Source of the DNA: Psammoneis japonica
Lineage: Eukaryota
DNA length: 64,000 bases
NCBI GenBank assembly: GCA_008632985.1
Contig: QPGO01000035.1
Coordinates: 359,899 to 423,898, forward strand
Reading direction: 5' to 3'
The notes below the pieces were generated by a model. The model worked only from the letters and a program-made list of their open reading frames with translations, had not been told where the DNA came from and searched no databases. The position numbers were made by a program, and so were the translations under genes. How positions within the stretch are numbered: position 1 is the first letter of the stretch; the number at the start of each line of letters is the position of its first letter. This document shows, one piece after another, positions 1 through 64,000 of this stretch.

Positions 1-3000
1 TCATGACTCATTGGGCACGATGTCAGCCAACAGCCGGTCCCCACCAAAGTCACCCCAGCGGACTTCAGTGGATTGCAGCCATTGATGGGTGCATGAGCTC
101 CCATCAATGTTGAAGGTGGCCAGCCACAAATTGTTGACGGATGGCAAGATGTGCCATGATGCCATGTCTGACCTCCAAGATGACCCTCTGCTGCTGGCAT
201 CTTTGACGAGTGTGGGGGCTGCTGCTGCCAAATCTCTCATCAAGGACTTGTGTGTGGGGTGCCAAAGCCAACAAGCGAAAGGAGCTTGCTGGAGCTCTGG
301 AAGACAACAACACTCACAAGAACCACAGTGCTTCCTCCAAGCTCATCAGCAACCAGGCTCAAGTTGAGATCACAGCCTCGAGATTCTCTCTCTGCGCTCT
401 CTCTGAGCCCTCTTCTTCTCCAGTTGGCAGAGCAACCCCACCTGCTGTGCCAGAACTTTGCCAATGAGCACAACTGCTTTCATTGTCACCAAACATGCAA
501 GCCACCAGATGGCCTTCAAGATTCTCTCTGACAAGACACTTGGAACATTTTGCATCAGCCTGGCATGTGTGCCCTGCCACCCATGATCCTTCAGCTTGCA
601 ACGTGTGTCTTTGCTCTCCCAGCAATGGGGAGCTTGCTTCGCCTGCCATCAAATCCTGCCACAACAGCTCTGCTGGTTTGCCAGATGGGGAAATCAGGGT
701 GCACAAGACACCAGTCTTTGACCCCTCAGACATTGTTGAGGGTGCACTTTTCCGGCAAGGGAAAAAAAGACTGACAGCATCATCACCAGGCTTGCATCAC
801 CACCATGACAGCAATGTTGTCAACAACCCAGAGCGTGCTGCAGCAAGTTCATTTGTTTGGTCAATGGCATCAAGTGACTGCACAAAGAGAAGTTCTTGCC
901 TGCAATGGCATTGTTCATTTGGCAAAGCAAGAAGAAGTTCTGCCACATGTTGTTGCACAAAGGGCTGCCAAAAAAGCCTTGAGGCATCACTTCAACTTGG
1001 GAAGGTTTGAGGTGCAATGCCATGCTTGGGGGTGGGAGAGTGGGGGCTTCATGGCAGAGACTTTTGGCTGTCATCATCAAGGGCAATCTTGTCACATGTG
1101 CCATCTGCTGTGCTGCATGTCCCGTGAGAGTGACCTTCTTGTTGATGCTGAGGGCCAAAAACATTTCCATGCCACTGCAAGAAACCAGAAGAAGCTCCTC
1201 CACATGGCCAACCAAGCTGGGCTGTGGTCCTCCCACACTGTGCCTTGCTGCAAGCATTGTCTTGAAGCCCCTCCTTGGGACCACAAACATGCGCCATGAC
1301 CCTCAACAAGTGTGGCAGCAACTGCAAATGGGGAGAGATGCAGCGGATCTTCAGATGAGCCAACTTGATGAGTGATCTGTCTTCCATGACTGGAGCTGCT
1401 GCAAGGGCTCTAGGAGCATCCCAGCTGGATGCAAGAAGATCTGAGTGCACCTGGTGTGTGTGCAGTGTGCAAAGCACAACAGCACATTGTGGGACATGAC
1501 TTGTGGTGGACATCACAGCATCTGCTCTGGTGGAGCAGCATCTCCTCATGGGCTTTGCCTGGTGATCTTCATGGCCAAGCTCAATGAACTCAAGATTCAG
1601 GCCACCGGCAATGGCAGCGCACCACACCTTAAAGCTGCAGTGAAGAAGAAGTTGCACATTGTTGTGGACCCTGAGTTTGAACAAGAGAGCTTGAGGGTCA
1701 CATCCTTCTCATTGCTCACAAGGCTCTGTGTGGCCTTTGCAGCTCTGGAATCAGGTTGCTTGTGAGTGCTTTCCTGATTGCCTGCATGCTGAAAACACTT
1801 CTTCCCCCATGCCTTTCCAACAAGCCTGACATCTGGACACACAGGCAGGGAGACCTCTGTGAGTGCACTGCAGTCTGTGTCAATGACCTGGATGTGATCA
1901 CTGTGAAGGGTCCCCAGGAATTCATGGATGCTGTGTCAACATGAAGTGCAAACACTCAAGCTCAAGGGCACTGGACCAATTGCGTTGGCACTCCATCTTG
2001 GCTGCAGTGTCTCTCCTGTGGTGACCCAGACAACATGTCATGCCTTGCACCCCATGCAGCATGTGCTGAGTTCATGGTTGACAGCTGGACACATCTTTGG
2101 CAAGAAACTGTGCATCAACACACCAACTTCATTGTGGGACCCACAACAAATGCATGGGGACCCTCTTGCAGAGGTCTGCACACATTTTTGCATGTGGCAC
2201 TGAAACATGCAGCCTGTGTGCACAAAACTGGTGCAGTTTCTGCTTGCAACAAAAATTTGAAAAAACATCTCCAGCAGTTTGCAAGACAGCTCTGGCACAA
2301 TGACGCATGCAAAAATTAAAAATCCACACTTTTTGGGTCACATGTCCCCATGCATTTGTGGGATCCCATGATGAAACTCCTTTGGACAATGGCAATCAAC
2401 CTGGCTCAAAACCTCTGAGCTGTGCAAACCCAATGGCACAATGGGCTCTGTTGCTTGGTCACATCAACGTTGCCATGGTGCCATGATCATGTCTTTCTCC
2501 AGCTTCAATGCTGCACCCCACCAACCAAGGCCATTTGGGCCATGCCACACACCACACATCTGTGGCATCTCATCTGAGGTGTGGTGTGGAGCTTTGTGTG
2601 CATGCACAAGGATGCACAGAAGAGCCCAGCTGCTGGGGCCTCCCAAGCCCATGCAGGGTTGAGCTCACACCACCATTCACAGCAACATGGAAGAGATTCT
2701 CTCCCAGAAGATGCACCTGGCTGAAAGCCCCTTTGCAAGTTCATTGCTGCATCCCAGCACACAGGATGCCTGTGACTGTCCTTTACTTTCTCAAAGAGTT
2801 TTTAGCTGATGGGCTCTCCAAGAAACAAGCCACCATCAAGTCAAGGCAGGTCTAACAAATTTGTTGCTGCAAGGAATTGCATGGAGCAGGCCATTGACCC
2901 TCTGCACACCACACTGGTGTGCTGCTGCACCCCCCCCCCCCCCCCCCCCAGCTCATGCAATGCTGGCCACATGTTTGGCAACAATGAGTTTTGGCTGAAG

Positions 3001-3510
3001 ACAGTGCGCTGCCACCCTGCACTCCAAGTCACACAAGCACCATGCCACCCTGTCATTTTGCCACTTCATCCAAGGCTTCCACAGCCCTGCTGATGCTCTG
3101 AGAGCAAGTGCTTGCTGGGGGTCATCCTCAGATCTGGAACCTCTGCTCCCCATCCCATCATGTTCTGGAGTCCAAAAGCCTTCCATTGATCCAATGTTGA
3201 TGTGGCTCTTTCAAGCAAAACAGAGGGAGTGACCACAGGATTTTAATTTGCATTTTGGTTGTGCACCACAATTGTTTGCATGCTGCAGCTGGTTTTTTCT
3301 CAAACAGGCATGGTGCTGCTGCTTGTTTGGCACATGGTTTGATTGATTGCATGTGCCACGCAGCTTTGCTCTGGAGCCACATGGCTCTAAGAATGAGCAG
3401 CAGCATCATTCATGCTGCACTCTGTCAGCACCTGCAGCAGTCTCTGTGCTGATGCTCATCTGCCATTTGGACAGCAGCAAGGTGTCGTCATTTTCTTCCA
3501 CCTGACTCAG
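1..3510 (+). mobile_element. Heavily decayed Ty1/copia relic (IN-RT-RH remnants plus 3' LTR remnant), related to the full-length copies
   Basis: PDGEIRVHKTPVFDP near 680-725 matches PDGEIRTPKMPVFDP of the intact copy. RT/RH-like fragments continue to about 3190. Purine tract agagggag then tgac near 3222-3233. LTR-like ctcatctgccatttggacagcagcaagg near 3455-3482. Many indels; ends approximate. Confidence 0.8.
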
Positions 3511-5990
3511 CTCCTTTTGCTTCATGCTCTGGTGTCAGCTGCTGTTTTGCATCAACGGACATCCTCACATGACAAGATGGCAAGTCATGTCATCATGGTT
3601 GTAACTTGGATGAAAATCTGCTCAACAAGAGCAAGAGCAGTGCACACCATTCAATGTGTCAACTGGGCTGTGACAAAGCATGAGTTGTTTGTGGTTTGCA
3701 CAGTTAAAAACAAGGCTCAGGCTCCTGCCATCAAGGGACTTCATTTGGGGGCAGATCTGCCATGGTGGTTGTGAAGTGCCAGCAGCAGCAATGTTGGCAT
3801 GGCAGCAGATTTGAGTGCATCACATTGGGCTCATTTGCACCTTGGCAAGCACACAGTTTGCAAGACCTTTTGCAGGCAGATCAAAAGAAGATCAGAGGTG
3901 CATGCGCGCGTTGGGCAACAACAGACAATTTTTTCACCTCTGAAGAAGATGATCAACAAAAAAACAACACTTCTGTCCTGCTGCTGTTTGTTGTTGTTTT
4001 TTTTTTTGTTGAGGCCCACCATTGCTGCAGTTTAAAGGTCTTTTCTGGAAAGGTGGAAGACTTTTCTTTGATGATTTGACCACTGATGCTTGCTTCTGCC
4101 TTGTCTGATGTTTCACAAGAAGGGCTGGTGGTGGAGAGTGGGGTTGGCAAAGGGAGCAACTTCTCAGCTGGCCTCCACAAAGTCATTTTTGGTGATGCCA
4201 TTCATGCAAAAAAGACAGAGTCTGATGAGCTTTTTTGCTTCCTTTTGTCTGAGAGGGTTCCTTTGCATCCTCTCAATCACTGCATTTTTCTTGCACCCTG
4301 AAACTGCCACAACAATGTTGTTGACATTGCCATTGCCCTTCTTGTGTTTTTCCATGGGTGTCCTCTCATCTCATTTCTTGCTTGTCAGCTGCCTTTCAGC
4401 AGAGCAGTGGTGTGATCTTCAACTCTGCAAATGTCTGTTCTCACACACATTTCTTTTTTTTTACATGAACGCTGCTCTTTCTGCAACTGCTCCTTTTGCA
4501 TTCTGCTGTTTGCTGCCACTTCACATTTCACTCATTCTTTGCTGCAACAGCCACAAATGAGTTTGTCATTTGTTGTGCCACATTGTGCCAGGCATTTGGC
4601 AGACTGCTCCACAGATCAAAACAGAAAAGAGGCCTGCCTCTCCAACAAAAAGGTCTTCAGACCATTGCAAAAATGTCAAAAAGCAACTGCCCAGCTGCAG
4701 TGCTCCCATGAAGCAACCCATGGGGCCACACTTGCACAATCCTTTCCCTCAGGTCCCTCTTGCAACCTGTGCATGACTCAAACCTCTCCATTGACTTTTT
4801 CAATGGGTGCCACTCATGTTGGCATTGAAGGCAACAAAAAAGCAAGTTGTTTTGTAAATCTTGTATGAGCAAGTTTGATTGTCAAACCAACAAGTCACAC
4901 AACCCATTTTGCCAGCGTCTTTGAAAACCTTCCTCAAACAACAAGAAGAGCACATGATGTGACACATGGCCATCATCTCTGCCAATGCAGGCCATCATGC
5001 GGGCCATTGCTTGACACTTGTGGTGATGCAAAGCACAACTTCAAGGAGCAGCAACTCCTCCCATGATTGCTTGTTTGCCTTTTTTCTAGATGGGCACCAA
5101 GCTGTCAAGAGTCCTGTGGAAGATGCTCACAAAAAATGCAGTGCATCGTTTTGCCAACCTGCTTCTGTTGTGCAGTGCTTCCATGGAGACTGCAGCTCAT
5201 GTCTTGGTGTCCTGTCACAGCACCTTCCCTGTCTGCTTGCATGTCTTGGTCTTTCCATTGACACTCTGAGAGTTGATGATTGCAACAACATCATCCAACT
5301 CAGCAAGTTTGACCTCTGGATCCATCACACCTGCCATTGAATCTACAACAAACAAAAATGGTCAGTTCCCTCAATTCACCAGTCTTAGACCCAGCTCACA
5401 AATGATGTTGTGAAAACAGGCAAACTCGCAAATGACAACTCGTCACACCCACAAATGCAACAACGTCCCATCTGCAATAAAAGCAAGACCGCAAAAACAA
5501 CAAAGCACCAGCCAGCAGCAAGGGTGTCGCAGACGGCTCCTCCAGCCACAACACTCACCTGTAGATTTCACCCATAGACATGGACATAAAAGAACAGGTA
5601 GAGAGGGAGATCATTTTGTCTCTGGGCCTCTAGAGGGTCGAGAGTGCAATGGAGTGGATTGCAGGCATGCAGGCTCAGCAGAAGGAGCGCTGATGCGATG
5701 CTGATTCCATTCTGCCTCTCTAGGCCTACAGCAGTCGCCTGCGTCGGCCAAAAATTAGGTCCCACCGCCATGGGCACAAACTACCATCATCCCTGCTGTG
5801 TCATAGTGGTGCTCAGAAGCATGCCAAGATGGGTGGCAGTGGAAATCTGCGTGCTGCACTAACTGCATCCGACAGACAGGACAGAGCACAAAGGCAGAAA
5901 ATAACAACAGGCTACGCGTATGATTATCTGCTAAAGCACGGCACATTAGATCATCAGCATAATGGGCCTGATCCCACAGAACACCAAAAG

Positions 5991-7600
5991 TTAAAGACCA
6001 AGTACAAATTGATCAAAGCATGTCGACATATCCTTGGCTACTTTGTCCACATTGCCCGTAAACTTCTGCGCAACATACGTCGGTTCGGCGTCTGCTGGCA
6101 CGACAAACACGGCAGGATAAGTTGGGGATTTCCCGAACCAAGGAGTTTGTCAAAGTATGTCTTGGCGTTGTAAGCGCCACTGTTCTTGAGGTCATGAACC
6201 TTAGCAATCGTCATTTGAAGAGAGTAAATTCTGCCGTCCGTATGGAAGTAAAAACAGTCGAACGTTGGAAAGTTTGTTGTTGTCGGCCATAGAAGGGTTG
6301 CTAAGAAACCACTGGCGCCATCAGAAACACGGACGGCACTAGCAGGTGCATTCGCAGCAGTAACTTTTTTTGTTTCAATCACCACCGGAACTCCCATAGG
6401 TGGAACATTCAACGGAGAGCTTGTGTTGTCATTTAAGTTTCGCATAATAAACGTACCACCTGCCAGTAAAGTTCGAATGGCATACGCTTCAAAGAGAGCT
6501 CCAGCATAACCTTCTGCACCAGACATTGGGGCCAAACTTTGTCTCGCAGCTTTCAATGCCTCTGCAGATTTGACTGCAAGTTTATCGGCAACCAGGCGCT
6601 CGGCATAACGCGATACGAGCTCGAATCGGGGGGTGTCTTCGTATCCTTCACCATTCACAACATCAACTTTCCAAAGAACAAGTGCGTGCACCATAAATTG
6701 TTTTGTGGCCTTGTTTGACACTTGCATTGATACCATCCTTGTGATCGAGGAAGCATCAACAAGCGCCACGGCATTACCTACTTTTTCCCTTGCGTTATCT
6801 GGTTCGAATAGATAACGTGTAATGCCACCTATATGCAGTAGGTTTGTTTTCACGACCTCTTGGTCGACCCCAATAACAGAGGCAATTCCAAATGCTTCTT
6901 CTTCAGTGAGCGCTGGAACCGTGTAGTATCTCCGCCGACTGATGATGACAGCATCTTCGATGTTCTTGATGCACAAACTTGGCGACGAAGCCATGAGAAT
7001 TACGCCTTTGCATCTCTCGAGATTGAGCGGTAGTGCGCAATCATCCATCACGATTAGACCGGTAGCTGGCATGTGTTCCTTGAGTTCGCTATAGACTTGT
7101 CGAAAGATTCCAGAAAGAGTCACTTTGCCATTTTCCCAAACTTGACATTCGACAGAGTCGGTTTCGTACTTAGCGGCCTTTTCGGCGTGACAGAGAATGA
7201 TTTTTCCTTTTCCAAAACGAGCCCTTAGACGCACGAGGCCGTATGCCAGATATGTTGATTTGCCGACCCCCGAAGAACCGCGCAGTACGAACAGCTGCTT
7301 CCTATTTTCGGTATTTGACTTCAGAACATTGCCTATCTTCCGCGCGATATCCTCGTAGCACTGACGGGCATAAGCCTCCTTCACCAATCCAAAGGGTTCA
7401 CCAATCTCGGTCATATTAAACGAGCTGTCGGATTGTGCAGCCTTGACAGCGTCTTCAAGGAACGAGAGTGGCACCGAATAGTCTTGGTGCAGCGGCGCCA
7501 TCTTCGCTTTTTTTTGCGCTCTTACTTCTTCAATGCTACAATCATCTCCTTTTCTCTCCACTTCTTTTGCTGTTAAATCCATTGCTGGGGACAGGCTCAT
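5991..7600 (-). CDS. Crinkler/RHS-like P-loop NTPase + PD-(D/E)xK restriction-endonuclease-fold protein, with a 1-nt frameshift near 6124-6127
   Basis: Walker A LRGSSGVGKS, Walker B IVMDD, C-terminal NFPTFDCFYF...SLQMTIA..H. Adding one C to the C4 run gives PTYPAVFVVP...QKF...DQFVLGL*, the typical CR-REase ending, with the stop at 5991-5993. Normal TA and CG content. Confidence 0.75.
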
Positions 7601-7839
7601 GGTTGCTGTGTTATTGCGTGTACAGGTGCTTTATCTGTTGGTGGCCGGTGTCGCACAGGCTTACTCTGAGTGAAAATGCACCAGCTCCGTCATCTGCAGG
7701 TTGTAAATTGAGTGTTTGTTGTACTGACGGTGGCCGATGGGTTTTCAATACAATGCTTCTTACGTCTTCTCTCTCTAGTCTACCATTGTCAAATACAAGC
7801 TTAGACTAGACTACAAGCAGTATTGTCAATTGAAAGTCG

Positions 7840-7883
7840 TGGCTGAAAAAGTCTGCCTGTCAGTGCGTTTGGGGGTTTTGCAG
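7840..7883 (+). repeat. Dispersed 45-bp repeat, probably a TE terminus (second copy near 10717-10761)
   Basis: ggctgaaaaagtctgcctgtcagtgYgtttgggggttttgc occurs twice. The first copy sits at the switch from normal to TA-depleted DNA. Confidence 0.65.
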
Positions 7884-9220
7884 TGCATTTCACTTACCAT
7901 GCTTTAACTTTTTTTTAAACTGCACTTCAAGCTTGCACACAGTGCTGTTGTCAAACGTTGCCTTTGGAGATGAACGCTTTGGCACTGTGAACTTAAGTGG
8001 AACTTTGCACCCGCCTTCCACCAACAGCTTTGCAAGGAAATCCCCCTGCCAAGTGAGTTTGACTTGGCACTCCTCTGTTGACATTTCCTTCATGAGCAAC
8101 TCTTCATGCTCTGCAAAATCGTCGTGAGAAATGACCCCATCCAACATGCGAACCTGTTCTTGTTTGTCCAAGTCAATCATGAGTTGTTTGGACAGCTTTT
8201 CTTCAACATTCTGAGCCATGACAACACCTGGATGAACCACATGAGAGCATTGAGATTGACTTTACACCTCTGGGCTGTGCCCCGACAGGGCGGGTTTCAG
8301 TTTGGTGCGAGCCAAAAAGAAATCACTGTCATGCACTGCATGATGCTGTGCCACTCACCCTTTTGTTTCACAAGCAATCAGAGTGGCAGATTGGTGATGA
8401 AAATTCATGATTAAAGTTGCCTTGGAGTGGGTTGTCATGGTGGCAAAGACAAAATCCACATTTCACAACAAGCCTCATTGGCCTTGAGGCAGAGTCTTTA
8501 GCTTGTTTGGAGTGTCTGCATTGGTTTTGATCACTTGTTTGTCAAGTTTGATGAGGTTTCGAATTCCACTCATGCACATTGATGGAAGCAGTGGTCCAGT
8601 GTTTGTGGCATTTCCTGCTGATGCCTCTGACAGACACGAGTTGAGAAAGGACAAAACCACATTGTGCCGTGAAACTTTTTGAGTCATTGGAGAAACAGAC
8701 AGAATTGTCTTGGCCAACCAAGGACCTGCCTGTGAGTTTGATGCTCTCTTTGTCAAATGAAGCATTGAAGCATGTGGAGCATGGCAGCATGCCATGTTGA
8801 CCACTGCATCCTGTTGGTCCGGATCTAAACACTTGGAAGCAAATCCTCATCAAGAAGATCAACTGCATGTCTGCACACCACCAAAGTCACCTCAACAGCT
8901 GATCAGCTGTCCAAGCACTTTTCAATGTCAGCTGCATGCCCTCAGCTTCTACACAGGTTTCTACACACCTTCTTGTGCCAATGTCGCCCTTCTCAGATGG
9001 TGTTGATTTGGCTCCAACAAGCCCATTCTGTCCACATTTACCAATGGCACATCCTTGTTGCAGCATGATGAGCAAAGTTCATCAGTGGAAAACGATGAGT
9101 GTCCCGGCTTTTTGGCTCACATGCTGGTTGTCATTTCTCACAATTTTCTGTTGTCTCAGAAAATTTTCTACACAGGTTCTGGTGCAAATTCCACGCGGAT
9201 CTGCAGATGCTGCTGACGAT

Positions 9221-9700
9221 CTACATGTCACTTCCCTGGCCTGCTTTCATCCTTGCAAATCAGTTCTCAATGCTGCTTCTTTTCCTTGCCATGCAATCAA
9301 GTCCTTCACTCTTCATGGCGCAAGTGCTGCTTCTGTTGCGGCCCTCTTCAGCAAGAACATTGGCTGTCCTTTGGAGTCATTTGATTGTCGTTGATTTGCT
9401 GCTCCCATTGGTCTTTCCATGCAAGATCTGGCATTGTTTCCATGTGTCACCTCTGGCTGTCTACGTGTCACTTCTCCAGACTACTTTCATCCTTGCCAAT
9501 CAGTCTTCAGCCTCTCTTGTTTTCTCTGCCATGCAATCAAGCACTTCACTCTTTGTGGTGAATGTGCTGCTTCTTTTGTGGCCCTTTTCAGCAAGAATGC
9601 AAGTCATCCTGTGGTGCCATTTGATGGTCTTTGGTTTGCTGCTCTCATCGGCTTTTTTGCGCAAGACTCAGTGTTGTTTCTACTTGTCAAGAATGTTTTC
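9221..9700. repeat. Degenerate tandem duplication, 240-bp period
   Basis: ctacatgtcacttc at 9221 recurs as ctacgtgtcacttc at 9461, with colinear downstream sequence. Confidence 0.8.
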
Positions 9701-10224
9701 TTTGATGACCTGCTCGTCTTGCCTTCAAGGCTCCTTTTGTGGACTGTTTTAAAAACCCATCTGAATGCAATTGTCCGTTGCAGTTGTGGTGTGCCTTCTG
9801 TGGCTGTCATCAACAAGCATGCAACAAATCCCTCATGTGAGTCATTCCTTTTCAGTCATCTTGGTGGGGTGTCATCTTCTGGTGATGCCCATTCAGGCTG
9901 ATCCTGTGCAAGCTCCTGCCGCACTCAACTGTGTGCTGGGAGTGTGGGTCAGAGCCGGCACTGGCCTGGCTGGCAAAGGAGTGACAGCACTTAAAAATGG
10001 ATCTGTTTTTTTTTTTTTTGATCAGCTGTCCAAACTGCTGCTGCATCATTGCTCTGGATGACCTGGAGCTGTTGGCTCGATGTCTGATGCACTGACCAAG
10101 GGAATCTCAGTGCCGGTGCAGTCCACGTGCAAGTGCAGCAACACTGGCGACAATGCATGCATGTGAAAATGGAAGCAAACAATGTGTGAGACAAGATGTG
10201 ATGACAATGACATTGTTGGGCCAT

Positions 10225-10480
10225 TTAAATTCAGTTCAGAGCTCACAAATTCAAAGTGTGATGAAAACAAACTAACAGCAAAGGACAACAAAATCAAGGC
10301 TCTTTGACACCCCCATCGTCAACTTGGCAAAAAGAACAAAAATCAACACTGCTTAAATTCAGCTCAGAGCTCACAAATTCAAAGTGTGATGAAGACAAAC
10401 TGACAGCAAAGGACAACAGGATCAAGACTCTTTGATGCCTGCATCATCAACACGGCAAAAAAAACAAAAATTAACACATG
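10225..10480. repeat. Tandem duplication, 128-bp period
   Basis: ttaaattcagYtcagagctcacaaattcaaagtgtgatgaa at 10225 and 10353. Confidence 0.9.
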
Positions 10481-11000
10481 TTTTGCATGTCTCATTTGTT
10501 GACACTTGCTTCTTTCCTGATTCCTGAGGAACACAACATGTGCAATGTCAGCATCGCTGTCTCCAACAGGCTGTTGCTGTGCATGGTCACAGACCCTTGG
10601 AAACTGCCAAGCGGCAAATGCAAAAGGAGTCGAAGCACATCATTGTGCTGCTTTTTTTTCTCACAATGAGCGAGCAAGAACACAAAGCTGGGGGGGGGTC
10701 TCCAGCCATCTGCGCTGGCTGAAAAAGTCTGCCTGTCAGTGTGTTTGGGGGTTTTGCCAGTTCAATTTTTACACAGTGAAAGATGTCAATTCTGTCCTGC
10801 GTTCACCAAAAATCCCTGCTGACACACAGATTGACAGACTCTTCCAGCACAAATTCTGCACAAGATGTGTGCCACAAAAAATGTGCAACTTTCTGTGCAT
10901 GTGGTGAACATGCCAACAATCGGGGTGCTGTGCATGCGAAATGTGTGTGGCTCATGGCTGCACTCACCAGAGTGTCACTGCAAGTGCCGGCATGCATTGC

Positions 11001-11092
11001 TGCAGACCAACAAGGGGAGATGACCCATTGCCTGTTGAAGATTCTGCATGCAGACCAATGAGGGGAGATGACCCATTGCCTGTTGAAGACTC
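11001..11092. repeat. Tandem duplication, 48-bp period
   Basis: tgcagaccaa(CA/TG)aggggagatgacccattgcctgttgaaga occurs twice; the copies differ by a reciprocal CA/TG. Confidence 0.9.
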
Positions 11093-12072
11093 AGTGATGA
11101 GTCATCATCCTCCCACCCACACCACCACTGTTTGGACACAAAAGTTGGCATTGGAAGAAATGCTGCTGCTTCTGGCTCATTCTTCCAAAGAGCTTTAGCA
11201 GCAAGTCAAATGGATGGTTTAAATTGCTCCCACCTCTCCCTCTCACTGGCCACAATGGCTCTGGATGTCACACAGCAACTGCAGCAGTGTCACAAGAGGG
11301 TCCGTTCATTGACCACTGAGTGGTTGGTGACTGCAGACTTTTTTGTGTCAGTCAGTTGGGAGGGGGTTGGGCAGTTGGGCAGTTGGGGGGGGGGGCATCC
11401 AAATTTGAGAGTGTGTCCCTTGGATTTTGGAACAGCATGTGTTGTTCAGTGCAAATGAGTTGTTTGGATTCAGAGAATGATCATTGAGGACATCAGAGGT
11501 CATGGGGACATCCCAAAAAATTGACAAATTCTCTACAATGGGTGCATGGAACTGTTTTTTAGAAGAGCTCGAAAGTGCTGTAAAATTGGGATTGCCAGTG
11601 TGGTGTGTTGACAAATGCATTGAGCTTTGCATGAAGAGAATTTGTCATGAACTGCACACGAAAAAGTCACGTTGATGTGCTCCAGCTCTGGGTGGGACCT
11701 CATGCTGCTGAACTGTGACATCAATGTTTTTTTGGATCATGCCACATCTCACGCACGCACCTTTCTACATGCAATGTTTGACAAAATTGTTTCATGCTCC
11801 CTGTTTTGCAAAGCCAAAGGCTTTCTATTTCCAACATTCATGAGAATGAAAGTGGGCTGGGTTCATTCTTCAAGCATGAAGGAGGAGACACATTCACAAA
11901 ATTGCCTCTTTTTCTGTTGGCAATCATCCACATTTTAATTGCTGATTGAATTTGCTGTGGAGCTTGCACGCAGAATTGCACGGGCCCAATGTCACATGGA
12001 GTCTCACCCAGGACTGGAACCCATTTGTTGGAAAGGTGTGTCATGCAATGAGTGGGTTTGTGCGATGTGCCA

Positions 12073-12342
12073 CATTTTGCGATAAATTGGGAAAAAAGGA
12101 GTGTGTCCAAAGTTGGACAAAAAAGAGTGTCTGTGCTCCTCGCTTCGGCCACAAAAATGGCCTGAGCCATCAAATGTGATGGTCATCCACATCACCAGTG
12201 CGGCAGCCATGCCACCCTGTCATTGCAATGCCTGCCCCGGCGGCAGGGCCCTGCTTGTGCACAGGCAATGCAGCATGCAATGGCACACACCCACACCCAC
12301 AAAGAAAGACAAGTGGTCAATGCTCCCTGCATGCCTGGTTTT
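12073..12342 (+). repeat. 270-bp dispersed repeat; inverted copy at 25419-25701
   Basis: ttggacaaaaaagagtgtc...cacacacccacacccacaaagaaagacaagtggtcaatgctccc is found reverse-complemented at 25.4-25.7 kb. Confidence 0.85.
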
Positions 12343-12596
12343 TGCCCCAAGCAGAGGACAGACCAGTCATCAGCCGAACTCTGCATGGCAATGCACCAAG
12401 AAATTTACAGAGTTCTTTTGCTTGCTTGTGGCCATCATGCAGCATTGTCCCCCAAAGCTGTGCCGTTGAGCTCTCAATGCCCCACTCTTGTTGTTGTTTG
12501 CTCAGAAGGGAGGCAGCTGCAGCTCCTCCCTTGTCTTCAGCTGCAGCAGCCACCTCATGTTTTCTCCCATCAGAGGACATCTTTGGCCATGACAGC

Positions 12597-14699
12597 TGAC
12601 AGAAATTGAAGATGACTGGGTGGAAGAAAACAACAACTCCTCAATGCTGTCTAAACAGCAGATGAGTCTCTGTGCCGAGACCGCAGCAAGAGCGAAAAGA
12701 CTGGTGTCATGACATCAGCACTGCTGTTGTCATTCTTGTGAGCCAAGTGGCTTGAAGGCAAACCACATCACACATCACGTGCGAAACCAAGAGCACACAT
12801 GATCATGTGTGACAAAATAAAATCTTGTTCAAATGCTGTCACTCCCCAGTTTGCTTGAGGAGTCCACAGTGACAGATTCAAGGTTGGGTTGGTGGAAAGC
12901 CTCGGGATCAAAATTCCAAAACATTGGAAAACAGAGGAGGTTCCAGACCTTGGAATGGCCCCAATGCTTGTTGAGAATGCCAGCCAGGTTGTGGGAACCT
13001 TTGATGAAATGAAACTTGAGAAAACCGGAGGCAATTGCCTCACACATGTGGTGGAATGAGAGGGCAGTGTGTCGCTTGTGTAACTTGTTGGAGTGGTGCA
13101 GGATGGCAGCACTGTCCACAACTGACTTGTTGTCCCCAAACATGTGACACGTGTCATGAATGGGGGATGCCCAGGCAACACAAAGTGATGTGCAGATCAA
13201 TGATCTGTTTAACACATGTCCTTGTGGCAACAAACTCAGATCCATGCATTGCAGTCTTGACTGTTGCTTGTTTCTTGGAGAACCAATCAACTGCAAACTT
13301 GTTGAGGAAATGGATGATGCCCATGACAGAGCATCCAGTGAGCATTGATGGAGCAAGTTTGCATCAACATGGTGGGTTGTGGTGATGAACTTGCCAAGTG
13401 GCTTGGACACATCTTGTGGGAGGAGCTCTTCCACCTCTCCATGCATGGATTGAGCCCAGTCATGCATGGGCTTGGGGAGGTCCAAACAGTCGGGTTCCTT
13501 GGTGCACACTCATGGGGCACCATTTTGCATTTTGGACAGGAATCAGCAGACATGTTTGGTGCGATCCAGATGGCCTTGATGGGGTGCTGCACAGAAACTG
13601 GACAGGGACATGATGGCTGCAGCAGTGTCAATGCAACCAAGCGACACAGCCCATTGCAGGGAACCAACCAAAGATTGGAGTTGATGGATGCCACTGGGTT
13701 CAAGCAATTTGGAGGTGTCAAGCTCAGGGTGGTCTCCCTTCTTCTTGAGAGGGGAAAGCACATCAGTGCAAGGCTTCTCCTCAAAGAGACATTCACAGTT
13801 GTCCACCATGCGCTCAATGCACTTGTGTGGAGCAAGGCACAGGGTGCCATCGGAATCACAGGTGAAGTTGCAACCAAGGTGGAACTCCAATGGTCCAGCA
13901 CCCTTGAGCTTGAACTTGCATTTCTCTGTGAGAGTGTCTGCAAAAGCTTGAGGGTCTGTCATGGTGAAGGCTGGATTGTCCACATGTGCTGCCATGTGTT
14001 CACAGTGGTCACCCTTCCAATGCAGCCAGATGTTGGGTTCGGCACAGCACATGAAGAAACCTTTGGCATGCAAACAATTGGCAAAGCCCTTGAAAGGCTC
14101 ACGCCATTCTGTGTGCAACACTGGCTGGCTTGGTTCTTTGCCGAATGGAGTTCTTTGACAGGGTGAACGGCATTCTCAAGCATGATGTGTTTCTGGCCAG
14201 CAGAGAAGCAGTCCACAGTCAGGATCAGAGCTTCACACTTGTGGAGTTGGTCCTGCCAGTTAAATGTGAAGGCATGGGTGGAGCCTTTCCAGGTGCCGTC
14301 TCCAAAGGCAAGCAGTGATGAGGTGTGTGAGAAGGGTTGCTCAATGACTCAAGGGATGCACGAGTGGATGCAAGGGCACACTTGGACAGTTTGCAATGCA
14401 CTGCTTGAGCATCAGAAGAGCCAACATGTTCACAAACAATTGCTTTGCCTTTGTCATTTTGCATGATGCATTTGAAAATGGTGAACATGCACTTCTGTTG
14501 TTCAGCAAACTGGGCCTTTTCCTTGGTTGCAGAGGGCTTGTGTGTCAGATTAAGGATGTGGTCAACGTCCTGAGAGCGTGCCTGTGTGATGATGAAGGTG
14601 GGCCACGTGTGCACATTTGATGCCTCATTTGAAGTCACGCATGGGTTCATGTGGTTTTGGGGGCAATGAGCCAGGTGAAGGAGCAGACATTGCTGTGCT

Positions 14700-14736
<37 letters not shown>

Positions 14737-15612
14737 TGTGCAGCACTCAGGGCTAAGATGACAGTCAGTGAATTCTTCATGTGTGAACAAGGTGGGGTTG
14801 TTGCTGACATTGGTGCCTCCGCATTCTTTTGCCATGTGCAGACCTGTCAATGCAGCCATCTGTGCTTTGCACCCAAGTGGCAAGGGTCGTTTGATTGGCG
14901 CCATCATTGCAAACTGGGGCATCGAGTTGCATTGAAGTAAACGTGAAGAGATCCTGGCATGAGTCTGTCCCATCAATGCTGAGGGCAGAGTGCAATGGAC
15001 TGCCTGTGGCTTGATTCAGAACAGTGCCTAAAATGTGCTCAAAACCATTGGTTTGTTGCTGCCTGGTGAGAACCATGGTGCAAGAACTGAGCAGAGTGTT
15101 GGGACTTGAGTTGGAGGATGAGCTTGAATTGTCTTGAAACTTGACTTGAAGTCTTGAACCATCTTGCAAATCAGAAGCCGCTGGGCTGTGACATCCCATT
15201 TGCAGTTAAATGCCAAGCTGCCTGTCTGGTCTGCAGAGTTGTGCCAGCATGTGCAAACCCACAGAAGCTGGCAACACTTTGGGTTGCCTGAGAGCAGAGC
15301 AACAGGTTAAAGACCCCTGCTGATGAGGTGGACAAGACCTCCAAACCTTTGTCATTTTGTGTTGGTTGGATGACCCAATCAGGCCAGCCAAGAAAGGCAC
15401 TGCGGAGGTTGCTGCTGTCTAAATGGCAGATGAGTCTCCATGCAGAGACTGTTGCAGGAGCTGAAAGACTGGTGTCATGATGTTGGCACTGCTGCTGTTG
15501 TTGTTTTTGTGAGCCGATTGGCTTAAAAGCAAACTGCATCGTGTGCATCGCACGGAACTAAGAGCATGCACAATCATGCATGACAAACTAAATTCTTGTT
15601 CAAATCCTGTCA
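12597..15612 (-). mobile_element. Internally deleted, decayed Ty1/copia element of the same family, TSD ACAGC
   Basis: TG...CA ends, with acagc at 12592-12596 and 15613-15617. 3' LTR 12597-12841, partial 5' LTR about 15407-15612. gag is fused directly to RT near 14091 (about 3.4 kb including PR and IN missing). RH motifs WFSKKQATVKTAMHGSEFVA and FGDNKSVVD. (AG)n run at 14705-14732. Confidence 0.9.
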
Positions 15613-17399
15613 ACAGCCTCTGTTGAATCCTCTTCCTCTTTTCTGCACCATCTTCATCTTTGCCAGTCACACCCAAGAGCCCTGGTTGCAAGACAACCCC
15701 TTGGGGTGTTGAAGTGCGAAAGTCACAAGTTCCCTCCACCTGACAAGCAAGCAGCCTCTTGACAAAAGGCTTGGAGCTTGAAGCTGTCAGCATCCAAGCA
15801 ATGGTGGAAAAATCCATCACTCTAGAGGGTGCAAGGAGCAGCATGTGCAGGCTGCATTTTGCATCATTGGTGTGGTCAACAATTTGAGAAAACAGATGGC
15901 CCCATTGTTGCATCTCCACAAGCAAGAGCACAACAGCAAAGAAGCAAACTCAAGAAGGTGTTGCTGCATTTCTTGTCCATGTCTTGGATGAGGTCACCCT
16001 TTGTTTGTTCTGCCAAGGTCTTGCCAAGGTCAACAAAATGTCTTGCAGCTGCAAACTGCAAACCTTGCATGCAGCATTCTTGGCGACACCTGATGTGAGC
16101 TGTGGTTTGAAATCTGACAGAGAAGAAAAAAGAAGCTCAGGCTGTGTGCCAATTGCCACGACATTGCCTGTGCACTCAAAAGTGACCTCGTTGTTCACCT
16201 GGGATGCCAGCAGTCTGGTGGGTCTTATCCTCACTGTCAAGAATGTTTGATTTTTAATTGGGCATTTTTCTGTCAAACTAAGATGCATTGCCACCTTTGC
16301 AGCTGTTGCTGTTTGCGCAGCCAACAAATTTTCTGCTGCATGAAAAAGAATGCAATCTTTCTGGTGCTCTTGTCATGTCCTGAGCAAAGTGCTTCTCACT
16401 TTTCCAGATCCAAAACCTTGCAGTCATCAGTCTGGTTGGATTTTTCCTCCCTCCAACATTTTTGCTTTCTGACACCACTGCATCCCCACTGTCTTTTTTC
16501 ATTGGATGATTGTGTTTGTTGTTAAAACACCCATGCTGGTCTTCCAAATTTGCTTTGCACTTGCTCTCCTGCTTCTTGCTGATCACTTGCTGCACAATGT
16601 GACTTGCATTTGTGTGTTCTGTCAGCTCATTGTGGCACACATCTTTGTCCATTGCACTGCACTGGCAATGCAGTTGGATGGTCTTGTGTGTCCTCATTGC
16701 AAATGGTCTGGTTTTAATTCCAAGCACTGTCTTCTTTGTCACATTGCCACCAGCAGCTTTGATGTTCCCCCATGTTTTGCCAAATCTTTCAGTTGTCTTT
16801 GTTGTGAACAATGCAGGCTCAACACAAAAACCAGGTGCAGCATCACCTTTTGTGTCACTGCAATTCCTCTGCTTTGTTCCCTTCTGTGTGAGTGCAGTTG
16901 TCTTCAAGAGCTGACACATCTCATCCAGACTGGTTGGACTTTGATTTCTTTCTTGCTTCCTTGTGAGGATGCTGCCTCTGTTGCCTCCATTGGGTCCACT
17001 TCTGATTGACCCAAGTTTCCCATTGCTGAGCTCCCTTTTCCAATGCTGCCCAGCATCTCCAGAAGCATCCACCCTGCTTCGAGAAGAAGGGTGTGCTTCT
17101 GTGCAATGCCTCACTGCCATTTCCAGTGGCCTCAGTCCATTTTCCCCTCCAGATGACAAAAAAATGGCAAAGTTGATGATGACCCTGTGCACCAACAATG
17201 TCCCCAATCCTCCCCTTTTTGAAGTCTGGTTGAGTCCAGAGCTGCCTCCTCCTGCCAACTTGGAAGTGGTCTGCACCCCTTTCTGTTCAGCCCTCCAGTC
17301 ATTTTTCTGCCACTGCCAAGGCTGCTGTTGCAAATGCTTGCCAATTTGCCTTGTTTGCCAACAATGGCACATCTGCTTTTGGAGATAAAAAACCTGTTG

Positions 17400-20300
17400 A
17401 TGTTCCCAAGTTCAGCGCAGCTGACCCTCTTGATGGCACTTGCAATCCTCTGGCAATGTCACATCTTGCAGCTGACACATTTCCTCCTTCTCCTCCTGAC
17501 AACTTGGTTGCAGATTGTTCATTTGATCCCAAAAATTCACTGGGGCAAGCACATGTTCTTGCCCCTGATGAGAATTTGAATGCTCCTCTTGTGTGCTTGC
17601 TGCAGCACTGTTTGTTGCCTGTTGTGTCTTTATCACTGGCCTGCTGTTGCAGTTGACTTCAATGACAAAGCAACAAGAACAGCTCACAAAGTTCATGCTA
17701 AAAAGTGATTGGGTTTGACTGAGCCTCCTGCTGTGACTGCCAGCTGTGACCATGAAGCAACTCCCAAATCTTCCTCTTCCCCACACTGTGACTGTGGTGC
17801 TTGAACTTGAGTGCAACAAGCCAGCCCGCCAACAGAAGAATGGGCTAGAATGCCGTCAGTCCCCACTGCTCTCAGTCCACAATCTCACCAAGACTGTGCA
17901 GGATCTTTTCACAGAGCCAGTTTTCAGGTGAGCCCAGATGACGTGCAATTGCCACATGTGCCTCCTACTGTGGGTGGTGACTTGGATTCTGACTGTGGCA
18001 ACACTCCATTTCCCAAACATCCTGGTGGCTGGTTGTTGTTGACTCAAAGTCAAGACATGGGCAATGGAGATTGGCTCCATGATGCTGTTCAAACACTCAG
18101 GAAACTGCCTCCCATTTTCATGCTCACCTTGTCAGCAAAGACTTCATGCTCATGGCTGAACAACAACAAGCCCACAGCCCAAGCATGTTGTTCAACTTTG
18201 AGCCAAAGCAAGTCAAATGAACAGTGTAAATTGTTTAAAAGTGCCTGTTTGACTTCAAGTCAAAGTGAGCCAAATGATCACCACAAATCATTGAGAGCCA
18301 TTTCCACTTTGACACAGCAACAGCCAAATGCTCAGTGGTTGCTCAGCTTTCAAATTCTGAGCAAAGAAGAAATTTCAAAAAGCAAACGAGGTTGCTTTTT
18401 GCATGATGTCATCACCAAAATTTGGAAAAAATGAACAAATGAGTTTGCATTCCATCCATCCTTTTTCTGAAATGGTGGTTGCAACTGTGATGCTTTGGCT
18501 TTCTTTGACATGTGACAACAACAAAAGTGTGCTTGCATGCATTTCATGGCCACAAGCTTTGAGGAGGCACACTGTCTGTTTGGATTGAACTCTGGGAGCT
18601 TGACGTTGAAAAAGCTGTGCATTTGACAGTGGTGATTTTGCATCATCCACGAGCTTGTCCTGAACTGAGTGGAGTTGATGTTGGGTGTGTTTCAAATTGC
18701 TGCACTTGACAAAACAATTGAGGGCTGCAGGCTTGCAGCATTTTACATCACAGAGACTCAAAACAGCAAACAGGTTGACAGTCAGCAAAGCAGCAACAGG
18801 GTTTGCCAACTCTCCCCAGGTTGTGGCAGTGAAAACTCTCATGCACCCTGCCCCACAACCAACAGCCAGAGGAAAGAAAAAGGAAGTGACTCCTCATTGC
18901 ACCTGTGTCAACACAGAGATGAGCACATGGCACATGCCAAAAGATTTGAGAAGAACAAAAAGCAGTTTAATGCACAAAAGAAGAAGAGAGTCAACGGGCC
19001 ATTCCTGCCCTGAGCTTTGGGGGCCCTCAGCCAAGCAGCACTTGTTGTTTGATCTGTGGTTGGTTGAAATGTTTGTGGCAATCTTTCTGACTTGCAGCTT
19101 GAGGCATGTTGGTGCATGAACCAAGTGTGCAGTGTTTTGGGGGCGTGCCACTTGTTGGAGCTTGTTGAGTGGAAAGCTCTCTTCCATGCTTGAGCTTTGT
19201 TTGTCACATGCTCTGCATCACAAAAGCACACCTTGTGTGACAGCCACTTTGTCTGTTGTCAAAGTTCAGGCTGCCACCATGACCATCCATCAAGCATTTC
19301 TTGCAAAACTTTTCTGCCTGTTTCCCTCTTCCTCCACAGGCAGAGCAGCTCTTGGCAACAGTGCCACCCATGTGCCACCTTGTGCTCAAGACTGCTTTCA
19401 AATTTCAACCAAGCTGCCAGCCAGCATGTCCAACAACTCAGGGCTGTGCTGGGCTCAAACCACAAGATGAGGCAACACCTTTGGTGCTTTGGCAGCAAAA
19501 CTGAGCCCTGCCTTTTTCCCATGTGACTTCCCAGGAGTGTGCCCTCCTTGCTGGCTTTTTGCTGTTTGCTGGCAGAGTGCGCCAAGGTCATTGCAGCTGT
19601 GGGCACACAGTGAGCCAGCACCAAGACAGTCATTGGACAGCACTTTGTTGTGCCATCAGCAAGGAGCACAAGCTGTGGCTGGGCTGCCCAAACCTTCATG
19701 TTCTTGCAGCTGCTTGCAGCACTGGCTCTGAGCCAAGTGAGTGATTTCACCAGCCTGGCCATGTGGCAATGCTCTTGCACCCTGCCCCCTCTTCACACAC
19801 ATCAAGATTTGCAAGACTTTGCCATGACCCCCAATTGTGCATGCTGTGGCCTTCACACCTTCTTCACAATGCATCTGAGCCAACTGTCATTGCAGGCCAG
19901 ACCCATGTGCCTGGCCTTGGACAGAGCTTTGTGCAGGGTTGGCAGCATGTGCAGCCTTCACCGCGGGCCTGGCCACCTCCTCACTGCCCACCTCTTCACA
20001 GCATCCAAGCCACCACAATGCAGCATCATCATGGAGTCAGTGCAGCACAGCTCAAACAAGAGAACCACACCGGAGGCACTCTGAGCTTGCAGCCAGCCTG
20101 GGGTTGGGTTCAAAACCAACTGGGGCTGCTTGACTCTCAGCAGCATGCTGTCACTTGCAGCTGGCCAGTGTGGGCCTGCCCTCTGCCATGCCTGTGGCAG
20201 CCACACCCTGTGCCACAAAGAAGCCAGCACAACTCTTTTGCCCCACTTGTGCAGTTGAAGAGCAAAGTCATGAGTGAGGTTGGGGCCCAAGAGTCATTGA

Positions 20301-23000
20301 GCTTCCTCTGAGGAGGTGACTCAAGATGTGCCAGCACAACCTCAGCAGCCATGACATCTCTCATTCTTTTTTCTAGAACTTGCTTGCAATGCAGCCAGGG
20401 TCTGAGGCAAGCAGTCAAACTGACAAGCTTTTCTTCTCTCCAGCCCACCAACCCAAGTGCAGTCTCTGAGTCAATGTGGCACAGCTTGAGCAGCCAAACC
20501 ACACTGGGAGGAGCACCCTGAGCTGACAGCTCTCTAACTGGCCTCTCTGGCAGGTGTTTTGGCTGCAAACCAAGCTGCAACACTCAGCTTAGATTCACTC
20601 AGTCAGCATCACATTGTTGTCTCCTTGCAGTTGCAGTGTGTGTGCTCACCCTTCTTTGCACCTGCAGCAGCCACCCCCTGGACCACAAAGCCAGCTTGCA
20701 TGGTCAATTTTCAATCCCCTCCTTTTTCTGTTTTCCTTTTATCCAGCAATGAATGTGAAAAAATGCCACCTTGTCAATTGTTTCAACAAGACTGTCAACG
20801 GTGCTGCCAATCCATGTGGGATGGAGCTGCTCATGTGCTTGCTTGCCACAACTCAAGAAGGCCCCCCTTGTGGCTGGCATCCAGTCAGATTCATTCCAAA
20901 CATGGACAAGCAAGACAAAAAGGAAAAGTTGGGGTGCCTTGTTGTTGCCAATTGTTGCCGCATTCTAAAGTCTGTGGTGTGCTTTGTAGACTGCTTCATT
21001 GCCAGGCCAATCCACTCATTGTTTGTGTCATCATTGGAAATGAGCATTGGTGCATGAGAGCCAAGAAATGTTGCAACTCTCTCTTGGGCAAATGCTCTTG
21101 GTCAAGAACAAATTTGTGGACTCCCTCATGTTGCTGACAATGCACAAAATTTCCTGTTGACATGGGTGACAACCCACTTGCTGGTGCTGCACAAGCATGG
21201 TGGTGTCAGACACAATGATGCAGGTGACAGAGGCAGGAATTGTCCTGCACCTGATGGAGGTGACAGTTGGTGAAATGCCTGACAAACAGAAAGAGGAACT
21301 CAACCAGATGGCCTCAGAATTGTTTTGCACAGCTTGGCATCATTCTCCATGTCAATGGCAGGACCATCCACAGTTGAGAGTGAACTGTGGTCTTTCCACC
21401 CTTTGTGACAAGAGGATTGGAGAAAGCTGCTTGTGCGTTGACAGTTGTTGGACACATGCCAGCTGGCAAAAAGCTGCAAGAGAAGAGGTGTGACCCATTC
21501 TTTGACAGCAAAAAGAAGCAGCTGACAACTTTTAAGGGAAAAAGCAACAAGATGAGCAAATGTCTTTTCCAAAAGCAATTCCAAAGAAGAGGATGATGAT
21601 TCCATTCTTGATCTGTCTGATGAAGATCTTGCAATGGACAGAGAAAACAATGGAGGAGAAGAAAGAAAATGAAGCCAACATTGCCCTTCCAGCTGACCCA
21701 CCTGCTCCAGTTGCTCTGACCCCAACACCCACACACCAACTGACCAAACCACAAGAGGTGTGTGGCCTGATGTTCTCTGCAGTCCGGGGGACACACAGCA
21801 TCATCAGTGCACAATGCAGCAAGCTCATTGCTTGGTTTGTCTGAGCTCTGGGAGCAATTTTGTGGCCAGTTGGATGACAGTCACTTTCCAATGCCATGCC
21901 AAAAAAATGGGTGAAAAGAGACAAAATCCCACCTGATCAAACATCCACCCCTCCTCCCAATGGCTTGTCTGAAGCAACTCTGGACAGTGACAAAAACTTT
22001 GTGCAATGTGCAAATTGGTGACAAAACCTTGCCGATGGGCACAACCATTTGTGCAGATGTGGAAACCAATCTTCTGAACTCCTTCATGTTGCTCATTCTC
22101 AGGAGGAAATGGCTGCAGAAAAATCTGTTGATTGCAGAGTGGGCAATCTGTTGGACTTGTTGCATTGCATGCTCTGTTGTTTTCCATGATGCCTTTTGCA
22201 TCTGTGGGAAGGCATTCTGTGCCAAAACTGGCAAGAAGGTGGATTTTAAGTGCTGAGTTGCACTGATCATGTTCAAGACAAAAGGTTGTCTTTGATGTGC
22301 ACAGCAAATGCTCACTTGTTCAGGAGGACTGACAAGTTCTGTTCATTGCTGTGTCTCATCATTGACTCTTTCTTGTGAAGAATTTCTCCACAACAACTGG
22401 TGAGAGTCATCTTAAGTTTTGGGCAAAGCTGCTGGCAAAGACTTGCCAGGTTGCTCTTGGTGCCAACCATTTCCTTGACCAACTCATTGTTTGATTGCAT
22501 GCCAAGCCAGCAGCTTGGCAGAAAGTCAGGTGTCTCACACACTTGAGCATGCCATGATGCAACGTTGTTTCATGTGCACCCCACACACTCTCTGGCCCTT
22601 TGCAAGGGCAGCAAGCAGAGAACACAGGGTTGGGGATGTCATGACATTCTCATGTCAATGGCACAAAATTTTGCATCGTGTGTGTCATCATTTCACTCTA
22701 AATTTTGAGTTGGGTGGCAACTTCACTTGTGCCAGCATCAGCCACAGAGGAGGTGTCTGCAATCAAGGCTGACCAGGAGGATTCTCAGACAACTTTGTGG
22801 CCTTCAGGGAGCAGGAAGTTGTTGAGGAGCACTTGGAGGCCCAAAGGCACTTCTGGCCAGTTTGCTGATGAGCCACAGACCCACACAGTGGTCAATGGGG
22901 CAAGCACTGAGGCAGCAGCCTGCCAGGAAGGTGCCTTCAAAGGCCTTTTGTTCACATGATGTGGGTGGTCTGCACAAAGATCTGACAACAGCTTGGCTGA
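17400..23000 (-). mobile_element. Probable decayed non-LTR retrotransposon (RT plus RNase H remnants)
   Basis: Ordered degenerate motifs on the minus strand: xRTI (about 21245), LISND (about 21035), VVQG (about 20680), HID (about 20475), VTAGS (about 17745) and a YRSEL-like relic (about 17600). Weak and frameshifted; boundaries approximate. Confidence 0.35.
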
Positions 23001-24589
23001 GATGCAGTCATGCTGCAGCTGGGGGGCAAGATTGTGATCAACAATGGCAAGGCCGGATGATGCGGGTGTGGCTGTGATGTGCAACGTCATGGGGGGGGGG
23101 GGGGGGTCTGTGCCCCAAGGAGTTGGCAAAGTGAGAGTTGGGAATGAGGCCTGCTGTGTAATTAGCATTGAAAGATCTGGTGGCAGCAAGCCATTGCTGC
23201 AAGAGGGAAGCTGGAGCATGCATGCCACAGAGTGACCACCACTTGTGCCTCAGTCAGGGAGGCCAGAAATGGCCACGGACAGAAAAACTGTGCAGCACAG
23301 AAGGATGCCCAAGTTGGGGGCTTCAAACAAAAGGCAAGTCCGGGGGTGGGCCAGCACTGGGCACTGTGAGGCAGCCACACAATGCAAAGTGCACTCCACC
23401 CAGGGACCAAGAGACTGAGTCTGTGCAGTGAAATGATTGTGCAACTTGGGTGTCCACTGTTTGAGGCATCATGTGCAATGCATGAAGGACAGCACAACGG
23501 GGTGGAAGCAGGGTGCAGCAGGAGCCAGAGTGCCACATGGCTTGATGCCACCAGAGGCAAGCCACACAAGGGATGCAGAAGGACAGCATCCCCTCATGCA
23601 GCAGCTCTTGGGCTGCTGACAGCAACAGCAACCACAGCATCAGAGAACAGGGGTTGGCCTCCATTTGCCAGTGGCAGCAGGGTGTGAAAGCATGTGATGA
23701 GAAGGATGCATCCAGTGGTGCACTTGCTGTTGGTGGAATGAGCATGTCTGCAGCCAACCACATCTGCAATGCACAGCATGGGATGATGCAGCAATGGCCA
23801 GGCAGCCATCAGGTGCAGCAGCCAGGCCATGTGCCACCACGACATCATTCTCAACACCAAGTTTGGAGCAATGCCTCCTGCCACAAGTGAAGGACAATGC
23901 CACAGTCCAGGATGGTGCTGCAGCTCAGTGTGAAGGCCAACAGGCAGCCTGCCAAAATTGTGGTGCTGGACTTGTTGAAGAAAAAAGGCATGACCAAAAG
24001 CTGGCTTTGGAGGGTCATTGCTTTGCTGCTGCCACCAAAGGAGGCTCCACAGTGACAGGAGCTGCTGCCAATGTGCCAGAGGAGTGTTGGCCCTGATTGC
24101 AAGTTGTTGTCAATGCCAGGGGCAAAGGGAATGAAGGAGAAGAGGAAGAAAGAGAACAGGCTGCAAGCACAGCACAAAACTCACTCTCCAGTTGTTGACA
24201 TGCAGAGCCAGCAAAATGGACAAACAGCTGTGACAACAACTTGCTGACTCTTGCAAGACTTGAGCATTCATGACAGCCCACCTTTTCTGACTGTCTTGAC
24301 AACACATGCTGATGAAATGACATGATGCTGCATGAGATGACATCAACTTTGGACACTGCAAACATTGTCCAAGTGTTGAGGAGGCAACAACAACAAGGGA
24401 AAATGTGCTGTCAAATGAGTTTCAAAAAATGGCTTTGTTGTGACAAGTCTCTGTTGAAGCAAACACACCACAACCTTTGCACAGCACCACAAGTGAGTTT
24501 GCTGGTGTGACACCAACTCAGATTTGAGAACACACACCATCACAAACAGCCCACCCTCCATGGTTGGTTGCTGTTTTTTCCAATGGAGA

Positions 24590-25040
24590 AAGCACAAGCA
24601 GCGGTCACCTCCATTTGTGGGATGAAAGACAAAACCATTGAACAATTTGGAGGATGGACATGTTTCAATGATTGCATCTCTGCCACAAACCCCATCATCT
24701 GAACACACCCCATGTGCCTTGCCCTCCTTTTTACATGCAAGGAATTTGGTTCTGCCATTTGTTTTCTCCAGAAACTTGTGCTCAGTCATTTAGCACAGAC
24801 TTGGCTCAAATTCTGCATGTGCAGATTTTGCACCAAGTCAACATTGTTTTGCTCAGATCACATTTTCTAACAAGGAGAATGAGTGAAATGAATTCCCAAT
24901 GTGCAAAAAGGGGGGCAAGGCACTGAGGGTTTGTTTGGATGTCAGGGTTTGCAGCAGAGATGTGATCATTCTTGAAACATGCCCATCCACCAAATTGTTC
25001 AGTGGTTGTTTCCCACAAAATGGAGGTGATCACTGCTTGT
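24590..25040. repeat. Foldback or MITE-like inverted repeat (arms about 24590-24750 and 24890-25040)
   Basis: tcacctccatttgtggga...tgaacaatttggaggatggacatgtttcaa pairs with ttgaaacatgcccatccaccaaattgttca...tcccacaaaatggaggtga. Confidence 0.7.
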
Positions 25041-26249
25041 GGAGTGTTTTGATGGCAGAGATGGACTTGAAGAAAAAGTCTGCACAGACTCAGTGTGTTC
25101 CTTTGATGGCCTCTGTTGAGCCACACACAGGACAAGCAATGGAGATCCATTGTGCTGCACGCAGCACTGTGTGCACACAGGCCAGAGAGTGCTCATGTGA
25201 GATCACATGCACAAATGCCAAGTGCTGGCAGAGAGCAGCTTGCATCTTGGGTGTTGCCACTTGCAAGGAGAATCGCAGTGGCAGTCTGTCTGTGTGATGT
25301 TTTCTGTGCATGTTTTGTGCCTTTGTCCATCCCTGCCACCTCCAGCCCCCACTGCAATTGTCTCTCCTTGCAAGTGGCCCAACACCCCAGGCCAGCCTTG
25401 CGCATGTGCACACATGGGAAAACCAGGCCTGCGGGGAGCATTGACCACTTGTCTTTCTTTGTGGGTGTGGGTGTGTGCCGTTGCATGCTGCATTGCCTGT
25501 GTGCAAGTGGGGCCCCACCGCCGGGCGGGGCTGGCATTGCACTGCACTGCAACAGCAGGGTGGCATGGCCACCGCACCTGTGACATGGATGACCATTGCA
25601 TTTGATGGCTCGTGCAGTTTTTGGCACTGTGGCAAGGTGTGTGGACACTCTTTTTTGTCCAATTTCTGACACTCTTTTTTTCCCAATGTGTCGCCAAAAT
25701 GAACACTTTCAATTTTTCGAAATCGGGCAAGTGGGGGACTGTGGTGCTCAAACAGTGCAGAATTCTGTGGTGTGTGCTTTGCCACAATGTTGCAAATTGA
25801 AATCATGTGGCGAAAGCACAGTGAAACTGGCAAGTGGTGAAAAACATCCAAATGACAACTGGAAGGAAAGCAACAACATTGCAAGCCGTGAGGAGTCAGC
25901 AGTCCTCAGCCAGGGGCCAATCTTGCAAATGCTGCACATGTTGACCCTGTGCAAAGCTTGTGTGAGGGGCCAGGCACAGGGATGTGCAACAATGGCTTCA
26001 TGGCCATTGGCCCCAAGTTGGCATTTGATTGGGAGCCAGCACTGAGGGGCCATGAAGTGTGGGGTTGGGAGCCCAGCCAGCTCACACTGTTTGTTGCTAC
26101 AAAGTGCTGTCACTGCTGTCTTTGCATTGCCACCAGCCAGGTGCAGTTGGCCCCAAGTTGGCATTTGATTTGGAGTGACTGCCAAGGAGCTGTGAAGTGT
26201 GGGGTTGGGCAGTCCAGCCAGCTCACATGCTTTGCTGACAACAGAAAGT

Positions 26250-27340
26250 GCTGTCACAGCTGTCTTTGCATTGTGGCACCAGCCAGGCACACATGGCCAG
26301 AGCAGCCCACTCTTGGCACATCCTGCTGACAAAGCAGGCAAAAACAGTGTGACTCTTTGGTGGTTTTGAGCTGGCATGCAGGAGGTCTGGACACACCCCT
26401 GGGAAGTCAAACAGGCAGGAAGGCTCAGCATTTCCACCAATGCCAGAAATGTCAGCTTGTCTTGAGAGAGATTTGAGCCCACTCAACCCTGAGTTGGGTG
26501 TCTTGGCTGGCAGGTTGGAAAGCATTTTTGAGCACAGTCTGGCATGTTGGCAGCACTGTCACCAAGAGAGCTGCTCTTCAGAGGAAGAGGGAAACAGGCA
26601 ACAATGTTTTGCAAGAACTGTTTTGTCAATGCATGGTTGGGTGGGATGGGGCAGCATCTGGACTTTGATGGAGCATTTGGGAGACAAAGCTTGAGCACAG
26701 AGAGCCATCCACTCAAGCTCCACAAGTGGGACATTCCAAAGGTGACACCACACATGGGCCATGTGTTCATGCACCAGCATGCCTCAAGCTGCAAGTCACA
26801 TGAAAAACCACCACCAACCTTTCAACCAACCATCATGACATGACAGGGCAAGAGGTTTGAAACAAGAGTGATTCATTGACTCTCTTCTTGTTTTGTGCAT
26901 TCAAGAGCTTCTTGTCCTTCTCAAACATTTGTTGTGCATTGTTGTCTCTTTTAACTCAAGTGCAAAGAGGAGTCACTTTTCTTGTTTCTTTCTCTTGAGG
27001 GGTTGTTGGTTGTTGAGTGATGCAATTTTTGTTGTCACATTTTTGGAAATGTTGGCAAACCCTGTCAATTTGCTTGGTTGTCAACCCATTTGCTGTTTTG
27101 AGTCTCCAAGGCACAAAATGCCACAACTCCAGAGCCCTCAATTGTTTCGTCAAAAGCAGTGCTTTAAAGCACATCCAACATCAACTTGTCTCAGTTGAAA
27201 TCCCAGCTTGTGGGCAATGAAAAATCATGAATGTCAAACAAATGGCTGCTTTCAACATCAAGATCCCTGAGTTCAATCCAAATGTGACAACACGCCTCAC
27301 AGCTCATGGCCATGACACATGCAATCATGCTTTGTTGTTG
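26250..27340 (+). mobile_element. Second, inverted fragment homologous to about 18500-19700
   Basis: aaacaattgagggct...gagactcaaaacagcaaa...cagggtttgccaac (18710-18810) is found reverse-complemented at 27050-27150. FMHQHASSCKS appears in both. Confidence 0.7.
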
Positions 27341-27644
27341 TCATCATGTGCTTGCATCAAAAATGCCAACAGATCAAAGTTCAGGAAAAGGATGGAATAA
27401 AAATTCATTTGTGCATTCATTGGTGGCATTGGCGCAATGACATTTGCGGCAGAAGCGATCAAAAATCCTTGCCCATTGTTGACATTTCTGCATTGCTCAG
27501 AATTTGAAATCTGACCACTGCCGTCAAGCACTCAGCTTTCTTTGTGTCAAAGTGGAAATGACACTTGACAATTTGCACTGGCCATTTGGCTTTCTTTGTG
27601 CAAAAGTGGAAATGGCGCTCTTGACGATTTGCACCAACCACTTG

Positions 27645-27920
27645 TGACAGAAAATGAAGGCAAATGGCAAGAATTCAAACAACAACTCCTTGCTGCTGTC
27701 TAAATGGCAGATGAGTCTCCGCTCAGAGACCGTCACAGGAGCCGAAAGACGTGCAAGTCGGTGTGATCGGGCTGCTGTTGTTGTTCTTGTGAGCCTTGTG
27801 GCTCGAAAGCAAACTGCATCGCGCGTGAACGCGCGGAACTAAAGCACACAAAACTGTGCACGGTAAACTAAACAGCGCGCGATGCTTCGCGCGCACCCAA
27901 ATCCTGTTCAAATCCTGTCA
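27645..27920 (-). repeat. 3' LTR of copia copy 1
   Basis: Direct repeat of 34480-34755, adjacent to ctcccc (complement of the PPT). Confidence 0.97.
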
Positions 27921-30900
27921 CTCCCCAGTTTGCTTGAGGAGCCACAGAAACAGATTCGACTTCGGATGGAATGAAGTTCCAGAACATGAGGGGGCGGAGA
28001 AGGTCCCAGATTTGGGAGTGACCCCAATGCTTGCTGAGAATGTCAGCAGGGTTGCGGGAGCCTTCGATGAAGTGGAACTCAAGGCAACCAGAGGCAATTG
28101 CCTCACGCACACGGTGGAACGACAGTGCGGTGTGTCGCTTGTGTAACTTGGAGTGCGGGATGGTGGCACTGTCTACAACCGACTTGTTGTCACCGAACAT
28201 GTGACTAACGTTACGGATCGGGACGCCAAGGCAGCGCAGGGTGATGCGCAGGTCGACAATCTGCTCAACACAAGTCCTTGCGGCAACAAATTCAGACCCG
28301 CAGGTCGCAGTCTCCATGGTGGCTTGTTTCTTAGAGAACCAATCAGCCGGAAATTTGTTGAGGAAGTGGAGCATTCCCATGACAGAGCGTCCGGTGAGCA
28401 TGCAATGGTGCAAGTTTGCATCGACGTAGTGGGTGGCAGTGACGAACTTGCCAAGGGGCGGTGGAGCATCCTTCGGGATCATCTCTTCTGCTTCACCATG
28501 CACGGAATGCATCCATTCATAGGCTGGAGCAGGGAGATCCGAACAGTCGGGCTCTTCCGTGCGAACGCGGAGAGCACCGTGTCGCATCTTGGAGAGGCAC
28601 CCACAGACGCGTTTGGCACGATCCAAGTGGCCTTGACGGGGCGCAGCTCGGAAGCTGGAGAGTGACATGACGGCCGTGGCAATGTCAATTCGACCAAGGG
28701 ACACTGCCCATTGGAGTGAACCAACAAGAGACTGGAACTTGTGAATGCCATCGGGTCCCAGCAGTTCGGAAGTGTCCAGTTCGGGGTGGTCACCCTTCTC
28801 TAGAGGTGGCAGGGCGTTGGTGGCAGGTTTCTCCCCAAACAGTCGGGCATGGCTGTCGACCATGCGCTCGATGTACTTGCGCGGAGACAGGCACAAGGTT
28901 CCGTCGGGTTCCCGGGAAAAGTTGCAACCCAGATGGAACTCAATGGGTCCCGCACCCTTGAGCTTGAACTTGTGCTTTTCTGTGAGAGTGTCGACGAAAG
29001 ATTGAGGGTCCTTCATGGCAATGGCGAGGTCATCCACATAAACGGCAATGCATTCACAGTGGTCGCCGTTCCTGCGCATCCAAATGTCGGGTTCGGCGCG
29101 GCAGGGGAAGAAGCCTTCAGCTCGCAGGCAGTCGGCGAAGCGCTCGTGCCAGCGGAGACCGGAGCTGTGCAGTCCATGCAGTGCCTTGTGGATGACAAGG
29201 ATGTGTCCTTCGAGTTTGCCGAACTCGGGTCCAGCTACAATGTAAAGCTTCTCCTTGGTGGTGGCTTCAAGGCAGGCATTGCCAATGTCGGTGGCCCATG
29301 TCTCCAACTCGTTGAGTTCGGCCAGGAAAATCATCAGCCGAAGGCCACGGAGGGAGACTACTCCGGAGTGGACACTGTCGACAGGTACGTCCGTGAGGTG
29401 CCCGTCGGCTACGAGTCGTGCCTTGTGGCGACCGTCGTGTTTCACGTCGCACACTGGGTGCACTCGGATCTTCTTGTGTCCCGCAGGAGGAGTGGAAGAC
29501 TTGAAGGGCCCGCAGTCATGGAAGACTTCGTATTCGTCAAGTTGGTCCATCTCGAGATTAGTTGCGTCTCCCCACTTGCGGTTGCCGTTGCGTTCGTCTG
29601 GTGACATGGCGTGTTTGTAGTTCCGGGGAACTTCGTGTCCATGCTTGTAGCGAGGTGCAGTGCGGAAGGAGCGAAGCTTGGCTTGGTTGGCCATGCGAAA
29701 TAGCTTCTTTTGGCGCCTCGCGATGGTGCGGAACCGCTTCCAGCCATCCGTGTCGAGGAGTCCGTTCTCTCGTGCATAGATGGCACAGGTGACGGGGTCG
29801 TCCTTGGCGATGATGGCAAGAGGCTCAGACGTGATCTCCCCACTTTCCCATTCAAGCATGATGTTGCAGCTGGAGCCTTTCCAGGTTGGGTCGTGAGGCT
29901 TCAGAGGTCCTTCGTGTGACACGATGCGTCGAAATTTCCAAACAGTGGTGTCTTCGTCTTCTTGCTCAATGTGATTCATGATGTCATTGCAGGCAAGGAC
30001 TTCCTCGTATTCGTCATTGTTGACAGAGCAGACGAACTTAGTGAGCTCGGGATTGCCGTTCACTTTCCATTCGTGGTCTTCGACGGCCTTGACGATGCGA
30101 GCTCTGTGGCGTTGTCCGTCCTCTTGTGGCTGCATGAGGAAGGTACGTCCAATGATGTCTTGCGGATCGAAAACTGGCATCTTGGGTGTCCTGATCTCCC
30201 CATCAGGAGAGTCGACGGGGTTGTCGTCATGGCGAGATTTGATGATGGGTTCAGGTGGCTCCCCATCAGGAGGATCAAGACGCAGGTTTCGAACGGCAGG
30301 ATCGGGGGTAGCGGATCGGACGTTGGACCGGTGGAGGATCTTCTGAGTCTCGTCAGATAGAATCTTGAAGGTCATCTGGTGGCCGACGTGCTCAGCAATG
30401 CCAACGAAGCGTCCACGCAACTCACGGGATTCGGACGGCCAATCAGAGTCATCGAGGTGGAAGTGCACGGGTTCCCACCAGTGAAAGCGAAGCAATGGGC
30501 TGATGTCCGGGGTGGAGCCAGTGAGAGTCTCGAGGGGCGTGCGCCAGTGGAGACGTGGGGACGCTGCATGGTTGAGTGTGAAGCACATGCACATGAGCGC
30601 CAGCAGCCACGCATGGGCAGGCGAACCAAAACGATCCATGACAGTGTTCGCCATGTGCTTCACGGTCTGGCATCGATGCTCGGCAAAGTTTTGGTGTTGC
30701 TGGTGAGGCTCACTTTGCCAGCTGGAGATGAAGAGGGCGCGTAGGATCCCGAGCACTTTGTTGCTGATCTCAACTTGAGCACGGTCGCTAATGAGTTTGG
30801 ATGGGGCACCACGTTCACGGATCTGATCCTCGAGTGTGTTGACAAACTCTTTGTCCGTCTTAGTGCCGTAGACGTCAGTGACGGTAGACTCGGTGCCAAC

Positions 30901-33538
30901 AAACAGTTGGGCGCTGGTGCAACCAGAGTCGACGGCCGGGGTGTCGGCACAAACGGTGTCAGTGGCGATGGGCTCGTTGCGGCGGTGCACATTAAGGGCG
31001 GGGTTGGGTGATTTGTGGGCCTTGCGAAGGTGTGCACCGGCGGGCATGCGGGCGCACTGCGTGGTGCAGTCAAAAGTACGACGGACCGCATCGGCAGGTG
31101 GGAAGCCAAAGCAAGGCCGAAGAGACTCGAAGGGGGGGTCCTTGGGCTGTACAGTGCGCTCCGGAGGTGGAACGTCATCGCCCTGGGGGCCAATCGCGTG
31201 CAGATGACACTCGTAGAACACGTCGTCGTTCGGAATGAGGTGATCATCGAGGGCGGACGCGTGATCGGCAGACAAGGAAGCGGACATGATGGTCTCGTTG
31301 ACAACGACACGATGACGGCAGTTGCCGCATTCGTCAAATAGGTTGGCAGTGGGATCGTCCTGTGGGTCAGAGATCGCGTCGCACCACTGGTCGTTGTCAG
31401 TGACAGAGTGATCGAGGACGGAAGGGTCCCATGTGTCATCACCCAGTGAGGATGACATGGGGCAGGGTGTCCCATTCGGCGTCAGTGCAAGGTCGCATGG
31501 CAACACAAGGCAGGCCAGCCTTGATGTCAATGGGGATGACATGGCCATCAGGAGTGGCAATGCGTTGCAAGCCGTTGGGTGCCTTGACAGAGCGATCGTT
31601 GACATCCTGTTTGCACCATTCGAGCTGGCCGCAGGAATGGATGGTCTTGCCCTTGCCCGTGCATGCGCACTGATGGAGGATGGCGATGACGGGACCACGC
31701 TGGGTCTCAACAACGGCACCAGCGGTGACAATGGGGATGTCCACCAATTGATGATCGTCAATGCCCTGAACGTCGACTTGGCGAGAGGTGCGTGCAATGA
31801 CGCGAACGTCATCGCCAGCAATGCCGCCGTTGGCCCCACGATCGACTAGAGCGCCAGTGCGTGTGGAGCGATGAGCAGAGGCAGAGCAAATGACATTGTG
31901 GTTGTCAACGCGGCGGCAAGTGCGGCCGTCAAGTTCTGTGTCATCTGCAGAAGCTGGCGGGGTAGAGGAAGCGGCGGATGGCCCCGGTCGACTGGCATTG
32001 GGGGCTTGGTTAGGAGACAACAGACGTTGCAGATCACCGGGTGGCAGTGGCTTGCGCTTGGTGAGGTGCGCCAGGATGGGATTGTCCGAAGTGGCGTCCA
32101 CATGTGGAGCGGAGTCACCAGAGTCAGCAGGAGTCGTGTTGGACAAGTTGACATCACCGTCACTCCCAAGGCGTTGGTCGTGAAGGTTGGCCGTAACAGA
32201 CTCATGGCAGTTGCTGGCTCGCGGGTTGCGGGGAGGTGGACAAGAATGCTCAAGGATGATCGCCTTGGAGGAATCGGGCAACGAATCCCAGAGCCGTTGG
32301 TGGTCGGGAGGGAGACGTCTCCATTGGACACCGGTGAGGCTGGGACCGCGGGTGCAGGCAGCATTGGCTTGAAGGACGTCAACGTCGCTGTCAATGTCGC
32401 AGAACACATCGTCGGACGGTTCCTCGGAGCAGACGTCGTGTGCGTGTGTGGCGCGTCGGGGAGCTCGAGGTGTCGTCTTGGGTTGAAACGTGCTGTCGTA
32501 CTGAGCTGCCGCGGAGAGGAGCAAGCCACAGTGTTGATCGCATGTGAGGCTCTTGCCACTCTGCGTGCGATGCTGATCAGCTTGGTTCTTGACAGCACGG
32601 AGTTCCTCGACAGGGTGCACGGCATTCTCGAGCATGACGCGCTTCTGTCCTTCAGAGAAGTGGTCACTGGCCGGGATGAGTGCCTCGCACTTGCGCAACT
32701 GATCTTGCCAATGAAGGATGAACCCGTGGGTTGGACCTTTCCAAGTGCCATCACCAAGACGCGCGGTGGTGAGGTGCGTGAGCAGGGTGGAGGACTCGAT
32801 GGATGCGCGGGTGGAGGCAAGCGCGCACTCAGACAAGGAGCGGCAGACGGTCTGTGCGTCAGAAGATCCCACATTTTCGCGAATGAGAGCCTTGCCCTTG
32901 TCGGTGAGAAGGATGCGTTCGAAGACGGCGAACATGTGCTTTTGCTGTTCAGCAAAGAGCAGTTTGTCTTCAGGGCTGGTCGGTTTGTACGACGAGTCTA
33001 GAATGCACTCGACGTCTTGGGCACGGGCTTGTGCCACAAGTGAGGTGTGCCAAGTGTGCCACTGCTTGTCGGATTTGAGAGCCGTGAAAGCGGTGGGATC
33101 ACGCTTGATGCCTTGCTTGAAGTCCCGCACCGGGTCGCGTGCCTTGGTCGGGTTGGTGACATGTGGAGGTGCAAGGGGTGAGCTGCCGATGGACACAGAA
33201 GACATGCAGTCGGGGCTGAGGCGGCAGGCAAGGAACTCGTCATGCGTGAACAAAGAGGAGTCGTTGGCAACGTCAAGACCTTTGTGTGCTTTGACAATGT
33301 ACAGACTGACTGGTGCTGCTGACATGTTCTTATAACCACGGGGCAAAGGGATCACATCAGTGCCGTTGTCGCACTCAAGCGAGTCGATTTGGGACGGCAT
33401 GAACGTGAACAGTTCCTGATGCGAGTCCGTGCCGTCTTGGGCCAAAGCCAAACGAAGAGGACTCCCAGCACCTTGGGCAAGCACGGTTCCAACCACGTGC
33501 TCGAAACCATCGGTTTGTTGCTGACGAGTGAGAACCAT
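27868..33538 (-). pseudogene. gag-pol of copy 1, +1 frameshift near 31442-31445, many Tyr->Cys/His changes
   Basis: Reads actgggtgat versus gccggtgat in copy 2. PR LVDRGANGG, IN D..D..E region (TDTV, ISDRAQ, NFAE), RT DIGNACLEA and YVDD, RH NPADILSK. Confidence 0.9.
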
Positions 33539-34479
33539 GGCAGACAAAAGTGGTGTCAGGACAATCAATTCTGGTTGGGAAGCGAAGGTAGACTCGAAAC
33601 TTGGGTGAGAACAGACTTGACTTGAAATGGACTTGACTTGAAATCTTGAACCATCTTAAAATCAGAAGTCGCCGGGCTTTGTTGTCCCATTCGTTGTTGA
33701 GTGCTAAACTTCCCATCCGGTCCGCAGAGTTGTGCCGGCACGTCCGAACCCGCAGCTGGTGGCGCTTTGGGTTGCTTGCGAGCGGAGCAGCGGGTTGTGA
33801 GCCCCTGCAGGTGAGCTGACTGGAGGTGGACAAGACCCCCGAACCATTCTTATTTTATGTCGGTTGGATTTCCCGATCAGGCTGGCCAGTTGATGCAGGC
33901 GTTGGGCGCTGTGGACGAACGAACAAACGCGGGAAAGCACCCTCGCCCCAACGTAGACTGCAATCACGGCTGCCTGCTCTGTCAGTCGTCCTCGTGGACC
34001 TGGCAGAACTGCAGAGCACCAGCAGTCCGGGGTGGATCAGGTGCAATGGACTCGGTGTGCTTGTAGAGTGGCAGCAAAACCGTGGTCCGAAGAGTGGATA
34101 AAGGTTCTTGGCCGTGAAGACATGTGCACATGTGCACATGTCTTCAGCGACTAAGATCCTTGAATGTGCAGGGTTCTTGACCGTCAACCGAGGAATGGGC
34201 ACATCAAGGGATGTTGATCAAGGATGGACTTGGATGTGACCGTTGAGTGTGAGTCTTCAGTGATCAAAGGCAGTGTGATCAATCCAGACATCCAGCGGCA
34301 AGGAGACTTGACGGTGACGTTAACTTCCTGCCGATGCCCTGGTGTTGAATGCGCGTAGACTTGCCGATGTATGTAGAACACATGCGGAGGTCCACGCAGA
34401 ATTGAAGTGGCGTCGTTGGCAAATCAACGACGACGATGGCGGTTGCTCAATGGGTTGACAATGAGCAAGACTGTTAATC

Positions 34480-34755
34480 TGACAGAAAATGAAGGCAAAT
34501 GGCAAGAATTCAAACAACAACTCCTTGCTGCTGTCTAAATGGCAGATGAGTCTCCGCTCAGAGACCGTTGCAGGAGCCGAAAGACGTGCAAGTCGGCACA
34601 ATCGGGCTGCTGTTGTCATTCTTGTGAGCCTTGTGGCTCGAAAGCAAACTACATCGCGCGTGAACGCGCGGAACTAAAGCACACAAAACTGTGCACGGTA
34701 AACTAAACAGCGCGCGATGCTTCGCGCGCACCCAAATCCTGTTCAAATCCTGTCA
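34480..34755 (-). repeat. 5' LTR of copia copy 1
   Basis: Direct repeat of 27645-27920. Confidence 0.97.
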
Positions 34756-35320
34756 ACTTGGCTTGCTTTGGCTCGAAGTCAGATGAAGAGATTGGGTTGT
34801 GGGCTTGTCGTCAACCAGCCACCAGCATGAAATCTTTGCCAAAGGTCTGCAATCACCAGCCATGAGTGGTCAATGAAAAGGTGTGACGTGTGACTCAGTG
34901 CAGACCCAGTGATCAAAATGCCGCCATTGGACGCTGCAAGCCTCAGCCCCCCACACTTCACTCTTTTGTCGAAGGCTGGCTGGCTGGGTTTGGTGCAGGT
35001 TCAGCAGAAGCACCTTCATCAATGACACAAAAGCGTTTTGCAATGACTGTGCCACCACTGACTTTTTGGCATTGAGAAACCGTGTTGCTGGCGCAGCAAG
35101 GAAAAAGATCCAAGATCTGGAATAGTTTGGGAATTTGGAATCTGGAACTTTTGTACCGCAGATTGCGCGCCTTATGCGCCACCAAACCAAGACCAAAAAA
35201 CAAAGTGTGACTCAGCTTGAGATGACAGATGAATGATGAACGACACGACCACGCAGCACGCAGCACGGAGGCTCATCCCGCCTGATGTGTTCACATTTCG
35301 CTTTCTAGCTAGACGAAGCG

Positions 35321-37209
35321 ATGATTGTAAAGGCACGACACTTGCCGTTATTGTGTTTTACTCTTTTCTGCATGACGACTCGAGTGGTATATAGCATGAC
35401 CACCACCAAGACATCGACGAGTAGTAGTAGAGGACGTCTCGTGTTTCACTGGTTTCGCAATGGTGATTTGCGACTCCACGACAATCCGGCTCTGATACAT
35501 TCGGCCAAAAAGGGTGACGTGGTGGTGCCCATTTACTGCTTTGACGACCAAACCTTTTATGGTGCATCCAACAAGACGCCAATTGGAAGTTTGAAATGTG
35601 GTGCCAAGCGAGCGAAATTTATTCGCGAGAGTGTTTGTGATTTGAGACAGCAGTTGCAGAAACGAAAGAGTGATTTGGCGGTCGTTCAAGGAAATCCGGC
35701 TACCGTCTTCGATCAGATTTTATCCAAACTTGGTGATTCCAACATGGATGTGAGCATTTCGTGTCAAGAGGAAGTGCTCAAAGAAGAAAAGGACGCCGTA
35801 AAGTCAGTGCAGACAGTGTTGAAGAGGCATCGAAAGAAATCCAAGGTGGAGGAAATTTGGGGCTCTACCATGTATGACCTTAAAGACTTGCCGTACGAAG
35901 TTGGCCTTCAAGATATGCCCGATACCTTTACCCCGTTTCGAAACAAGGTGGAAAAGAAGTCGTCGATTGGTAGGGCTTTGCCACCTCCCAAGGGCTTGAA
36001 TCTTCCAGCTCCTGACTCTGTCGAATACAAGGCCATCGCCGAGTGCTTGTCAAACTCCATTCCAACTCTTGGTGAGTTAGGCTACACTGACGAGCAGGTG
36101 AAGCATGCCGAGATGTATGATGAAAGGGGTGTCATGAATTTCAAGGGCGGTGAAACTGCCGCTTTGGCGCGAGTCAAGGACTACATTTGGGACAAGGATC
36201 TTCTCAAAGTATACTTTGAAACAAGAAACGGCATGCTCGGAGCTGACTATTCCACAAAGTTCAGTCCCTGGCTTGCACACGGATGTCTATCTCCACGAGA
36301 AATAGTTAAAGAGTGTCAAAAATACGAGGAACAGCGGGTTGCTAACAAGTCTACGTACTGGGTAGTCTTCGAATTACTATGGCGGGACTTTTGCAAGTTC
36401 TTTTGCGTCAAGCATGGCGACACTGTCTTTTTTCCGGGTGGTACGGCAGGAAAAGACAAAAAGTGGTCCACCTATAAGCAAAATTTTGACGCGTGGACGG
36501 AGGGCAAGACAGGATATCCACTTGTGGACGCCAATATGCGTGAAATGAAAGCAACGGGTTTCATGTCAAATCGCGGTCGTCAAAATGTAGCTTCGTTTCT
36601 CGCGATCGATTTATCTCATGACTGGAGGATGGGTGAGTGCTAATTGTTTATTTATACGTCATTGACGAGACTGAAACTTACCTCGCTCTTCGCCTTCTCC
36701 AGGAGGTGACTGGTTTGAGAGCAACCTAATTGACTACGACGTCTATTCGAACTGGGTGGTAAGTAGGGATTCTTCTGAAGGACGACATTTAACTGTTTTG
36801 CCTATTCCAACTCACCTGATAACTTTGCTCTTCCCATTATAAGAATTGGTGTGCCGCAGCTGGCATGACGGGAGGACGCTTGAATCGATTCAACATTGTG
36901 AAGCAAAGCAAGGATTACGACCAGCATGGAGAATACGTGAGGCATTGGCTGCCAGAGCTGAAGAACGTACCAACTCAGTTTGTGCATGAGCCATGGAAAA
37001 TGAGCCAAGCCGACCAAGCCAAGTTTGGTGTCCGCCTTGGAGTGGATTATCCCCAACCAATCATTCCGCCGTTTCAACCCAAATACCAACAAGGTGGTGG
37101 GGGAGGAAGGAACAAGCAGCGAAAATCAAACAAGAATGGCAACCGCAACCGCCATCAGAAATATGAAATGAAAAGCTTGAAACAAGGTGGATATAAGGCC
37201 CAGAACTAA
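35321..37209 (+). CDS. Cryptochrome DASH (photolyase/cryptochrome family), 3 exons: 35321-36632, 36703-36758, 36844-37209
   Basis: WFRNGDLRLHDNPAL, YFETRNGMLGADYSTKFSPWLA, TGYPLVDANMRE..TGFMSNRGRQNVASFL. GT-AG splicing restores [25 protein letters not shown]. Confidence 0.93.
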
Positions 37210-37505
37210 TATCAAGCCTAAAGAAACAGACACTCTTGCTAAACCAAAATGCCACCTCTTACAGTGTTACAAAAATACTTTAGGTTGAGTTGGTAGGGCC
37301 TGAGCTAGAGAAATACCGTAGTACCTGCGGTGTCATCATGCTTATGTTCGTTTGGCAGTTTGAATTTCCAACAACAGTTTCCGTGCGTATCAACGTTCGT
37401 GTTATTTTCTTGAGCACAAACAACAAACAAACGATGAGGAAATGGGAATGAGGAAGCATACTTTCAACTTGCGCCGTCGCCCGTCGCGTCGTCTAATGCA
37501 TCAAA

Positions 37506-40500
37506 ATGCAACGTGCTAGACTGAATGCTGCTCGTCGAAGAAGACTGTCGTCCTCACAGAATAGAGGGTTGAGCCCAACAGCGAGCGAAGTTGTACTAGA
37601 ACCGTTTGCAGATCGCCCGCCGAGAATGGCACGGAAAGCAAAGAATGACATGCCAAAGAAGGACAGCAATCCTCCGACAAAGCCAGTTCCGCCTTCTTTG
37701 GAGCCATACGTGACAAAGTTGGAACGGTTTGAGTTGTTCAGTACAAATCAGTGTTACTATCTGGTGGCATGTGATAAACACAACAAAGCATACCGTGTTC
37801 TGAAGATGGATCGCACCCTGATTGAGCGTCCGCCAGAAGAAGTTTACGAGCGTGAGAGTCAGCCACCGCCACAGCAACAACAGGATCAAGCACAGCAACA
37901 ACAACTAGATGTACTTCAATCTCAGGGTAGCTATGCGCAGAGTGAATCTTCCGCAAACACAACTAGCAACGTAAACAGCGTCGCAGCCATGGAGGCATCA
38001 CACAATCCGAAACCAACGCTACGGCCACTGTCTGATTTTCTAACCGAGGATCCGCAAACCTATACTCAAGAAGAAATTCAAGACATGCTGGACATGATTC
38101 ATCATGGAAATAGGCTCATGCGTCAGGATGGGAAGGGAGGAGAATCGCACGGAGACAATGGTGGCGGACTCAAGCCGATAGCCAAGGCGTATGGGATTGT
38201 AGGCTTTATTCGATTTCTGGATTGCTATTACCTTACGCTTATTACGAAACGAATCAAGGTCGGAAGCATTGGTGGAAATAGCGTTTATACCATCAAGGTA
38301 ATCACCTTATTCGCGGACTCTTGCGCAACTTCCTTGTGAGCTCTAACCGAATCATTTCTATCCCTCTATCCTCCCAACAGCTTACAGAGACGTTTCCTCT
38401 CAAACCGGCAGAGCGCGGTCCTGGAGAGGCTTATGGAGGTGACATACATTCAAAGGACCCATCTGCCATGCTTCTAAACATGTGGAATCGAGGGAAGCGC
38501 AGCGTGGGCCTTGGATTGACCAACCGAGAGATTGCAGAGCTTCGCTATCAGGGGCTTTACCAGGTTGTGGATTTGCAAAAGAACTTTTACTTTTCGTACA
38601 CGTACGATTTGACAAGGAGTTTGCAAGAGAATTTCTTGGCCACGGTGTCTCAGCCATATCCACCTGCTCCATTCAAAGAAATGTACGCTTGGAACTTCTT
38701 TTTGACAAAGGAATTGGAAGAAAGTACCAACTCTATGACGAACCATCATTGGATCATGCCCATCATCCATGGCGCTTTTGTCCAGCGTAAGCTGAACGAC
38801 TATGGTCGGTCTCTCAATCTGATTCTTTTGGCCCGCCGCTCTCGGCATTTTGCTGGTACGTATCAGTTGTGATTGGAATTTGCCTTCCCACTTGCTGTCT
38901 CATTTCATTTAGCGCCCATCTCATTTTATTGTAGGGACACGGTACTTAAAACGCGGTGTCAGTGATCGTGGAAAAGTAGCAAATGATGTGGAACACGAGC
39001 AGATTGTTCATGATGAGTCAAGTTGGGCCGGCCAGGGAAGTTTCTCTTCCTTTATACAGGTACGCGGATCAATCCCGACCTATTGGACCCAAGAGAGCAG
39101 CGTCACCATGCCCAAGCCTCCCATTGAGTTGAACCGAGTCGATCCTACTTACCAAGCAACACAAGCTCACTTTGAGGATCTGTTTCAGCGATATGGGAGT
39201 CCACTTGTCGTCGTAGACCTCGTGAAGCAAAGCGAGAAGAGAGAGCGCGAGGTGCGTGTCGGCAACGAGTTTCGACACGGCATTGACTACATCAACACAC
39301 ACATTGATGATGCCCATAAGATCCGATACTGCGCGCTTGATTATAGCCATATCAGTAAGCACCGTCACTTGGATGTCAGCACCTCGTTAAATGAGGTTTC
39401 CACTTGGGCTGTCAATCAGACAGGCTTTTTCTGCAGTGCTCCACGGTGGAAGATCATGGAAGGTGGAAGGGTGGAGCCCTTTGACGACGAGAACACTCGT
39501 GATGCTGCACTGCTATCCCAGCACCTGGGCGTGACCGTGTTTCCAATGGAACAGAGAGGCGTTCTTCGAACAAACTGCATTGAGTAAGTGCGTCCGTGCG
39601 CAATATCGATGTCGTGTCCGTTCGTCTCATCTAATTGGTTCTTGGCTTTCTCTGTCATCGAATTCATTATTTGCAGTTGCCTAGATAGGACAAACGTGGC
39701 TCAGTTCAGCGCTGGCGTTGAAGCTCTTGAGCAACAACTGGTCGTTATGGGTATTCGAAGCTCAGCAACACTCGATCCGTCGTCAAACATTATCCGAGTC
39801 CTCATCGATATGTACGTTGAGATTGGAGACCATATTGCGCTTCAATACGGCGGATCTGAAGCTCACAAGAAAGTGAATGCTGCGCAATCAGAATCCAATA
39901 TCCCAGGGCCAATGGGAAAGGTAAGCGTAATTTGCGCTTAGCTATCCTTTCCTGGATTTGCCACTCATCTCGTGTTCTTCATCTCTGTATTGCTTTAGCA
40001 CAAAGAGTTGTTGACTTCCATCAGAAGATACTACAGCAATGCATTCACTGACAGAATGAAGCAAGATGCGATGAATCTCTTCTTGGGTTATTACATTCCA
40101 TACCGTCATAAAGTGCCGCTGTGGGAGCAAGAAACGGACTACTATTTGCACAATTTCCATGTGAGAGCTGGCCGGGGTACACGTCATTCTATGAAGACGC
40201 ACCAACGCGTCTTTGGTGTCGATTTTAAGGATGATGTTGACAAATTTGATAAACCTGGAAGTTCGAATCAGAATGATTTAAAGTACGGGGACGAGGAAGA
40301 ATATGATGAACCACAGAAGATTGCAAAGATACGACGGCAGTGCAATGCTCAAAATGATGCTCTCTCAGTGTGGTGGAAGGTAGCCATTCAGTCAAACTTT
40401 CAGCAACGAATGTGGATGCAACTTAGTCACGGCAATTCAGAATCGTGTTTACCTCCTCGTTTTGAACGCATGTACCCACCGGATAAACTCGATCAGTTTG

Positions 40501-41949
40501 ACAGAATATTTGCTCGAAGCTGGGCGACACCGTCTCGTCGATCCCACTCGGCGCAACATTCGGACCCAGATGATGATAATGGAATAGGAGACTATCGACG
40601 CACGATATCCGGAAGGGCCGGGAAGATAGTCGAACAGAGTCCTGGTGCTGGCCTCGGAGAAACAAGTTCTGATTCACGTGGTTGCCAGACTCTTACTGAG
40701 TATGTAAACGAGAATGGGTTTCGGCCTCGAGTGCCACCTACACTCAAAGAATTGTTGAAGCCTCACGAGCAAATCATAGGTGAAACACAGTCGTCGGGGA
40801 ATGGTGCGCCTTCAGGTAAAGTGCTCGATGAGTTTTGAGTACAATGCATTTTCCATAATCTCACTGACTTCATTCTTAGAAAGCACTGCAGGAGAAAAGG
40901 AGGGAAATGCAGCATTGACACCTTTGTTCATCGGAAGTCTTGCTGATGACACTTCGCCTTGTGATGAATATATTCGATATGCGAAGCCACCGTCAAAGCT
41001 GTCTGATGGCAGACCGAAGCCCTACAAAAGAAAGACCTACAAGGAGTTCTCTAGGTGCCTGCGAGACACCACACTCAATCACGATGATGTTGCAGGTATT
41101 CGAAAGGTAATATGAGATAGCTCGAACCTCGATTTGTCGTACAACGTAGATCTTGCTGCTTGCGTTGCTGATTCTTTCTTCTGTTCGCAGCTCGCTGAAT
41201 CGGCACACGTTGGGAAAACCATCAAGAGCGGTCCTTTCCGAGGACTTGCTCAATCTGAATCAGCAGTGGAAGTTACGACAGTGATTCACGAGCAGTTCAG
41301 TCTCTTGAAGAACGTTAAGTCGAATACCGAGTCGTCGACCTGGGAGTTCAAACCGGTGGAGGAAGAACTGGAACGCCGTGGCTTTGGCACAGCTGGCGTA
41401 AAGGAAACTGTGGCTGAAGGTTGGAATCACATTGCCACCGCGGAGCAACACTACTCAGAGATTCTCGATACATCTCAGTCTGGTTGTAGGCGAAGCGACC
41501 TAACAACCGAGGATTCCATGAAGCTTTACTGCTCTTTCTTCGAACCTGATTCTTTGCTACCTACATCTGGAGTTGCTTACATGTTGGGTGAGAAAGCTGG
41601 AACAACGGACGCATCCCCGGCTGATGCATCTGTGACGGAAAGCAATAGACGCTTGCAGAGCACTACGCATCAACAGGATACCGTTGCTACCAGTGACTTT
41701 GTTAAGAAAGCTTCAGAAATGGGAATATCAATAGCATCACACGCAGCCACCAAGAAATCTCAATCGCCTGCCCTCTTTTCGTTCAATCGCGTGCGCAACG
41801 TACCAGCAGGCTTCGAGCAAATTAACGATGATCTCTTCGCAAGAAAAGATAACAAGTTCATGGTCTTGAATGGAGCCGGAGTAGATTCATGGAACGGAAC
41901 TCTTCCAATTACAAAGTTGTCAGCAATCGAAGATGTCATTCTTAAATGA
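37506..41949 (+). CDS. FIG4: SAC-domain phosphoinositide phosphatase, FIG4-like; exons 37506-38297, 38381-38855, 38935-39583, 39677-39920, 39999-40815, 40880-41106, 41191-41949 (start codon uncertain)
   Basis: ARRSRHFAGTRYLKRG..G.VANDVE.EQI, QVRGSIP, spliced catalytic RTNCIDCLDRTN (CX5R), ALQYGGS, RYYSNAFTD..KQDAMNLFLG. Canonical GT-AG introns keep the frame. Confidence 0.9.
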
Positions 41950-42279
41950 GACGAAATTGCTATAGAAGTAGTGTTTTGATTTAGCTACAATCGTAGAGGA
42001 CCGGAGCTGAACTTCCAACCTTGCCTTATCAATTTCAAATTACAGTAGCCAACCGCGGGCGCGCGCATCGAGTGCGCATCAGCCGTTAAAACTGATCCGT
42101 TCAACGCTCGCACCGCAAGCAAGGAACTCACAAACTCCAAAACTCCGTCACAAAATTCACGATGCATGCCGCAAGTGGGAACTGTGGCAACAATTACAAG
42201 GCAATCAAACTCTTTATCAGTCCAATACCCTGTGAAGATTGTCAACTAGTTCTGATGGCTAGTAGCTAGGCATTATAAC

Positions 42280-43359
42280 ATGCGATTGATTTTGTTATTA
42301 TTTGTACTTGTGTACTCGATTGTTTCTTTGAGATCGTACATGGATACTGCTGAATTGTTTGCCATTGAACCATTTCAAGAATCGCGAAGAGAAGAAACTT
42401 CATCAACTGATCTTTCTCTGGATCAACTGATGGATGATTACTCTGAAGAAAAAGACAGGTGCAATAATAGAAGCGATGCGGCAATAATGGAGAACGTCGT
42501 TCTGCCCACTGACATTACTCATTCCGGCAGAAAGATTCCTCGTGTGATTCATCTCACATCCAAAACGCGTTGCATGGCACAGTTGATCCACGACAATCTC
42601 TCCTTGTGGAAATTTGAGAACCATTCCGTCTACTTTCATGACGATGCAGCAGTCGACAAGTTGCTTTCGAGAGACTGGCCCGAGTTTCCGTATCTAAAGC
42701 TAGTCGTTGACAGCTGTCTCGTGTCTGGAGCTGCATTAGCAGATTTGTGGAGATATTTGATCTTGTGGGAGTACGGTGGGATATATAGTGACATTGACAA
42801 TGCTCCGGGCCAAAATCTTTTGAATGGCACTGCAATTGGCCCACAGGATGATGCCTATTTTCTGCAAGAGTGGGGAGGATTCTTATCGCAGTACTTCATG
42901 GCTGTTTCACCAAGGCATCCTCTCATGTTTGCCTCAGTCACATCCACACTGCTACGTTTGCTCAATGTTGGGGATGTTGGAAATCAGTATGTTCCTAGGG
43001 TAACAGGTCCAGGAGCTTTGATGCAAGGTTTTCACCTATTCACACAAAAGTTTGATCCTCAACATCATAAACCGCTGGCGGGACTATACACCGGCCTTGG
43101 AAATCGAACTGTCACTGTCGTAGGTCAACGTACCACTTGCAATGAATGGGTGCATCGAAGTGTTTTTGGAGGAAAAGCCAAGCACATGGCATGGGACATA
43201 TCGGGAATGACGATCTATCACGCACAACGCAAAAAAAGTAACGAATCTTGTGCCGAGGCACTCAATGCGCTTGTCAGAACGAGATTGAAAGACACGCTGA
43301 CCAGTCAGGAGTTTTCCGGTCAAAACTTTACTTTCCAAGGGGCATTCATCATTTCATGA
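42280..43359 (+). CDS. Glycosyltransferase family 32 (DXD sugar-binding), with N-terminal signal anchor
   Basis: KIPRVIH, ADLWRYLILWEYGGIYSDID, VTGPGAL; hydrophobic N-terminus. Confidence 0.88.
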   Translation: MRLILLLFVLVYSIVSLRSYMDTAELFAIEPFQESRREETSSTDLSLDQLMDDYSEEKDRCNNRSDAAIMENVVLPTDITHSGRKIPRVIHLTSKTRCMAQLIHDNLSLWKFENHSVYFHDDAAVDKLLSRDWPEFPYLKLVVDSCLVSGAALADLWRYLILWEYGGIYSDIDNAPGQNLLNGTAIGPQDDAYFLQEWGGFLSQYFMAVSPRHPLMFASVTSTLLRLLNVGDVGNQYVPRVTGPGALMQGFHLFTQKFDPQHHKPLAGLYTGLGNRTVTVVGQRTTCNEWVHRSVFGGKAKHMAWDISGMTIYHAQRKKSNESCAEALNALVRTRLKDTLTSQEFSGQNFTFQGAFIIS

Positions 43360-43501
43360 AAGCATTTTTTCTTGACATTCACAAGAACCTTTTAATAACT
43401 TTTACGTGTGTGAGAGGTGACGTGCAATCAGCGAGGCATAGCTGACCGTGCATGTAGGGCCCTAGAGGTCTACTGAATTGGGCGAGGATTGACGAGCTTG
43501 G

Positions 43502-45937
43502 CTATGACAGCCAATTCATGATAACGCCCGGACCAGACTGTCGCAATTCTTCGGCCATGTCCGCAAGCTCGTCCAGGGTGCTGGGCTCTCTGTAATTGTT
43601 GGTGTATTCCGTTCCTACTGTTTCGTCATCGTCATAATCACTGTCAGACCCTGGTGTCCTGTGCCTACTGGTAGTCGAAGAAGCTGTTTTCTTTCTTCCT
43701 GACTTTCGACGTCTACTCCTTCGTCGAGAACGGCCTTCATCCACACTACTGTCGCCAGTGTAGTCAGTCGTCCTTGTTCCAACGGCGTTGGAATACCCCG
43801 TAACGCCGGTATCATGCGTGGCATACGTATCATCGTTCGTTTCAAATGTTGCACCTGTCATTCGTGATGAATAGGTGTAGTCATCATCGGACTGCTCAGC
43901 TTGAGTCGATGTATCATCGTACCTCTGGTAGCTTCGAGAACCACCAGTATACTGCGTCGATGTATCATCGTACCTCCGGTAGCTTCGAGAATCATTTGTA
44001 TACGCCCTCGAGTCATAAGTATCGTAGCCAATCGACGCGTCCGTTTGGTCGGCTTGAGGTGAAGAATCAACGGTATGCGCCCTTGAGTCAAATGTATCGT
44101 AGCCAATCGACGCGTCCGTCTGGTCTCTTGATTCTGCCGCGCTGACATCCGCAGACAATTCAACGGGCTTCGCTTGTTCTGTATGTCCCATGCCGTTTGG
44201 AGTATGCAAGCCAAAACCCTCAGCACTGGACGAAAAGACACTGGGGACGTCTCTTGTCATGGTGCTTACAGTGAGATCATCCGTGACGCTGGGAGGGTCA
44301 GCTTCCCGCCACAGTCCCGCAAGGAACTTATTGGAAAGAAGGGCTTCATCGTTTTCGACACTTGTGTTTCCCGTGCTTGCTGCGTCCATTCTTGACATTC
44401 CTCTACTATCCAACTCAGCGTCTTCGTACACGGCTTCGAGCTCTGTTTCACCGGAAGGACTCATTGTTGGCACGAAACGCATGGTCCGTGCCTTCTCGTC
44501 GGGGTTCCTCAGACTCATCGATTCCGAGTCTGTTTCAGAATTCTCCGTGAAAGAATCACTAAAGTATATACTACTATCTCGCTCTTGCAACTTCTCGTCA
44601 ATCTCGTCAAACGCTTCTAGAATGTTCTTGTCATTCATTCCCGCTGCATAATTCCTCATTGACTCGGCGAAAACCTTCCTCGGGTGGCCGGCTTTCTCTG
44701 TTAGCATGCTGCTTGTAGTGATCAACGGAACCAACGAGGCTTTAACGTCAGTTTTCCTGGTTGACGACTCCTTCAAAAATGGTTGGTGCATATCTGGTGT
44801 GCTTTCAGCCTCATACTGTGCTTCCGACTCTACCTGTTGAACATCGAAATCTTGACTGTTCTGGGATGAGTCGTCTGAAGTCGCTTCCGACTCTGATCCC
44901 GTGGATTCGAGATCGACAATCTCGTCTGCCTCAACGGTTACATCTAAATCGATTGGCTCCGAATTCCTCTCATTGCTGATTTCAAAGTTGTTGTTGCCAA
45001 ACGCTGTATCAGTCACCGGATCCAAGTCCTCGAAAGATTTCAATCCATTTTCAGACGACACATCGACAGACGAAGGTCCGAACTGAGACCAGTTGTTGTC
45101 GGTATCAGAATCACGAGAAGATGCCGGCGGGCCAGAAACCAGGTCTCGTGGCTCTGCGACCTGATCGTTATTGTCGCTCATGGGCGTTTCGATGCTATCG
45201 ATCATATCCTGAATTCTCGTGACTTCATGCTCAAGCTTCTGAATCTCTTCTTCGGCAACGAATGTGGGCCCACCATCGGACATGTCCGATGGTAAGAGAT
45301 CTTCTGGCTCCACCGCAACATGGCTCTTCTCGATTGAGTCGCCTACATAATCAATCGTTAAAAAAGACGGTGCAGCAACACCAGTGGCCTCTTCTTCGTT
45401 ATCATTGGGCTTCTCCTCCACAATAAGCTCCGGGCCATCACGGCGGGGCGATACCTCAACCTCAACACCATCCTCCTCCATTTCAACTGAAACTCGCGAA
45501 GCGGATGATTCATCAAAGGAAAAATTAGTTTCTTTGCTCTTGTTGATCTCTTCATCGTTGTGCTGCCTCCCTTTAGTCAACTGCCTTCTCGATCTTGCAA
45601 TCGGCATTGGAAGCTCTTCGACTGGTTTGGCCTCGAAGCACGCCCATCCCTCGTTTGTGGTAGGGCTAATCTTCTTCTCTTCGACGACCTCCTTTATCGA
45701 GTCAGTCTCTTGAGATTCAGTCTCCTCATATTTAGATTTAGAGTCAATTGCAGAGACCTCTCGGGGAGCCGGAGCTTTGTACGCACCATTGTCGATTACC
45801 GGCGTGATTTTCGGGGGAGTTTCTGCAGATGAGACATTGTTAGACTTTGATTCTTTTGCTGCCTTCTTTTTCTCCGAATTCTTGAAGGGATTACGAAGCT
45901 TGAACTTCTTTTTCTTCTTGTCTTCCTTCATTGCCAT
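43502..45937 (-). CDS. Hypothetical acidic, Ser/Thr-rich, probably disordered protein (811 aa)
   Basis: Long single ORF in normal-composition DNA; basic N-terminus; internal repeats DQTDASIGYDT x2 and RSY.RYDDTSTQ x2. Confidence 0.75.
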   Translation of the reverse strand: MAMKEDKKKKKFKLRNPFKNSEKKKAAKESKSNNVSSAETPPKITPVIDNGAYKAPAPREVSAIDSKSKYEETESQETDSIKEVVEEKKISPTTNEGWACFEAKPVEELPMPIARSRRQLTKGRQHNDEEINKSKETNFSFDESSASRVSVEMEEDGVEVEVSPRRDGPELIVEEKPNDNEEEATGVAAPSFLTIDYVGDSIEKSHVAVEPEDLLPSDMSDGGPTFVAEEEIQKLEHEVTRIQDMIDSIETPMSDNNDQVAEPRDLVSGPPASSRDSDTDNNWSQFGPSSVDVSSENGLKSFEDLDPVTDTAFGNNNFEISNERNSEPIDLDVTVEADEIVDLESTGSESEATSDDSSQNSQDFDVQQVESEAQYEAESTPDMHQPFLKESSTRKTDVKASLVPLITTSSMLTEKAGHPRKVFAESMRNYAAGMNDKNILEAFDEIDEKLQERDSSIYFSDSFTENSETDSESMSLRNPDEKARTMRFVPTMSPSGETELEAVYEDAELDSRGMSRMDAASTGNTSVENDEALLSNKFLAGLWREADPPSVTDDLTVSTMTRDVPSVFSSSAEGFGLHTPNGMGHTEQAKPVELSADVSAAESRDQTDASIGYDTFDSRAHTVDSSPQADQTDASIGYDTYDSRAYTNDSRSYRRYDDTSTQYTGGSRSYQRYDDTSTQAEQSDDDYTYSSRMTGATFETNDDTYATHDTGVTGYSNAVGTRTTDYTGDSSVDEGRSRRRSRRRKSGRKKTASSTTSRHRTPGSDSDYDDDETVGTEYTNNYREPSTLDELADMAEELRQSGPGVIMNWLS

Positions 45938-47236
45938 GGTGGAAAACAGTTAATATGGCAATAATCAGCCATGCAATGATGTGCAAATTTCATCACCAAC
46001 GATCGCTTCACACGAAAGCGGGCCAAAGAAGTGTGCCCGGAACGACCATTGGAAATTGACATGAATGTCTATGGGAAAATGATACCACTCAGAACTGAAT
46101 ATGTTTCAACCTAATATAAATATTTATATCCTTTTAGTACATATCTATGTATGACAGTTTATATTGAATAGAAAGAGCATGATGTCATTCAAAAAATCCA
46201 AAATATATCCATTAATTAGGGTTGATATCAAGCTAAATAATATTCTGTCAACTCCGACGATTGGCAGTTGAGAATTCATACTTATCTTGAAACTGATTAT
46301 ATCTAACTTTCCAAATATTTTGTGGAAAGTGCCGACCCATTTTTTGGCCTTTGGGAAAAACGGAAATCGATGTGATGATGACCACTCTCTCTCTATCATA
46401 AGAGCAGAGTCTGAGAGAGTAGTGCCCTATGTACGGAACTACAATAGAGGAGCAGGGATAGTAACTATGGAACGCCAAGCTCACTATTGGGACGGGACAT
46501 TGATGGAGGTCGTCAAGCAATTAATCACCGTGCTTTGCAATGAGTTGGAACATTTCTTGACTGCTGTTCTTGCCACTGATTTATTCAGCTCCCATTCTAC
46601 TGTAGTGAGCTAAGCTGCGATTACAGAAGCCGTCGAATTTCTTCGATTTTTCTCCCGTGCTTGCCATTGTTTCCCGCCCTCGCATTGGCTTTTTTGGCTT
46701 TCCAAAAAACGTAATGGCTGACCTCGCTCCGAAAATTTATGATGGCATGGAAGGATGCTCAGTCGTGTCTTGCAATGGAACGTTAAAGATTTCCGTTAAA
46801 AATTATATAGTTTGTCTAACGTTGATAACGTTCATTATGTCACAATGTGATAGTCACTGATGTGTGAAACGACGGTACAGTAGAGCAGGCAGCTTCAATT
46901 TTGCCAAAAACTCGCACCACGCTAACACCACGCACAACATTCTCGTTGCTGCATGGTCTCTATTAGGAGTAAGAAAGTTCTTGACAAGCACACGCGAGTT
47001 GCTCCTCTCCGCCAGTCGAGCACATCAACCACTGCCGGCGAAGCCACATACGTTGCATTAATTTGAGTGTTCTGTCACTTTTCCACACTTAAATTTGTTG
47101 AGAAAAACGCGGGAAAACCTGTCATAGTTCGTTGTTGTTTCGGCTTTTCCTGTGAAGTTGTCGTGATCTGACCGAATCCGACTCATTTGCAATACAGAAA
47201 CCGTTTGCTAGTAACATAATCAAGACACGCTCAACC

Positions 47237-48220
47237 ATGAAGAAATTTCGAATTGGAAAGAAGAACAAGCAGCACGATGCATTTAGTGACGGCGAGACGA
47301 CTCAATGCGGAAGTCAAGTTCCACTCTTTACGAGCGGACGAGCGTCTGACGCGAGTGTAGCAACGTCAGTCATCAAACCAACAACGGTCCCAATACCAAA
47401 ACGAAAACGAAGTCTCTTGGGAAGAATGAAGCGATCACGAAGCTCTTCCCAAAAAGTAACAAAGCTTCCATCGCCTCCAGAGGATGATGAATCATGGGTT
47501 CAACCGTGGCCAGATGTTTCCATGGAAGCACCGACCGAATCGACCGTGTCGACAAAACAGTCTATGGAAGAGAAACAACAAGACTCGCCACAACGCAGTG
47601 TTGGTGGAGTGTCTATTCCTGTTGCAGCTCATTTTCCGTTTGGCGACACGTCAAATAATGCTGGTGATGTTTTGATTTCTTCTTGGCTCAACGATGCAAC
47701 TAGTCCAGTAGTAGCAGGTGAGGAAGAAACCGATAATATGGACCGAGCAACGCTGACTTCTGTGGATGATAATTCTACCCTATCGTCACGAGGCACTGGA
47801 GGATCGCTCTATACGTACGCAACGGGCTTTTTTACGACAGAGGCCTCTAGCTACGCGACTCCTTCGACGTATTTACGTAGCAAATCGGAGCCAGAAGATT
47901 CGTCCCATTACATGACCGACAGCACGGACTGCAACAGCATTGCTTATAGCCATAGCAGCATATCGGCTCCTTCATCCTTTCGAAAAGAAGAGATCCGGAG
48001 AAGCGCCAACGAACGGATCACAATGTACGAACGCGTCGTGCCCGAATCTGAAACCGAAGACAAGGCAGTCAAGGACAACGGCTGTAAAGATCCTTCGATT
48101 GGTGAAGTCATGTCGGATATTGGCGTGGTTGCGGAAGAGATTTTCCACGATGTTCGTGAATCCGTCTCTTGCATGGTGGACACGACCGCGGACACAGCTA
48201 AGAGTTCGAATTGTGTGTAA
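47237..48220 (+). CDS. Hypothetical Ser/Thr-rich protein (327 aa)
   Basis: ATG-initiated ORF in a gene island; no recognisable domain. Confidence 0.65.
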   Translation: MKKFRIGKKNKQHDAFSDGETTQCGSQVPLFTSGRASDASVATSVIKPTTVPIPKRKRSLLGRMKRSRSSSQKVTKLPSPPEDDESWVQPWPDVSMEAPTESTVSTKQSMEEKQQDSPQRSVGGVSIPVAAHFPFGDTSNNAGDVLISSWLNDATSPVVAGEEETDNMDRATLTSVDDNSTLSSRGTGGSLYTYATGFFTTEASSYATPSTYLRSKSEPEDSSHYMTDSTDCNSIAYSHSSISAPSSFRKEEIRRSANERITMYERVVPESETEDKAVKDNGCKDPSIGEVMSDIGVVAEEIFHDVRESVSCMVDTTADTAKSSNCV

Positions 48221-48280
48221 ATTATGTATTAAACTATATTTTACTTGTAAGACGCTGTCTTCGATATCAAGTCTCTCGGA

Positions 48281-48683
48281 CACGGTACTCTCTGCGAAAA
48301 CGACTGCGCTAGTGTTAGCCGCTGCTTAGCTAGGATGGGAGCTTCCTATTGGCCACCAGACTTGCTACTGGTCTTTCCCTAGGGCCTGAGGAATATCTCC
48401 ATAACTTAGTTTATTCTTTGATTAAGAACACGGACGGATCAAAGTCTGGGATAGGAAGAGTATCCGTCGGTTTACGTCTCCATGGTACTCTCTGCGATAA
48501 CGACTGCGCTATTGTTAGCCGCTGCCTCGCTAAGTTGGAACCCTCCTATTGGTCACCAGACTTTCTACTTGTTCTTCCGTAAGGTCTGAGGAATATCTCC
48601 ATAACTTAGTTTATTCTTTTTCTAGAAACACAGACGGATCAAAGTCTGGGATAGGCGGCGTATCCGTCGGTATATGTCTCCAT
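48281..48683. repeat. 200-bp tandem duplication of the mL40 3' coding end and 3' flank
   Basis: 48281-48480 aligns without gaps to 48481-48680; gaggaatatctccataacttagtttattcttt occurs in both. Confidence 0.93.
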
Positions 48684-49117
48684 TTGGGTGGCCCTACTGC
48701 ATCGGTGCTGAGCGCCGCCTCGACAAGAGCCTTGTTGTTTCGTGGCAACATGTTTATGGCGTGCTGCTTGAGCTTCAATTTGCACGTCAAGTCATGATTC
48801 AATTCGTTATGACGATTGAACTTTCCAATCACGTAATTGCGTCCAATCTCGTGGCGTCGTTGCATTTCTTCGGGCGATGCCGGTGGCGGTTTGGTAACGG
48901 GCGCATCCAAGGCAGCCAAGATCAATTCCAAATTCTTGTCGCGGCCTCGCTGTTCTTGATTCGATCCGGACTTCTTTCCACTCTTTTTGACCTTTTGGGT
49001 CTTTTTAGCACCCTCGGAACTAAACGATTGGGCAAACACTGCAGGAAAAGCGTGGCGCTGGGGCTTGCTCCGTAATACCAACATGCCAACTGATCGTTGC
49101 AGCTGTGCAGTCGACAT
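48611..49117 (-). CDS. Probable mitochondrial ribosomal protein mL40
   Basis: Presequence-like N-terminus; EEMQRR....Y, KQHAINMLP...LVEAA, PP..R.IPTDTPPIPDF resemble the mL40 (MRP-L28) family. Confidence 0.7.
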   Translation of the reverse strand: MSTAQLQRSVGMLVLRSKPQRHAFPAVFAQSFSSEGAKKTQKVKKSGKKSGSNQEQRGRDKNLELILAALDAPVTKPPPASPEEMQRRHEIGRNYVIGKFNRHNELNHDLTCKLKLKQHAINMLPRNNKALVEAALSTDAVGPPKWRHIPTDTPPIPDFDPSVFLEKE

Positions 49118-50520
49118 GGCAATTTTATTCTGAGATTGGAAAATGGAAAATTCTAACGCTCCCGTCAACGTGACAGGCTTTATATTTGCACTGATAAACG
49201 AGGTGAATGGTGATCAATCGGAGAGAGTAGTAACGGCCGTTGCAACGTCCAACGACTCCAACATCATGGCGCTACTCTACTGTAGAGTAGTAGGAGTAGA
49301 TAAATACCGTAGACTCTCGCCCGTGTACCGTAGGCCTAGGTAGAGACTAGGGCCCTAATGTTTCTCGCTTGTCGCTCTGGGACTTCAGACTGATGACGCA
49401 CTGACGAAAAGAGTTTTGACGCGCGGCGCGCGCTCGCTGCGCGTGGCGCACGGACAGACCATCGGCAAACTGTTGAACGAAGCGAGCGACCGAGCGAACG
49501 TCATCTCTGATTCACGGCTCTGTTTACAAAAGACGGGGAGCCAACAATGTTGCCCCATTTGGCTGCCCTGATGGCCATGAGCACTTCATGTCAAGACTCG
49601 GACAAGTCTGTCTCGGAATCAAATTGTTGAATGTCGTGAATCCAGCACAATGTCGCCTCAATCTCTTGGCCGATTGCTGTTTTTTTGGGTGGAATTCAGC
49701 CGAATGGCTCTTGTTTTGCATCATTTTTCCTGAATTTCACTGTGAAAACAGCAAGCCACAAGTCTGTGATGGATGTGGCCTGTCTTCAAACTCTCGTTCA
49801 TTTTGTGCTCTCCTTGTGCATCAGCAAAGACATTGCGCACATCAACAGTTTGAAGACGGCAAGCCAGGTTCTTGAGAAATGTCAATGATTGTTGTCATTG
49901 TCATGCTTTGATCACAGTGCATGATGTTTTTGCTTTCATGCACAATCAGCGATTGGGTGTGAACAACAAAAACGGTTTTTGCATTGAAAAAAAAACAGAC
50001 AATGATGGCTTGTTCCAGACTTGCGGCAGGTGTGCTCACGCACAAAAAAATGACCCTTTTTGCATGGCATGTGTGGCACATGGGTCACTGCATGGCCGAC
50101 TTTTGTTTCTGACTCACCAGAACAACAATTCTCTCCTGCTGGCATGCGCGCGGACACCGTGTGCAGAGGAACACGCAGGGTGAGTGCGAAACTGGAAAAC
50201 GGCCATCACTTGCACAGAAAAACACATCACAACAGCAACAAGAGAGCACTGTGAGCATGACCAGGTTTTTTGGGAGGTGACATCTCAACAAATTTTCCTC
50301 CAGCCAATTTTCTCACTTCTTGTTTTGTTTCTTCACACGTTTGTCTGACAAGGAATGACGCTTGCTTGGCTTCATTGCACGTCACGGGACTTCTTGTCAC
50401 TGGAGAAATCACTTTTGAAAGCTCACTTGAGTTGGATTTTTCAAGTGGATCAAGTTTGTTGAGCAATGCAGTGGGCTTGCATCATCAGTTTTTGGCTGAT
50501 TTTCCTGTTTGTTGTTTTAA

Positions 50521-50975
50521 CACAGCATCCACGGATTCACCAGGCAAAATTGGCAAAAGTCGGGCATGGCAACAAAAAGTGTGCATTTGGTCAAAATCGA
50601 TCATCGAGTGCAAATGGTGGCATCTTTAGGGTCCCTTTAGTGAGCCAAACTCACACATTTCTCATTTGACCATCATGGGTCTGTCTCATGACTGAAGGGT
50701 GTCAAAACGTTGTGCTTTGACACGTCTCGAGGATCAAACGTCATGCAGTGCACTCAGCTGTTGAGGTTGCACAAAATTGAAAATTCACACATTAAAGCAC
50801 GGCAGTTTGACACCCCCTGCAAGACGGACCTGTGATTGTCAGATGAGAAATGTGCATGTTTGGCTCACTGAAGGGACCCCAAAGATGCTGCCACCTGCAC
50901 TCAATGATCAACTTCAACCAAATGCACACTTTTTGCCATGCCTGGGTGTTGCCTGGTGAATCCGTGGATGTGGTG
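50521..50975. mobile_element. MITE-like foldback element with about 200-bp TIRs and TTAA TSD (piggyBac-type target site)
   Basis: ttaa at 50517-50520 and 50976-50979. Arm cac..catccacggattcaccaggcaa pairs with ttgcctggtgaatccgtggatg..gtg; spacer about 70 bp. Confidence 0.85.
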
Positions 50976-51905
50976 TTAAAAAATTTGGTGTTCATTTCAT
51001 CTTTCTTAAGGTGCAGTGGGTGTGGGAATTGTCAAATCAGCCATTCCATGTTCTGGGCTGAAGATTTGGACTTTGAATGAACGCAGATTTGATTCACTTG
51101 ATTTGGACTGGGTGAGCGTGATCACTGCGCTGCAGTTTGAGCCTCAATTTTTGACCAATTTTCTCAGTTCTTGTTTTGCTCTGCTTGCTCATTTGACATG
51201 GATTGTGACAGGCTTGGTTTTGTTCAGAGTCCTCAGACATCAGACTTGTCTCCAGTGGTGTCATTTTGAAAGTTCACTGAGTTAGATCTCAAGTTGAGCA
51301 GTTTGTCAAGTGATGCAGTGGGCTTGCATCATCATCAGTTTTCAGCCAATTTTCCCATTTCTTGTTTTGAAGTTGGCTTGTGTTTTGTCTTTGAGGTGCT
51401 GAGGTGTGGCAATTGTTGAGCTGTTCATTCCACGTTAAAGATGTGGAAGTGGGGTGTGTTTGAATTTGATGAGTTGGCGGGAAACAATCCAGACTGGGTT
51501 GGAGGCTGTGGCATCACCATCTGGTGCAGCTGCAACAAATTCAAGTGTTTGATTGATTCAATGCACTGATGTGCATGTCCTTGTCTGCCTGGGCAACATT
51601 GTGTGGAGTGTCATGGAACCAGCATGAAAAACACACACATTCAATCTCACCTGTGTTGATGGCTTCACAAACAATGCTTCTTTCTCTTCAACACCTCCAC
51701 AAATGGAGATGGCTTCTGCTTGGCTTCCTCCTTGCAAACAGCGCTCATTTCCTTGATGACAGTGGCCGCTGCCTTCTCTGGATTTGCCTCAGCTTGCAAT
51801 TTGATTGCATCCACAACTTTCTTGATTCTTGAGAAGTGCTGTGAGTCTTCCCCATCAAACCCCTTCCACCATGTGTGTTTGCAATCACACTCCATCCTCT
51901 TCAAC

Positions 51906-52181
51906 TGACAGGATTTGAACAGGATTTAGGTGCGCGCGAAGTGTCGCGCGCTGTTTAGTTTACCGTGCACAGTTTTGTGTGCTTTAGTTCCGCGCGTTCA
52001 CGCGCGATGTAGTTTGCTTTCGAGCCACAAGGCTCACAAGAATAACAACAGTAGCCCGATTATACCGACTCACACGTCTTTCGGCTCCTGTAACGGTCTC
52101 TGAGCGGAGACTCATCTGCTATTTAGACAGCAGTAAGGAGTTATTGTTTGAATTCTTGCCATTTGCCTTCAATTTCTGTCA
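51906..52181 (+). repeat. 5' LTR of copia copy 2 (retains the most TA sites of the four LTRs)
   Basis: TG...CA, 276 bp, direct repeat of 58737-59013. Confidence 0.97.
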
Positions 52182-52198
52182 GATTAACAGTCTTGCTC
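52182..52198 (+). promoter_or_regulatory. Putative primer-binding site, non-TGG (also at 34463-34479 on the minus strand)
   Basis: gattaacagtcttgctc lies directly after the 5' LTR. Its complement GACTGTTAATC resembles a tRNA-Asn(GTT) anticodon arm. Confidence 0.55.
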
Positions 52199-53119
52199 AT
52201 TGTCAACCCATTGAGCAACCGCCATCGTCGTCGTTGATTTACCAACGACGCTATTTTAATTCTACGTGGACCTCCGTATATATTCTACATACATCGGCAA
52301 GTCTACGCGCATTCAATACCAGGGCATCGGCAGGAAGTTAACGTCACCGTCAAGTCTCCTTACCGCTGGATATCTGGATTGATTATACTACCTTTGATCG
52401 CTGAAGACATACATTCAACGGTCATATCCAAGTCTATCCTTGATCCTCATCCCTTGACATACCTATTCATCGGTTAACGGTCAAGAACCCTACATATTCA
52501 AGGATCTTCGTCGCTGAAGACACACATATATATACACATCTTCACGGCCAAGAACCTGTACCCACTCTTCGGACTGCGGTTTTGCTGCCACTCTACAAGC
52601 ACACCGAGTCCAATGTACCTGATCTACCCCGGACTGCTGGTGCTCTACAGTTCCACTAGGTCCACGAGGACGACTGTGAGAGCAAGCAGCCGTGATCACA
52701 GCCTGCGTTGGGGCGAGGGTGCTTTCCCGCGTTTGTTCGTTCGTCCACAGCGCCTGGCGCCTACGTCAACTGGCCAGCCTGATCGGGAAATCCAACCGAT
52801 GTAAAACAAGAACGGTTCGGGGGTCTTGTCCACCTCTGGTCAGCTCACCTGCAGGGGTTTGCAACCCGCCACTCCGCTCGCAAGCAACCCAAAGCGCCGC
52901 CAGCTGCGGGTTCGGACGTGCCGGCACAACTCTACGGACCGGATGGGAAGTTAGCACTTGACAACGAACGGGACAACAAAGCCCGGCGACTTCTGATTTT
53001 AAGATGGTTCAAGATTTCAAGTCAAGTCTGTTTCAAGTCAAGTCTGTTCTCACCCAAGTTTCGAGTCTACCTTCGCTTCCCAACCAGAGTTGATTGTCCT
53101 GACACCATTTTTGTCCACC

Positions 53120-56100
53120 ATGGTTCTCACTCGTCAGCAACAAACCGATGGTTTCGAGCACGTGGTTGGAACCGTGCTTGCCCAAGGTGCTGGGAGTCCT
53201 CTTCGTTTGGCTTTGGCCCAAGACGGCACGGACTCACATCAGGAACTGTTGACGTTCATGCCGTCCCAAATCGACTCGCTTGAGCACGACAACGGCACTG
53301 ATGTGATCCCTTTGCCCTGTGGTTACAAGAACATGTCAGCAGCACCAGTCAGTCTGTGCATTGTCAAAGCACACAAAGGTCTTGACGTTGCCAACGACTC
53401 CTCTTTGTTCACGCATGACGAGTTCCTTGCCTGCCGCCTCAGCCCCGACTGCATGTCTTCTGTGTCCATTGGCAGCTCACCCCTTGCACCTCCACATGTC
53501 ACCAACCCGACCAAGGCACGCGACCCGGTGCGGGACTTCAAGCGAGGCATCAAGCGTGATCCCACCGCTTTCACGGCTCTCAAATCCGACAAGCAGTGGC
53601 ACACTTGGCACACCTCACTTGTGGCACAAGCCCATGCCCAAGACGTCGAGTGCATTCTAGACTCGTCGTACAAACCGACCAGCCCCGAAGACAAACTGCT
53701 CTTTGCTGAACAGCAAAAGCACATGTTCGCCATCTTCGAACGCATCCTTCTCACCGACAAGGGCAAGGCTCTCATTCGCGAAAATGTGGGGTCTTCTGAT
53801 GCACAGACCGTCTGCCGCTCCTTGTCTGAGTGCGCGCTTGCCTCCACCCGCGCATCTGTCGAGTCCTCCACCCTGCTCACGTGCCTCACCACCGCGCGTC
53901 TTGGTGATGGCACTTGGAAAGGTCCGACCCACGGGTTCATCCTTCATTGGCAAGATCAGTTGCGCAAGTGCGAGGCACTCATCCCGGCCAGTGACCACTT
54001 CTCTGAAGGACAGAAGCGCGTCATGCTCGAGAATGCCGTGCACCCTGTCGAGGAACTCCGTGCTGTCAAGAACCAAGCTGATCAGCATCGCACGCAGAGT
54101 GGCAAGAGCCTCACATGCGATCAATGCTGTGGCTTGCTCCTCTCCGCGGCAGCTCAGCACGACAGCACGTTTCAACCCAAGACGACACCTCGAGCTCCCC
54201 GACGCGCCACATGCGCACACGACGTCTGCTCCGAGGAACCGTCCGACGATGTGTTCTGCGACATTGACAGCGACGTTGACGTCCTTCAAGCCAATGCTGC
54301 CTGCACCCGCGGTCCCAGCCTCACCGGTGTCCAATGGAGACGTCTCCCTCCCGACCACCAACGGCTCTGGGATTCGTTGCCCGATTCCTCCAAGGCGATC
54401 ATCCTTGAGCATTCTCGTCCACCTCCCCGCAACCCGCGAGCCAGCAACTGCCATGAGTCTGTTACGGCCAACCTTCACAACCAACGCCTTGGGAGTGACG
54501 GTGATGTCCACTTGTCCAACACGACTCCTGCTGACTCTGGTGACTCTGCCCCACATGTGGACGCCACTTCGGACAATCCCATCCTGGCGCACCTCACCAA
54601 GCGCAAGCCACTGCCACCCGGTGATCTGCAACGTCTGTTGTCTCCTAACCAAGCCCCCAATGCCAGTCGACCGGGGCCATCCGCCGCTTCCTCTACCCCG
54701 CCAGCTTCTGCAGATGACACAGAACTTAACGGCCGCACTTGCCGCCGCGTTGACAACCACAATGTCATTTGCTCTGCCTCTGCTCATCGATCCACACGCA
54801 CTGGCGCTCTAGTCGATCGTGGGGCCAACGGCGGCATTGCTGGCGACGACGTTCGCGTCATTGCACGCACCTCTCGCCAAGTCGACGTTCAGGGCATTGA
54901 CGATCATCAATTGGTGGACATCCCCATTGTCACCGCTGGTGCCGTCATTGAGACCCAGCGTGGTCCCGTCATCGCCATCCTCCATCAGTGCGCGTGCACG
55001 GGAAAGGGCAAGACCATCCATTCCTGCGGCCAGCTCGAATGGTGCAAACAGGATGTCAACGATCGCTCTGTCAAGGTGCCCAACGGCTTGCAACGCACCG
55101 CCACTCCTGATGGCCATGTCATCCCCATTGACATCAAGGCTGGCCTGCCTCATGTTGCCATGCGACCTTGCACTGACGCCGAATGGGACACCCTGCCCCA
55201 TGTCATCCTCGCCGGTGATGACACATGGGACCCTTCCGTCCTCGATCACTCTGTCACTGACGACGACCAGTGGCACGACGCGATCTCTGACCTGCAGGAC
55301 GATCCCACTGCCAACCTGTTTGACGAATGCGGCAACTACCGTCATCGTGTCGTTGTCAACGAGACCATCTTGTCCGCTTCCTTGTCTGCCGATCACGCGT
55401 CCGCCCTCGATGATCACCTCATTCCGAACGACGACGTGTTCTACGAGTGTCATCTGCATGCGATTGCCCCCCAGGGCGATGACGTTCCACCTCCGGAGCG
55501 CACTGTACAGCCCAAGGACCCCCCCTTCGAGTCTCTTCGGCCTTGCTTTGGCTTCCCACCTGCCGATGCGGTCCGTCGTGCTTTTGACTGCACCACGCAG
55601 CACGCCCGCATGCCCGCCGGTACACACCTTCGCAAGGCCTGCAAATCACCCAACCCCGCCCTTAATGTGCACCGCCGCAACGAGCCTGTCGCCACTGACA
55701 CCGTTTGTGCCGACACCCCGGCCGTCGACTCTGGTTGCACCAGCGCCCAACTGTTTGTTGGCACCGAGTCTACCGTCACTGACGTCTACGGCACTAAGAC
55801 GGACAAAGAGTTTGTCAACACACTCGAGGATCAGATCTGTGCACGTGGTGCCCCATCCAAACTCATTGGCGACCGTGCTCAAGTTGAGATCAGCAACAAA
55901 GTGCTCGGGATCCTGCGCGCCCTCTTCATCTCTAGCTGGCAAAGTGAGCCTCACCAGCAACACCAAAACTTTGCCGAGCGTCGACACCAGACCGTGAAGC
56001 GCATGGCGAACACTGTCATGGATCGTTTTGGTTCGCCCGCCCACACATGGCTGCTGGCGCTCATGTGCGTGTGCTTCATGCTCAACCATGCAGCGTCCCC

Positions 56101-58789
56101 ACGTCTCCACTGGCGCACGCCCCTCGAGACTCTCACTGGCTCCACCCCGGACATCAGCCCATTGCTTCGCTTTCACTGGTGGGAACCCGTGTGCTTCCAC
56201 CTCGATGACTCCGATTGGCCGTCTGAATCCCGTGAGTTGCGTGGACGCTTCGTTGGCATTGCTGAGCATGTCGGCCACCAGATGACCTTCAAGATTCTAT
56301 CTGACGAGACTCAGAAGATCCTCCACCGGTCCAACGTCCGCTCCGCTGCCCCCGATCCTGCCGTTCGAAACCTGCGTCTTGATCCTCCTGATGGGGAGCC
56401 ACCTGAACCCATCATCAAATCTCGCCATGACGACAACCCCGTCGACTCTCCTGATGGGGAGATCAGGACACCCAAGATGCCAGTTTTCGATCCGCAAGAC
56501 ATCATTGGACGTACCTTCCTCATGCAGCCACAAGAGGACGGACAACGCCACAGAGCTCGCATCGTCAAGGCCGTCGAAGACCACGAATGGAAAGTGAACG
56601 GCAATCCCGAGCTCACTAAGTTCGTCTGCTCTGTCAACAATGACGAATACGAGGAAGTCCTTGCCTGCAATGACATCATGAATCACATTGAGCAAGAAGA
56701 CGAAGACACCACTGTTTGGAAATTTCGACGCATCGTGTCACACGAAGGACCTCTGAAGCCTCACGACCCAACCTGGAAAGGCTCCAGCTACAACATCATG
56801 CTTGAATGGGAAAGTGGGGAGATCACGTCCGAGCCTCTTGCCATCATCGCCAAGGACGACCCCGTCACCTGTGCCATCTATGCACGAGAGAACGGACTCC
56901 TCGACACGGATGGCTGGAAGCGGTTCCGCACCATCGCGAGGCGCCAAAAGAAGCCATTTCGCATGGCCAACCAAGCCAAGCTTCGCTCCTTCCGCACTGC
57001 ACCCCGCTACAAGTGTGGACACGAAGTTCCCCGCAACTGCAAACACGCCATGTCACTAGACGAACGCAACGGCAACCGCAAGTGGGGAGACGCAACCAAT
57101 CTCGAGATGGACCAACTCGACGAATACGAAGTCTTCCATGACTGCGGGCCCTTCAAGTCTTCCACTCCTCCTGCGGGACACAAGAAGATCCGAGTGCACC
57201 CAGTGTACGATGTGAAACACGACGGTCGCCACAAGGCACGACTCGTAGCTGACGGGCACCTCACGGACGTACCTGTCGACAGTGTCCACTCCGGAGTAGT
57301 CTCCCTCCGTGGCCTTCGGCTGATGATTTTCCTGGCCGAACTCAACGAGTTGGAGACATGGGCCACCGACATTGGCAATGCCTACCTTGAAGCCACCACC
57401 AAGGAGAAGCTTTACATTGTGGCTGGACCCGAGTTCGGCAAACTCGAAGGACACATCCTTGTCATCCACAAGGCACTGTGTGGACTGCGCAGCTCCGGTC
57501 TCCGCTGGCACGAGCGCTTCGCCGACTGCCTGCGAGCTGAAGGCTTCTTCCCCTGCTGCACCGAACCCGACATTTGGATGCGCAGGAACGGCGACCACTG
57601 TGAACACATTGCCGTTTATGTGGATGACCTCGCCATTGCCATGAAGGACCCTCAATCTTTCGTTGACACTCTCACGGAAAAGCACAAGTTCAAGCTCAAG
57701 GGTGCGGGACCCATTGAGTTCCATCTGGGTTGCGACTTTTCCCGGGAACCCGACGGAACCTTGTGCCTGTCTCCGCGCAAGTACATCGAGCGCATGGTCG
57801 ACAGCTGTGCCCGACTGTTTGGGGAGAAACCCACCACCAACGCCCTGTCACCTCTAGAGAAGGGTGACCACCCCGAACTGGACACTTCCGAACTGCTGGG
57901 ACCCGATGGCATTCACAAGTTCCAGTCTCTTGTTGGTTCACTCCAATGGGCAGTGTCTCTTGGTCGAATTGACATTGCCACGGCCGTCATGTCACTCTCT
58001 AGCTTCCGAGCTGCGCCCCGTCAAGGCCACTTGGATCGTGCCAAACGCGTCTGTGGGTGCCTCTCCAAGATGCGACACGGTGCTCTCCGCGTTCGTACGG
58101 AAGAGCCCGACCATTCGGATCTCCCTGCTCCGGCCTGTGAATGGATGCATTCCGTGTGTGGTGAAGCAGAAGAGATGATCCCGAAGGACGCTCCACCGCC
58201 CCTTGGCAAGTTCGTCACTACCACCCACTGCGTCGATGCAAACTTGCACCATTGCATGCTCACCGGACGCTCTGTCATGGGAATGCTCCACTTCCTCAAC
58301 AAATTCCCGGCTGATTGGTTCTCTAAGAAACAAGCCACCGTGGAGACTGCGACCTGCGGGTCTGAATTTGTTGCCGCAAGGACTTGTGTTGAGCAGATTG
58401 TCGACCTGCGCATCACCCTGCGCCACCTTGGCGTCCCGATCCGCAATGTTAGTTACATGTTCGGTGACAACAAGTCGGTTGTAGACAGTGCCACCATCCT
58501 GCACTCCAAGTTACACAAGCGACACACCGCACTGTCGTTCCACCGTGTGCATGAGGCAATTGCCTCTGGTTGCCTTGAGTTCCACTTCATCGAAGGCTCC
58601 CGCAACCCTGCTGACATTCTCAGCAAGCATTGGGGTCACTCCCAAATCTGGGACCTTCTCCGCCCCCTCATGTTCTGGAACTTCATTCCATCCGAAGTCG
58701 AATCTGTTTCTGTGGCTCCTCAAGCAAACTGGGGAGTGACAGGATTTGAACAGGATTTGGGTGCGCGCGAAGCATCGCGCGCTGTTTAG
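53120..58789 (+). CDS. Copia gag-pol polyprotein, open but Tyr-depleted; activity doubtful
   Basis: Uninterrupted ORF from MVLTRQ. PR LVDRGANGG, integrase, RT DIGNAYLEA and YVDD, RNase H. Motifs altered to KALCGL, ETATCGSEF, THCVDA. Confidence 0.9.
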   Translation: MVLTRQQQTDGFEHVVGTVLAQGAGSPLRLALAQDGTDSHQELLTFMPSQIDSLEHDNGTDVIPLPCGYKNMSAAPVSLCIVKAHKGLDVANDSSLFTHDEFLACRLSPDCMSSVSIGSSPLAPPHVTNPTKARDPVRDFKRGIKRDPTAFTALKSDKQWHTWHTSLVAQAHAQDVECILDSSYKPTSPEDKLLFAEQQKHMFAIFERILLTDKGKALIRENVGSSDAQTVCRSLSECALASTRASVESSTLLTCLTTARLGDGTWKGPTHGFILHWQDQLRKCEALIPASDHFSEGQKRVMLENAVHPVEELRAVKNQADQHRTQSGKSLTCDQCCGLLLSAAAQHDSTFQPKTTPRAPRRATCAHDVCSEEPSDDVFCDIDSDVDVLQANAACTRGPSLTGVQWRRLPPDHQRLWDSLPDSSKAIILEHSRPPPRNPRASNCHESVTANLHNQRLGSDGDVHLSNTTPADSGDSAPHVDATSDNPILAHLTKRKPLPPGDLQRLLSPNQAPNASRPGPSAASSTPPASADDTELNGRTCRRVDNHNVICSASAHRSTRTGALVDRGANGGIAGDDVRVIARTSRQVDVQGIDDHQLVDIPIVTAGAVIETQRGPVIAILHQCACTGKGKTIHSCGQLEWCKQDVNDRSVKVPNGLQRTATPDGHVIPIDIKAGLPHVAMRPCTDAEWDTLPHVILAGDDTWDPSVLDHSVTDDDQWHDAISDLQDDPTANLFDECGNYRHRVVVNETILSASLSADHASALDDHLIPNDDVFYECHLHAIAPQGDDVPPPERTVQPKDPPFESLRPCFGFPPADAVRRAFDCTTQHARMPAGTHLRKACKSPNPALNVHRRNEPVATDTVCADTPAVDSGCTSAQLFVGTESTVTDVYGTKTDKEFVNTLEDQICARGAPSKLIGDRAQVEISNKVLGILRALFISSWQSEPHQQHQNFAERRHQTVKRMANTVMDRFGSPAHTWLLALMCVCFMLNHAASPRLHWRTPLETLTGSTPDISPLLRFHWWEPVCFHLDDSDWPSESRELRGRFVGIAEHVGHQMTFKILSDETQKILHRSNVRSAAPDPAVRNLRLDPPDGEPPEPIIKSRHDDNPVDSPDGEIRTPKMPVFDPQDIIGRTFLMQPQEDGQRHRARIVKAVEDHEWKVNGNPELTKFVCSVNNDEYEEVLACNDIMNHIEQEDEDTTVWKFRRIVSHEGPLKPHDPTWKGSSYNIMLEWESGEITSEPLAIIAKDDPVTCAIYARENGLLDTDGWKRFRTIARRQKKPFRMANQAKLRSFRTAPRYKCGHEVPRNCKHAMSLDERNGNRKWGDATNLEMDQLDEYEVFHDCGPFKSSTPPAGHKKIRVHPVYDVKHDGRHKARLVADGHLTDVPVDSVHSGVVSLRGLRLMIFLAELNELETWATDIGNAYLEATTKEKLYIVAGPEFGKLEGHILVIHKALCGLRSSGLRWHERFADCLRAEGFFPCCTEPDIWMRRNGDHCEHIAVYVDDLAIAMKDPQSFVDTLTEKHKFKLKGAGPIEFHLGCDFSREPDGTLCLSPRKYIERMVDSCARLFGEKPTTNALSPLEKGDHPELDTSELLGPDGIHKFQSLVGSLQWAVSLGRIDIATAVMSLSSFRAAPRQGHLDRAKRVCGCLSKMRHGALRVRTEEPDHSDLPAPACEWMHSVCGEAEEMIPKDAPPPLGKFVTTTHCVDANLHHCMLTGRSVMGMLHFLNKFPADWFSKKQATVETATCGSEFVAARTCVEQIVDLRITLRHLGVPIRNVSYMFGDNKSVVDSATILHSKLHKRHTALSFHRVHEAIASGCLEFHFIEGSRNPADILSKHWGHSQIWDLLRPLMFWNFIPSEVESVSVAPQANWGVTGFEQDLGAREASRAV
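58731..58736 (+). promoter_or_regulatory. Short polypurine tract before the 3' LTR
   Basis: ggggag immediately precedes tgacagg; the same holds in copy 1 and the 12.6-kb relic. Confidence 0.7.
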
Positions 58790-59013
58790 TTTGACCGTGC
58801 ACAGTTTTGTGTGCTTTAGTTCCGCGCGTTCACGCGCGATGTAGTTTGCTTTCGAGCCACAAGGCTCACAAGAACAACAACAGTAGCCCGATCACACCGA
58901 CTCACACGTCTTTCGGCTCCTGTGACAGTCTCTGAGCGGAGACTCATCTGCCATTTAGACAGCAGCAAGGAGTTGTTGTTTGAATTCTTGCCATTTGCCT
59001 TCAATTTCTGTCA
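58737..59013 (+). repeat. 3' LTR of copia copy 2
   Basis: Direct repeat of 51906-52181 with a 1-nt insertion. Confidence 0.97.
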
Positions 59014-59018
59014 TCAAC

Positions 59019-60780
59019 CCTCCAACAATGGGTTTGTCCTTGAGTGCATTGAGGCCATGCCACTGGTCATGAATTGACTTGACATGACTGCAGCCTCTCC
59101 AATGGGTTGCAGATTCATGCCACCCCATTGGAGTGGCTGCAGCTTTGCCATTGTCAAGTTTAGAAACAGCAACAGCAACAACAGACCCTTTGGGTGCCAG
59201 TGCCCCAACTTCTCCTTGTGCCCCAGAAAGACCAAATTGTCTTCATCCATTGAGCAATCCACTTGCAGCCATGGTGAGCTGCCCAGCTGCCACAGATTTT
59301 TGTTCTCTCATTTTCGTGGTGCTCCTCTCCCACAAAACAATCAACTTTGTTGTCAACTTGCTGTGAACAATTTTCTGCAGCTGTGGATCATTCATGGGGG
59401 GGGGGGGCTCTGGGAAGGACAGCAGAAAGAGATGCATCAGCAGGAGAAGGTGCAGCATTTTGCAGGCTCTTGCACATCATCTTTTGAAGCTCCAGAAACA
59501 TCAGTTTCTTGAACACCTCCAGTTTGAAAAGTGGGTGTCATGCTCATTTGACGCAAAGCTCCAGTGCCATTGCCGCAGCATTTTGAAGCACAACACATCT
59601 CAGCTCTTTCAAAAGCACCAAGAAGTCAGTGGCTGTGTGTTGACCTTGATTGGTGCTCTCCATGGACGTGATCACTGAGTTGCAGGAAAATTCCACAAAC
59701 AGAAATGTCATCTTCTGCAGCTCCTCTAGTGGCACAACTGTCATTCTTGGGTTGCAGTGCATGCCACTGGCTTTGTGAAAATGGCCTTTTGCACATGTGG
59801 CTTGCATGGGTGGTTTTGTTTCTCCTGTGTCTTTGGGCCCCAATTGCCGAGCATGCATGTTTCATCACTGGGTGGCTCCAGGAATTCCATCTGGACCAAG
59901 CCAAGAACTCTTCCAATGTGCACACAGTGGTTCATTGGAGTTCCAAGCTGCTTGCCCACTTTTTTAATGGCACTGTCACTGGTTGAATCTGAGATGATTG
60001 TTGTGCAGTTGGAGGATCTCAAGTGAGCAAGAAGCTCAAACCACGAGACTTGTTGTCAGCAAAGTTGGGCGGGTCATCCATTTTGCCAGCAACCTGAAAT
60101 CGACACAAGAGCACAAATCCAAGAGCTCCCACACTGCAGAGAAGGACATTGAGGTGCCTCATGCTGGGGCCATGCAACTTGCTGATCCCATGGCCAGTCT
60201 TCCCAGTCAACATCTGCACAATCAGCAGTGTCAGTGGATGCAGGCCCAATTCTTTCTGGACCTTGAGGCACAACAAGTCAGACAGCTCTGCTTTGTGCAC
60301 AGATTCACTGTGTGAGATTGCTGCTTTGTGTTTGCAAGAAGCAGTTTTGGTTCCTTGAGCCAGAAAAAGCCTGGCATGTGGAGCTGCGTCCACTCTTCCA
60401 TGAACAGCACTTGACACTGCCAAGTTCGTTCATGATCAATCTTTTCTTTGCAGCTCTTCTTGTTGATTCTTTCCTTCCTATTTTCAACTGTTTTCATCAA
60501 CCTTTCAGTCTCCTCTGTCCAAAAGAACTCCCATGGCAGCGAGCTTGCATTCTGAGCAACGTGCCCGAGTGCAAACTTGTTTGATGGAGTGCTTGTGCTG
60601 CATCATCACACTGTGGCCTGGGAGGGTTTGAGGCTCTGGCATTTCTGCAATGACACCTTGAAGGCATTCTTCACAAACCTTCTGAATTCTGTGAAAATCT
60701 GCTCCATCAAAATTGCCCTTCGGCGCCGATTTCCCGTGCTTCCGCTTGCCGCCTTGGTTTTTTCTTTTGTCGAAATGACT
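59019..60780 (-). mobile_element. Decayed DNA-transposase-like relic, possibly piggyBac-like, interrupted by copia copy 2 (continues at about 51500-51900)
   Basis: TA/CG-depleted coding-like relic with weak motifs (KQNHPCKPH like RKPH; gac-ttct-tgg-tgc like DSWY near 59615). Family call tentative. Confidence 0.3.
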
Positions 60781-61025
60781 GACAGCGCACAAACTCGCTC
60801 GCATGTTTTTGTTTGGACACCGTGGTACCCAAGGCCGGAATAACTCGCAAGAGATTGTATGGTGGGCGAATTGAAAGCCTTCCTGGCAATGGGCAACCGA
60901 TTAGTAATCAATGAGTTATTGTTGTTATTATTATTATTATTAACCGCACGCATAATCGACGTTTTATACAAAAATCAAAGACACACGAGTGACGTCCATT
61001 GAGAAGAACCCTTTTGGCTGCATGC

Positions 61026-62866
61026 TCAATTTTCGCGTCGACGCCTTTTCACCATTTCCACGAACAAACCTTCGCCAAATGGCTTGAAGAGATGCTGAAT
61101 CGCGTCATCGGCAAACACCATGCTGTTCTGTGGCCAAGCGTCGTAGTAATTCTTGACATTGGCCTTGATTGTACCTGTCACAAAAAGCTGCACAATGTAG
61201 GTCCCTTTCTTGTACCCCAAGCCTTCAGCGCGGTGGTCTGCCTTTATTAGCCAATCTCTGATCTCCTTCGGAGTCGCGGTGTGATATAGTTTCATCTGAA
61301 AAAATATTGCAAGGTCTTCGAAGCCGTTTCGAAACACGCCTTCGACTCCTTCTTCATTAGACTTCTTTGCGTAGTGATAGCATGGCAGCTCGCATGACTC
61401 CGACCCCAAGGGTAGAGTTTGAAATGAATTGGCTGCACTCTCCGCTGTAGCAGTCTTTTCAAGGACATTGTCGCTCACCTTCAAGAAGGCACCAAGATCT
61501 CCAACAATGTCACATAGACTCGGGGCTGCGCCTCTAACAACTTGCAACATAGCCTTGCGCAACTCAAGTAAACCCATTGTTGCTATCTCCCAAGTTTTAA
61601 CAGCCTCGCTGGGTCCGTCAGAGTAAAATAGTCGGTGAAGCTCTACGAGCACCCAATTTTGGACGTGAGAAAACACTTGGTTGCCTTGGGGAAAATCAAA
61701 CTGTAGTAGCCGCCATGGAGGCAGTGTCAGAGTGACATATAAATTGGGCCAAAGAAGATAAACGTCGTCGTTTTCCGCAGAATGCAGTTCTGCAAATCCA
61801 TGCAGCTTGTCCAAAACTGCTTCCAATCTGTCTCGGTTCACAGCTTCCCGCTTCTGATCGCCAAACGCAGTCCGAGCCGCCAAAAGAAACACGTTATCCG
61901 CACCAATATCTGGTACTGCATATACAATCTGTGGAATCGCGACCTTGGTTCTACTTTCTGCCACCCTCAACCAATCGGACATGTTCGGACTGCTCCTGGC
62001 AACCTGGATTGCCACTTTGAGAAAGAAATGTGCATCGGCCGCCCTGGCCGCTGTCCCTGCAAAAACCTGCGACGTAACGACGAAATCTTTTGTTTTGTTC
62101 TCCATCGTGTCTGGATTTGACGAAAACTTGATTCGTCGCATCGCTCTCCCAGATATTTGGACCACCACTTCTCCAAAATCGTAGATGTATAACGAACTTC
62201 CCACAAAGGCAAAGAAGCCGCCCTTGGCAATTGTGGATTGCGAAAACGACAGTAGATCATCCATAAGGTTCGTGTATTCGGCGGAATTGAGTTGCCGGAC
62301 CTTCGAGAGCTCATCGATGCACACGACAAACCCAGTTGTTTCGCCTTCCTTCGAGAACATTTCAACTAGATCGTCCCAGGTCTGTAACACAGACGCAGCG
62401 GCATCAAAACGTCGGAAGTCGACTCTGCCTTCATAAGACCGTACCAGCCTTTCAATCGTAGAGACCACAATTGGTCCTTCGCCAGTCGTGTAGGGCGACT
62501 GTTGATTGAATGACGCAAAGAGGACAAGGAGACGGTCAAGGTTCGGAACATTGTCTGGTGAAGCAGCATTGATTCGTCGAAGAAGCTCTTTCGCCGTGTT
62601 ACCTGCATCAGGACTGAAAGTACAGCAGTTGTTAAAAATCCAACGAAGAAACTCGGTTTTGCCGGACTCGCTCGGCGCCGCGATCCCCAACACAGGCACT
62701 TTCTTCTTGTCCAGGGCTGAATTCCCTCTCGATGTTGCCAAGTATTCGAGACCTTTATAGAGATCTTCCTTCGCAGATTCTCGGTCATGAAGTCCCCCAA
62801 ATTTTTGCGCTCCTTCCCCCACTGGAAGAATTGCTTTTTGGTCGGTTGGAGACCAAACGACGTCAG
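61026..62866 (-). CDS. Second Crinkler-like P-loop NTPase + REase-fold protein (last exon; upstream exons uncertain)
   Basis: Walker A IAAPSESGKT, Walker B VVCIDE, C-terminal SNEEGVEGVF...IFFQMK. No ATG; the frame is open back to a ttag acceptor at 62867-62868. Confidence 0.7.
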
Positions 62867-63013
62867 CTAAGAACCGTGTGATAATCGATAAGTAACGATG
62901 ACATCATCCTTACCTCACCATACGTGTACATTTTCATCGGTGCATATATTATTATGAATGTTCCCAACTTACTCACAGCAAACTGCAGCGCTGCAGCGCA
63001 CAATGACACCGGT

Positions 63014-63583
63014 CGACGGTGTCCCACTTTACGGCGAGATATCTCAACGATACTTACACCGATTTCCCTGTTTCTTTTTTCAGTATTGGGATACATTGTA
63101 CAATGCATCCTACTAGGTTGGTACCATTGCGCATTATTGAGAATTATGGATTTCTGTTTTGTTTGAAACCTCGCAGCAATTTCAAATTCGGAAAAGCGCG
63201 CACGACGGTGTCCCACTTTACGGCGTGATATCTCAACGATACTTACACCGATTTCCCCGTTTCTTTTTTCAGTATTGGGATACATTGTACAATTCATCCT
63301 ACTAGGTTGGTCCCATTGTGAATTATTGAGAATTATGGATTTCTGTTTTGTTTGAAACCTCGCAGCAATTTCAAATTTGGAAAAGCGCGCACGACGGTGT
63401 TCCACTTTACGGCGTGATATCTCAACGATACTTACACCGATTTCCCCGTTTCTTTTTTCAGTATTGGGATTCATTGTACAATTCATCCTACTAGGTTGGT
63501 CCCATTGTGAATTATTGAGAATTATGGATTTCTGTTTTGTGTGCAACCTCGCAGCAATTTCAAATTTGGAAAAGCGCGCACGA
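63014..63583. repeat. Three near-identical tandem units of 189 bp
   Basis: cgacggtgt at 63014, 63203 and 63392. The unit is 63 codons and is open on the minus strand. Confidence 0.95.
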
Positions 63584-63675
63584 AGGATGCAGGTAAGTAC
63601 CATTCGATTCTCCGTGGTGCTACACCAATATTCTTACTTCTTTGCACCATTTTAACAAGAAGTTGACAACGTCCC

Positions 63676-64000
63676 TTAATGATTAATGCTGTCATGACTT
63701 ATGATGAGACGTGTCCACACCTTTCCAGTGTTGGAGCTGGCATATTTAGATATCCAGTTTCTCACCGACACGCTTTTTGCGATTCGACGCTCGAATTGAA
63801 TGTTGCCAATTGCAAGCGGTACCCCGGCACCTCCATAGCAAGATACTTCCACACCAATGTTGTCTTCATTTCCCATTGTTGTAGCCAATGGTCGTATGTT
63901 GTACAAGGCATGAAAAACCACCCACTTTGTACCCAACGGTAGTGTCTCCAACACTGGCTTTTCGGTGGAGACGAGCGTTGCCAATTTCACCTGGTCTGTA
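63676..64000 (-). CDS. Possible coding exon cut by the window edge (may be upstream exon of the NTPase gene)
   Basis: Open frame with globular-looking composition in normal DNA; no motif recognised. Confidence 0.3.
   Translation of the reverse strand, partial: TDQVKLATLVSTEKPVLETLPLGTKWVVFHALYNIRPLATTMGNEDNIGVEVSCYGGAGVPLAIGNIQFERRIAKSVSVRNWISKYASSNTGKVWTRLIISHDSINH

Follow-up and report, generated by a model that had tools for sequence, protein, structure and literature searches.

Two dinucleotides erased

The window, a 64,000 bp stretch of the Psammoneis japonica genome, raises the question of how long blocks of DNA come to lose almost all of their TA and CG dinucleotides, and whether one process or two is at work. 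Within positions 1-27640 the pooled relic blocks contain 95 TA where ~1645 are expected and 182 CG where ~1484 are expected, and TG and CA together reach ~1.85 times expectation (Table 1). The initial annotation described the old element copies (1-3510 and 12597-15612) and the surrounding DNA as lacking both TA and CG and rich in TG/CA, which holds for the copies and relics, although its span also includes an untouched gene island (5500-7900) with 101 TA (162 expected) and 116 CG (138 expected). TA remaining in both relic blocks falls into the RR, RY and YY classes at 58, 36 and 1 sites, compared with 120, 378 and 195 in genes, a distribution that fits survival in slow contexts. The host is a pennate diatom, and pennate diatoms are the best named relatives of the genes in 35300-49500. 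A Pfam search with the open frame of the island (6038-7630) gave no match, and its Atlas look-alikes are mostly unnamed, with some CRN/RHS-like. Copy A is inserted into an older relic (25900-27644), so the order of ages is given without any model; a sister of this relic at 18135-19402 aligns to both flanks of copy A.

Table 1. Features of the window; TA and CG are given as observed/expected.
Feature	Position	Strand	Remarks
Relic block, TA and CG erased	1..5400	.	TA 17/344, CG 31/329
Oldest copia relative (remnants of pol and of the 3' LTR)	321..3510	+	Ends approximate; ~61% identity to copy B
Spared gene island with 530-codon open frame (6038-7630)	5480..7920	-	Edges good to ~100-200 bp
Relic block, TA and CG erased	8000..27644	.	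TA 78/1301, CG 151/1155 (over 8000-27640)
Old internally deleted copia copy	12597..15612	-	Both LTRs, 5-bp target duplication
Older relic, insertion target of copy A	25900..27644	.	Resumes at 34756; TA 4/120, CG 8/99
Young copia copy A	27645..34755	-	276-bp LTRs, target duplication; outside the initially annotated 1..27640
Host genes (control region)	35300..49500	.	TA 592/996, CG 796/785; photolyase, SacI, others
Young copia copy B	51906..59013	+	RVT_2; outside the initially annotated 1..27640
Copy B 5' LTR and leader, mostly escaping both clocks	51906..52700	+	TA 50/55, CG 49/44

Copia copies of different ages

Like other diatom Ty1/copia elements, those studied here have an RVT_2 reverse transcriptase, LTRs with TG...CA ends and 5-bp target duplications, all three of which were found. 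They differ in their tyrosines: Cys or His stands at 12 of 17 conserved Tyr positions in the reverse transcriptase part of copy B, whereas 103 of 120 relatives have no Cys/His at any of these 17. In the body of copy A 128 of 182 TA sites are converted and 23 of 473 CG sites lost, and in copy B 130/182 and 20/473; the two copies differ from one another at 42 CA/TG doublets. Young copies had been called nearly TA-free and CG-rich. TA is indeed depleted (69 of 337 expected in A, 104 of 342 in B), but ~30% of body TA sites are kept, and CG is merely undepleted (507/554 and 514/548) rather than enriched. That the depletion exceeds that of relatives is borne out: TA observed/expected is 0.27 in B but 0.69 and 0.64 in two metagenome relatives (2 loci out of 58 candidates scanned; metagenome relatives in general share 60-70% identity), and 0.61 (44 TA, 73 expected) in the ancestral state of the reverse transcriptase part.

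In the older copies both dinucleotides are scarce. The oldest relative retains 8 TA of 207 expected and 23 CG of 231 (1-3510), and at family TA sites 321-3510 reads 1 TA, 16 TG and 18 CA, with 4 CG, 45 TG and 38 CA at family CG sites. The corresponding values for 12597-15612 are 15/193 and 35/180 overall, 6 TA, 35 TG and 30 CA, and 17 CG, 59 TG and 63 CA; its LTR pair is mismatched at 16 of 97 neutral-type sites.

TA loss outpaces CG loss

A comparison of 31 young-family copies, a non-random sample of best BLAST matches in which some changes are common to subfamilies (11 of 40 fetched copies were left out as truncated or rearranged), shows TA changed to TG or CA at 3466 of 5610 ancestral body sites (62%), CG lost at 672 of 14633 (4.6%), and 315 other private changes in 31 x 5451 columns (0.19%). 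The TA/CG hazard ratio is 22 when pooled, 28 without subfamily-shared sites and, in the three copies with the fewest changes, 40. As a long-run mean the hazard is ~1 per TA site and 0.002 elsewhere, ~500-fold. The data thus support the proposed faster conversion of TA in inserted transposons to TG or CA, at 22-40 times the per-site rate of CG decay. They also support TA loss as a separate process, since the TA/CG ratio is overdispersed between copies (chi2 75, 30 df) and the two losses part company in the clusters described below. That two mutational processes with their own kinetics act on transposon DNA is very probable.

The order that had been read as TA first and CG later stands as a difference in rates and not as successive phases: across copies TA and CG loss are correlated (r=0.64) with an intercept of 0.0005 +- 0.008, so that the clocks start together and are coupled in time and place.

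Conversion took place after insertion, because the LTRs within one copy differ at TA/CG-type positions (9 differences in A and 11 in B, and 0 at ~132 other positions). For most sites this contradicts loss of TA during the retrotransposition cycle by RNA or cDNA editing, or its inheritance from TA-poor sources. Patterns suggesting subfamily inheritance are seen at 24 of 182 body TA sites, but TG and CA products are equally frequent after allowing for context and erasure also extends to DNA that does not match the copia family, and we regard such an origin as very improbable. That modified bases misled base calling or assembly is hardly credible. Run X1, whose library type is not on record, is possibly the assembly's own source; however, in its word-based contigs, at a depth of 57-71, five pieces covering most of 15465-24765 (~9 kb) contain 0 other letters, and the loss is graded with age. 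The same contigs reveal no allelic differences in the unique relic. Moreover TA and CG scarcely ever alternate at one site: TA, TG and CA are all present at 184 sites among the 31 copies, and TA with CG at only 8, which also gives the direction of change.

Context, strand and clustering

Conversion prefers TAY, a pyrimidine 3' of the A adding 1.04 +- 0.17 to the log hazard, and the rare A>G changes outside TA have the same preference. A raw excess of TG over CA on the sense strand, which might have signalled strand bias, disappears after context modelling (strand term 0.10 +- 0.13), and arises because the sense strand, with its Tyr codons, is richer in TAY. The bases two positions out, both 5' and 3', slow conversion at the entire TA site, suggesting duplex recognition, and the rate of TA loss spans ~100-fold among sites.

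These patterns bear on error-prone patch repair, in which T:G mismatches from 5mC deamination would recruit a Y-family polymerase that miscopies nearby TA, making TA loss a by-product of the CG clock. The correlation between copies is in keeping with it, as are two weak excesses of conversion, one at no more than 10 bp from a CG loss (0.10 +- 0.05) and one between TA sites at most 8 bp apart (0.11 +- 0.04). However, same-strand runs do not exceed the null at any of four distances in the 31 copies (0.549 within 20 bp, null 0.543), conversion is independent of distance to CG (0.56-0.64), A>G at AA and other A contexts is below 1% compared with 62% at TA, and the clusters lose CG but little TA; patch repair is quite improbable.

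A coarse marker of age

The two losses had been offered as a built-in age scale, of which only a coarse version survives. In 16 mid-aged copies CG loss tracks private transversions (rho 0.55, p=0.03); no such relation is seen for TA loss (rho 0.22, p=0.42), which is a poor scale because its rate varies so widely between sites. Among the 20 older loci 8 were left out for want of an LTR pair and one more gave a non-LTR match. Old copies retain 5-19% of their TA sites, which suggested a recent onset of the TA process; this is not needed, because the spread of rates among sites of the young family already leads one to expect that 5-12% survive a long exposure. Ages from LTR divergence are inflated in this genome, as A and B show 3-4% between LTRs with 0 neutral-type differences.

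Spared places

Loss is confined to selfish DNA, and both processes leave the 5' LTR, leader and genes mostly alone. In 15 copies TA is kept at 198 of 255 sites in 5' LTRs and at 90 of 240 in 3' LTRs, and CG losses number 1 and 14, respectively. The 5' end of copy A is converted like its body (TA 46/58).

In nested-transposon clusters on four contigs, CG loss reached 34% (197/576) in four of 14 mid-aged copies and TA loss only 32% (86/266), with hazards of 0.42 and 0.39; six sister copies lost 45% (389/861) and 87% (347/398). The CG losses of the spared copies are mostly private, and a nested element common to two clusters again has lost TA and CG near 1:1. Some clusters therefore largely escape the TA process and not CG decay. 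That the spared copies represent a whole haplotype or a contaminant is less likely, as fully erased relics adjoin the clusters on the same contigs and the young family is shared. Element orientation on a single strand, as in piRNA clusters, was considered and set aside; orientations are mixed.

Candidate mechanisms

The best reading, to which we give somewhat better than even credence as a whole, is that a DNA adenine deaminase works in silenced transposon chromatin alongside CpG decay of the 5mC type. Both processes would act on chromosomal transposon DNA once it is silenced. TpA is changed to TpG or CpA after insertion, at single sites on either strand and fastest at TAY; elements would be disabled chiefly through Tyr codons that come to read Cys or His. 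The candidate editor, recruited to most silenced transposon chromatin, would most likely be an adenine deaminase of the TadA/ADAT family converting A to inosine, which is copied as G. The chance that adenine deamination is the chemistry of TA loss we put at about even. Predicted TadA-like and ADAT2-like deaminases are encoded, the latter with an Asn motif; they resemble ordinary tRNA enzymes and show no expansion among 9 matches. TadA presumably prefers TA followed by a pyrimidine. This preference was not found in the portions available of PMC9399415, PMC10960570 and PMC8845244. The CG clock would reflect deamination of 5mC deposited by a DNMT5-type enzyme, although in algae with DNMT5 CG methylation is, in the available part of one report, not necessarily mutagenic (PMC11884799).

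Adenine and thymine chemistry cannot be told apart here because TA is palindromic and strand bias is absent. A thymine target (RTA to RCA) would involve an oxidised form of T (5-hydroxymethyluracil or 5-formyluracil, for example) mispairing with G in silenced repeats, and would leave an identical spectrum without a strand term. Dinoflagellates carry modified thymine at TpA. The genome gave no Tet_JBP match, in a search whose controls were blank as well, so this weighs little; we consider a thymine target unlikely.

Alternatively, an extra protein of the C5-methyltransferase fold might flip the base at TpA in repeats, a kind of reverse RIP with the methylation machinery driving both clocks. The genome has 27 DNA_methylase matches, including at least four related single-domain enzymes with an SPPC/SSPC motif, which by this motif are candidate RID/DNMT4-type methyltransferases. 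The N-terminal part of one has no usable match in the Atlas, and neighbours of the repeated copies have none in Pfam. The common start of the clocks, their shared 5' sparing and the apparent duplex recognition would suit such an enzyme, but no chemistry is known to us that would let this fold convert T to C, the clocks dissociate in the clusters, and short tandem repeats in genes retain TA. According to the part available of PMC9998398, DNMT4 of diatoms, whose function is not known, is a relative of RID, a kinship that favours the proposal; even so the proposal seems rather improbable.

Returning to an adenine deaminase, we advance only tentatively the broader conjecture that diatoms own a natural editor of adenine in DNA that is drawn to methylated transposon chromatin, is of one kind with the process in Bigelowiella and is thus possibly an old defence in this region of the eukaryote tree, and that the TA-keeping clusters are protected loci (an archive, a source of guide RNA or a centromere) which it has to leave alone. 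Such a natural deaminase, if real, would be relevant to base editing. The rate ratio, TAY context, spared 5' LTR and exempt clusters narrow the mechanism and supply built-in controls for targeting. As diatoms can be edited, and DNMT5 knockouts exist in Phaeodactylum according to the available text (PMC9998398), the enzyme can be looked for by knockout.

Comparison with known systems

The slow clock resembles 5mCpG deamination in being strand-symmetric (349 and 320), in its CG>TG/CA frequency of 0.016, ~10 times the 0.0012-0.0017 at other C>T sites, and in the presence of a putative DNMT5-like gene (consecutive Tudor, DNMT-motif and SNF2 frames); CG loss probably derives from 5mC, which cannot yield TA>TG/CA. 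Retroviral editing of the ADAR/APOBEC type would favour one strand and leave identical changes in both LTRs; the strand term given above and the differing LTR pairs speak against it. Fungal RIP changes C>T at CpA to make TpA, in strand-coordinated runs; it is pre-meiotic, triggered by duplication and requires the RID/DNMT4 methyltransferase. The likeness lies in dinucleotide-specific transitions in repeats only, with sharp borders and inactivated transposons. Unlike in RIP, TA is lost here, CA>TA stays at the background level (0.0014 per site), there are no strand-coordinated runs, and few new stop codons arise, Tyr being lost instead.

A literature search on TpA loss in diatom transposons, in which most subscription journals were outside the scope, yielded one preprint, describing how viral DNA integrated in Bigelowiella natans is hypermutated at TpA (Mettrop et al., bioRxiv 10.64898/2026.01.13.699255); as far as that search reaches, ours would be the second lineage with TpA-directed hypermutation, here at saturation on transposons. 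The preprint's main text never mentions diatom, CpG, LTR or trinucleotide. The process there was seen de novo and is active in some lines only, and an ADAT-type deaminase (ADAT2 with Asn) is the proposed candidate; a predicted ADAT2-like gene with an Asn motif is present here. In both systems A>G and T>C occur only at TpA, giving TpG and CpA, and only in foreign or selfish DNA, at hundreds-fold or more over background (~1000-fold there). They differ in that the host there is a rhizarian and here a diatom, with multi-copy retrotransposons and relics as targets; that TA observed/expected falls to ~0.06 here against 0.45; and that the process is read here from copies rather than de novo, with the comparison to the CpG clock, the TAY context, the sparing of the 5' LTR and the exempt clusters provided by the diatom.

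Composition of the window

Loss of TA from transposon-derived DNA is real and striking. The relic blocks at 1-5400 and 8000-27640 contain 95 TA dinucleotides where ~1645 are expected, and 182 CG against ~1484, with TG plus CA at ~1.85 times expectation; the initial annotation's picture of older relatives and relics lacking TA and CG and rich in TG/CA is thus borne out. Host genes have 592 TA (996 expected) and 796 CG (785 expected), and a gene island at ~5480-7920 is unaffected, with sharp edges. The best named relatives of the photolyase in the window are from pennate diatoms. Copies A and B, which are 96.5% identical, had been described as nearly TA-free and CG-rich; CG is normal in both, but TA loss was overstated (69 of 337 expected in A, 104 of 342 in B), and the initial 800 bp of B is not depleted.

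Contigs from sequencing run X1 match ~9 kb of unique relic with zero differing letters, which argues against a base-calling artefact, although the assembly may itself derive from this run. Within X1 the relic is free of allelic differences, being either homozygous or confined to one homologue. Because TA loss strips TAA and TAG stops, relics carry many long spurious open frames, a pitfall for gene callers. Short tandem repeats in genic DNA have normal TA, so being repeated is not in itself enough to set off TA loss.

Features of the window (G000:C32:359899-423898; assembly 91.4 Mb) and related loci elsewhere
Feature	Location	Strand	Remarks
Young copia copy A	27645-34755	minus	5-bp target duplication
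Young copia copy B	51906-59013	plus	5-bp target duplication
Older copia relatives	~321-3510; 12597-15612
Intact 530-codon frame	6038-7630	minus	CRN/RHS-like look-alikes; unaffected, erased blocks both sides
Relic matched by X1	15465-24765
Relics with spurious frames	8000-27640
Related inverted segments	11950-12350; 25419-25698		~280 bp; very high X1 depth; probable termini of a high-copy DNA element
Genic tandem repeats	63014-63586; 48281-48680; 43902-44125
TA-spared cluster, C403	L125, L141, L167		most TA retained, CG lost
TA-spared cluster, C356	L168, L132, L169		most TA retained, CG lost
TA-spared cluster, C196	L171, L128, L170		most TA retained, CG lost
TA-spared cluster, C160	L173, L139, L172		most TA retained, CG lost
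Repeat-borne C5-methyltransferase gene	L056-L058, L062, L065, L068 (C297, C301, C28)		several copies
Related methyltransferases	L052, L053, L059		genic DNA, same motif type
Deaminase plus 2OG-Fe(II) dioxygenase domains	L075:313-1785		one open frame
A_deamin genes (ADAT1/ADAR-type)	L163, L164		two separate genes

Direction, timing and context

Of the 241 positions that distinguish A from B, 71 are TA versus TG/CA, 49 are CG versus TG/CA, 84 lie in 42 CA/TG doublets, and 37 are of other types. Forty further copies were drawn from the top matches to two segments of B, and the 29 near-full ones, with A and B, make up the young-family set of 31. TA, TG and CA are all present at 184 sites, whereas TA and CG occur together at only 8, showing that TA is the earlier state, resolved independently in each copy. 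The LTR pairs of A and B have 9 and 11 differences at TA/CG-type positions and none at ~132 others, and the change therefore postdates insertion. Ancestral TA density in the reverse transcriptase (RT) part is 0.61 of expectation, similar to two metagenome relatives (0.69 and 0.64); one of these two has lost CG (0.18) and not TA.

A 3' pyrimidine, on the strand of the A, raises TA conversion ~2.8-fold. A>G outside TA is rare (<1%) with the identical preference. TA survivors in the window relics are slow on both strands in 58 cases, mixed in 36 and fast on both in 1, compared with 120, 378 and 195 in genes, as this preference would have it. Site rates range ~100-fold. The young family shows no strand term and no same-strand runs of TA changes, and clustering is weak, within 10 bp. 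Twelve of 17 conserved Tyr codons in the RT part of B read Cys or His. Two copia proteins from ENA assemblies, P0210 and P0166, have Cys or His at 9 and 6 conserved Tyr positions; this signature may extend to other organisms, or the two proteins may be from P. japonica itself.

Both losses spare the 5' end. In 15 copies TA is retained at 198/255 sites in the 5' LTR versus 90/240 in the 3' LTR, with 1 and 14 CG lost, respectively. Across all 31, the initial 700 bp lost 22% of TA and 1% of CG; copy A is among three with more than half of its 5' TA sites converted.

Rates and separability

In the bodies of the 31 copies, 3466 of 5610 TA site-copies are converted and 672 of 14633 CG site-copies lost, with private changes at 0.19% in other columns. 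The TA:CG hazard ratio is 22 overall, 28 once 24 TA and 31 CG shared-pattern sites are dropped, and 40 in the three least-changed copies (leaving out shared CG sites inflates the ratio, and heterogeneity among sites depresses it), which upholds the proposal that TpA conversion far outpaces CpG decay. The hazards covary across copies (r=0.64, intercept 0.0005 +- 0.008), with scatter beyond counting noise (chi2 75, 30 df). Borrowing a Phaeodactylum rate of 4.77e-10 from PMC6604790, our arithmetic would put the age of the family at no more than a few million generations and TA conversion at roughly 2-5e-7 per site per generation.

The two processes are nonetheless separable, as had been suggested. 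Among 14 mid-aged copies, four have lost TA at 86/266 sites and CG at 197/576, the CG losses being mostly private, whereas in six erased sisters the figures are 347/398 and 389/861; the remaining four lost 64-98% of TA. The spared copies sit on four contigs in 15-22 kb stretches of nested copia, gypsy-type and LINE-like elements that retain TA at ~0.3-0.8, with fully erased relics adjoining in two cases. An element nested in two clusters likewise shows near-equal TA and CG loss. The clusters may be centromeric, a small-RNA source or an introgressed block. Among 30 young copies, low conversion accompanies TA-rich flanks (rho -0.51, p=0.004). In 16 mid-aged copies CG loss tracks transversions (rho 0.55), whereas TA loss does not significantly (rho 0.22).

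TA is consequently an unreliable clock, and the built-in age scale envisaged at the outset was too hopeful. Its order, TA first and CG later, holds on average: at 0% LTR divergence (neutral-type sites) TA is 0.20-0.49 and CG 0.88-0.95; at 1-6%, with one exception, 0.05-0.21 and 0.52-0.67; at 13-16%, ~0.05 and 0.16-0.23. The clusters depart from it, as does a copy at 2.5% retaining 0.48 of TA and 0.83 of CG. The older relic interrupted by A has TA at 4/120 and CG at 8/99, giving the same order model-free.

Mechanism and comparison with known systems

CG loss behaves like deamination of presumed 5mC, and a DNMT5-like gene is present. For TA, the strict requirement for a T on the 5' side, the preference for a 3' pyrimidine, which resembles that of TadA, and the Bigelowiella precedent favour adenine deamination, which would be carried out by a TadA/ADAT-type enzyme; candidate deaminases in the genome are ordinary in appearance. 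Thymine chemistry or a methyltransferase-fold enzyme may instead be responsible. We note that the repeat of at least 8 kb bearing a C5-methyltransferase is itself TA-erased, and its neighboring frames have no Pfam match; the whole repeat may be a methyltransferase-carrying mobile element or relic of a virus. One of the three related genic methyltransferases has few eukaryotic relatives in the collection searched.

Our literature searches found no report of TA loss for diatoms. The mutation type is the same as in TpA hypermutation of integrated viral DNA in Bigelowiella (Mettrop et al., bioRxiv 10.64898/2026.01.13.699255), and the process is not fungal RIP. To this the P. japonica copies add the TA:CG rate ratio, the coupling of the two losses, the sequence context of TA conversion and the exempt clusters.

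Follow-up and report, generated by a model that had tools for sequence, protein, structure and literature searches.

A near-universal mutation bias runs from GC to AT, and AT-to-GC hypermutation of foreign DNA runs counter to it. Several known enzymes have relevant preferences. The natural substrate of the TadA/ADAT enzymes is A34 of tRNA, which always follows U33; ADAR favours G as the 3' neighbour of the edited adenosine; and among the errors of Pol eta are A>G changes at TA. To our knowledge, AT-to-GC hypermutation aimed at foreign DNA was not known before a single preprint of 2026. Of the 302 de novo mutations recorded in that work on the alga Bigelowiella natans, 231 lay within two integrated viral regions (Mettrop et al., bioRxiv 10.64898/2026.01.13.699255). 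According to the preprint, all but one of the mutations in the viral regions were A>G or T>C, all of these lay on TpA, and they arose at about 1000 times the background (bioRxiv 10.64898/2026.01.13.699255). The initial annotation of the DNA discussed here held that there was no description of such a system, a statement that has to be withdrawn in view of the TpA hypermutation reported from B. natans (bioRxiv 10.64898/2026.01.13.699255). A literature search found no report of TpA hypermutation in a diatom or other stramenopile.

The window analysed here, a stretch of 64,000 nucleotides from the diatom Psammoneis japonica, which the analysis placed among the raphid pennate diatoms, contains two young Ty1/Copia insertions which are 96.5% alike and carry different 5-bp target-site duplications. 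Copy 1 (27645..34755, coding strand minus; duplication ACTTG) has its 3' LTR at 27645-27920, its 5' LTR at 34480-34755, and an ORF broken by a 1-base indel. Copy 2 (51906..59013, plus strand; duplication TCAAC) has its 5' LTR at 51906-52181, its 3' LTR at 58737-59013, and an open frame of 1928 codons at 53003-58789. The Pfam domain RVT_2 was matched in both (E 1.9e-25 in copy 1 and 7e-27 in copy 2). The G+C content of the copies is higher than that of the surrounding DNA. Copy 1 has an observed/expected ratio (O/E) of 0.20 for TA and 0.91 for CG. Likewise, the body and 3' LTR of copy 2 (52904..59013, plus strand) hold 52 TAs against 282 expected (O/E 0.18) and 447 CGs against 486. The 5' LTR and leader of copy 2 (51906..52903, plus strand) are little mutated, with 52 TAs observed and 61 expected (O/E 0.85), and TA is retained there at 39 sites that read TG or CA in copy 1. 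This sparing of most of the first kilobase is counted against the explanation preferred below. The protein of copy 2 comprises 0.8% Tyr, 3.1% Cys, and 4.9% His, whereas the median Tyr content of its homologues is 3.85% (range 2.86-4.52).

The silenced repeat DNA of this diatom is probably under a targeted hypermutation in which the A of TpA is changed to G on either strand, turning TA into TG or CA. The process acts on integrated copies. The LTR pair of copy 2 differs by 11 substitutions and one indel, and none of the substitutions lies outside YpR dinucleotides: at eight sites the 5' LTR (51906-52181) has TA where the 3' LTR (58737-59013) has TG or CA, and the remaining differences are one CG/TG site, one TG/CA pair, and the indel. 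The LTR pair of copy 1 differs by nine substitutions at five dinucleotide sites, four of them TG versus CA and one TG versus TA. The contrast between the LTRs of copy 2 at eight positions, on which the initial annotation was built, was thus reproduced by LTR comparison, and the three multi-state sites that it quoted (TA/TG/CA, TATA/TGTG/CACA, and TA/TG/CA) were found as described. Its claim that the changes arose after integration also holds, as the LTRs of one insertion differ and do so at YpR sites throughout. At the eight LTR sites of copy 2, the 3' LTRs of both copies have the identical outcome (8/8); independent and unbiased hits are an unlikely source of such agreement, only part of which is explained by a bias in the 3' neighbour, a point that counts against the explanation.

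Over the full length, copies 1 and 2 differ at 246 of 7112 columns. Transitions make up 221 of these, 204 of them in YpR steps, and the others are 20 transversions and 5 gap columns. Sorted by the two dinucleotide states, 38 sites are TA/TG, 33 TA/CA, 42 TG/CA, 25 CG/TG, 24 CG/CA, and none CG/TA. The base preceding an A/G difference is a fixed T in 38 cases and a fixed C in 24, and A or G in just 4 (2-3 of these after A). The change is limited to TpA, and the predicted enrichment of A->G at this step is borne out by 38 differences after a fixed T together with 42 doubly differing sites against 4 after A or G. Both strands are equally affected, with 80 TG and 74 CA events; a change on either strand had been proposed. 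A search between the two copies for strand-coordinated clusters, such as APOBEC or RIP would leave, found none, the same-strand neighbours numbering 39/95 and 29/58 with no excess over chance. A pyrimidine 3' of the A is favoured: the hazard is 0.46 before T, 0.42 before C, 0.23 before G, and 0.16 before A (likelihood-ratio statistic 22.3, 3 df). In the old depleted domains, the base after the surviving TAs is A in 122 cases, G in 55, C in 30, and T in 11, compared with 377, 343, 454, and 474, respectively, in genes. By arithmetic on copy-site counts, which gives a comparative estimate and not a measured mutation rate, TA was lost at 154 of 325 copy-sites (47%) and CG at 49 of 1068 (4.6%), and other substitutions of all kinds numbered 37 over ~14,200 copy-sites (0.26%). 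Hence, the loss of TA exceeds background substitution by about two orders of magnitude and CpG decay in the same copies by about tenfold.

The direction of change was polarised with 120 environmental homologues, a conserved Tyr column being one with Tyr in at least 70% of them. Tyr is kept at only 12 of 47 such columns in copy 2 and 11 of 47 in copy 1; its replacements are Cys (TGY) at 20 and 18 columns and His (CAY) at 10 and 13, respectively. The control columns are largely kept (Arg 59/64, His 32/33, Cys 6/7, Trp 23/25, and Gln 23/24), and no change from Cys or His to Tyr was seen at conserved columns of copies 1 and 2 relative to these homologues. Among 17 informative single-step sites in the ORF, TA is ancestral at 16 and the mutant state at none, one site being weak; for the TG/CA pairs of the ORF the ancestor is TA at 21, CG at 2, and weak at 2. 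CG as ancestor prevails over the mutant state by 18:1, and the A/G differences after C are polarised as CG>CA. The A->G polarity put forward at first is in agreement with all three lines, namely 16:0 at single-step sites, 21:2 at TG/CA pairs, and a conserved Tyr lost at 35-36 of 47 columns and gained at none; the opposite outcome, with TG/CA or CG ancestral at these sites, was looked for and did not occur. The homologues therefore show that TA -> TG/CA is the true direction and that the change is not RIP or 5mC decay seen in reverse. After exclusion of five columns which read Phe or Trp in both copies, Tyr is lost in both copies at 27 of 42 columns, in one at 7, and in neither at 8, with the same replacement in both copies at 16. 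This concordance exceeds independence and counts against the explanation, as part of the loss may date from transposing source copies instead of arising in place.

The process is restricted to repeat domains with sharp bounds. An old depleted domain at 1..5500 has 18 TAs where 353 are expected, 35 CGs where 333 are expected, and a TG+CA O/E of 1.88. A second one, at 8001..27644, includes an old Copia remnant, shows TA O/E of 0.04-0.09 and CG O/E of 0.08-0.23, and has an edge at 8000 that is sharp to within 250 bp. Its part at 15613-27644 holds 34 TAs against 788 expected, and the minimum over 200 shuffles was 716, so the depletion is far beyond chance. Similar depletion is seen in a short stretch from copy 1 to the photolyase gene (34756..35250; TA 3/32, CG 15/30), in the left flank of copy 2 (49501..51905; TA 9/178, CG 45/123), and in its right flank (59014..60750; TA 4/113, CG 18/103), which has single-copy read depth. 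The genic DNA at 35251..49500, with photolyase, SacI, and glycosyltransferase domains, served as internal control (TA 592/998, O/E 0.59; CG 801/790, O/E 1.01). The confinement to repeat domains that had been suggested is thus upheld, with a TA O/E of 0.58-0.61 in genes, 0.18-0.20 in Copia, and 0.04-0.09 in old domains; CG O/E is ~1.0 in the genic DNA of the window and 0.08-0.37 in the old repeat DNA overall, and the boundaries with genes are sharp to ~250 bp. In the end state, TA (~95% lost) and CG (~65-90% lost) have both been funnelled into TG/CA.

A Pfam scan of the 66 ORFs of at least 120 aa in the old domains gave no match above threshold; there was a single sub-threshold match, to NDC10_II at 60022-60429 (E 0.0094). 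The old domains may be classed as repeats only by their internal repeats and by raised depth at 49337-51337, and the only transposable-element proteins recognised in them are those of Copia remnants, which is counted against the explanation. Tandem repeats of 189 bp and 200 bp within the genic DNA are short and are not depleted. With regard to duplication as a trigger, a depleted flank stands at single-copy depth, and the 5' LTR of copy 2 is largely spared, yet it is repeated like the 3' LTR.

The older Copia remnants of the window show more advanced decay. An internally deleted element of a related family (12596..15612, minus strand), 75% identical to copies 1 and 2 at the DNA level, is fully decayed at both TA (O/E 0.08) and CG (O/E 0.19). 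It has kept Tyr at 0 of 14 columns (Cys at 4, His at 6) and Arg at 3 of 18 (His at 6, Cys at 5), and its LTR pair shows 14 CA/TG pairs, some of them derived from CG. A distant remnant (618..2181, plus strand; tblastn identity 23-33%) has kept Tyr at 0 of 6 columns, with Cys at 4. The YVDD catalytic motif reads HVDN in the former and CVND in the latter. Among 79 related environmental Copia loci, the signature of TA loss was present in only one (L031), which implies that the process is either not general in diatoms or seldom captured. Another locus, L076, has the lowest TA O/E of the 79 (0.27) and was rejected as a second case, as it shows Tyr>Cys at 0 of 29 columns and Tyr>His at 4 of 29.

The agent of the hypermutation would be an enzyme converting adenine to hypoxanthine in DNA by deamination; the TadA/ADAT fold is the most plausible for it, and the best guess is a DNA adenine deaminase directed at TpA. 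A silent-chromatin state shared with CpG methylation may attract the enzyme, and the diatom process may be the same as that measured directly in mutation-accumulation lines of B. natans. The loss of TA has no power to make stop codons; hence, the elements are recoded (Tyr to Cys or His) and not truncated, and an open reading frame is here no sign of activity.

The alternative that survives best places the lesion on thymine in place of adenine: the T of TpA would be oxidised or otherwise modified by a TET/JBP-type enzyme, and misrepair or mispairing would then yield T>C. TpA is palindromic, so that T>C on one strand equals A>G on the other, but excision of a modified T should leave transversions as well, and these make up only 20 of 241 substitutions. 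The latter argument is weak, and we still regard the thymine route as having a small chance of being correct.

RNA editing offers a slimmer chance. In that case, A-to-I editing of element RNA by an enzyme of ADAR or ADAT type would precede reverse transcription and be fixed by retrotransposition, with no process on DNA. RNA adenosine deaminases favour a 5' U (bioRxiv 10.64898/2026.01.13.699255), and the part of the Tyr loss that is common to both copies, with the same replacement at 16 columns, may have been inherited. However, the LTRs of single insertions differ at TA-derived sites, and editing of sense RNA would yield TG only, in place of the near balance of 80 TG and 74 CA. The flanks outside the elements are depleted too, one stretch of them at single-copy depth, and the lower hazard before G (0.23) than before C or T (0.42-0.46) is unlike ADAR. 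Moreover, the target described for B. natans is single-copy, transcriptionally silent integrated DNA (bioRxiv 10.64898/2026.01.13.699255).

Error-prone WA>WG repair by a Pol-eta-like polymerase in methylated chromatin was one of three mechanisms suggested in the initial annotation and is now disfavoured, as ApA is untouched. Such repair would work in patches, prompted by the T:G mismatches that 5mC deamination leaves in methylated DNA. The co-occurrence of TA loss and CG loss in the same domains would suit it. Nevertheless, WA includes ApA, yet only 2-3 A/G differences have an A before them, compared with 38 + 42 at TpA; there are no strand-coordinated patches; and in the young copies TA loss runs about tenfold ahead of CG loss, which would make the supposed trigger rarer than its effect. 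We consider this repair very improbable as the source of the changes.

A sequencing or polishing artefact, in which modified bases of heterochromatin are miscalled so that TG or CA stands in the assembly for true TA (and CG), is just as improbable. The homologue polarity is blind to the difference between miscall and mutation, and the reads (four runs from one sample and study, platform not on record) are possibly the assembly's own data. Yet the X1 contigs (up to 5.5 kb, k-mer depth ~58-70) have 0 differences from the genic DNA and depleted flanks, which is not expected from noisy long reads; for example, 0 differences were found at 49745-50554 and 50951-51930 in the left flank of copy 2 and, at depth 60, at 59396-60144 in the right flank. 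The depleted flanks are thus reproduced without mismatch in contigs from the runs of one sample, which speaks against the base-calling error that the initial annotation had named as a possible refutation. A symmetric modification would give conflicting calls on the two strands and not clean contigs, and in sequencing-by-synthesis the base identity is unchanged at 5mC or 6mA. The Copia family is highly repeated (12,940 X1 contigs), with a summed contig depth of ~70,000-127,000 against ~58 in unique DNA, a sum that is not taken as copy number. In its contigs, the TA positions of copy 2 read TG or CA in 23-100% of contig depth, and the TG/CA positions read TA in 24-96%; TA, TG, and CA variants therefore coexist at the same sites at high depth. 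The same changes were heritable in the Illumina data reported for B. natans (bioRxiv 10.64898/2026.01.13.699255).

That ordinary C>T change (RIP at CpA, or 5mC deamination at CpG with a second hit) makes TA and that the direction was misread is scarcely credible: the TA/TG/CA differences are symmetric with two copies alone and CG>TG/CA decay is present (18:1 in the ORF, CG O/E of 0.08-0.37 in old domains, and some CA/TG pairs in the LTRs of the old remnant), but the losses of conserved Tyr codons are not matched by a single gain, TA is ancestral by 16:0 and 21:2, the oldest repeats are nearly free of TA (O/E 0.04) instead of enriched, the G+C of Copia lies above its surroundings, and each of the 42 TG/CA pairs would require two hits at a CG, although CG sites are otherwise ~95% intact.

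The TpA-only signature now appears in a second, distant lineage, on LTR retrotransposons and whole repeat domains and with a much deeper footprint, which turns a single-species case into a candidate for a widespread defence of SAR eukaryotes. Tentatively, diatoms (stramenopiles) and chlorarachniophytes (rhizarians) might share an ancient, chromatin-targeted genome defence in which mobile and viral DNA, once silenced, has its TpA steps edited by a DNA adenine deaminase, although we hold this broader proposal rather more likely to be wrong than right. Such a defence would be the dominant force on diatom repeats (tenfold CpG decay, with ~95% of TpA erased) and would work by recoding Tyr to Cys or His and by stripping regulatory motifs that contain TA, not by truncation. 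Its enzyme would be the first A-to-G editor of DNA in nature whose target is a defined dinucleotide. Deaminases common to both signature-bearing algae and missing from signature-free diatoms would be the candidates for the enzyme, and a natural TpA-specific DNA adenine editor would be of interest for base editing. There are also consequences for annotation. DNA free of TA lacks TAA and TAG stops and contains many long false ORFs on both strands, 'polyproteins' that are poor in Tyr, rich in Cys and His, and open in frame are not necessarily active, and ages of insertion estimated from LTR divergence will come out far too high.

Among the described systems, RIP of Neurospora and other fungi resembles the diatom process in being transition-only and bound to a dinucleotide context, in marking repeated or mobile DNA, and in leaving a domain-structured ratio signature. 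It differs in that C>T at CpA makes TpA and AT-rich DNA, whereas here TpA is destroyed and G+C raised; in place of the raised TpA and AT by which RIP is recognised in repeats, TA stands at 0.04-0.2 and the direction is TA>TG/CA. RIP creates stop codons, which the diatom TA loss cannot. It acts on a single strand per event and in runs, unlike the neighbouring diatom events, which are without strand coordination, and the genic tandem repeats of 189-200 bp escape here. CpG decay through 5mC shares with the diatom process a palindromic dinucleotide target, the TG/CA product, and the restriction to silenced repeats, but it affects the C of CpG and not the A of TpA, cannot remove TA, and is about tenfold slower in young copies. 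CG>TG/CA decay runs in this locus as a slower companion process, and it accounts for the CG component only and not for the loss of TA.

ADAT2/ADAT3, with the TadA fold and including the sexual-stage mRNA editing of filamentous fungi, and ADAR hyper-editing of repeat RNA likewise produce A>G with a 5' U/T. Their substrates are RNA, on one strand, and their products are heritable only if reverse-transcribed; in contrast, the changes here affect integrated copies on both strands of the DNA. APOBEC3 acting on retroviruses and LTR retrotransposons of animals similarly leaves clustered, deaminase-type transitions in integrated copies. However, it targets cytosine in minus-strand cDNA before integration, with strand-biased G>A, whereas the diatom changes concern adenine, follow integration, and are strand-symmetric.

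The system of B. natans is the closest in kind. As far as the preprint describes it, the changes there are likewise only A>G or T>C and on TpA only, with the strand deciding between TpG and CpA; they occur in foreign or silent integrated DNA alone, at orders of magnitude over background; and a long-term depletion of TpA with a gain of CpA+TpG is seen in clustered 1-kb windows. The low-TpA coding sequences in that account show an excess of reverse transcriptase and DDE domains, a further likeness. The two systems differ in host (a rhizarian there, a stramenopile here) and in target, the proven ones in the preprint being a 186-kb NCLDV insert and a 25-kb virophage, and those of this locus LTR retrotransposons. 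The coupling to CpG decay and the 3'-neighbour preference seen here are not reported in the text of the preprint. The mutations of B. natans were caught de novo, in some of the cultured lines only, whereas those of the diatom are read from comparison; and the depletion given in the preprint is mild (Rho TpA 0.45 in the NCLDV region), whereas in the diatom it reaches 0.04-0.09, with edges sharp to 250 bp.

The window comes from the nuclear genome of a raphid pennate diatom. Host genes in its stretches of normal composition, which include a CRY-DASH-type photolyase (35309-36643), a SacI-domain phosphoinositide phosphatase in two exons (37497-39587), and a Gly_transf_sug glycosyltransferase (42256-43359), form the basis of this placement and serve as an internal compositional control. 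The best named match of the photolyase ORF was from Mayamaea (67%), followed by Nitzschia, Seminavis, Cylindrotheca, and Phaeodactylum. Two young full Ty1/Copia elements with an RVT_2 domain, copy 1 (27645-34755, coding strand minus) and copy 2 (51906-59013, coding strand plus), share 96.5% identity across 7116 bp, carry LTRs of 276-277 bp, and have separate 5-bp target duplications. The frame of copy 2 is open over 1928 codons and that of copy 1 is interrupted by a 1-base indel. Older relatives include c3, which is internally deleted (12596-15612), and c4, a distant remnant (618-2181).

The LTR differences listed in the initial annotation, which had proposed hypermutation of TpA to TpG or CpA, were matched exactly upon re-comparison of both LTR pairs. 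At eight sites of the copy 2 pair, the LTR at 51906-52181 has TA and its partner has TG or CA; beyond these, the pair differs by a single CG/TG site, a single TG/CA pair, and a single indel. The nine substitutions of the copy 1 pair all fall within five dinucleotide sites (TG versus CA at four, TG versus TA at one). Neither pair has any substitution outside pyrimidine-purine (YpR) steps, and the two 3' LTRs show the identical outcome at 8/8 LTR sites. Over the entire elements, 246 of 7112 columns differ between the copies (221 transitions, 20 transversions, and 5 gap columns), and 204 of the 221 transitions are in YpR dinucleotides, the state pairs being TA/TG 38, TA/CA 33, TG/CA 42, CG/TG 25, CG/CA 24, and CG/TA 0. 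A/G differences preceded by A or G are found at four places only, and this TpA specificity argues against Pol-eta-type WA>WG repair, a candidate mechanism of the initial annotation that is hence disfavoured. Between the two LTRs of c3 (12596-12860 and 15361-15630) there are 47 transitions, 25 transversions, and 45 gap columns, and CA/TG pairs number 14. As several of these pairs align with a CGCGCG run of the young LTR, CA/TG pairs in old copies derive not from TA alone but also from CG.

The signature extends beyond copies 1 and 2 to the old domains of the window. Observed against expected TA counts (with their ratio, O/E) were 18/353 at 1-5500 (0.05), 29/320 at 8001-12595 (0.09), 15/193 in c3 at 12596-15612 (0.08), 34/788 at 15613-27644 (0.04), 3/32 at 34756-35250 (0.09), 9/178 at 49501-51905 (0.05), and 4/113 at 59014-60750 (0.04). 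The loss is confined to repeat domains, as had been claimed, with a TA O/E of 0.58-0.61 in three genic stretches versus 0.04-0.09 in these seven; the genic stretches have CG at 0.89-1.06 and TG+CA at 1.14-1.27, and the depleted ones 0.08-0.50 and 1.6-1.9, respectively. Shuffled sequences always kept far more TA than was observed (for 15613-27644, 716 or more in each of 200 shuffles). The domain edges are sharp: the TA count per 250 bp drops from 12 to 0 at 8000 and from 15 to 1 at 49500, and it rises from 0 to 15 at 60750. Copies 1 and 2 are intermediate (CG O/E 0.91-0.92, TA O/E 0.18-0.20), which places TA loss well ahead of CG loss. The initial kilobase of copy 2 (51906-52903, 5' LTR and leader) departs from this, with 52 TA against 61 expected (O/E 0.85) and TA retained at 39 sites that are TG or CA in copy 1. 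TA is depleted in the rest of copy 2 and in the region of copy 1 that corresponds to the spared part. The sparing may mean that an active promoter is protected there or that this part recombined with an unmutated copy. Genic DNA also contains tandem repeats, a 189-bp unit in 3 copies 94-97% alike (63014-63586) and a 200-bp unit in 2 copies 86% alike (48281-48680). Their differences are mixed substitutions, including transversions, and not TA loss; tandem repetition of such short units in genic DNA does not by itself appear to attract the process.

Because the LTRs of a pair differ and flanks outside the elements are depleted, TA loss acts after integration, in agreement with the initial annotation; one such flank has single-copy read depth. 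Part of the visible loss may have occurred in place and part may have been inherited from mutated source copies.

Reads of four runs from one sample and study were compared with 44001-64000. Contigs of one run (k-mer depth about 58-70) matched genic DNA and depleted flanks with 0 differences, the latter at 49745-50554, 50951-51930, and 59396-60144. A base-calling artefact, by which raw reads would show TA where the assembly lacks it, is unlikely since reads accurate enough for such contigs do not miscall modified bases; these flanks showed no restored TA in the runs, which are possibly the assembly's own data. With 12,940 matching contigs and a summed depth of 70,000-127,000, the Copia family is highly repeated, and its read contigs vary from copy 2 by A>G at 62 places, T>C at 59, C>T at 52, G>A at 39, and transversions at 30. 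Among the 35 best-supported variant places inside copy 2, eight are TA in copy 2 with TG or CA in 23-100% of the family depth, seven are CA or TG with TA in 24-96%, and seven are TG or CA with CG in 92-100%. The whole family is therefore polymorphic at TA/TG/CA/CG steps.

Two copies alone give no polarity, and hence 120 environmental polyprotein homologues (59-72% identity) were used. Tyr makes up 2.86-4.52% of the homologues (median 3.85) and 0.8% of copy 2, which has an excess of Cys (3.1% versus 0.95%) and His (4.9% versus 3.5%). Conserved columns, in which 80 or more homologues were present and 70% or more of them shared one residue, numbered 883, and 47 of them were Tyr. Copy 2 has kept 12 of these Tyr and copy 1 has kept 11, the replacements in copy 2 and copy 1 being Cys (20 and 18), His (10 and 13), Phe (4), and Trp (1). 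Control residues were largely retained (Arg 59/64, His 32/33, Cys 6/7, Trp 23/25, Gln 23/24). No Cys>Tyr or His>Tyr change was found at conserved columns of the two aligned copies, and 11 Tyr columns have TGY in one copy and CAY in the other. Each differing YpR site of the ORF was also scored by the candidate ancestor that encodes the homologues' residue. For 27 TG/CA pairs the favoured ancestor was TA in 21 and CG in 2 (weak 2, no data 2); for 27 TA-versus-mutant sites it was TA in 16 and the mutant in 0 (synonymous 9, weak 1, no data 1); and for 43 CG-versus-mutant sites it was CG in 18 and the mutant in 1 (synonymous 23, no data 1). There are therefore two processes, TA>TG/CA and CG>TG/CA, with a common sink. 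The polarity first proposed, TA to TG or CA, is thus correct, and RIP or 5mC decay read in reverse is rejected by the Tyr columns and YpR ancestors. In c3, conserved Tyr is kept at 0/14 columns (Cys 4, His 6) and Arg at 3/18 (His 6, Cys 5), and the catalytic YVDD motif has become HVDN in c3 and CVND in c4; these old copies show the end state of both losses.

By arithmetic on copies 1 and 2, TA was visibly lost at 154/325 copy-sites and CG at 49/1068, with 37 substitutions of all other kinds over about 14,200 copy-sites; TA loss is thus about 200 times the background and about ten times CG loss. The outcome was TG in 80 cases and CA in 74, that is, the loss is strand-symmetric. Neighbouring events shared a strand in 39/95 and 29/58 cases, and permutation tests for strand coordination were not significant. 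The pattern is one of many independent single hits, unlike the clusters of RIP and APOBEC, which reflect a processive run along one exposed strand. The fitted hazard depends on the base 3' of A (T 0.46, C 0.42, G 0.23, A 0.16; likelihood-ratio statistic 22.3, 3 df). A pyrimidine is preferred there, and the TAs surviving in old domains confirm this independently, the next base being A in 122, G in 55, C in 30, and T in 11, versus 377/343/454/474 for genic TAs.

Related metagenomic Copia loci (n=79) have a TA O/E of 0.27-1.15. Only one, an environmental contig of 2759 bp (L031), shows the protein signature, with TA O/E 0.31, Tyr>Cys at 14/40 and Tyr>His at 6/40 aligned Tyr, and 75% of Arg kept; all others have at most 3 Tyr>Cys. 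L031 may derive from another diatom in which this process acts. Within the limit of a search that relied on conserved peptides and possibly missed heavily mutated copies, diatom Copia elements do not generally undergo the process.

By the most likely mechanism, an enzyme would deaminate adenine to hypoxanthine at TpA within silent chromatin, and the hypoxanthine would be read as G upon the next replication. The agent would be a deaminase, and a TadA/ADAT-fold enzyme is favoured because A34, the native target of this fold, is, as far as is known, always preceded by U33. Diatom transposable elements are described in the literature as CpG-methylated, and targeting may proceed via a silencing state common to that methylation. 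The change of TA to TG or CA can create no stop codon and removes TAA and TAG, which leads to many long ORFs on both strands of depleted DNA. For example, the old domains (about 29 kb, including 1-5500 and 8001-27644) hold 66 ORFs that reach 120 aa or more, and no Pfam match above cut-off was obtained for any of them. The Copia copies likewise have overlapping 383-aa ORFs on opposite strands. A sub-threshold NDC10_II match in a depleted flank (60022-60429, minus strand; E 0.0094, 15.5 bits versus a cut-off of 26.3) is possibly a decayed mobile-element protein or mere chance. TA-free DNA with few stop codons is hence a trap for gene prediction; similarly, the openness of the copy 2 frame, in which about three quarters of the conserved Tyr are replaced, is not evidence of retained function.

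The initial annotation knew of no such system, but one has been described in Bigelowiella natans. According to the available text of that preprint, mutation-accumulation lines gained 302 de novo mutations, 231 of which lay in integrated NCLDV and virophage regions, and all but one of the 231 were A>G or T>C, every such one on TpA, at a rate of about 6e-7 per site and generation (1000-fold over background) in some lines only (10.64898/2026.01.13.699255). Windows poor in TpA and rich in CpA+TpG were clustered, RT and DDE domains were enriched in low-TpA coding sequences, and an ADAT2 homologue was proposed as a candidate; this text makes no mention of diatoms (10.64898/2026.01.13.699255). A literature search found no report of TpA hypermutation in diatoms or other stramenopiles. 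The TA-loss excess reported here is of the same order as the 1000-fold excess in B. natans, and the window adds a second organism to a kind of system known from one. Compared with B. natans as the available text describes it, the new aspects are the occurrence in another eukaryotic lineage, the clear targeting of LTR retrotransposons, near-complete TA erasure with sharp domain edges, an accompanying CpG decay tenfold slower than TA loss, a T-A-Y context preference, and a Tyr>Cys/His read-out at the protein level.

Follow-up and report, generated by a model that had tools for sequence, protein, structure and literature searches.

The closest described counterparts of the pattern reported here differ from it in direction or in substrate. 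Fungal RIP, which in Neurospora depends on RID/DIM-2, is confined to repeats, spares genes and leaves compartments with sharp edges; it produces transitions only, in one dinucleotide context and on both strands, and kills transposons by point mutation. In these respects it resembles the changes found in two copies (A and B) of a Ty1/copia retrotransposon located in a 64-kb stretch of Psammoneis japonica DNA, the whole of which was analysed and is referred to below as the window. However, RIP acts through C-to-T transitions, chiefly of CpA to TpA, yielding AT-rich DNA in which TpA is enriched and stop codons are created, whereas in copies A and B TpA is destroyed, the DNA is GC-richer and stops are erased. 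The confinement to repeats is thus shared with RIP, while neither TpA enrichment nor a lowered GC content was observed. The direction of change is opposite to that of RIP, and the chemistry cannot be cytosine deamination. Passages of PMC9998398 describe RID-related DNMT4 enzymes in diatoms other than Phaeodactylum, and methylation of transposable elements in Phaeodactylum that depends on DNMT5a.

A-to-I enzymes (ADAT2/3-TadA, fungal sexual-stage mRNA editing and ADAR hyperediting) resemble the process in changing A to G after T or U, and are a conceivable ancestry for an activity directed at DNA. They differ in acting on RNA, on a single strand and often in clusters, whereas both strands of A and B are affected without clustering and the LTRs within a pair differ. 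APOBEC3 likewise inactivates retroelements by context-specific, deamination-type transitions that become fossilised in the genome, but its target is cDNA, its changes are from G to A and confined to the plus strand, and stops arise from it (TGG to TAG); base, context, strand pattern and outcome are all different. The CoDi elements (copia-like in diatoms; Maumus et al. 2009, PMC2806351) are, like A and B, diatom Ty1/copia elements with an RVT_2 domain, short LTRs and 5-bp target duplications. The full text of the CoDi paper does not mention deamination, RIP, dinucleotides, hypermutation or transitions in this sense, and a search of the literature, including diatom transposon and genome papers, revealed no process of TpA-targeted repeat hypermutation.

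Structure of the two copia insertions

The window contains two separate insertions of a single Ty1/copia retrotransposon. Copy B is a full-length LTR retrotransposon of 7108 nt on the forward strand (51906..59013), flanked by the target duplication TCAAC (51901-51905 and 59014-59018), with a 5' LTR of 276 nt (51906..52181, forward strand; TGACAGG...TTCTGTCA) and a 3' LTR of 277 nt (58737..59013, forward strand). Copy A, a member of the same family, occupies 7111 nt on the reverse strand (27645..34755), with its 5' LTR at 34480-34755 and its 3' LTR at 27645-27920, both on the reverse strand, and the target duplication CAAGT. Because their flanks and their 5-bp target duplications differ, A and B are independent insertions.

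The gag-pol frame of copy B (53090..58789, forward strand) is open over 1899 aa, and its stop codon falls within the 3' LTR. An earlier reading of this DNA, made from the sequence only, had correctly seen an open copia frame but started it at 53120; it did not give the limits of the element, nor the location of the second copy. In copy A the frame is broken solely by a 1-nt insertion near 31443, and no stop is encountered when it is read in register with B.

The assignment to Ty1/copia is supported by the direct LTRs of 276-277 nt with TG...CA ends, the 5-bp target duplications, the position of the integrase upstream of the reverse transcriptase in pol, and RVT_2 profile scores that clear the cut-off of 31.6 in both copies (95-99 bits for B, 94 bits for A). 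In a comparison with 10 healthy homologues, which span 82-115 bits, the scores were 99.4 bits (B) and 94.0 bits (A). In copy B the RVT_2 domain (aa 1361-1572; 57170..57805, forward strand) has lost the tyrosine of KALCGL and kept that of YVDD. The integrase core lies at about aa 860-1010 (55667..56119, forward strand); its residues D870, D928 and E963 are unchanged across all 28 aligned sequences, and the D928-E963 spacing is 35 residues, as expected for D,D35E. The region gave a weak match to profiles of retroviral integrase cores (profile positions 904-1009, E = 0.002-0.003). Pfam rve was not detected in the copies and equally not in healthy homologues, which the RNase H profile failed to detect as well. 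With RVT_2 already scoring as in these homologues, the rescoring after back-mutation that the earlier reading proposed is too insensitive to discriminate.

The clade to which A and B belong is large and diatom-associated (1428 hits), and the family itself is a high-copy Ty1/copia family: summed word depth, which is not equal to copy number, is ~65,000-235,000 on the element versus 46-74 on the flanks. The copies are GC-rich (57-60% versus about 47% in genic DNA).

Substitution spectrum, context and strand

Comparison of A and B over 7112 aligned columns revealed 246 differences, comprising 221 transitions, 20 transversions and 5 indels. Pyrimidine-purine steps account for 204 of the transitions: a purine comes next at 100 of the 113 C/T differences, and a pyrimidine stands before 104 of the 108 A/G differences, with merely 4 exceptions. 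Such a pattern is far beyond chance. With respect to the states of the two copies, TA is opposed to CA or TG at 71 sites, CA to TG at 42, CG to CA or TG at 49, and CG to TA at none. The 49 sites with CG, together with differences at arginine columns and the loss of CpG in relics, represent a minor component explained by methyl-CpG decay. That process leaves TpA untouched, whereas in these young copies CpG is near intact (o/e 0.91-0.94) and TpA has already fallen to an o/e of 0.20-0.30. Rates per copy, calculated from the A/B differences, are about 0.48 per visible ancestral TA site, 0.046 per CpG and 0.005 per other dinucleotide, i.e., TpA mutates roughly 90-fold over background and roughly 10-fold over CpG.

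The conversion of TpA to CpA or TpG strikes both strands equally and is unclustered. In copy A, 49 T>C and 47 A>G changes form 57 runs versus 49.0 +/- 4.8 expected, and in copy B, 26 and 33, respectively, form 30 runs versus 30.1 +/- 3.8 expected; the absence of strand clustering argues against processive single-strand editing. The flanking preference is mild, with values of 0.56-0.60 for a 5' purine before T versus 0.28-0.37 for a 5' pyrimidine. Over roughly its first 1 kb, copy B has been largely spared (TpA o/e of 0.67-1.18 at 52001-52500). At two places, 52257 and 52763, TA is private to B and essentially all family contigs show CA or TG, so that copy B seems there to have undergone the reverse change or to have kept a rare allele.

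TAA and TAG triplets together occur at a density of 8.4 per kb in the copies versus 37.4 per kb in genic DNA. Under the genetic code, a change of TA to CA or TG cannot turn a sense codon into TAA, TAG or TGA, and the earlier assertion that an intact frame at this locus says nothing about activity is therefore well founded.

Loss of tyrosine and direction of change

Sets of 120 homologues for amino acid composition and 70 homologues for column consensus were used, and a column was regarded as a Tyr column if at least 60% of the 70 carried Tyr. Both copies contain only 16 Tyr per 1899 residues (0.84%), as the sequence-only reading had noticed, versus a median of 3.8% and a minimum of 2.86% among the 120 homologues. 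In the same comparison, the copies have 4.95% His (homologue median 3.5%, maximum 4.62%) and 3.05% Cys (median 0.95%, maximum 1.61%).

All 11 motif pairs listed in that reading were found at the same aligned residue of A and B. The reciprocal ones, in the order A/B, are RYKHG/RYKCG (residue 1306), KALHGL/KALCGL (1461), CECIAVYVDD/CEHIAVYVDD (1504), PDCSD/PDHSD (1673), SVHGE/SVCGE (1688) and LRCLG/LRHLG (1777); the other five pairs are one-sided (NACLE/NAYLE, VCDVK/VYDVK, THYVD/THCVD, VSHMF/VSYMF and SSCNI/SSYNI). Altogether, 17 reciprocal His/Cys differences separate the two copies, and the 14 that fall in conserved columns are all in Tyr columns, in line with the TAY ancestry suggested for them. 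At the 55 Tyr columns each copy retains 12 Tyr; the others in A/B are Cys (21/23), His (15/13), Phe (6 in each) and Trp (1 in each), while the remaining 19 residue types are retained at 71-96%. Taken jointly, A and B share the same derived residue at 18 of these columns, have opposite derived residues at 14, differ by a one-sided change at 8 and both keep Tyr at 8. Conversely, none of the 46 conserved His/Cys columns has turned to Tyr, and the change is therefore one-way: His and Cys at these sites derive from Tyr.

The possibility that His and Cys arose from Arg (CGY) by CpG deamination, or are natural residues of the lineage, was also considered. The route from CGY to TGY or CAY is a textbook one and is followed here at Arg sites, both in a relic element described below and at 10 differences of Arg versus Cys, His or Gln between A and B; since the commonest homologue residue is Arg at 7 of these and Lys at 3, they represent ordinary CpG decay. 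However, the columns in question are Tyr, not Arg, in homologues. Thirteen of them are Tyr in 70/70 homologues, including those of KALYGL (1464) and NAYLE (1432), contrary to the idea that relatives naturally carry Cys or His there; 10 of these 13 are gone from A and 9 from B. Not a single reciprocal His/Cys pair occurs at the 74 Arg-consensus columns. Moreover, CpG is undepleted in the copies while TpA is strongly reduced, and the 20 CpG of the LTR are intact in all four LTRs bar one site. An origin from Arg or from natural residues has a negligible probability and was rejected on the basis of Tyr-column retention, the invariant Tyr columns and the Arg-column counts.

The synonymous share of the events, 17 of 79 versus 27% expected (p = 0.31), indicates the absence of selective filtering among them. 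The sequence-only reading had described the element as disabled by missense changes while staying open. The open frame is borne out, since the loss of TA makes no stops; as judged from the sequence, the copies are presumably functionally dead, and YVDD is intact.

A similar loss of tyrosine was seen in public copia fragments: P0228 has Cys at 10, His at 5 and Tyr at none of 18 Tyr columns, P0270 has His at 9, Cys at 3 and Tyr at none of 14, and P0166 has His, Cys and Tyr at 5 each of 17. The homologue search places P0228, as a singleton protein, on a 10,018-nt contig of an ENA metagenome.

LTR pairs and timing of the changes

The two LTRs of copy A differ at 9 positions, including 4 sites with TG versus CA, and those of copy B at 12, of which 10 are TA-type sites; in the four-way alignment 12 of the 15 variable sites are TA-type. 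The 5' LTR of copy B is the least mutated of the four, with 14 TpA versus 4-5 in the others. We infer that most changes arose after insertion. Nevertheless, at 9 of the 10 sites mutated in both 3' LTRs, A and B have an identical derived state, which is more readily reconciled with descent from a master that was already mutated, or with gene conversion between the numerous copies, than with independent hits. In addition, the Tyr codons at 53285/6 and 54158/9 are about 90% TGC family-wide in the run contigs, which implies that some mutated states were spread by transposition or conversion.

Repeat-relic compartments and genic DNA

Copy B was inserted into a relic compartment, represented by its left flank (49500..51905) and its right flank (59014..60750), the latter with a sharp edge to normal DNA near 60750. 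A larger repeat-relic compartment (8000..27644) has TpA o/e of 0.02-0.10 and CpG o/e of 0.04-0.27 in 2-kb windows, with CpA and TpG o/e mostly 1.7-2.1, and a further compartment with equal double depletion (1..5500) contains copia fragments at about 600-2200. The edges of the compartments, at about 5500, 8000, 35250, 49500 and 60750, are sharp, the composition changing over a span of about 250 nt.

The larger compartment carries an old relic of a related copia element on the reverse strand (12597..14700; 73% DNA identity to A/B over 1478 nt). It has no Tyr left at 15 Tyr sites and retains 3 of 16 Arg, both residues having turned mostly to His or Cys, and of 86 CpG common to A and B it keeps 6, with CA at 34 and TG at 31. 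In total, the relic DNA (about 29 kb) contains 98 ORFs of at least 110 aa, for which a comparison with Pfam gave no significant match and one weak match below the cut-off.

In the genic parts of the window TpA o/e is about 0.6 and CpG o/e about 1.0. Genic tandem repeats of about 190-200 nt, taken as a control, show an ordinary mix of transitions and transversions and are unaffected. The loss of TpA is thus restricted to the repeats, and the adjacent genes are normal. Matches to CRY-DASH are also present in the window, the best named hit being to Mayamaea (67%), and they point to a diatom host.

Sequencing-run contigs and relatives elsewhere

In contigs assembled directly from run X1 the unique flanks recur without a single difference over stretches of 931, 367 and 605 nt, one of which corresponds to 51000-51930. 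Runs X1-X4 all belong to a single sample in a single study, possibly the very data behind the assembly, and the agreement is therefore not independent biological replication. At variable places, the 12,735 family contigs from the runs show 53 A>G, 50 T>C, 50 C>T and 39 G>A changes and 19 transversions.

Related loci were found elsewhere, one (L001) in a metagenome scan and 23 on misbinned eukaryotic contigs in a collection of prokaryote genomes; a search of a viral collection yielded none. All 24 keep Tyr and have TpA o/e of 0.32-0.88 (at least 0.51 in 23 of them). Three of them, L001, L004 and L012, show depletion of CpG only, with CpG o/e of 0.12-0.24 and TpA o/e of 0.60-0.69. The loss of TpA is therefore not a property of the element clade and is absent from these relatives.

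Possible explanations

The observations are most probably explained by a TpA-specific transition process acting on repeat DNA together with a slower decay of CpG. Genomic repeat DNA would undergo a dinucleotide-specific transition of TpA to CpA or TpG, which may equally be worded as A to G on either strand wherever T precedes. In parallel, a second, slower process would convert CpG to TpG or CpA, as expected from cytosine methylation of diatom transposons, so that with age TpA and CpG would both disappear while CA and TG accumulate. In coding DNA, Tyr (TAY) would become His (CAY) or Cys (TGY), TAA and TAG triplets would be removed in all frames with no possibility of stop creation, and a long ORF would persist although conserved residues vanish. 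As for the chemistry, the likeliest candidate, which we put forward tentatively, is an enzyme that deaminates adenine to hypoxanthine at 5'-TA-3' within silenced repeats; its action would be analogous to RIP in its logic and opposite in its direction.

A purely passive origin, in which a base modification or repair peculiar to repeats leaves these changes behind without any deaminase, is rather unlikely, even with its two variants taken together. In one variant, thymine at TpA would be modified, in the manner of an oxidised thymine or hydroxymethyluracil, and would mispair with G; in the other, mutations at TpA would be left by error-prone patch repair acting in methylated chromatin. Either would give the same sequence outcome through another target base and enzyme. 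Thymine hydroxylation at TpA occurs in dinoflagellates and trypanosome telomeres, and, TpA being palindromic, a hit on T and a hit on the A of the opposite strand are indistinguishable from sequence. The weakness of the flanking-base preference also speaks for such an origin, as does the co-occurrence with CpG decay in the same compartments, by which the process tracks silenced, presumably methylated, chromatin. On the other hand, patch repair of the polymerase-eta type would strike ApA too and yield transversions, which here make up 20 of 241 substitutions, and the A/G differences lacking a preceding pyrimidine are as rare as noted above (4 of 108). Returning to adenine, A-to-G change with a preference for 5' U or T is a habit of ADAT/TadA-type and, more loosely, ADAR enzymes, and RNA or cDNA could have been edited before integration, by an ADAR/ADAT-like A-to-I activity or a cDNA deaminase, the copies arriving already mutated. 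Derived states common to most family members and to the 3' LTRs of A and B indicate that mutated templates did propagate. Even so, this scenario is improbable: RNA editing predicts clustered A>G on the sense strand only, in contrast to the unclustered ratios of 49:47 and 26:33, and the LTRs of a new copy stem from the same RNA ends and should match, but differ at 9 and 12 positions, nearly all of TA type. None of the marks of RNA-level A-to-I hyperediting (one strand, clusters, identical LTRs) was found, and the near-complete loss of TpA in the relics, where CpG has been lost too and the frames have decayed, is consistent with ongoing decay in situ.

GC-biased gene conversion among many copies, driving AT to GC, is very unlikely. 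The family is very abundant, its elements are GC-rich and the sharing of LTR states hints at conversion, but a conversion bias cannot yield a strict TpA context, would oppose the concurrent decay of CpG to TpG or CpA (GC to AT), and does not account for the fact that the most depleted DNA consists of unique relics without a close partner in the window. Unpolished long-read assemblies are known for systematic miscalls at methylated motifs, and a palindromic, modified TpA would give exactly TG and CA miscalls. A sequencing or assembly artefact at modified bases is nevertheless hardly credible, considering that the X1 contigs match the TpA- and CpG-free flanks without differences at normal depth, that the states are discrete and copy-specific, that the singleton P0228 carries the same pattern of Tyr to Cys or His, and that miscall rates fall far short of the loss in the relics, where TpA o/e is as low as 0.02 across about 20 kb.

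Implications

A TpA-specific process on repeats, if it is real biology, as the evidence indicates, would be a new case of repeat-restricted silencing by point mutation outside fungi, proceeding from AT to GC at TpA by a different chemistry, and it points to an enzyme or DNA modification undescribed in diatoms. Should it prove to be a natural DNA adenine deaminase specific for TA, it would bear directly on base editing. For annotation, ORFs and 'intact' LTR retrotransposons in such genomes are no sign of activity, relic DNA gives many long spurious ORFs, and dating by LTR divergence, if TA and CG sites are left unmasked, will give ages many times too high.

It is possible, albeit somewhat less likely than not, that this diatom lineage has a dedicated, repeat-directed editing of genomic DNA at 5'-TA-3', a mirror image of RIP serving as genome defence, the editor being a natural enzyme that deaminates adenine in DNA or else one that modifies thymine. 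If so, its transposons would lose Tyr codons, TAA/TAG stops and signals resembling TATA or AATAAA ~90 times faster than background, leaving long, misleading open frames behind, and other diatom hosts of the same element clade would lack the system.

Structure of the Element and Its Host DNA

The window comes from the nuclear genome of a raphid pennate diatom; the ORF at 35321–36643 encodes a DASH-type cryptochrome (CRY-DASH) with best named relatives in Mayamaea (67%), Nitzschia, Seminavis, Cylindrotheca, and Phaeodactylum. Copy B, a full-length LTR retrotransposon (51906–59013, plus strand), is flanked by a TCAAC target duplication and has LTRs of 276/277 nt (TGACAGG...TTCTGTCA). Its gag-pol ORF of 1899 aa (53090–58789, plus strand), the subject of the sequence-only reading, extends 53 nt into the 3' LTR (58737–58789) and ends in a TAG stop. 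Copy A (27645–34755, minus strand) is bounded by a CAAGT duplication. Since the target duplications differ and the flanks of A are unrelated to those of B, the two copies are separate insertions. One extra base near 31443 breaks the frame of copy A, which contains no stop when read in the register of B. The element belongs to Ty1/copia, because an RVT_2 domain (94–99 bits in the two copies) is preceded by an integrase-like core, in which D870, D928, and E963 are invariant and which weakly matches profiles of retroviral integrases, and because both target duplications are 5 bp long. Its clade is large, with 1428 matches at E ≤ 0.001, of which the best is 71% identical.

Direction of Change at Tyrosine Codons

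Copies A and B differ at 246 of 7112 aligned columns (221 transitions, 20 transversions, and 5 indels). A purine follows 100 of the 113 C/T differences, and a pyrimidine precedes 104 of the 108 A/G differences. By dinucleotide state, TA is opposed to CA or TG in 71 cases, CA to TG in 42, CG to CA or TG in 49, and CG to TA in none. The observed/expected ratio (o/e) of TpA is 0.20 in A and 0.30 in B, while that of CpG is 0.91–0.94. Two short genic tandem repeats in the window, used as a control, show an ordinary mixture of transitions and transversions. The repeat at 63014–63586 (189 nt, three copies, 94–96% identical) lies inside the ORF 62863–63633, and a 200-nt duplication occupies 48281–48680 (86% identical); the substitution spectrum of each is ordinary.

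All 11 Tyr/His/Cys motif pairs listed in the sequence-only reading were found at identical aligned positions in A and B, and the low tyrosine count reported there is accurate, with 16 residues (0.84%) in each copy. Among the 120 homologues listed, tyrosine content has a median of 3.8% and never falls below 2.86%; His and Cys are each more frequent in the copies than in any of these homologues. Copy B was aligned with 70 full-length homologues (the first 70 by id order longer than 1750 aa, from the 120 listed). In the 55 columns with Tyr in at least 60% of these 70, each copy retains only 12 tyrosines; the replacements in A/B are Cys (21/23), His (15/13), Phe (6/6), and Trp (1/1). The other 19 residue types are retained at 71–96%. 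Tyrosine is present in all 70 homologues at 13 columns, of which A has lost 10 and B nine, with the KALYGL tyrosine among the losses; the YVDD tyrosine is kept in both.

The proposed check, alignment to homologues, thus places Tyr where the copies carry His or Cys. The conserved columns contain 14 reciprocal His/Cys pairs, all of them at Tyr columns; no such pair occurs among 74 Arg columns, and none of 46 conserved His/Cys columns has turned into Tyr. Therefore, the ancestral codon was TAY, changed from TA to CA or TG, as had been proposed, and a CGY (Arg) ancestor does not fit. Ten differences between Arg and Cys, His, or Gln lie in columns with Arg or Lys as the commonest homologue residue and represent ordinary CpG decay.

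Genic and Relic Compartments

The window splits sharply, with switches within about 250 nt, into genic and relic DNA. Genic DNA (about 5500–8000, 35250–49500, and from 60750) has o/e values of about 0.6 for TpA, about 1.0 for CpG, and about 1.1–1.3 for CpA and TpG. In relic DNA (1–5500, 8000–27644, 49500–51905, and 59014–60750), TpA is at 0.02–0.10 in most 2-kb windows (maximum 0.19), CpG at 0.04–0.27 in most (maximum 0.40), and CpA and TpG at about 1.6–2.1. A copia relic related to A and B (12597–14700) keeps Tyr at none of 15 conserved sites (His 7, Cys 5) and Arg at three of 16 (His 6, Cys 5, stop 1); of the 86 CpG common to A and B it retains six, 34 having become CA and 31 TG. The age series, from A and B, poor in TpA with CpG nearly intact, to relics poor in both, indicates that TpA is lost first and fast and CpG later and more slowly, both finishing as CA/TG.

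The 2.5-kb island of normal composition at 5500–8000 lies between two fully depleted relic blocks, with borders resolved at the 250-nt scale, and contains a 530-aa ORF (6038–7630) matching no Pfam family. Between copy A and the CRY-DASH ORF, about 500 nt outside the element (34756–35250) hold only 0–3 TpA per 250 nt; the segment may itself belong to an older relic, or the process may be spreading towards the gene promoter.

Under the genetic code, TA to CA/TG changes create no stop from a sense codon and remove TAA and TAG in all frames. The density of these two stops on both strands is 8.4 per kb in the copies versus 37.4 per kb in genic DNA, with TGA unchanged, in agreement with the view that the ORF stays open under its mutation load. 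The loss of TAA/TAG also accounts for the numerous long ORFs in alternative frames across the element and for 98 stop-free ORFs of at least 110 aa in six frames of about 29 kb of relic DNA. A Pfam scan of these 98 gave no significant match, only a weak one to NDC10_II below the cut-off (60022–60429). Such stretches are a hazard for gene prediction.

Copies in Sequencing Runs and Related Loci

Four sequencing runs of one sample from one study contain the sequence of the window. Contigs of one run (X1) match unique TpA-free flanks with no differences over 931, 367, and 605 nt, which excludes an assembly artefact; the runs may be the assembly's own source and are therefore not independent replication. 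On the element itself, 12,735 contigs align (3926 at 99% or more, 4257 at 95–99%, and 4552 at 90–95%), and the summed word depth is about 1000 times that of the flanks, a value that should not be read as a copy number. Among the variable places, transversions account for 19 and transitions for 53 (A>G), 50 (T>C), 50 (C>T), and 39 (G>A). Family-wide site frequencies come from 40 of 224 variable places and hence few sites; at some Tyr codons, about 90% of the family contigs read TGC. Part of the load therefore came down from masters that were already mutated or spread through gene conversion, and an entirely post-insertion origin would be too strong a claim. At nine of the ten sites that are mutated in both 3' LTRs, A and B carry the same derived state. 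Copy B is almost unmutated in its 5' LTR and leader (51906–52900; TpA o/e 0.67–1.18, with 14 TpA in this LTR versus 4–5 in the other three), the rest of the copy being depleted; gene conversion by an unmutated copy may have produced this segment, or it may be protected. TA at 52257 and 52763 is private to copy B, essentially all family contigs having CA or TG, and may reflect rare reverse changes.

Related copia loci from elsewhere (24; 23 in contigs wrongly binned into bacterial MAGs and one in a metagenome) all retain Tyr, with TpA o/e of 0.32–0.88 (at least 0.51 in 23). Several are CpG-poor; in L001, L004, and L012, CpG is at 0.12–0.24 and TpA at a normal 0.60–0.69, so in other hosts CpG decays without TpA decay. 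Thus, neither membership of the element clade nor TE methylation as such entails TpA loss. The 23 loci from a prokaryote genome collection (L002–L024), including seven contigs in one 'Sphingobacteriaceae' MAG and four in one 'Weeksellaceae' MAG, are evidently bin contamination by diatom-like DNA. Three of 266 public relatives, all protein fragments, carry the same Tyr to Cys/His signature: P0228 (Cys 10, His 5, Tyr 0 at 18 Tyr columns), P0270 (His 9, Cys 3, Tyr 0 at 14), and P0166 (His 5, Cys 5, Tyr 5 at 17). P0228, a singleton found on a 10-kb ENA metagenome contig, and P0270 are copia RT fragments without any Tyr; the former contains 6.3% Cys and 5.8% His, the latter 7.4% His and 3.0% Cys.

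Nature of the Mutational Process

The data show a process of AT to GC transitions that is confined to repeats, specific to TpA, and symmetric between the strands; slower CpG decay accompanies it. By our own arithmetic, a visible ancestral TA site has undergone about 0.48 changes in each copy, compared with 0.046 for a CpG and about 0.005 for any other dinucleotide. T>C and A>G events occur in equal numbers and in random order along copy A (49 and 47; 57 runs versus 49.0 ± 4.8 expected) and copy B (26 and 33; 30 runs versus 30.1 ± 3.8), which makes a processive single-strand editor unlikely. Flanking context has a mild influence. The events escaped selective filtering, the non-synonymous share not being below expectation (17 of 79 synonymous versus 27% expected from available sites, p = 0.31).

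Reverse transcription makes the two LTRs of one element identical; those of A now differ at nine positions and those of B at 12. Aligning all four LTRs gives 15 variable sites: 12 of TA type, one CG to CA change, one indel, and one transversion setting A apart from B. The copy A LTRs show TG versus CA at four sites, where TA was therefore present at insertion. We infer that most of the process acts on integrated DNA.

RNA-level editing is contradicted by the strand equality, the interleaving, and the divergence of the LTR pairs. CpG-only decay would not leave CpG near expectation while TpA is depleted, and biased gene conversion alone is at odds with the strict TpA context and the concurrent CpG to CA/TG decay. 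TadA/ADAT-type enzymes prefer 5' U/T, and the simplest route would be deamination of adenine to hypoxanthine at 5'-TA-3' on either strand. A modified thymine mispairing with G could act instead and, TpA being palindromic, would leave the same footprint.

Full-text searches, covering the main texts of papers available without subscription, found no description of TpA to CpA/TpG repeat hypermutation in diatoms or elsewhere; nor did term searches of Maumus 2009 (PMC2806351), a long-read re-examination of two diatom genomes (PMC8147415), and a 2025 diatom TE preprint (10.1101/2025.10.24.684338). According to PMC9998398, many diatoms have DNMT4 genes that are related to RID and whose function is unknown, and TE methylation in Phaeodactylum depends on DNMT5a.

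The original observation is confirmed and its interpretation supported. Many of the conserved tyrosines are lost, and we infer that copies A and B are non-functional. The phenomenon is broader and more unusual than first described: as in fungal repeat-induced point mutation (RIP), repeats undergo compartmental hypermutation, but in the reverse direction.
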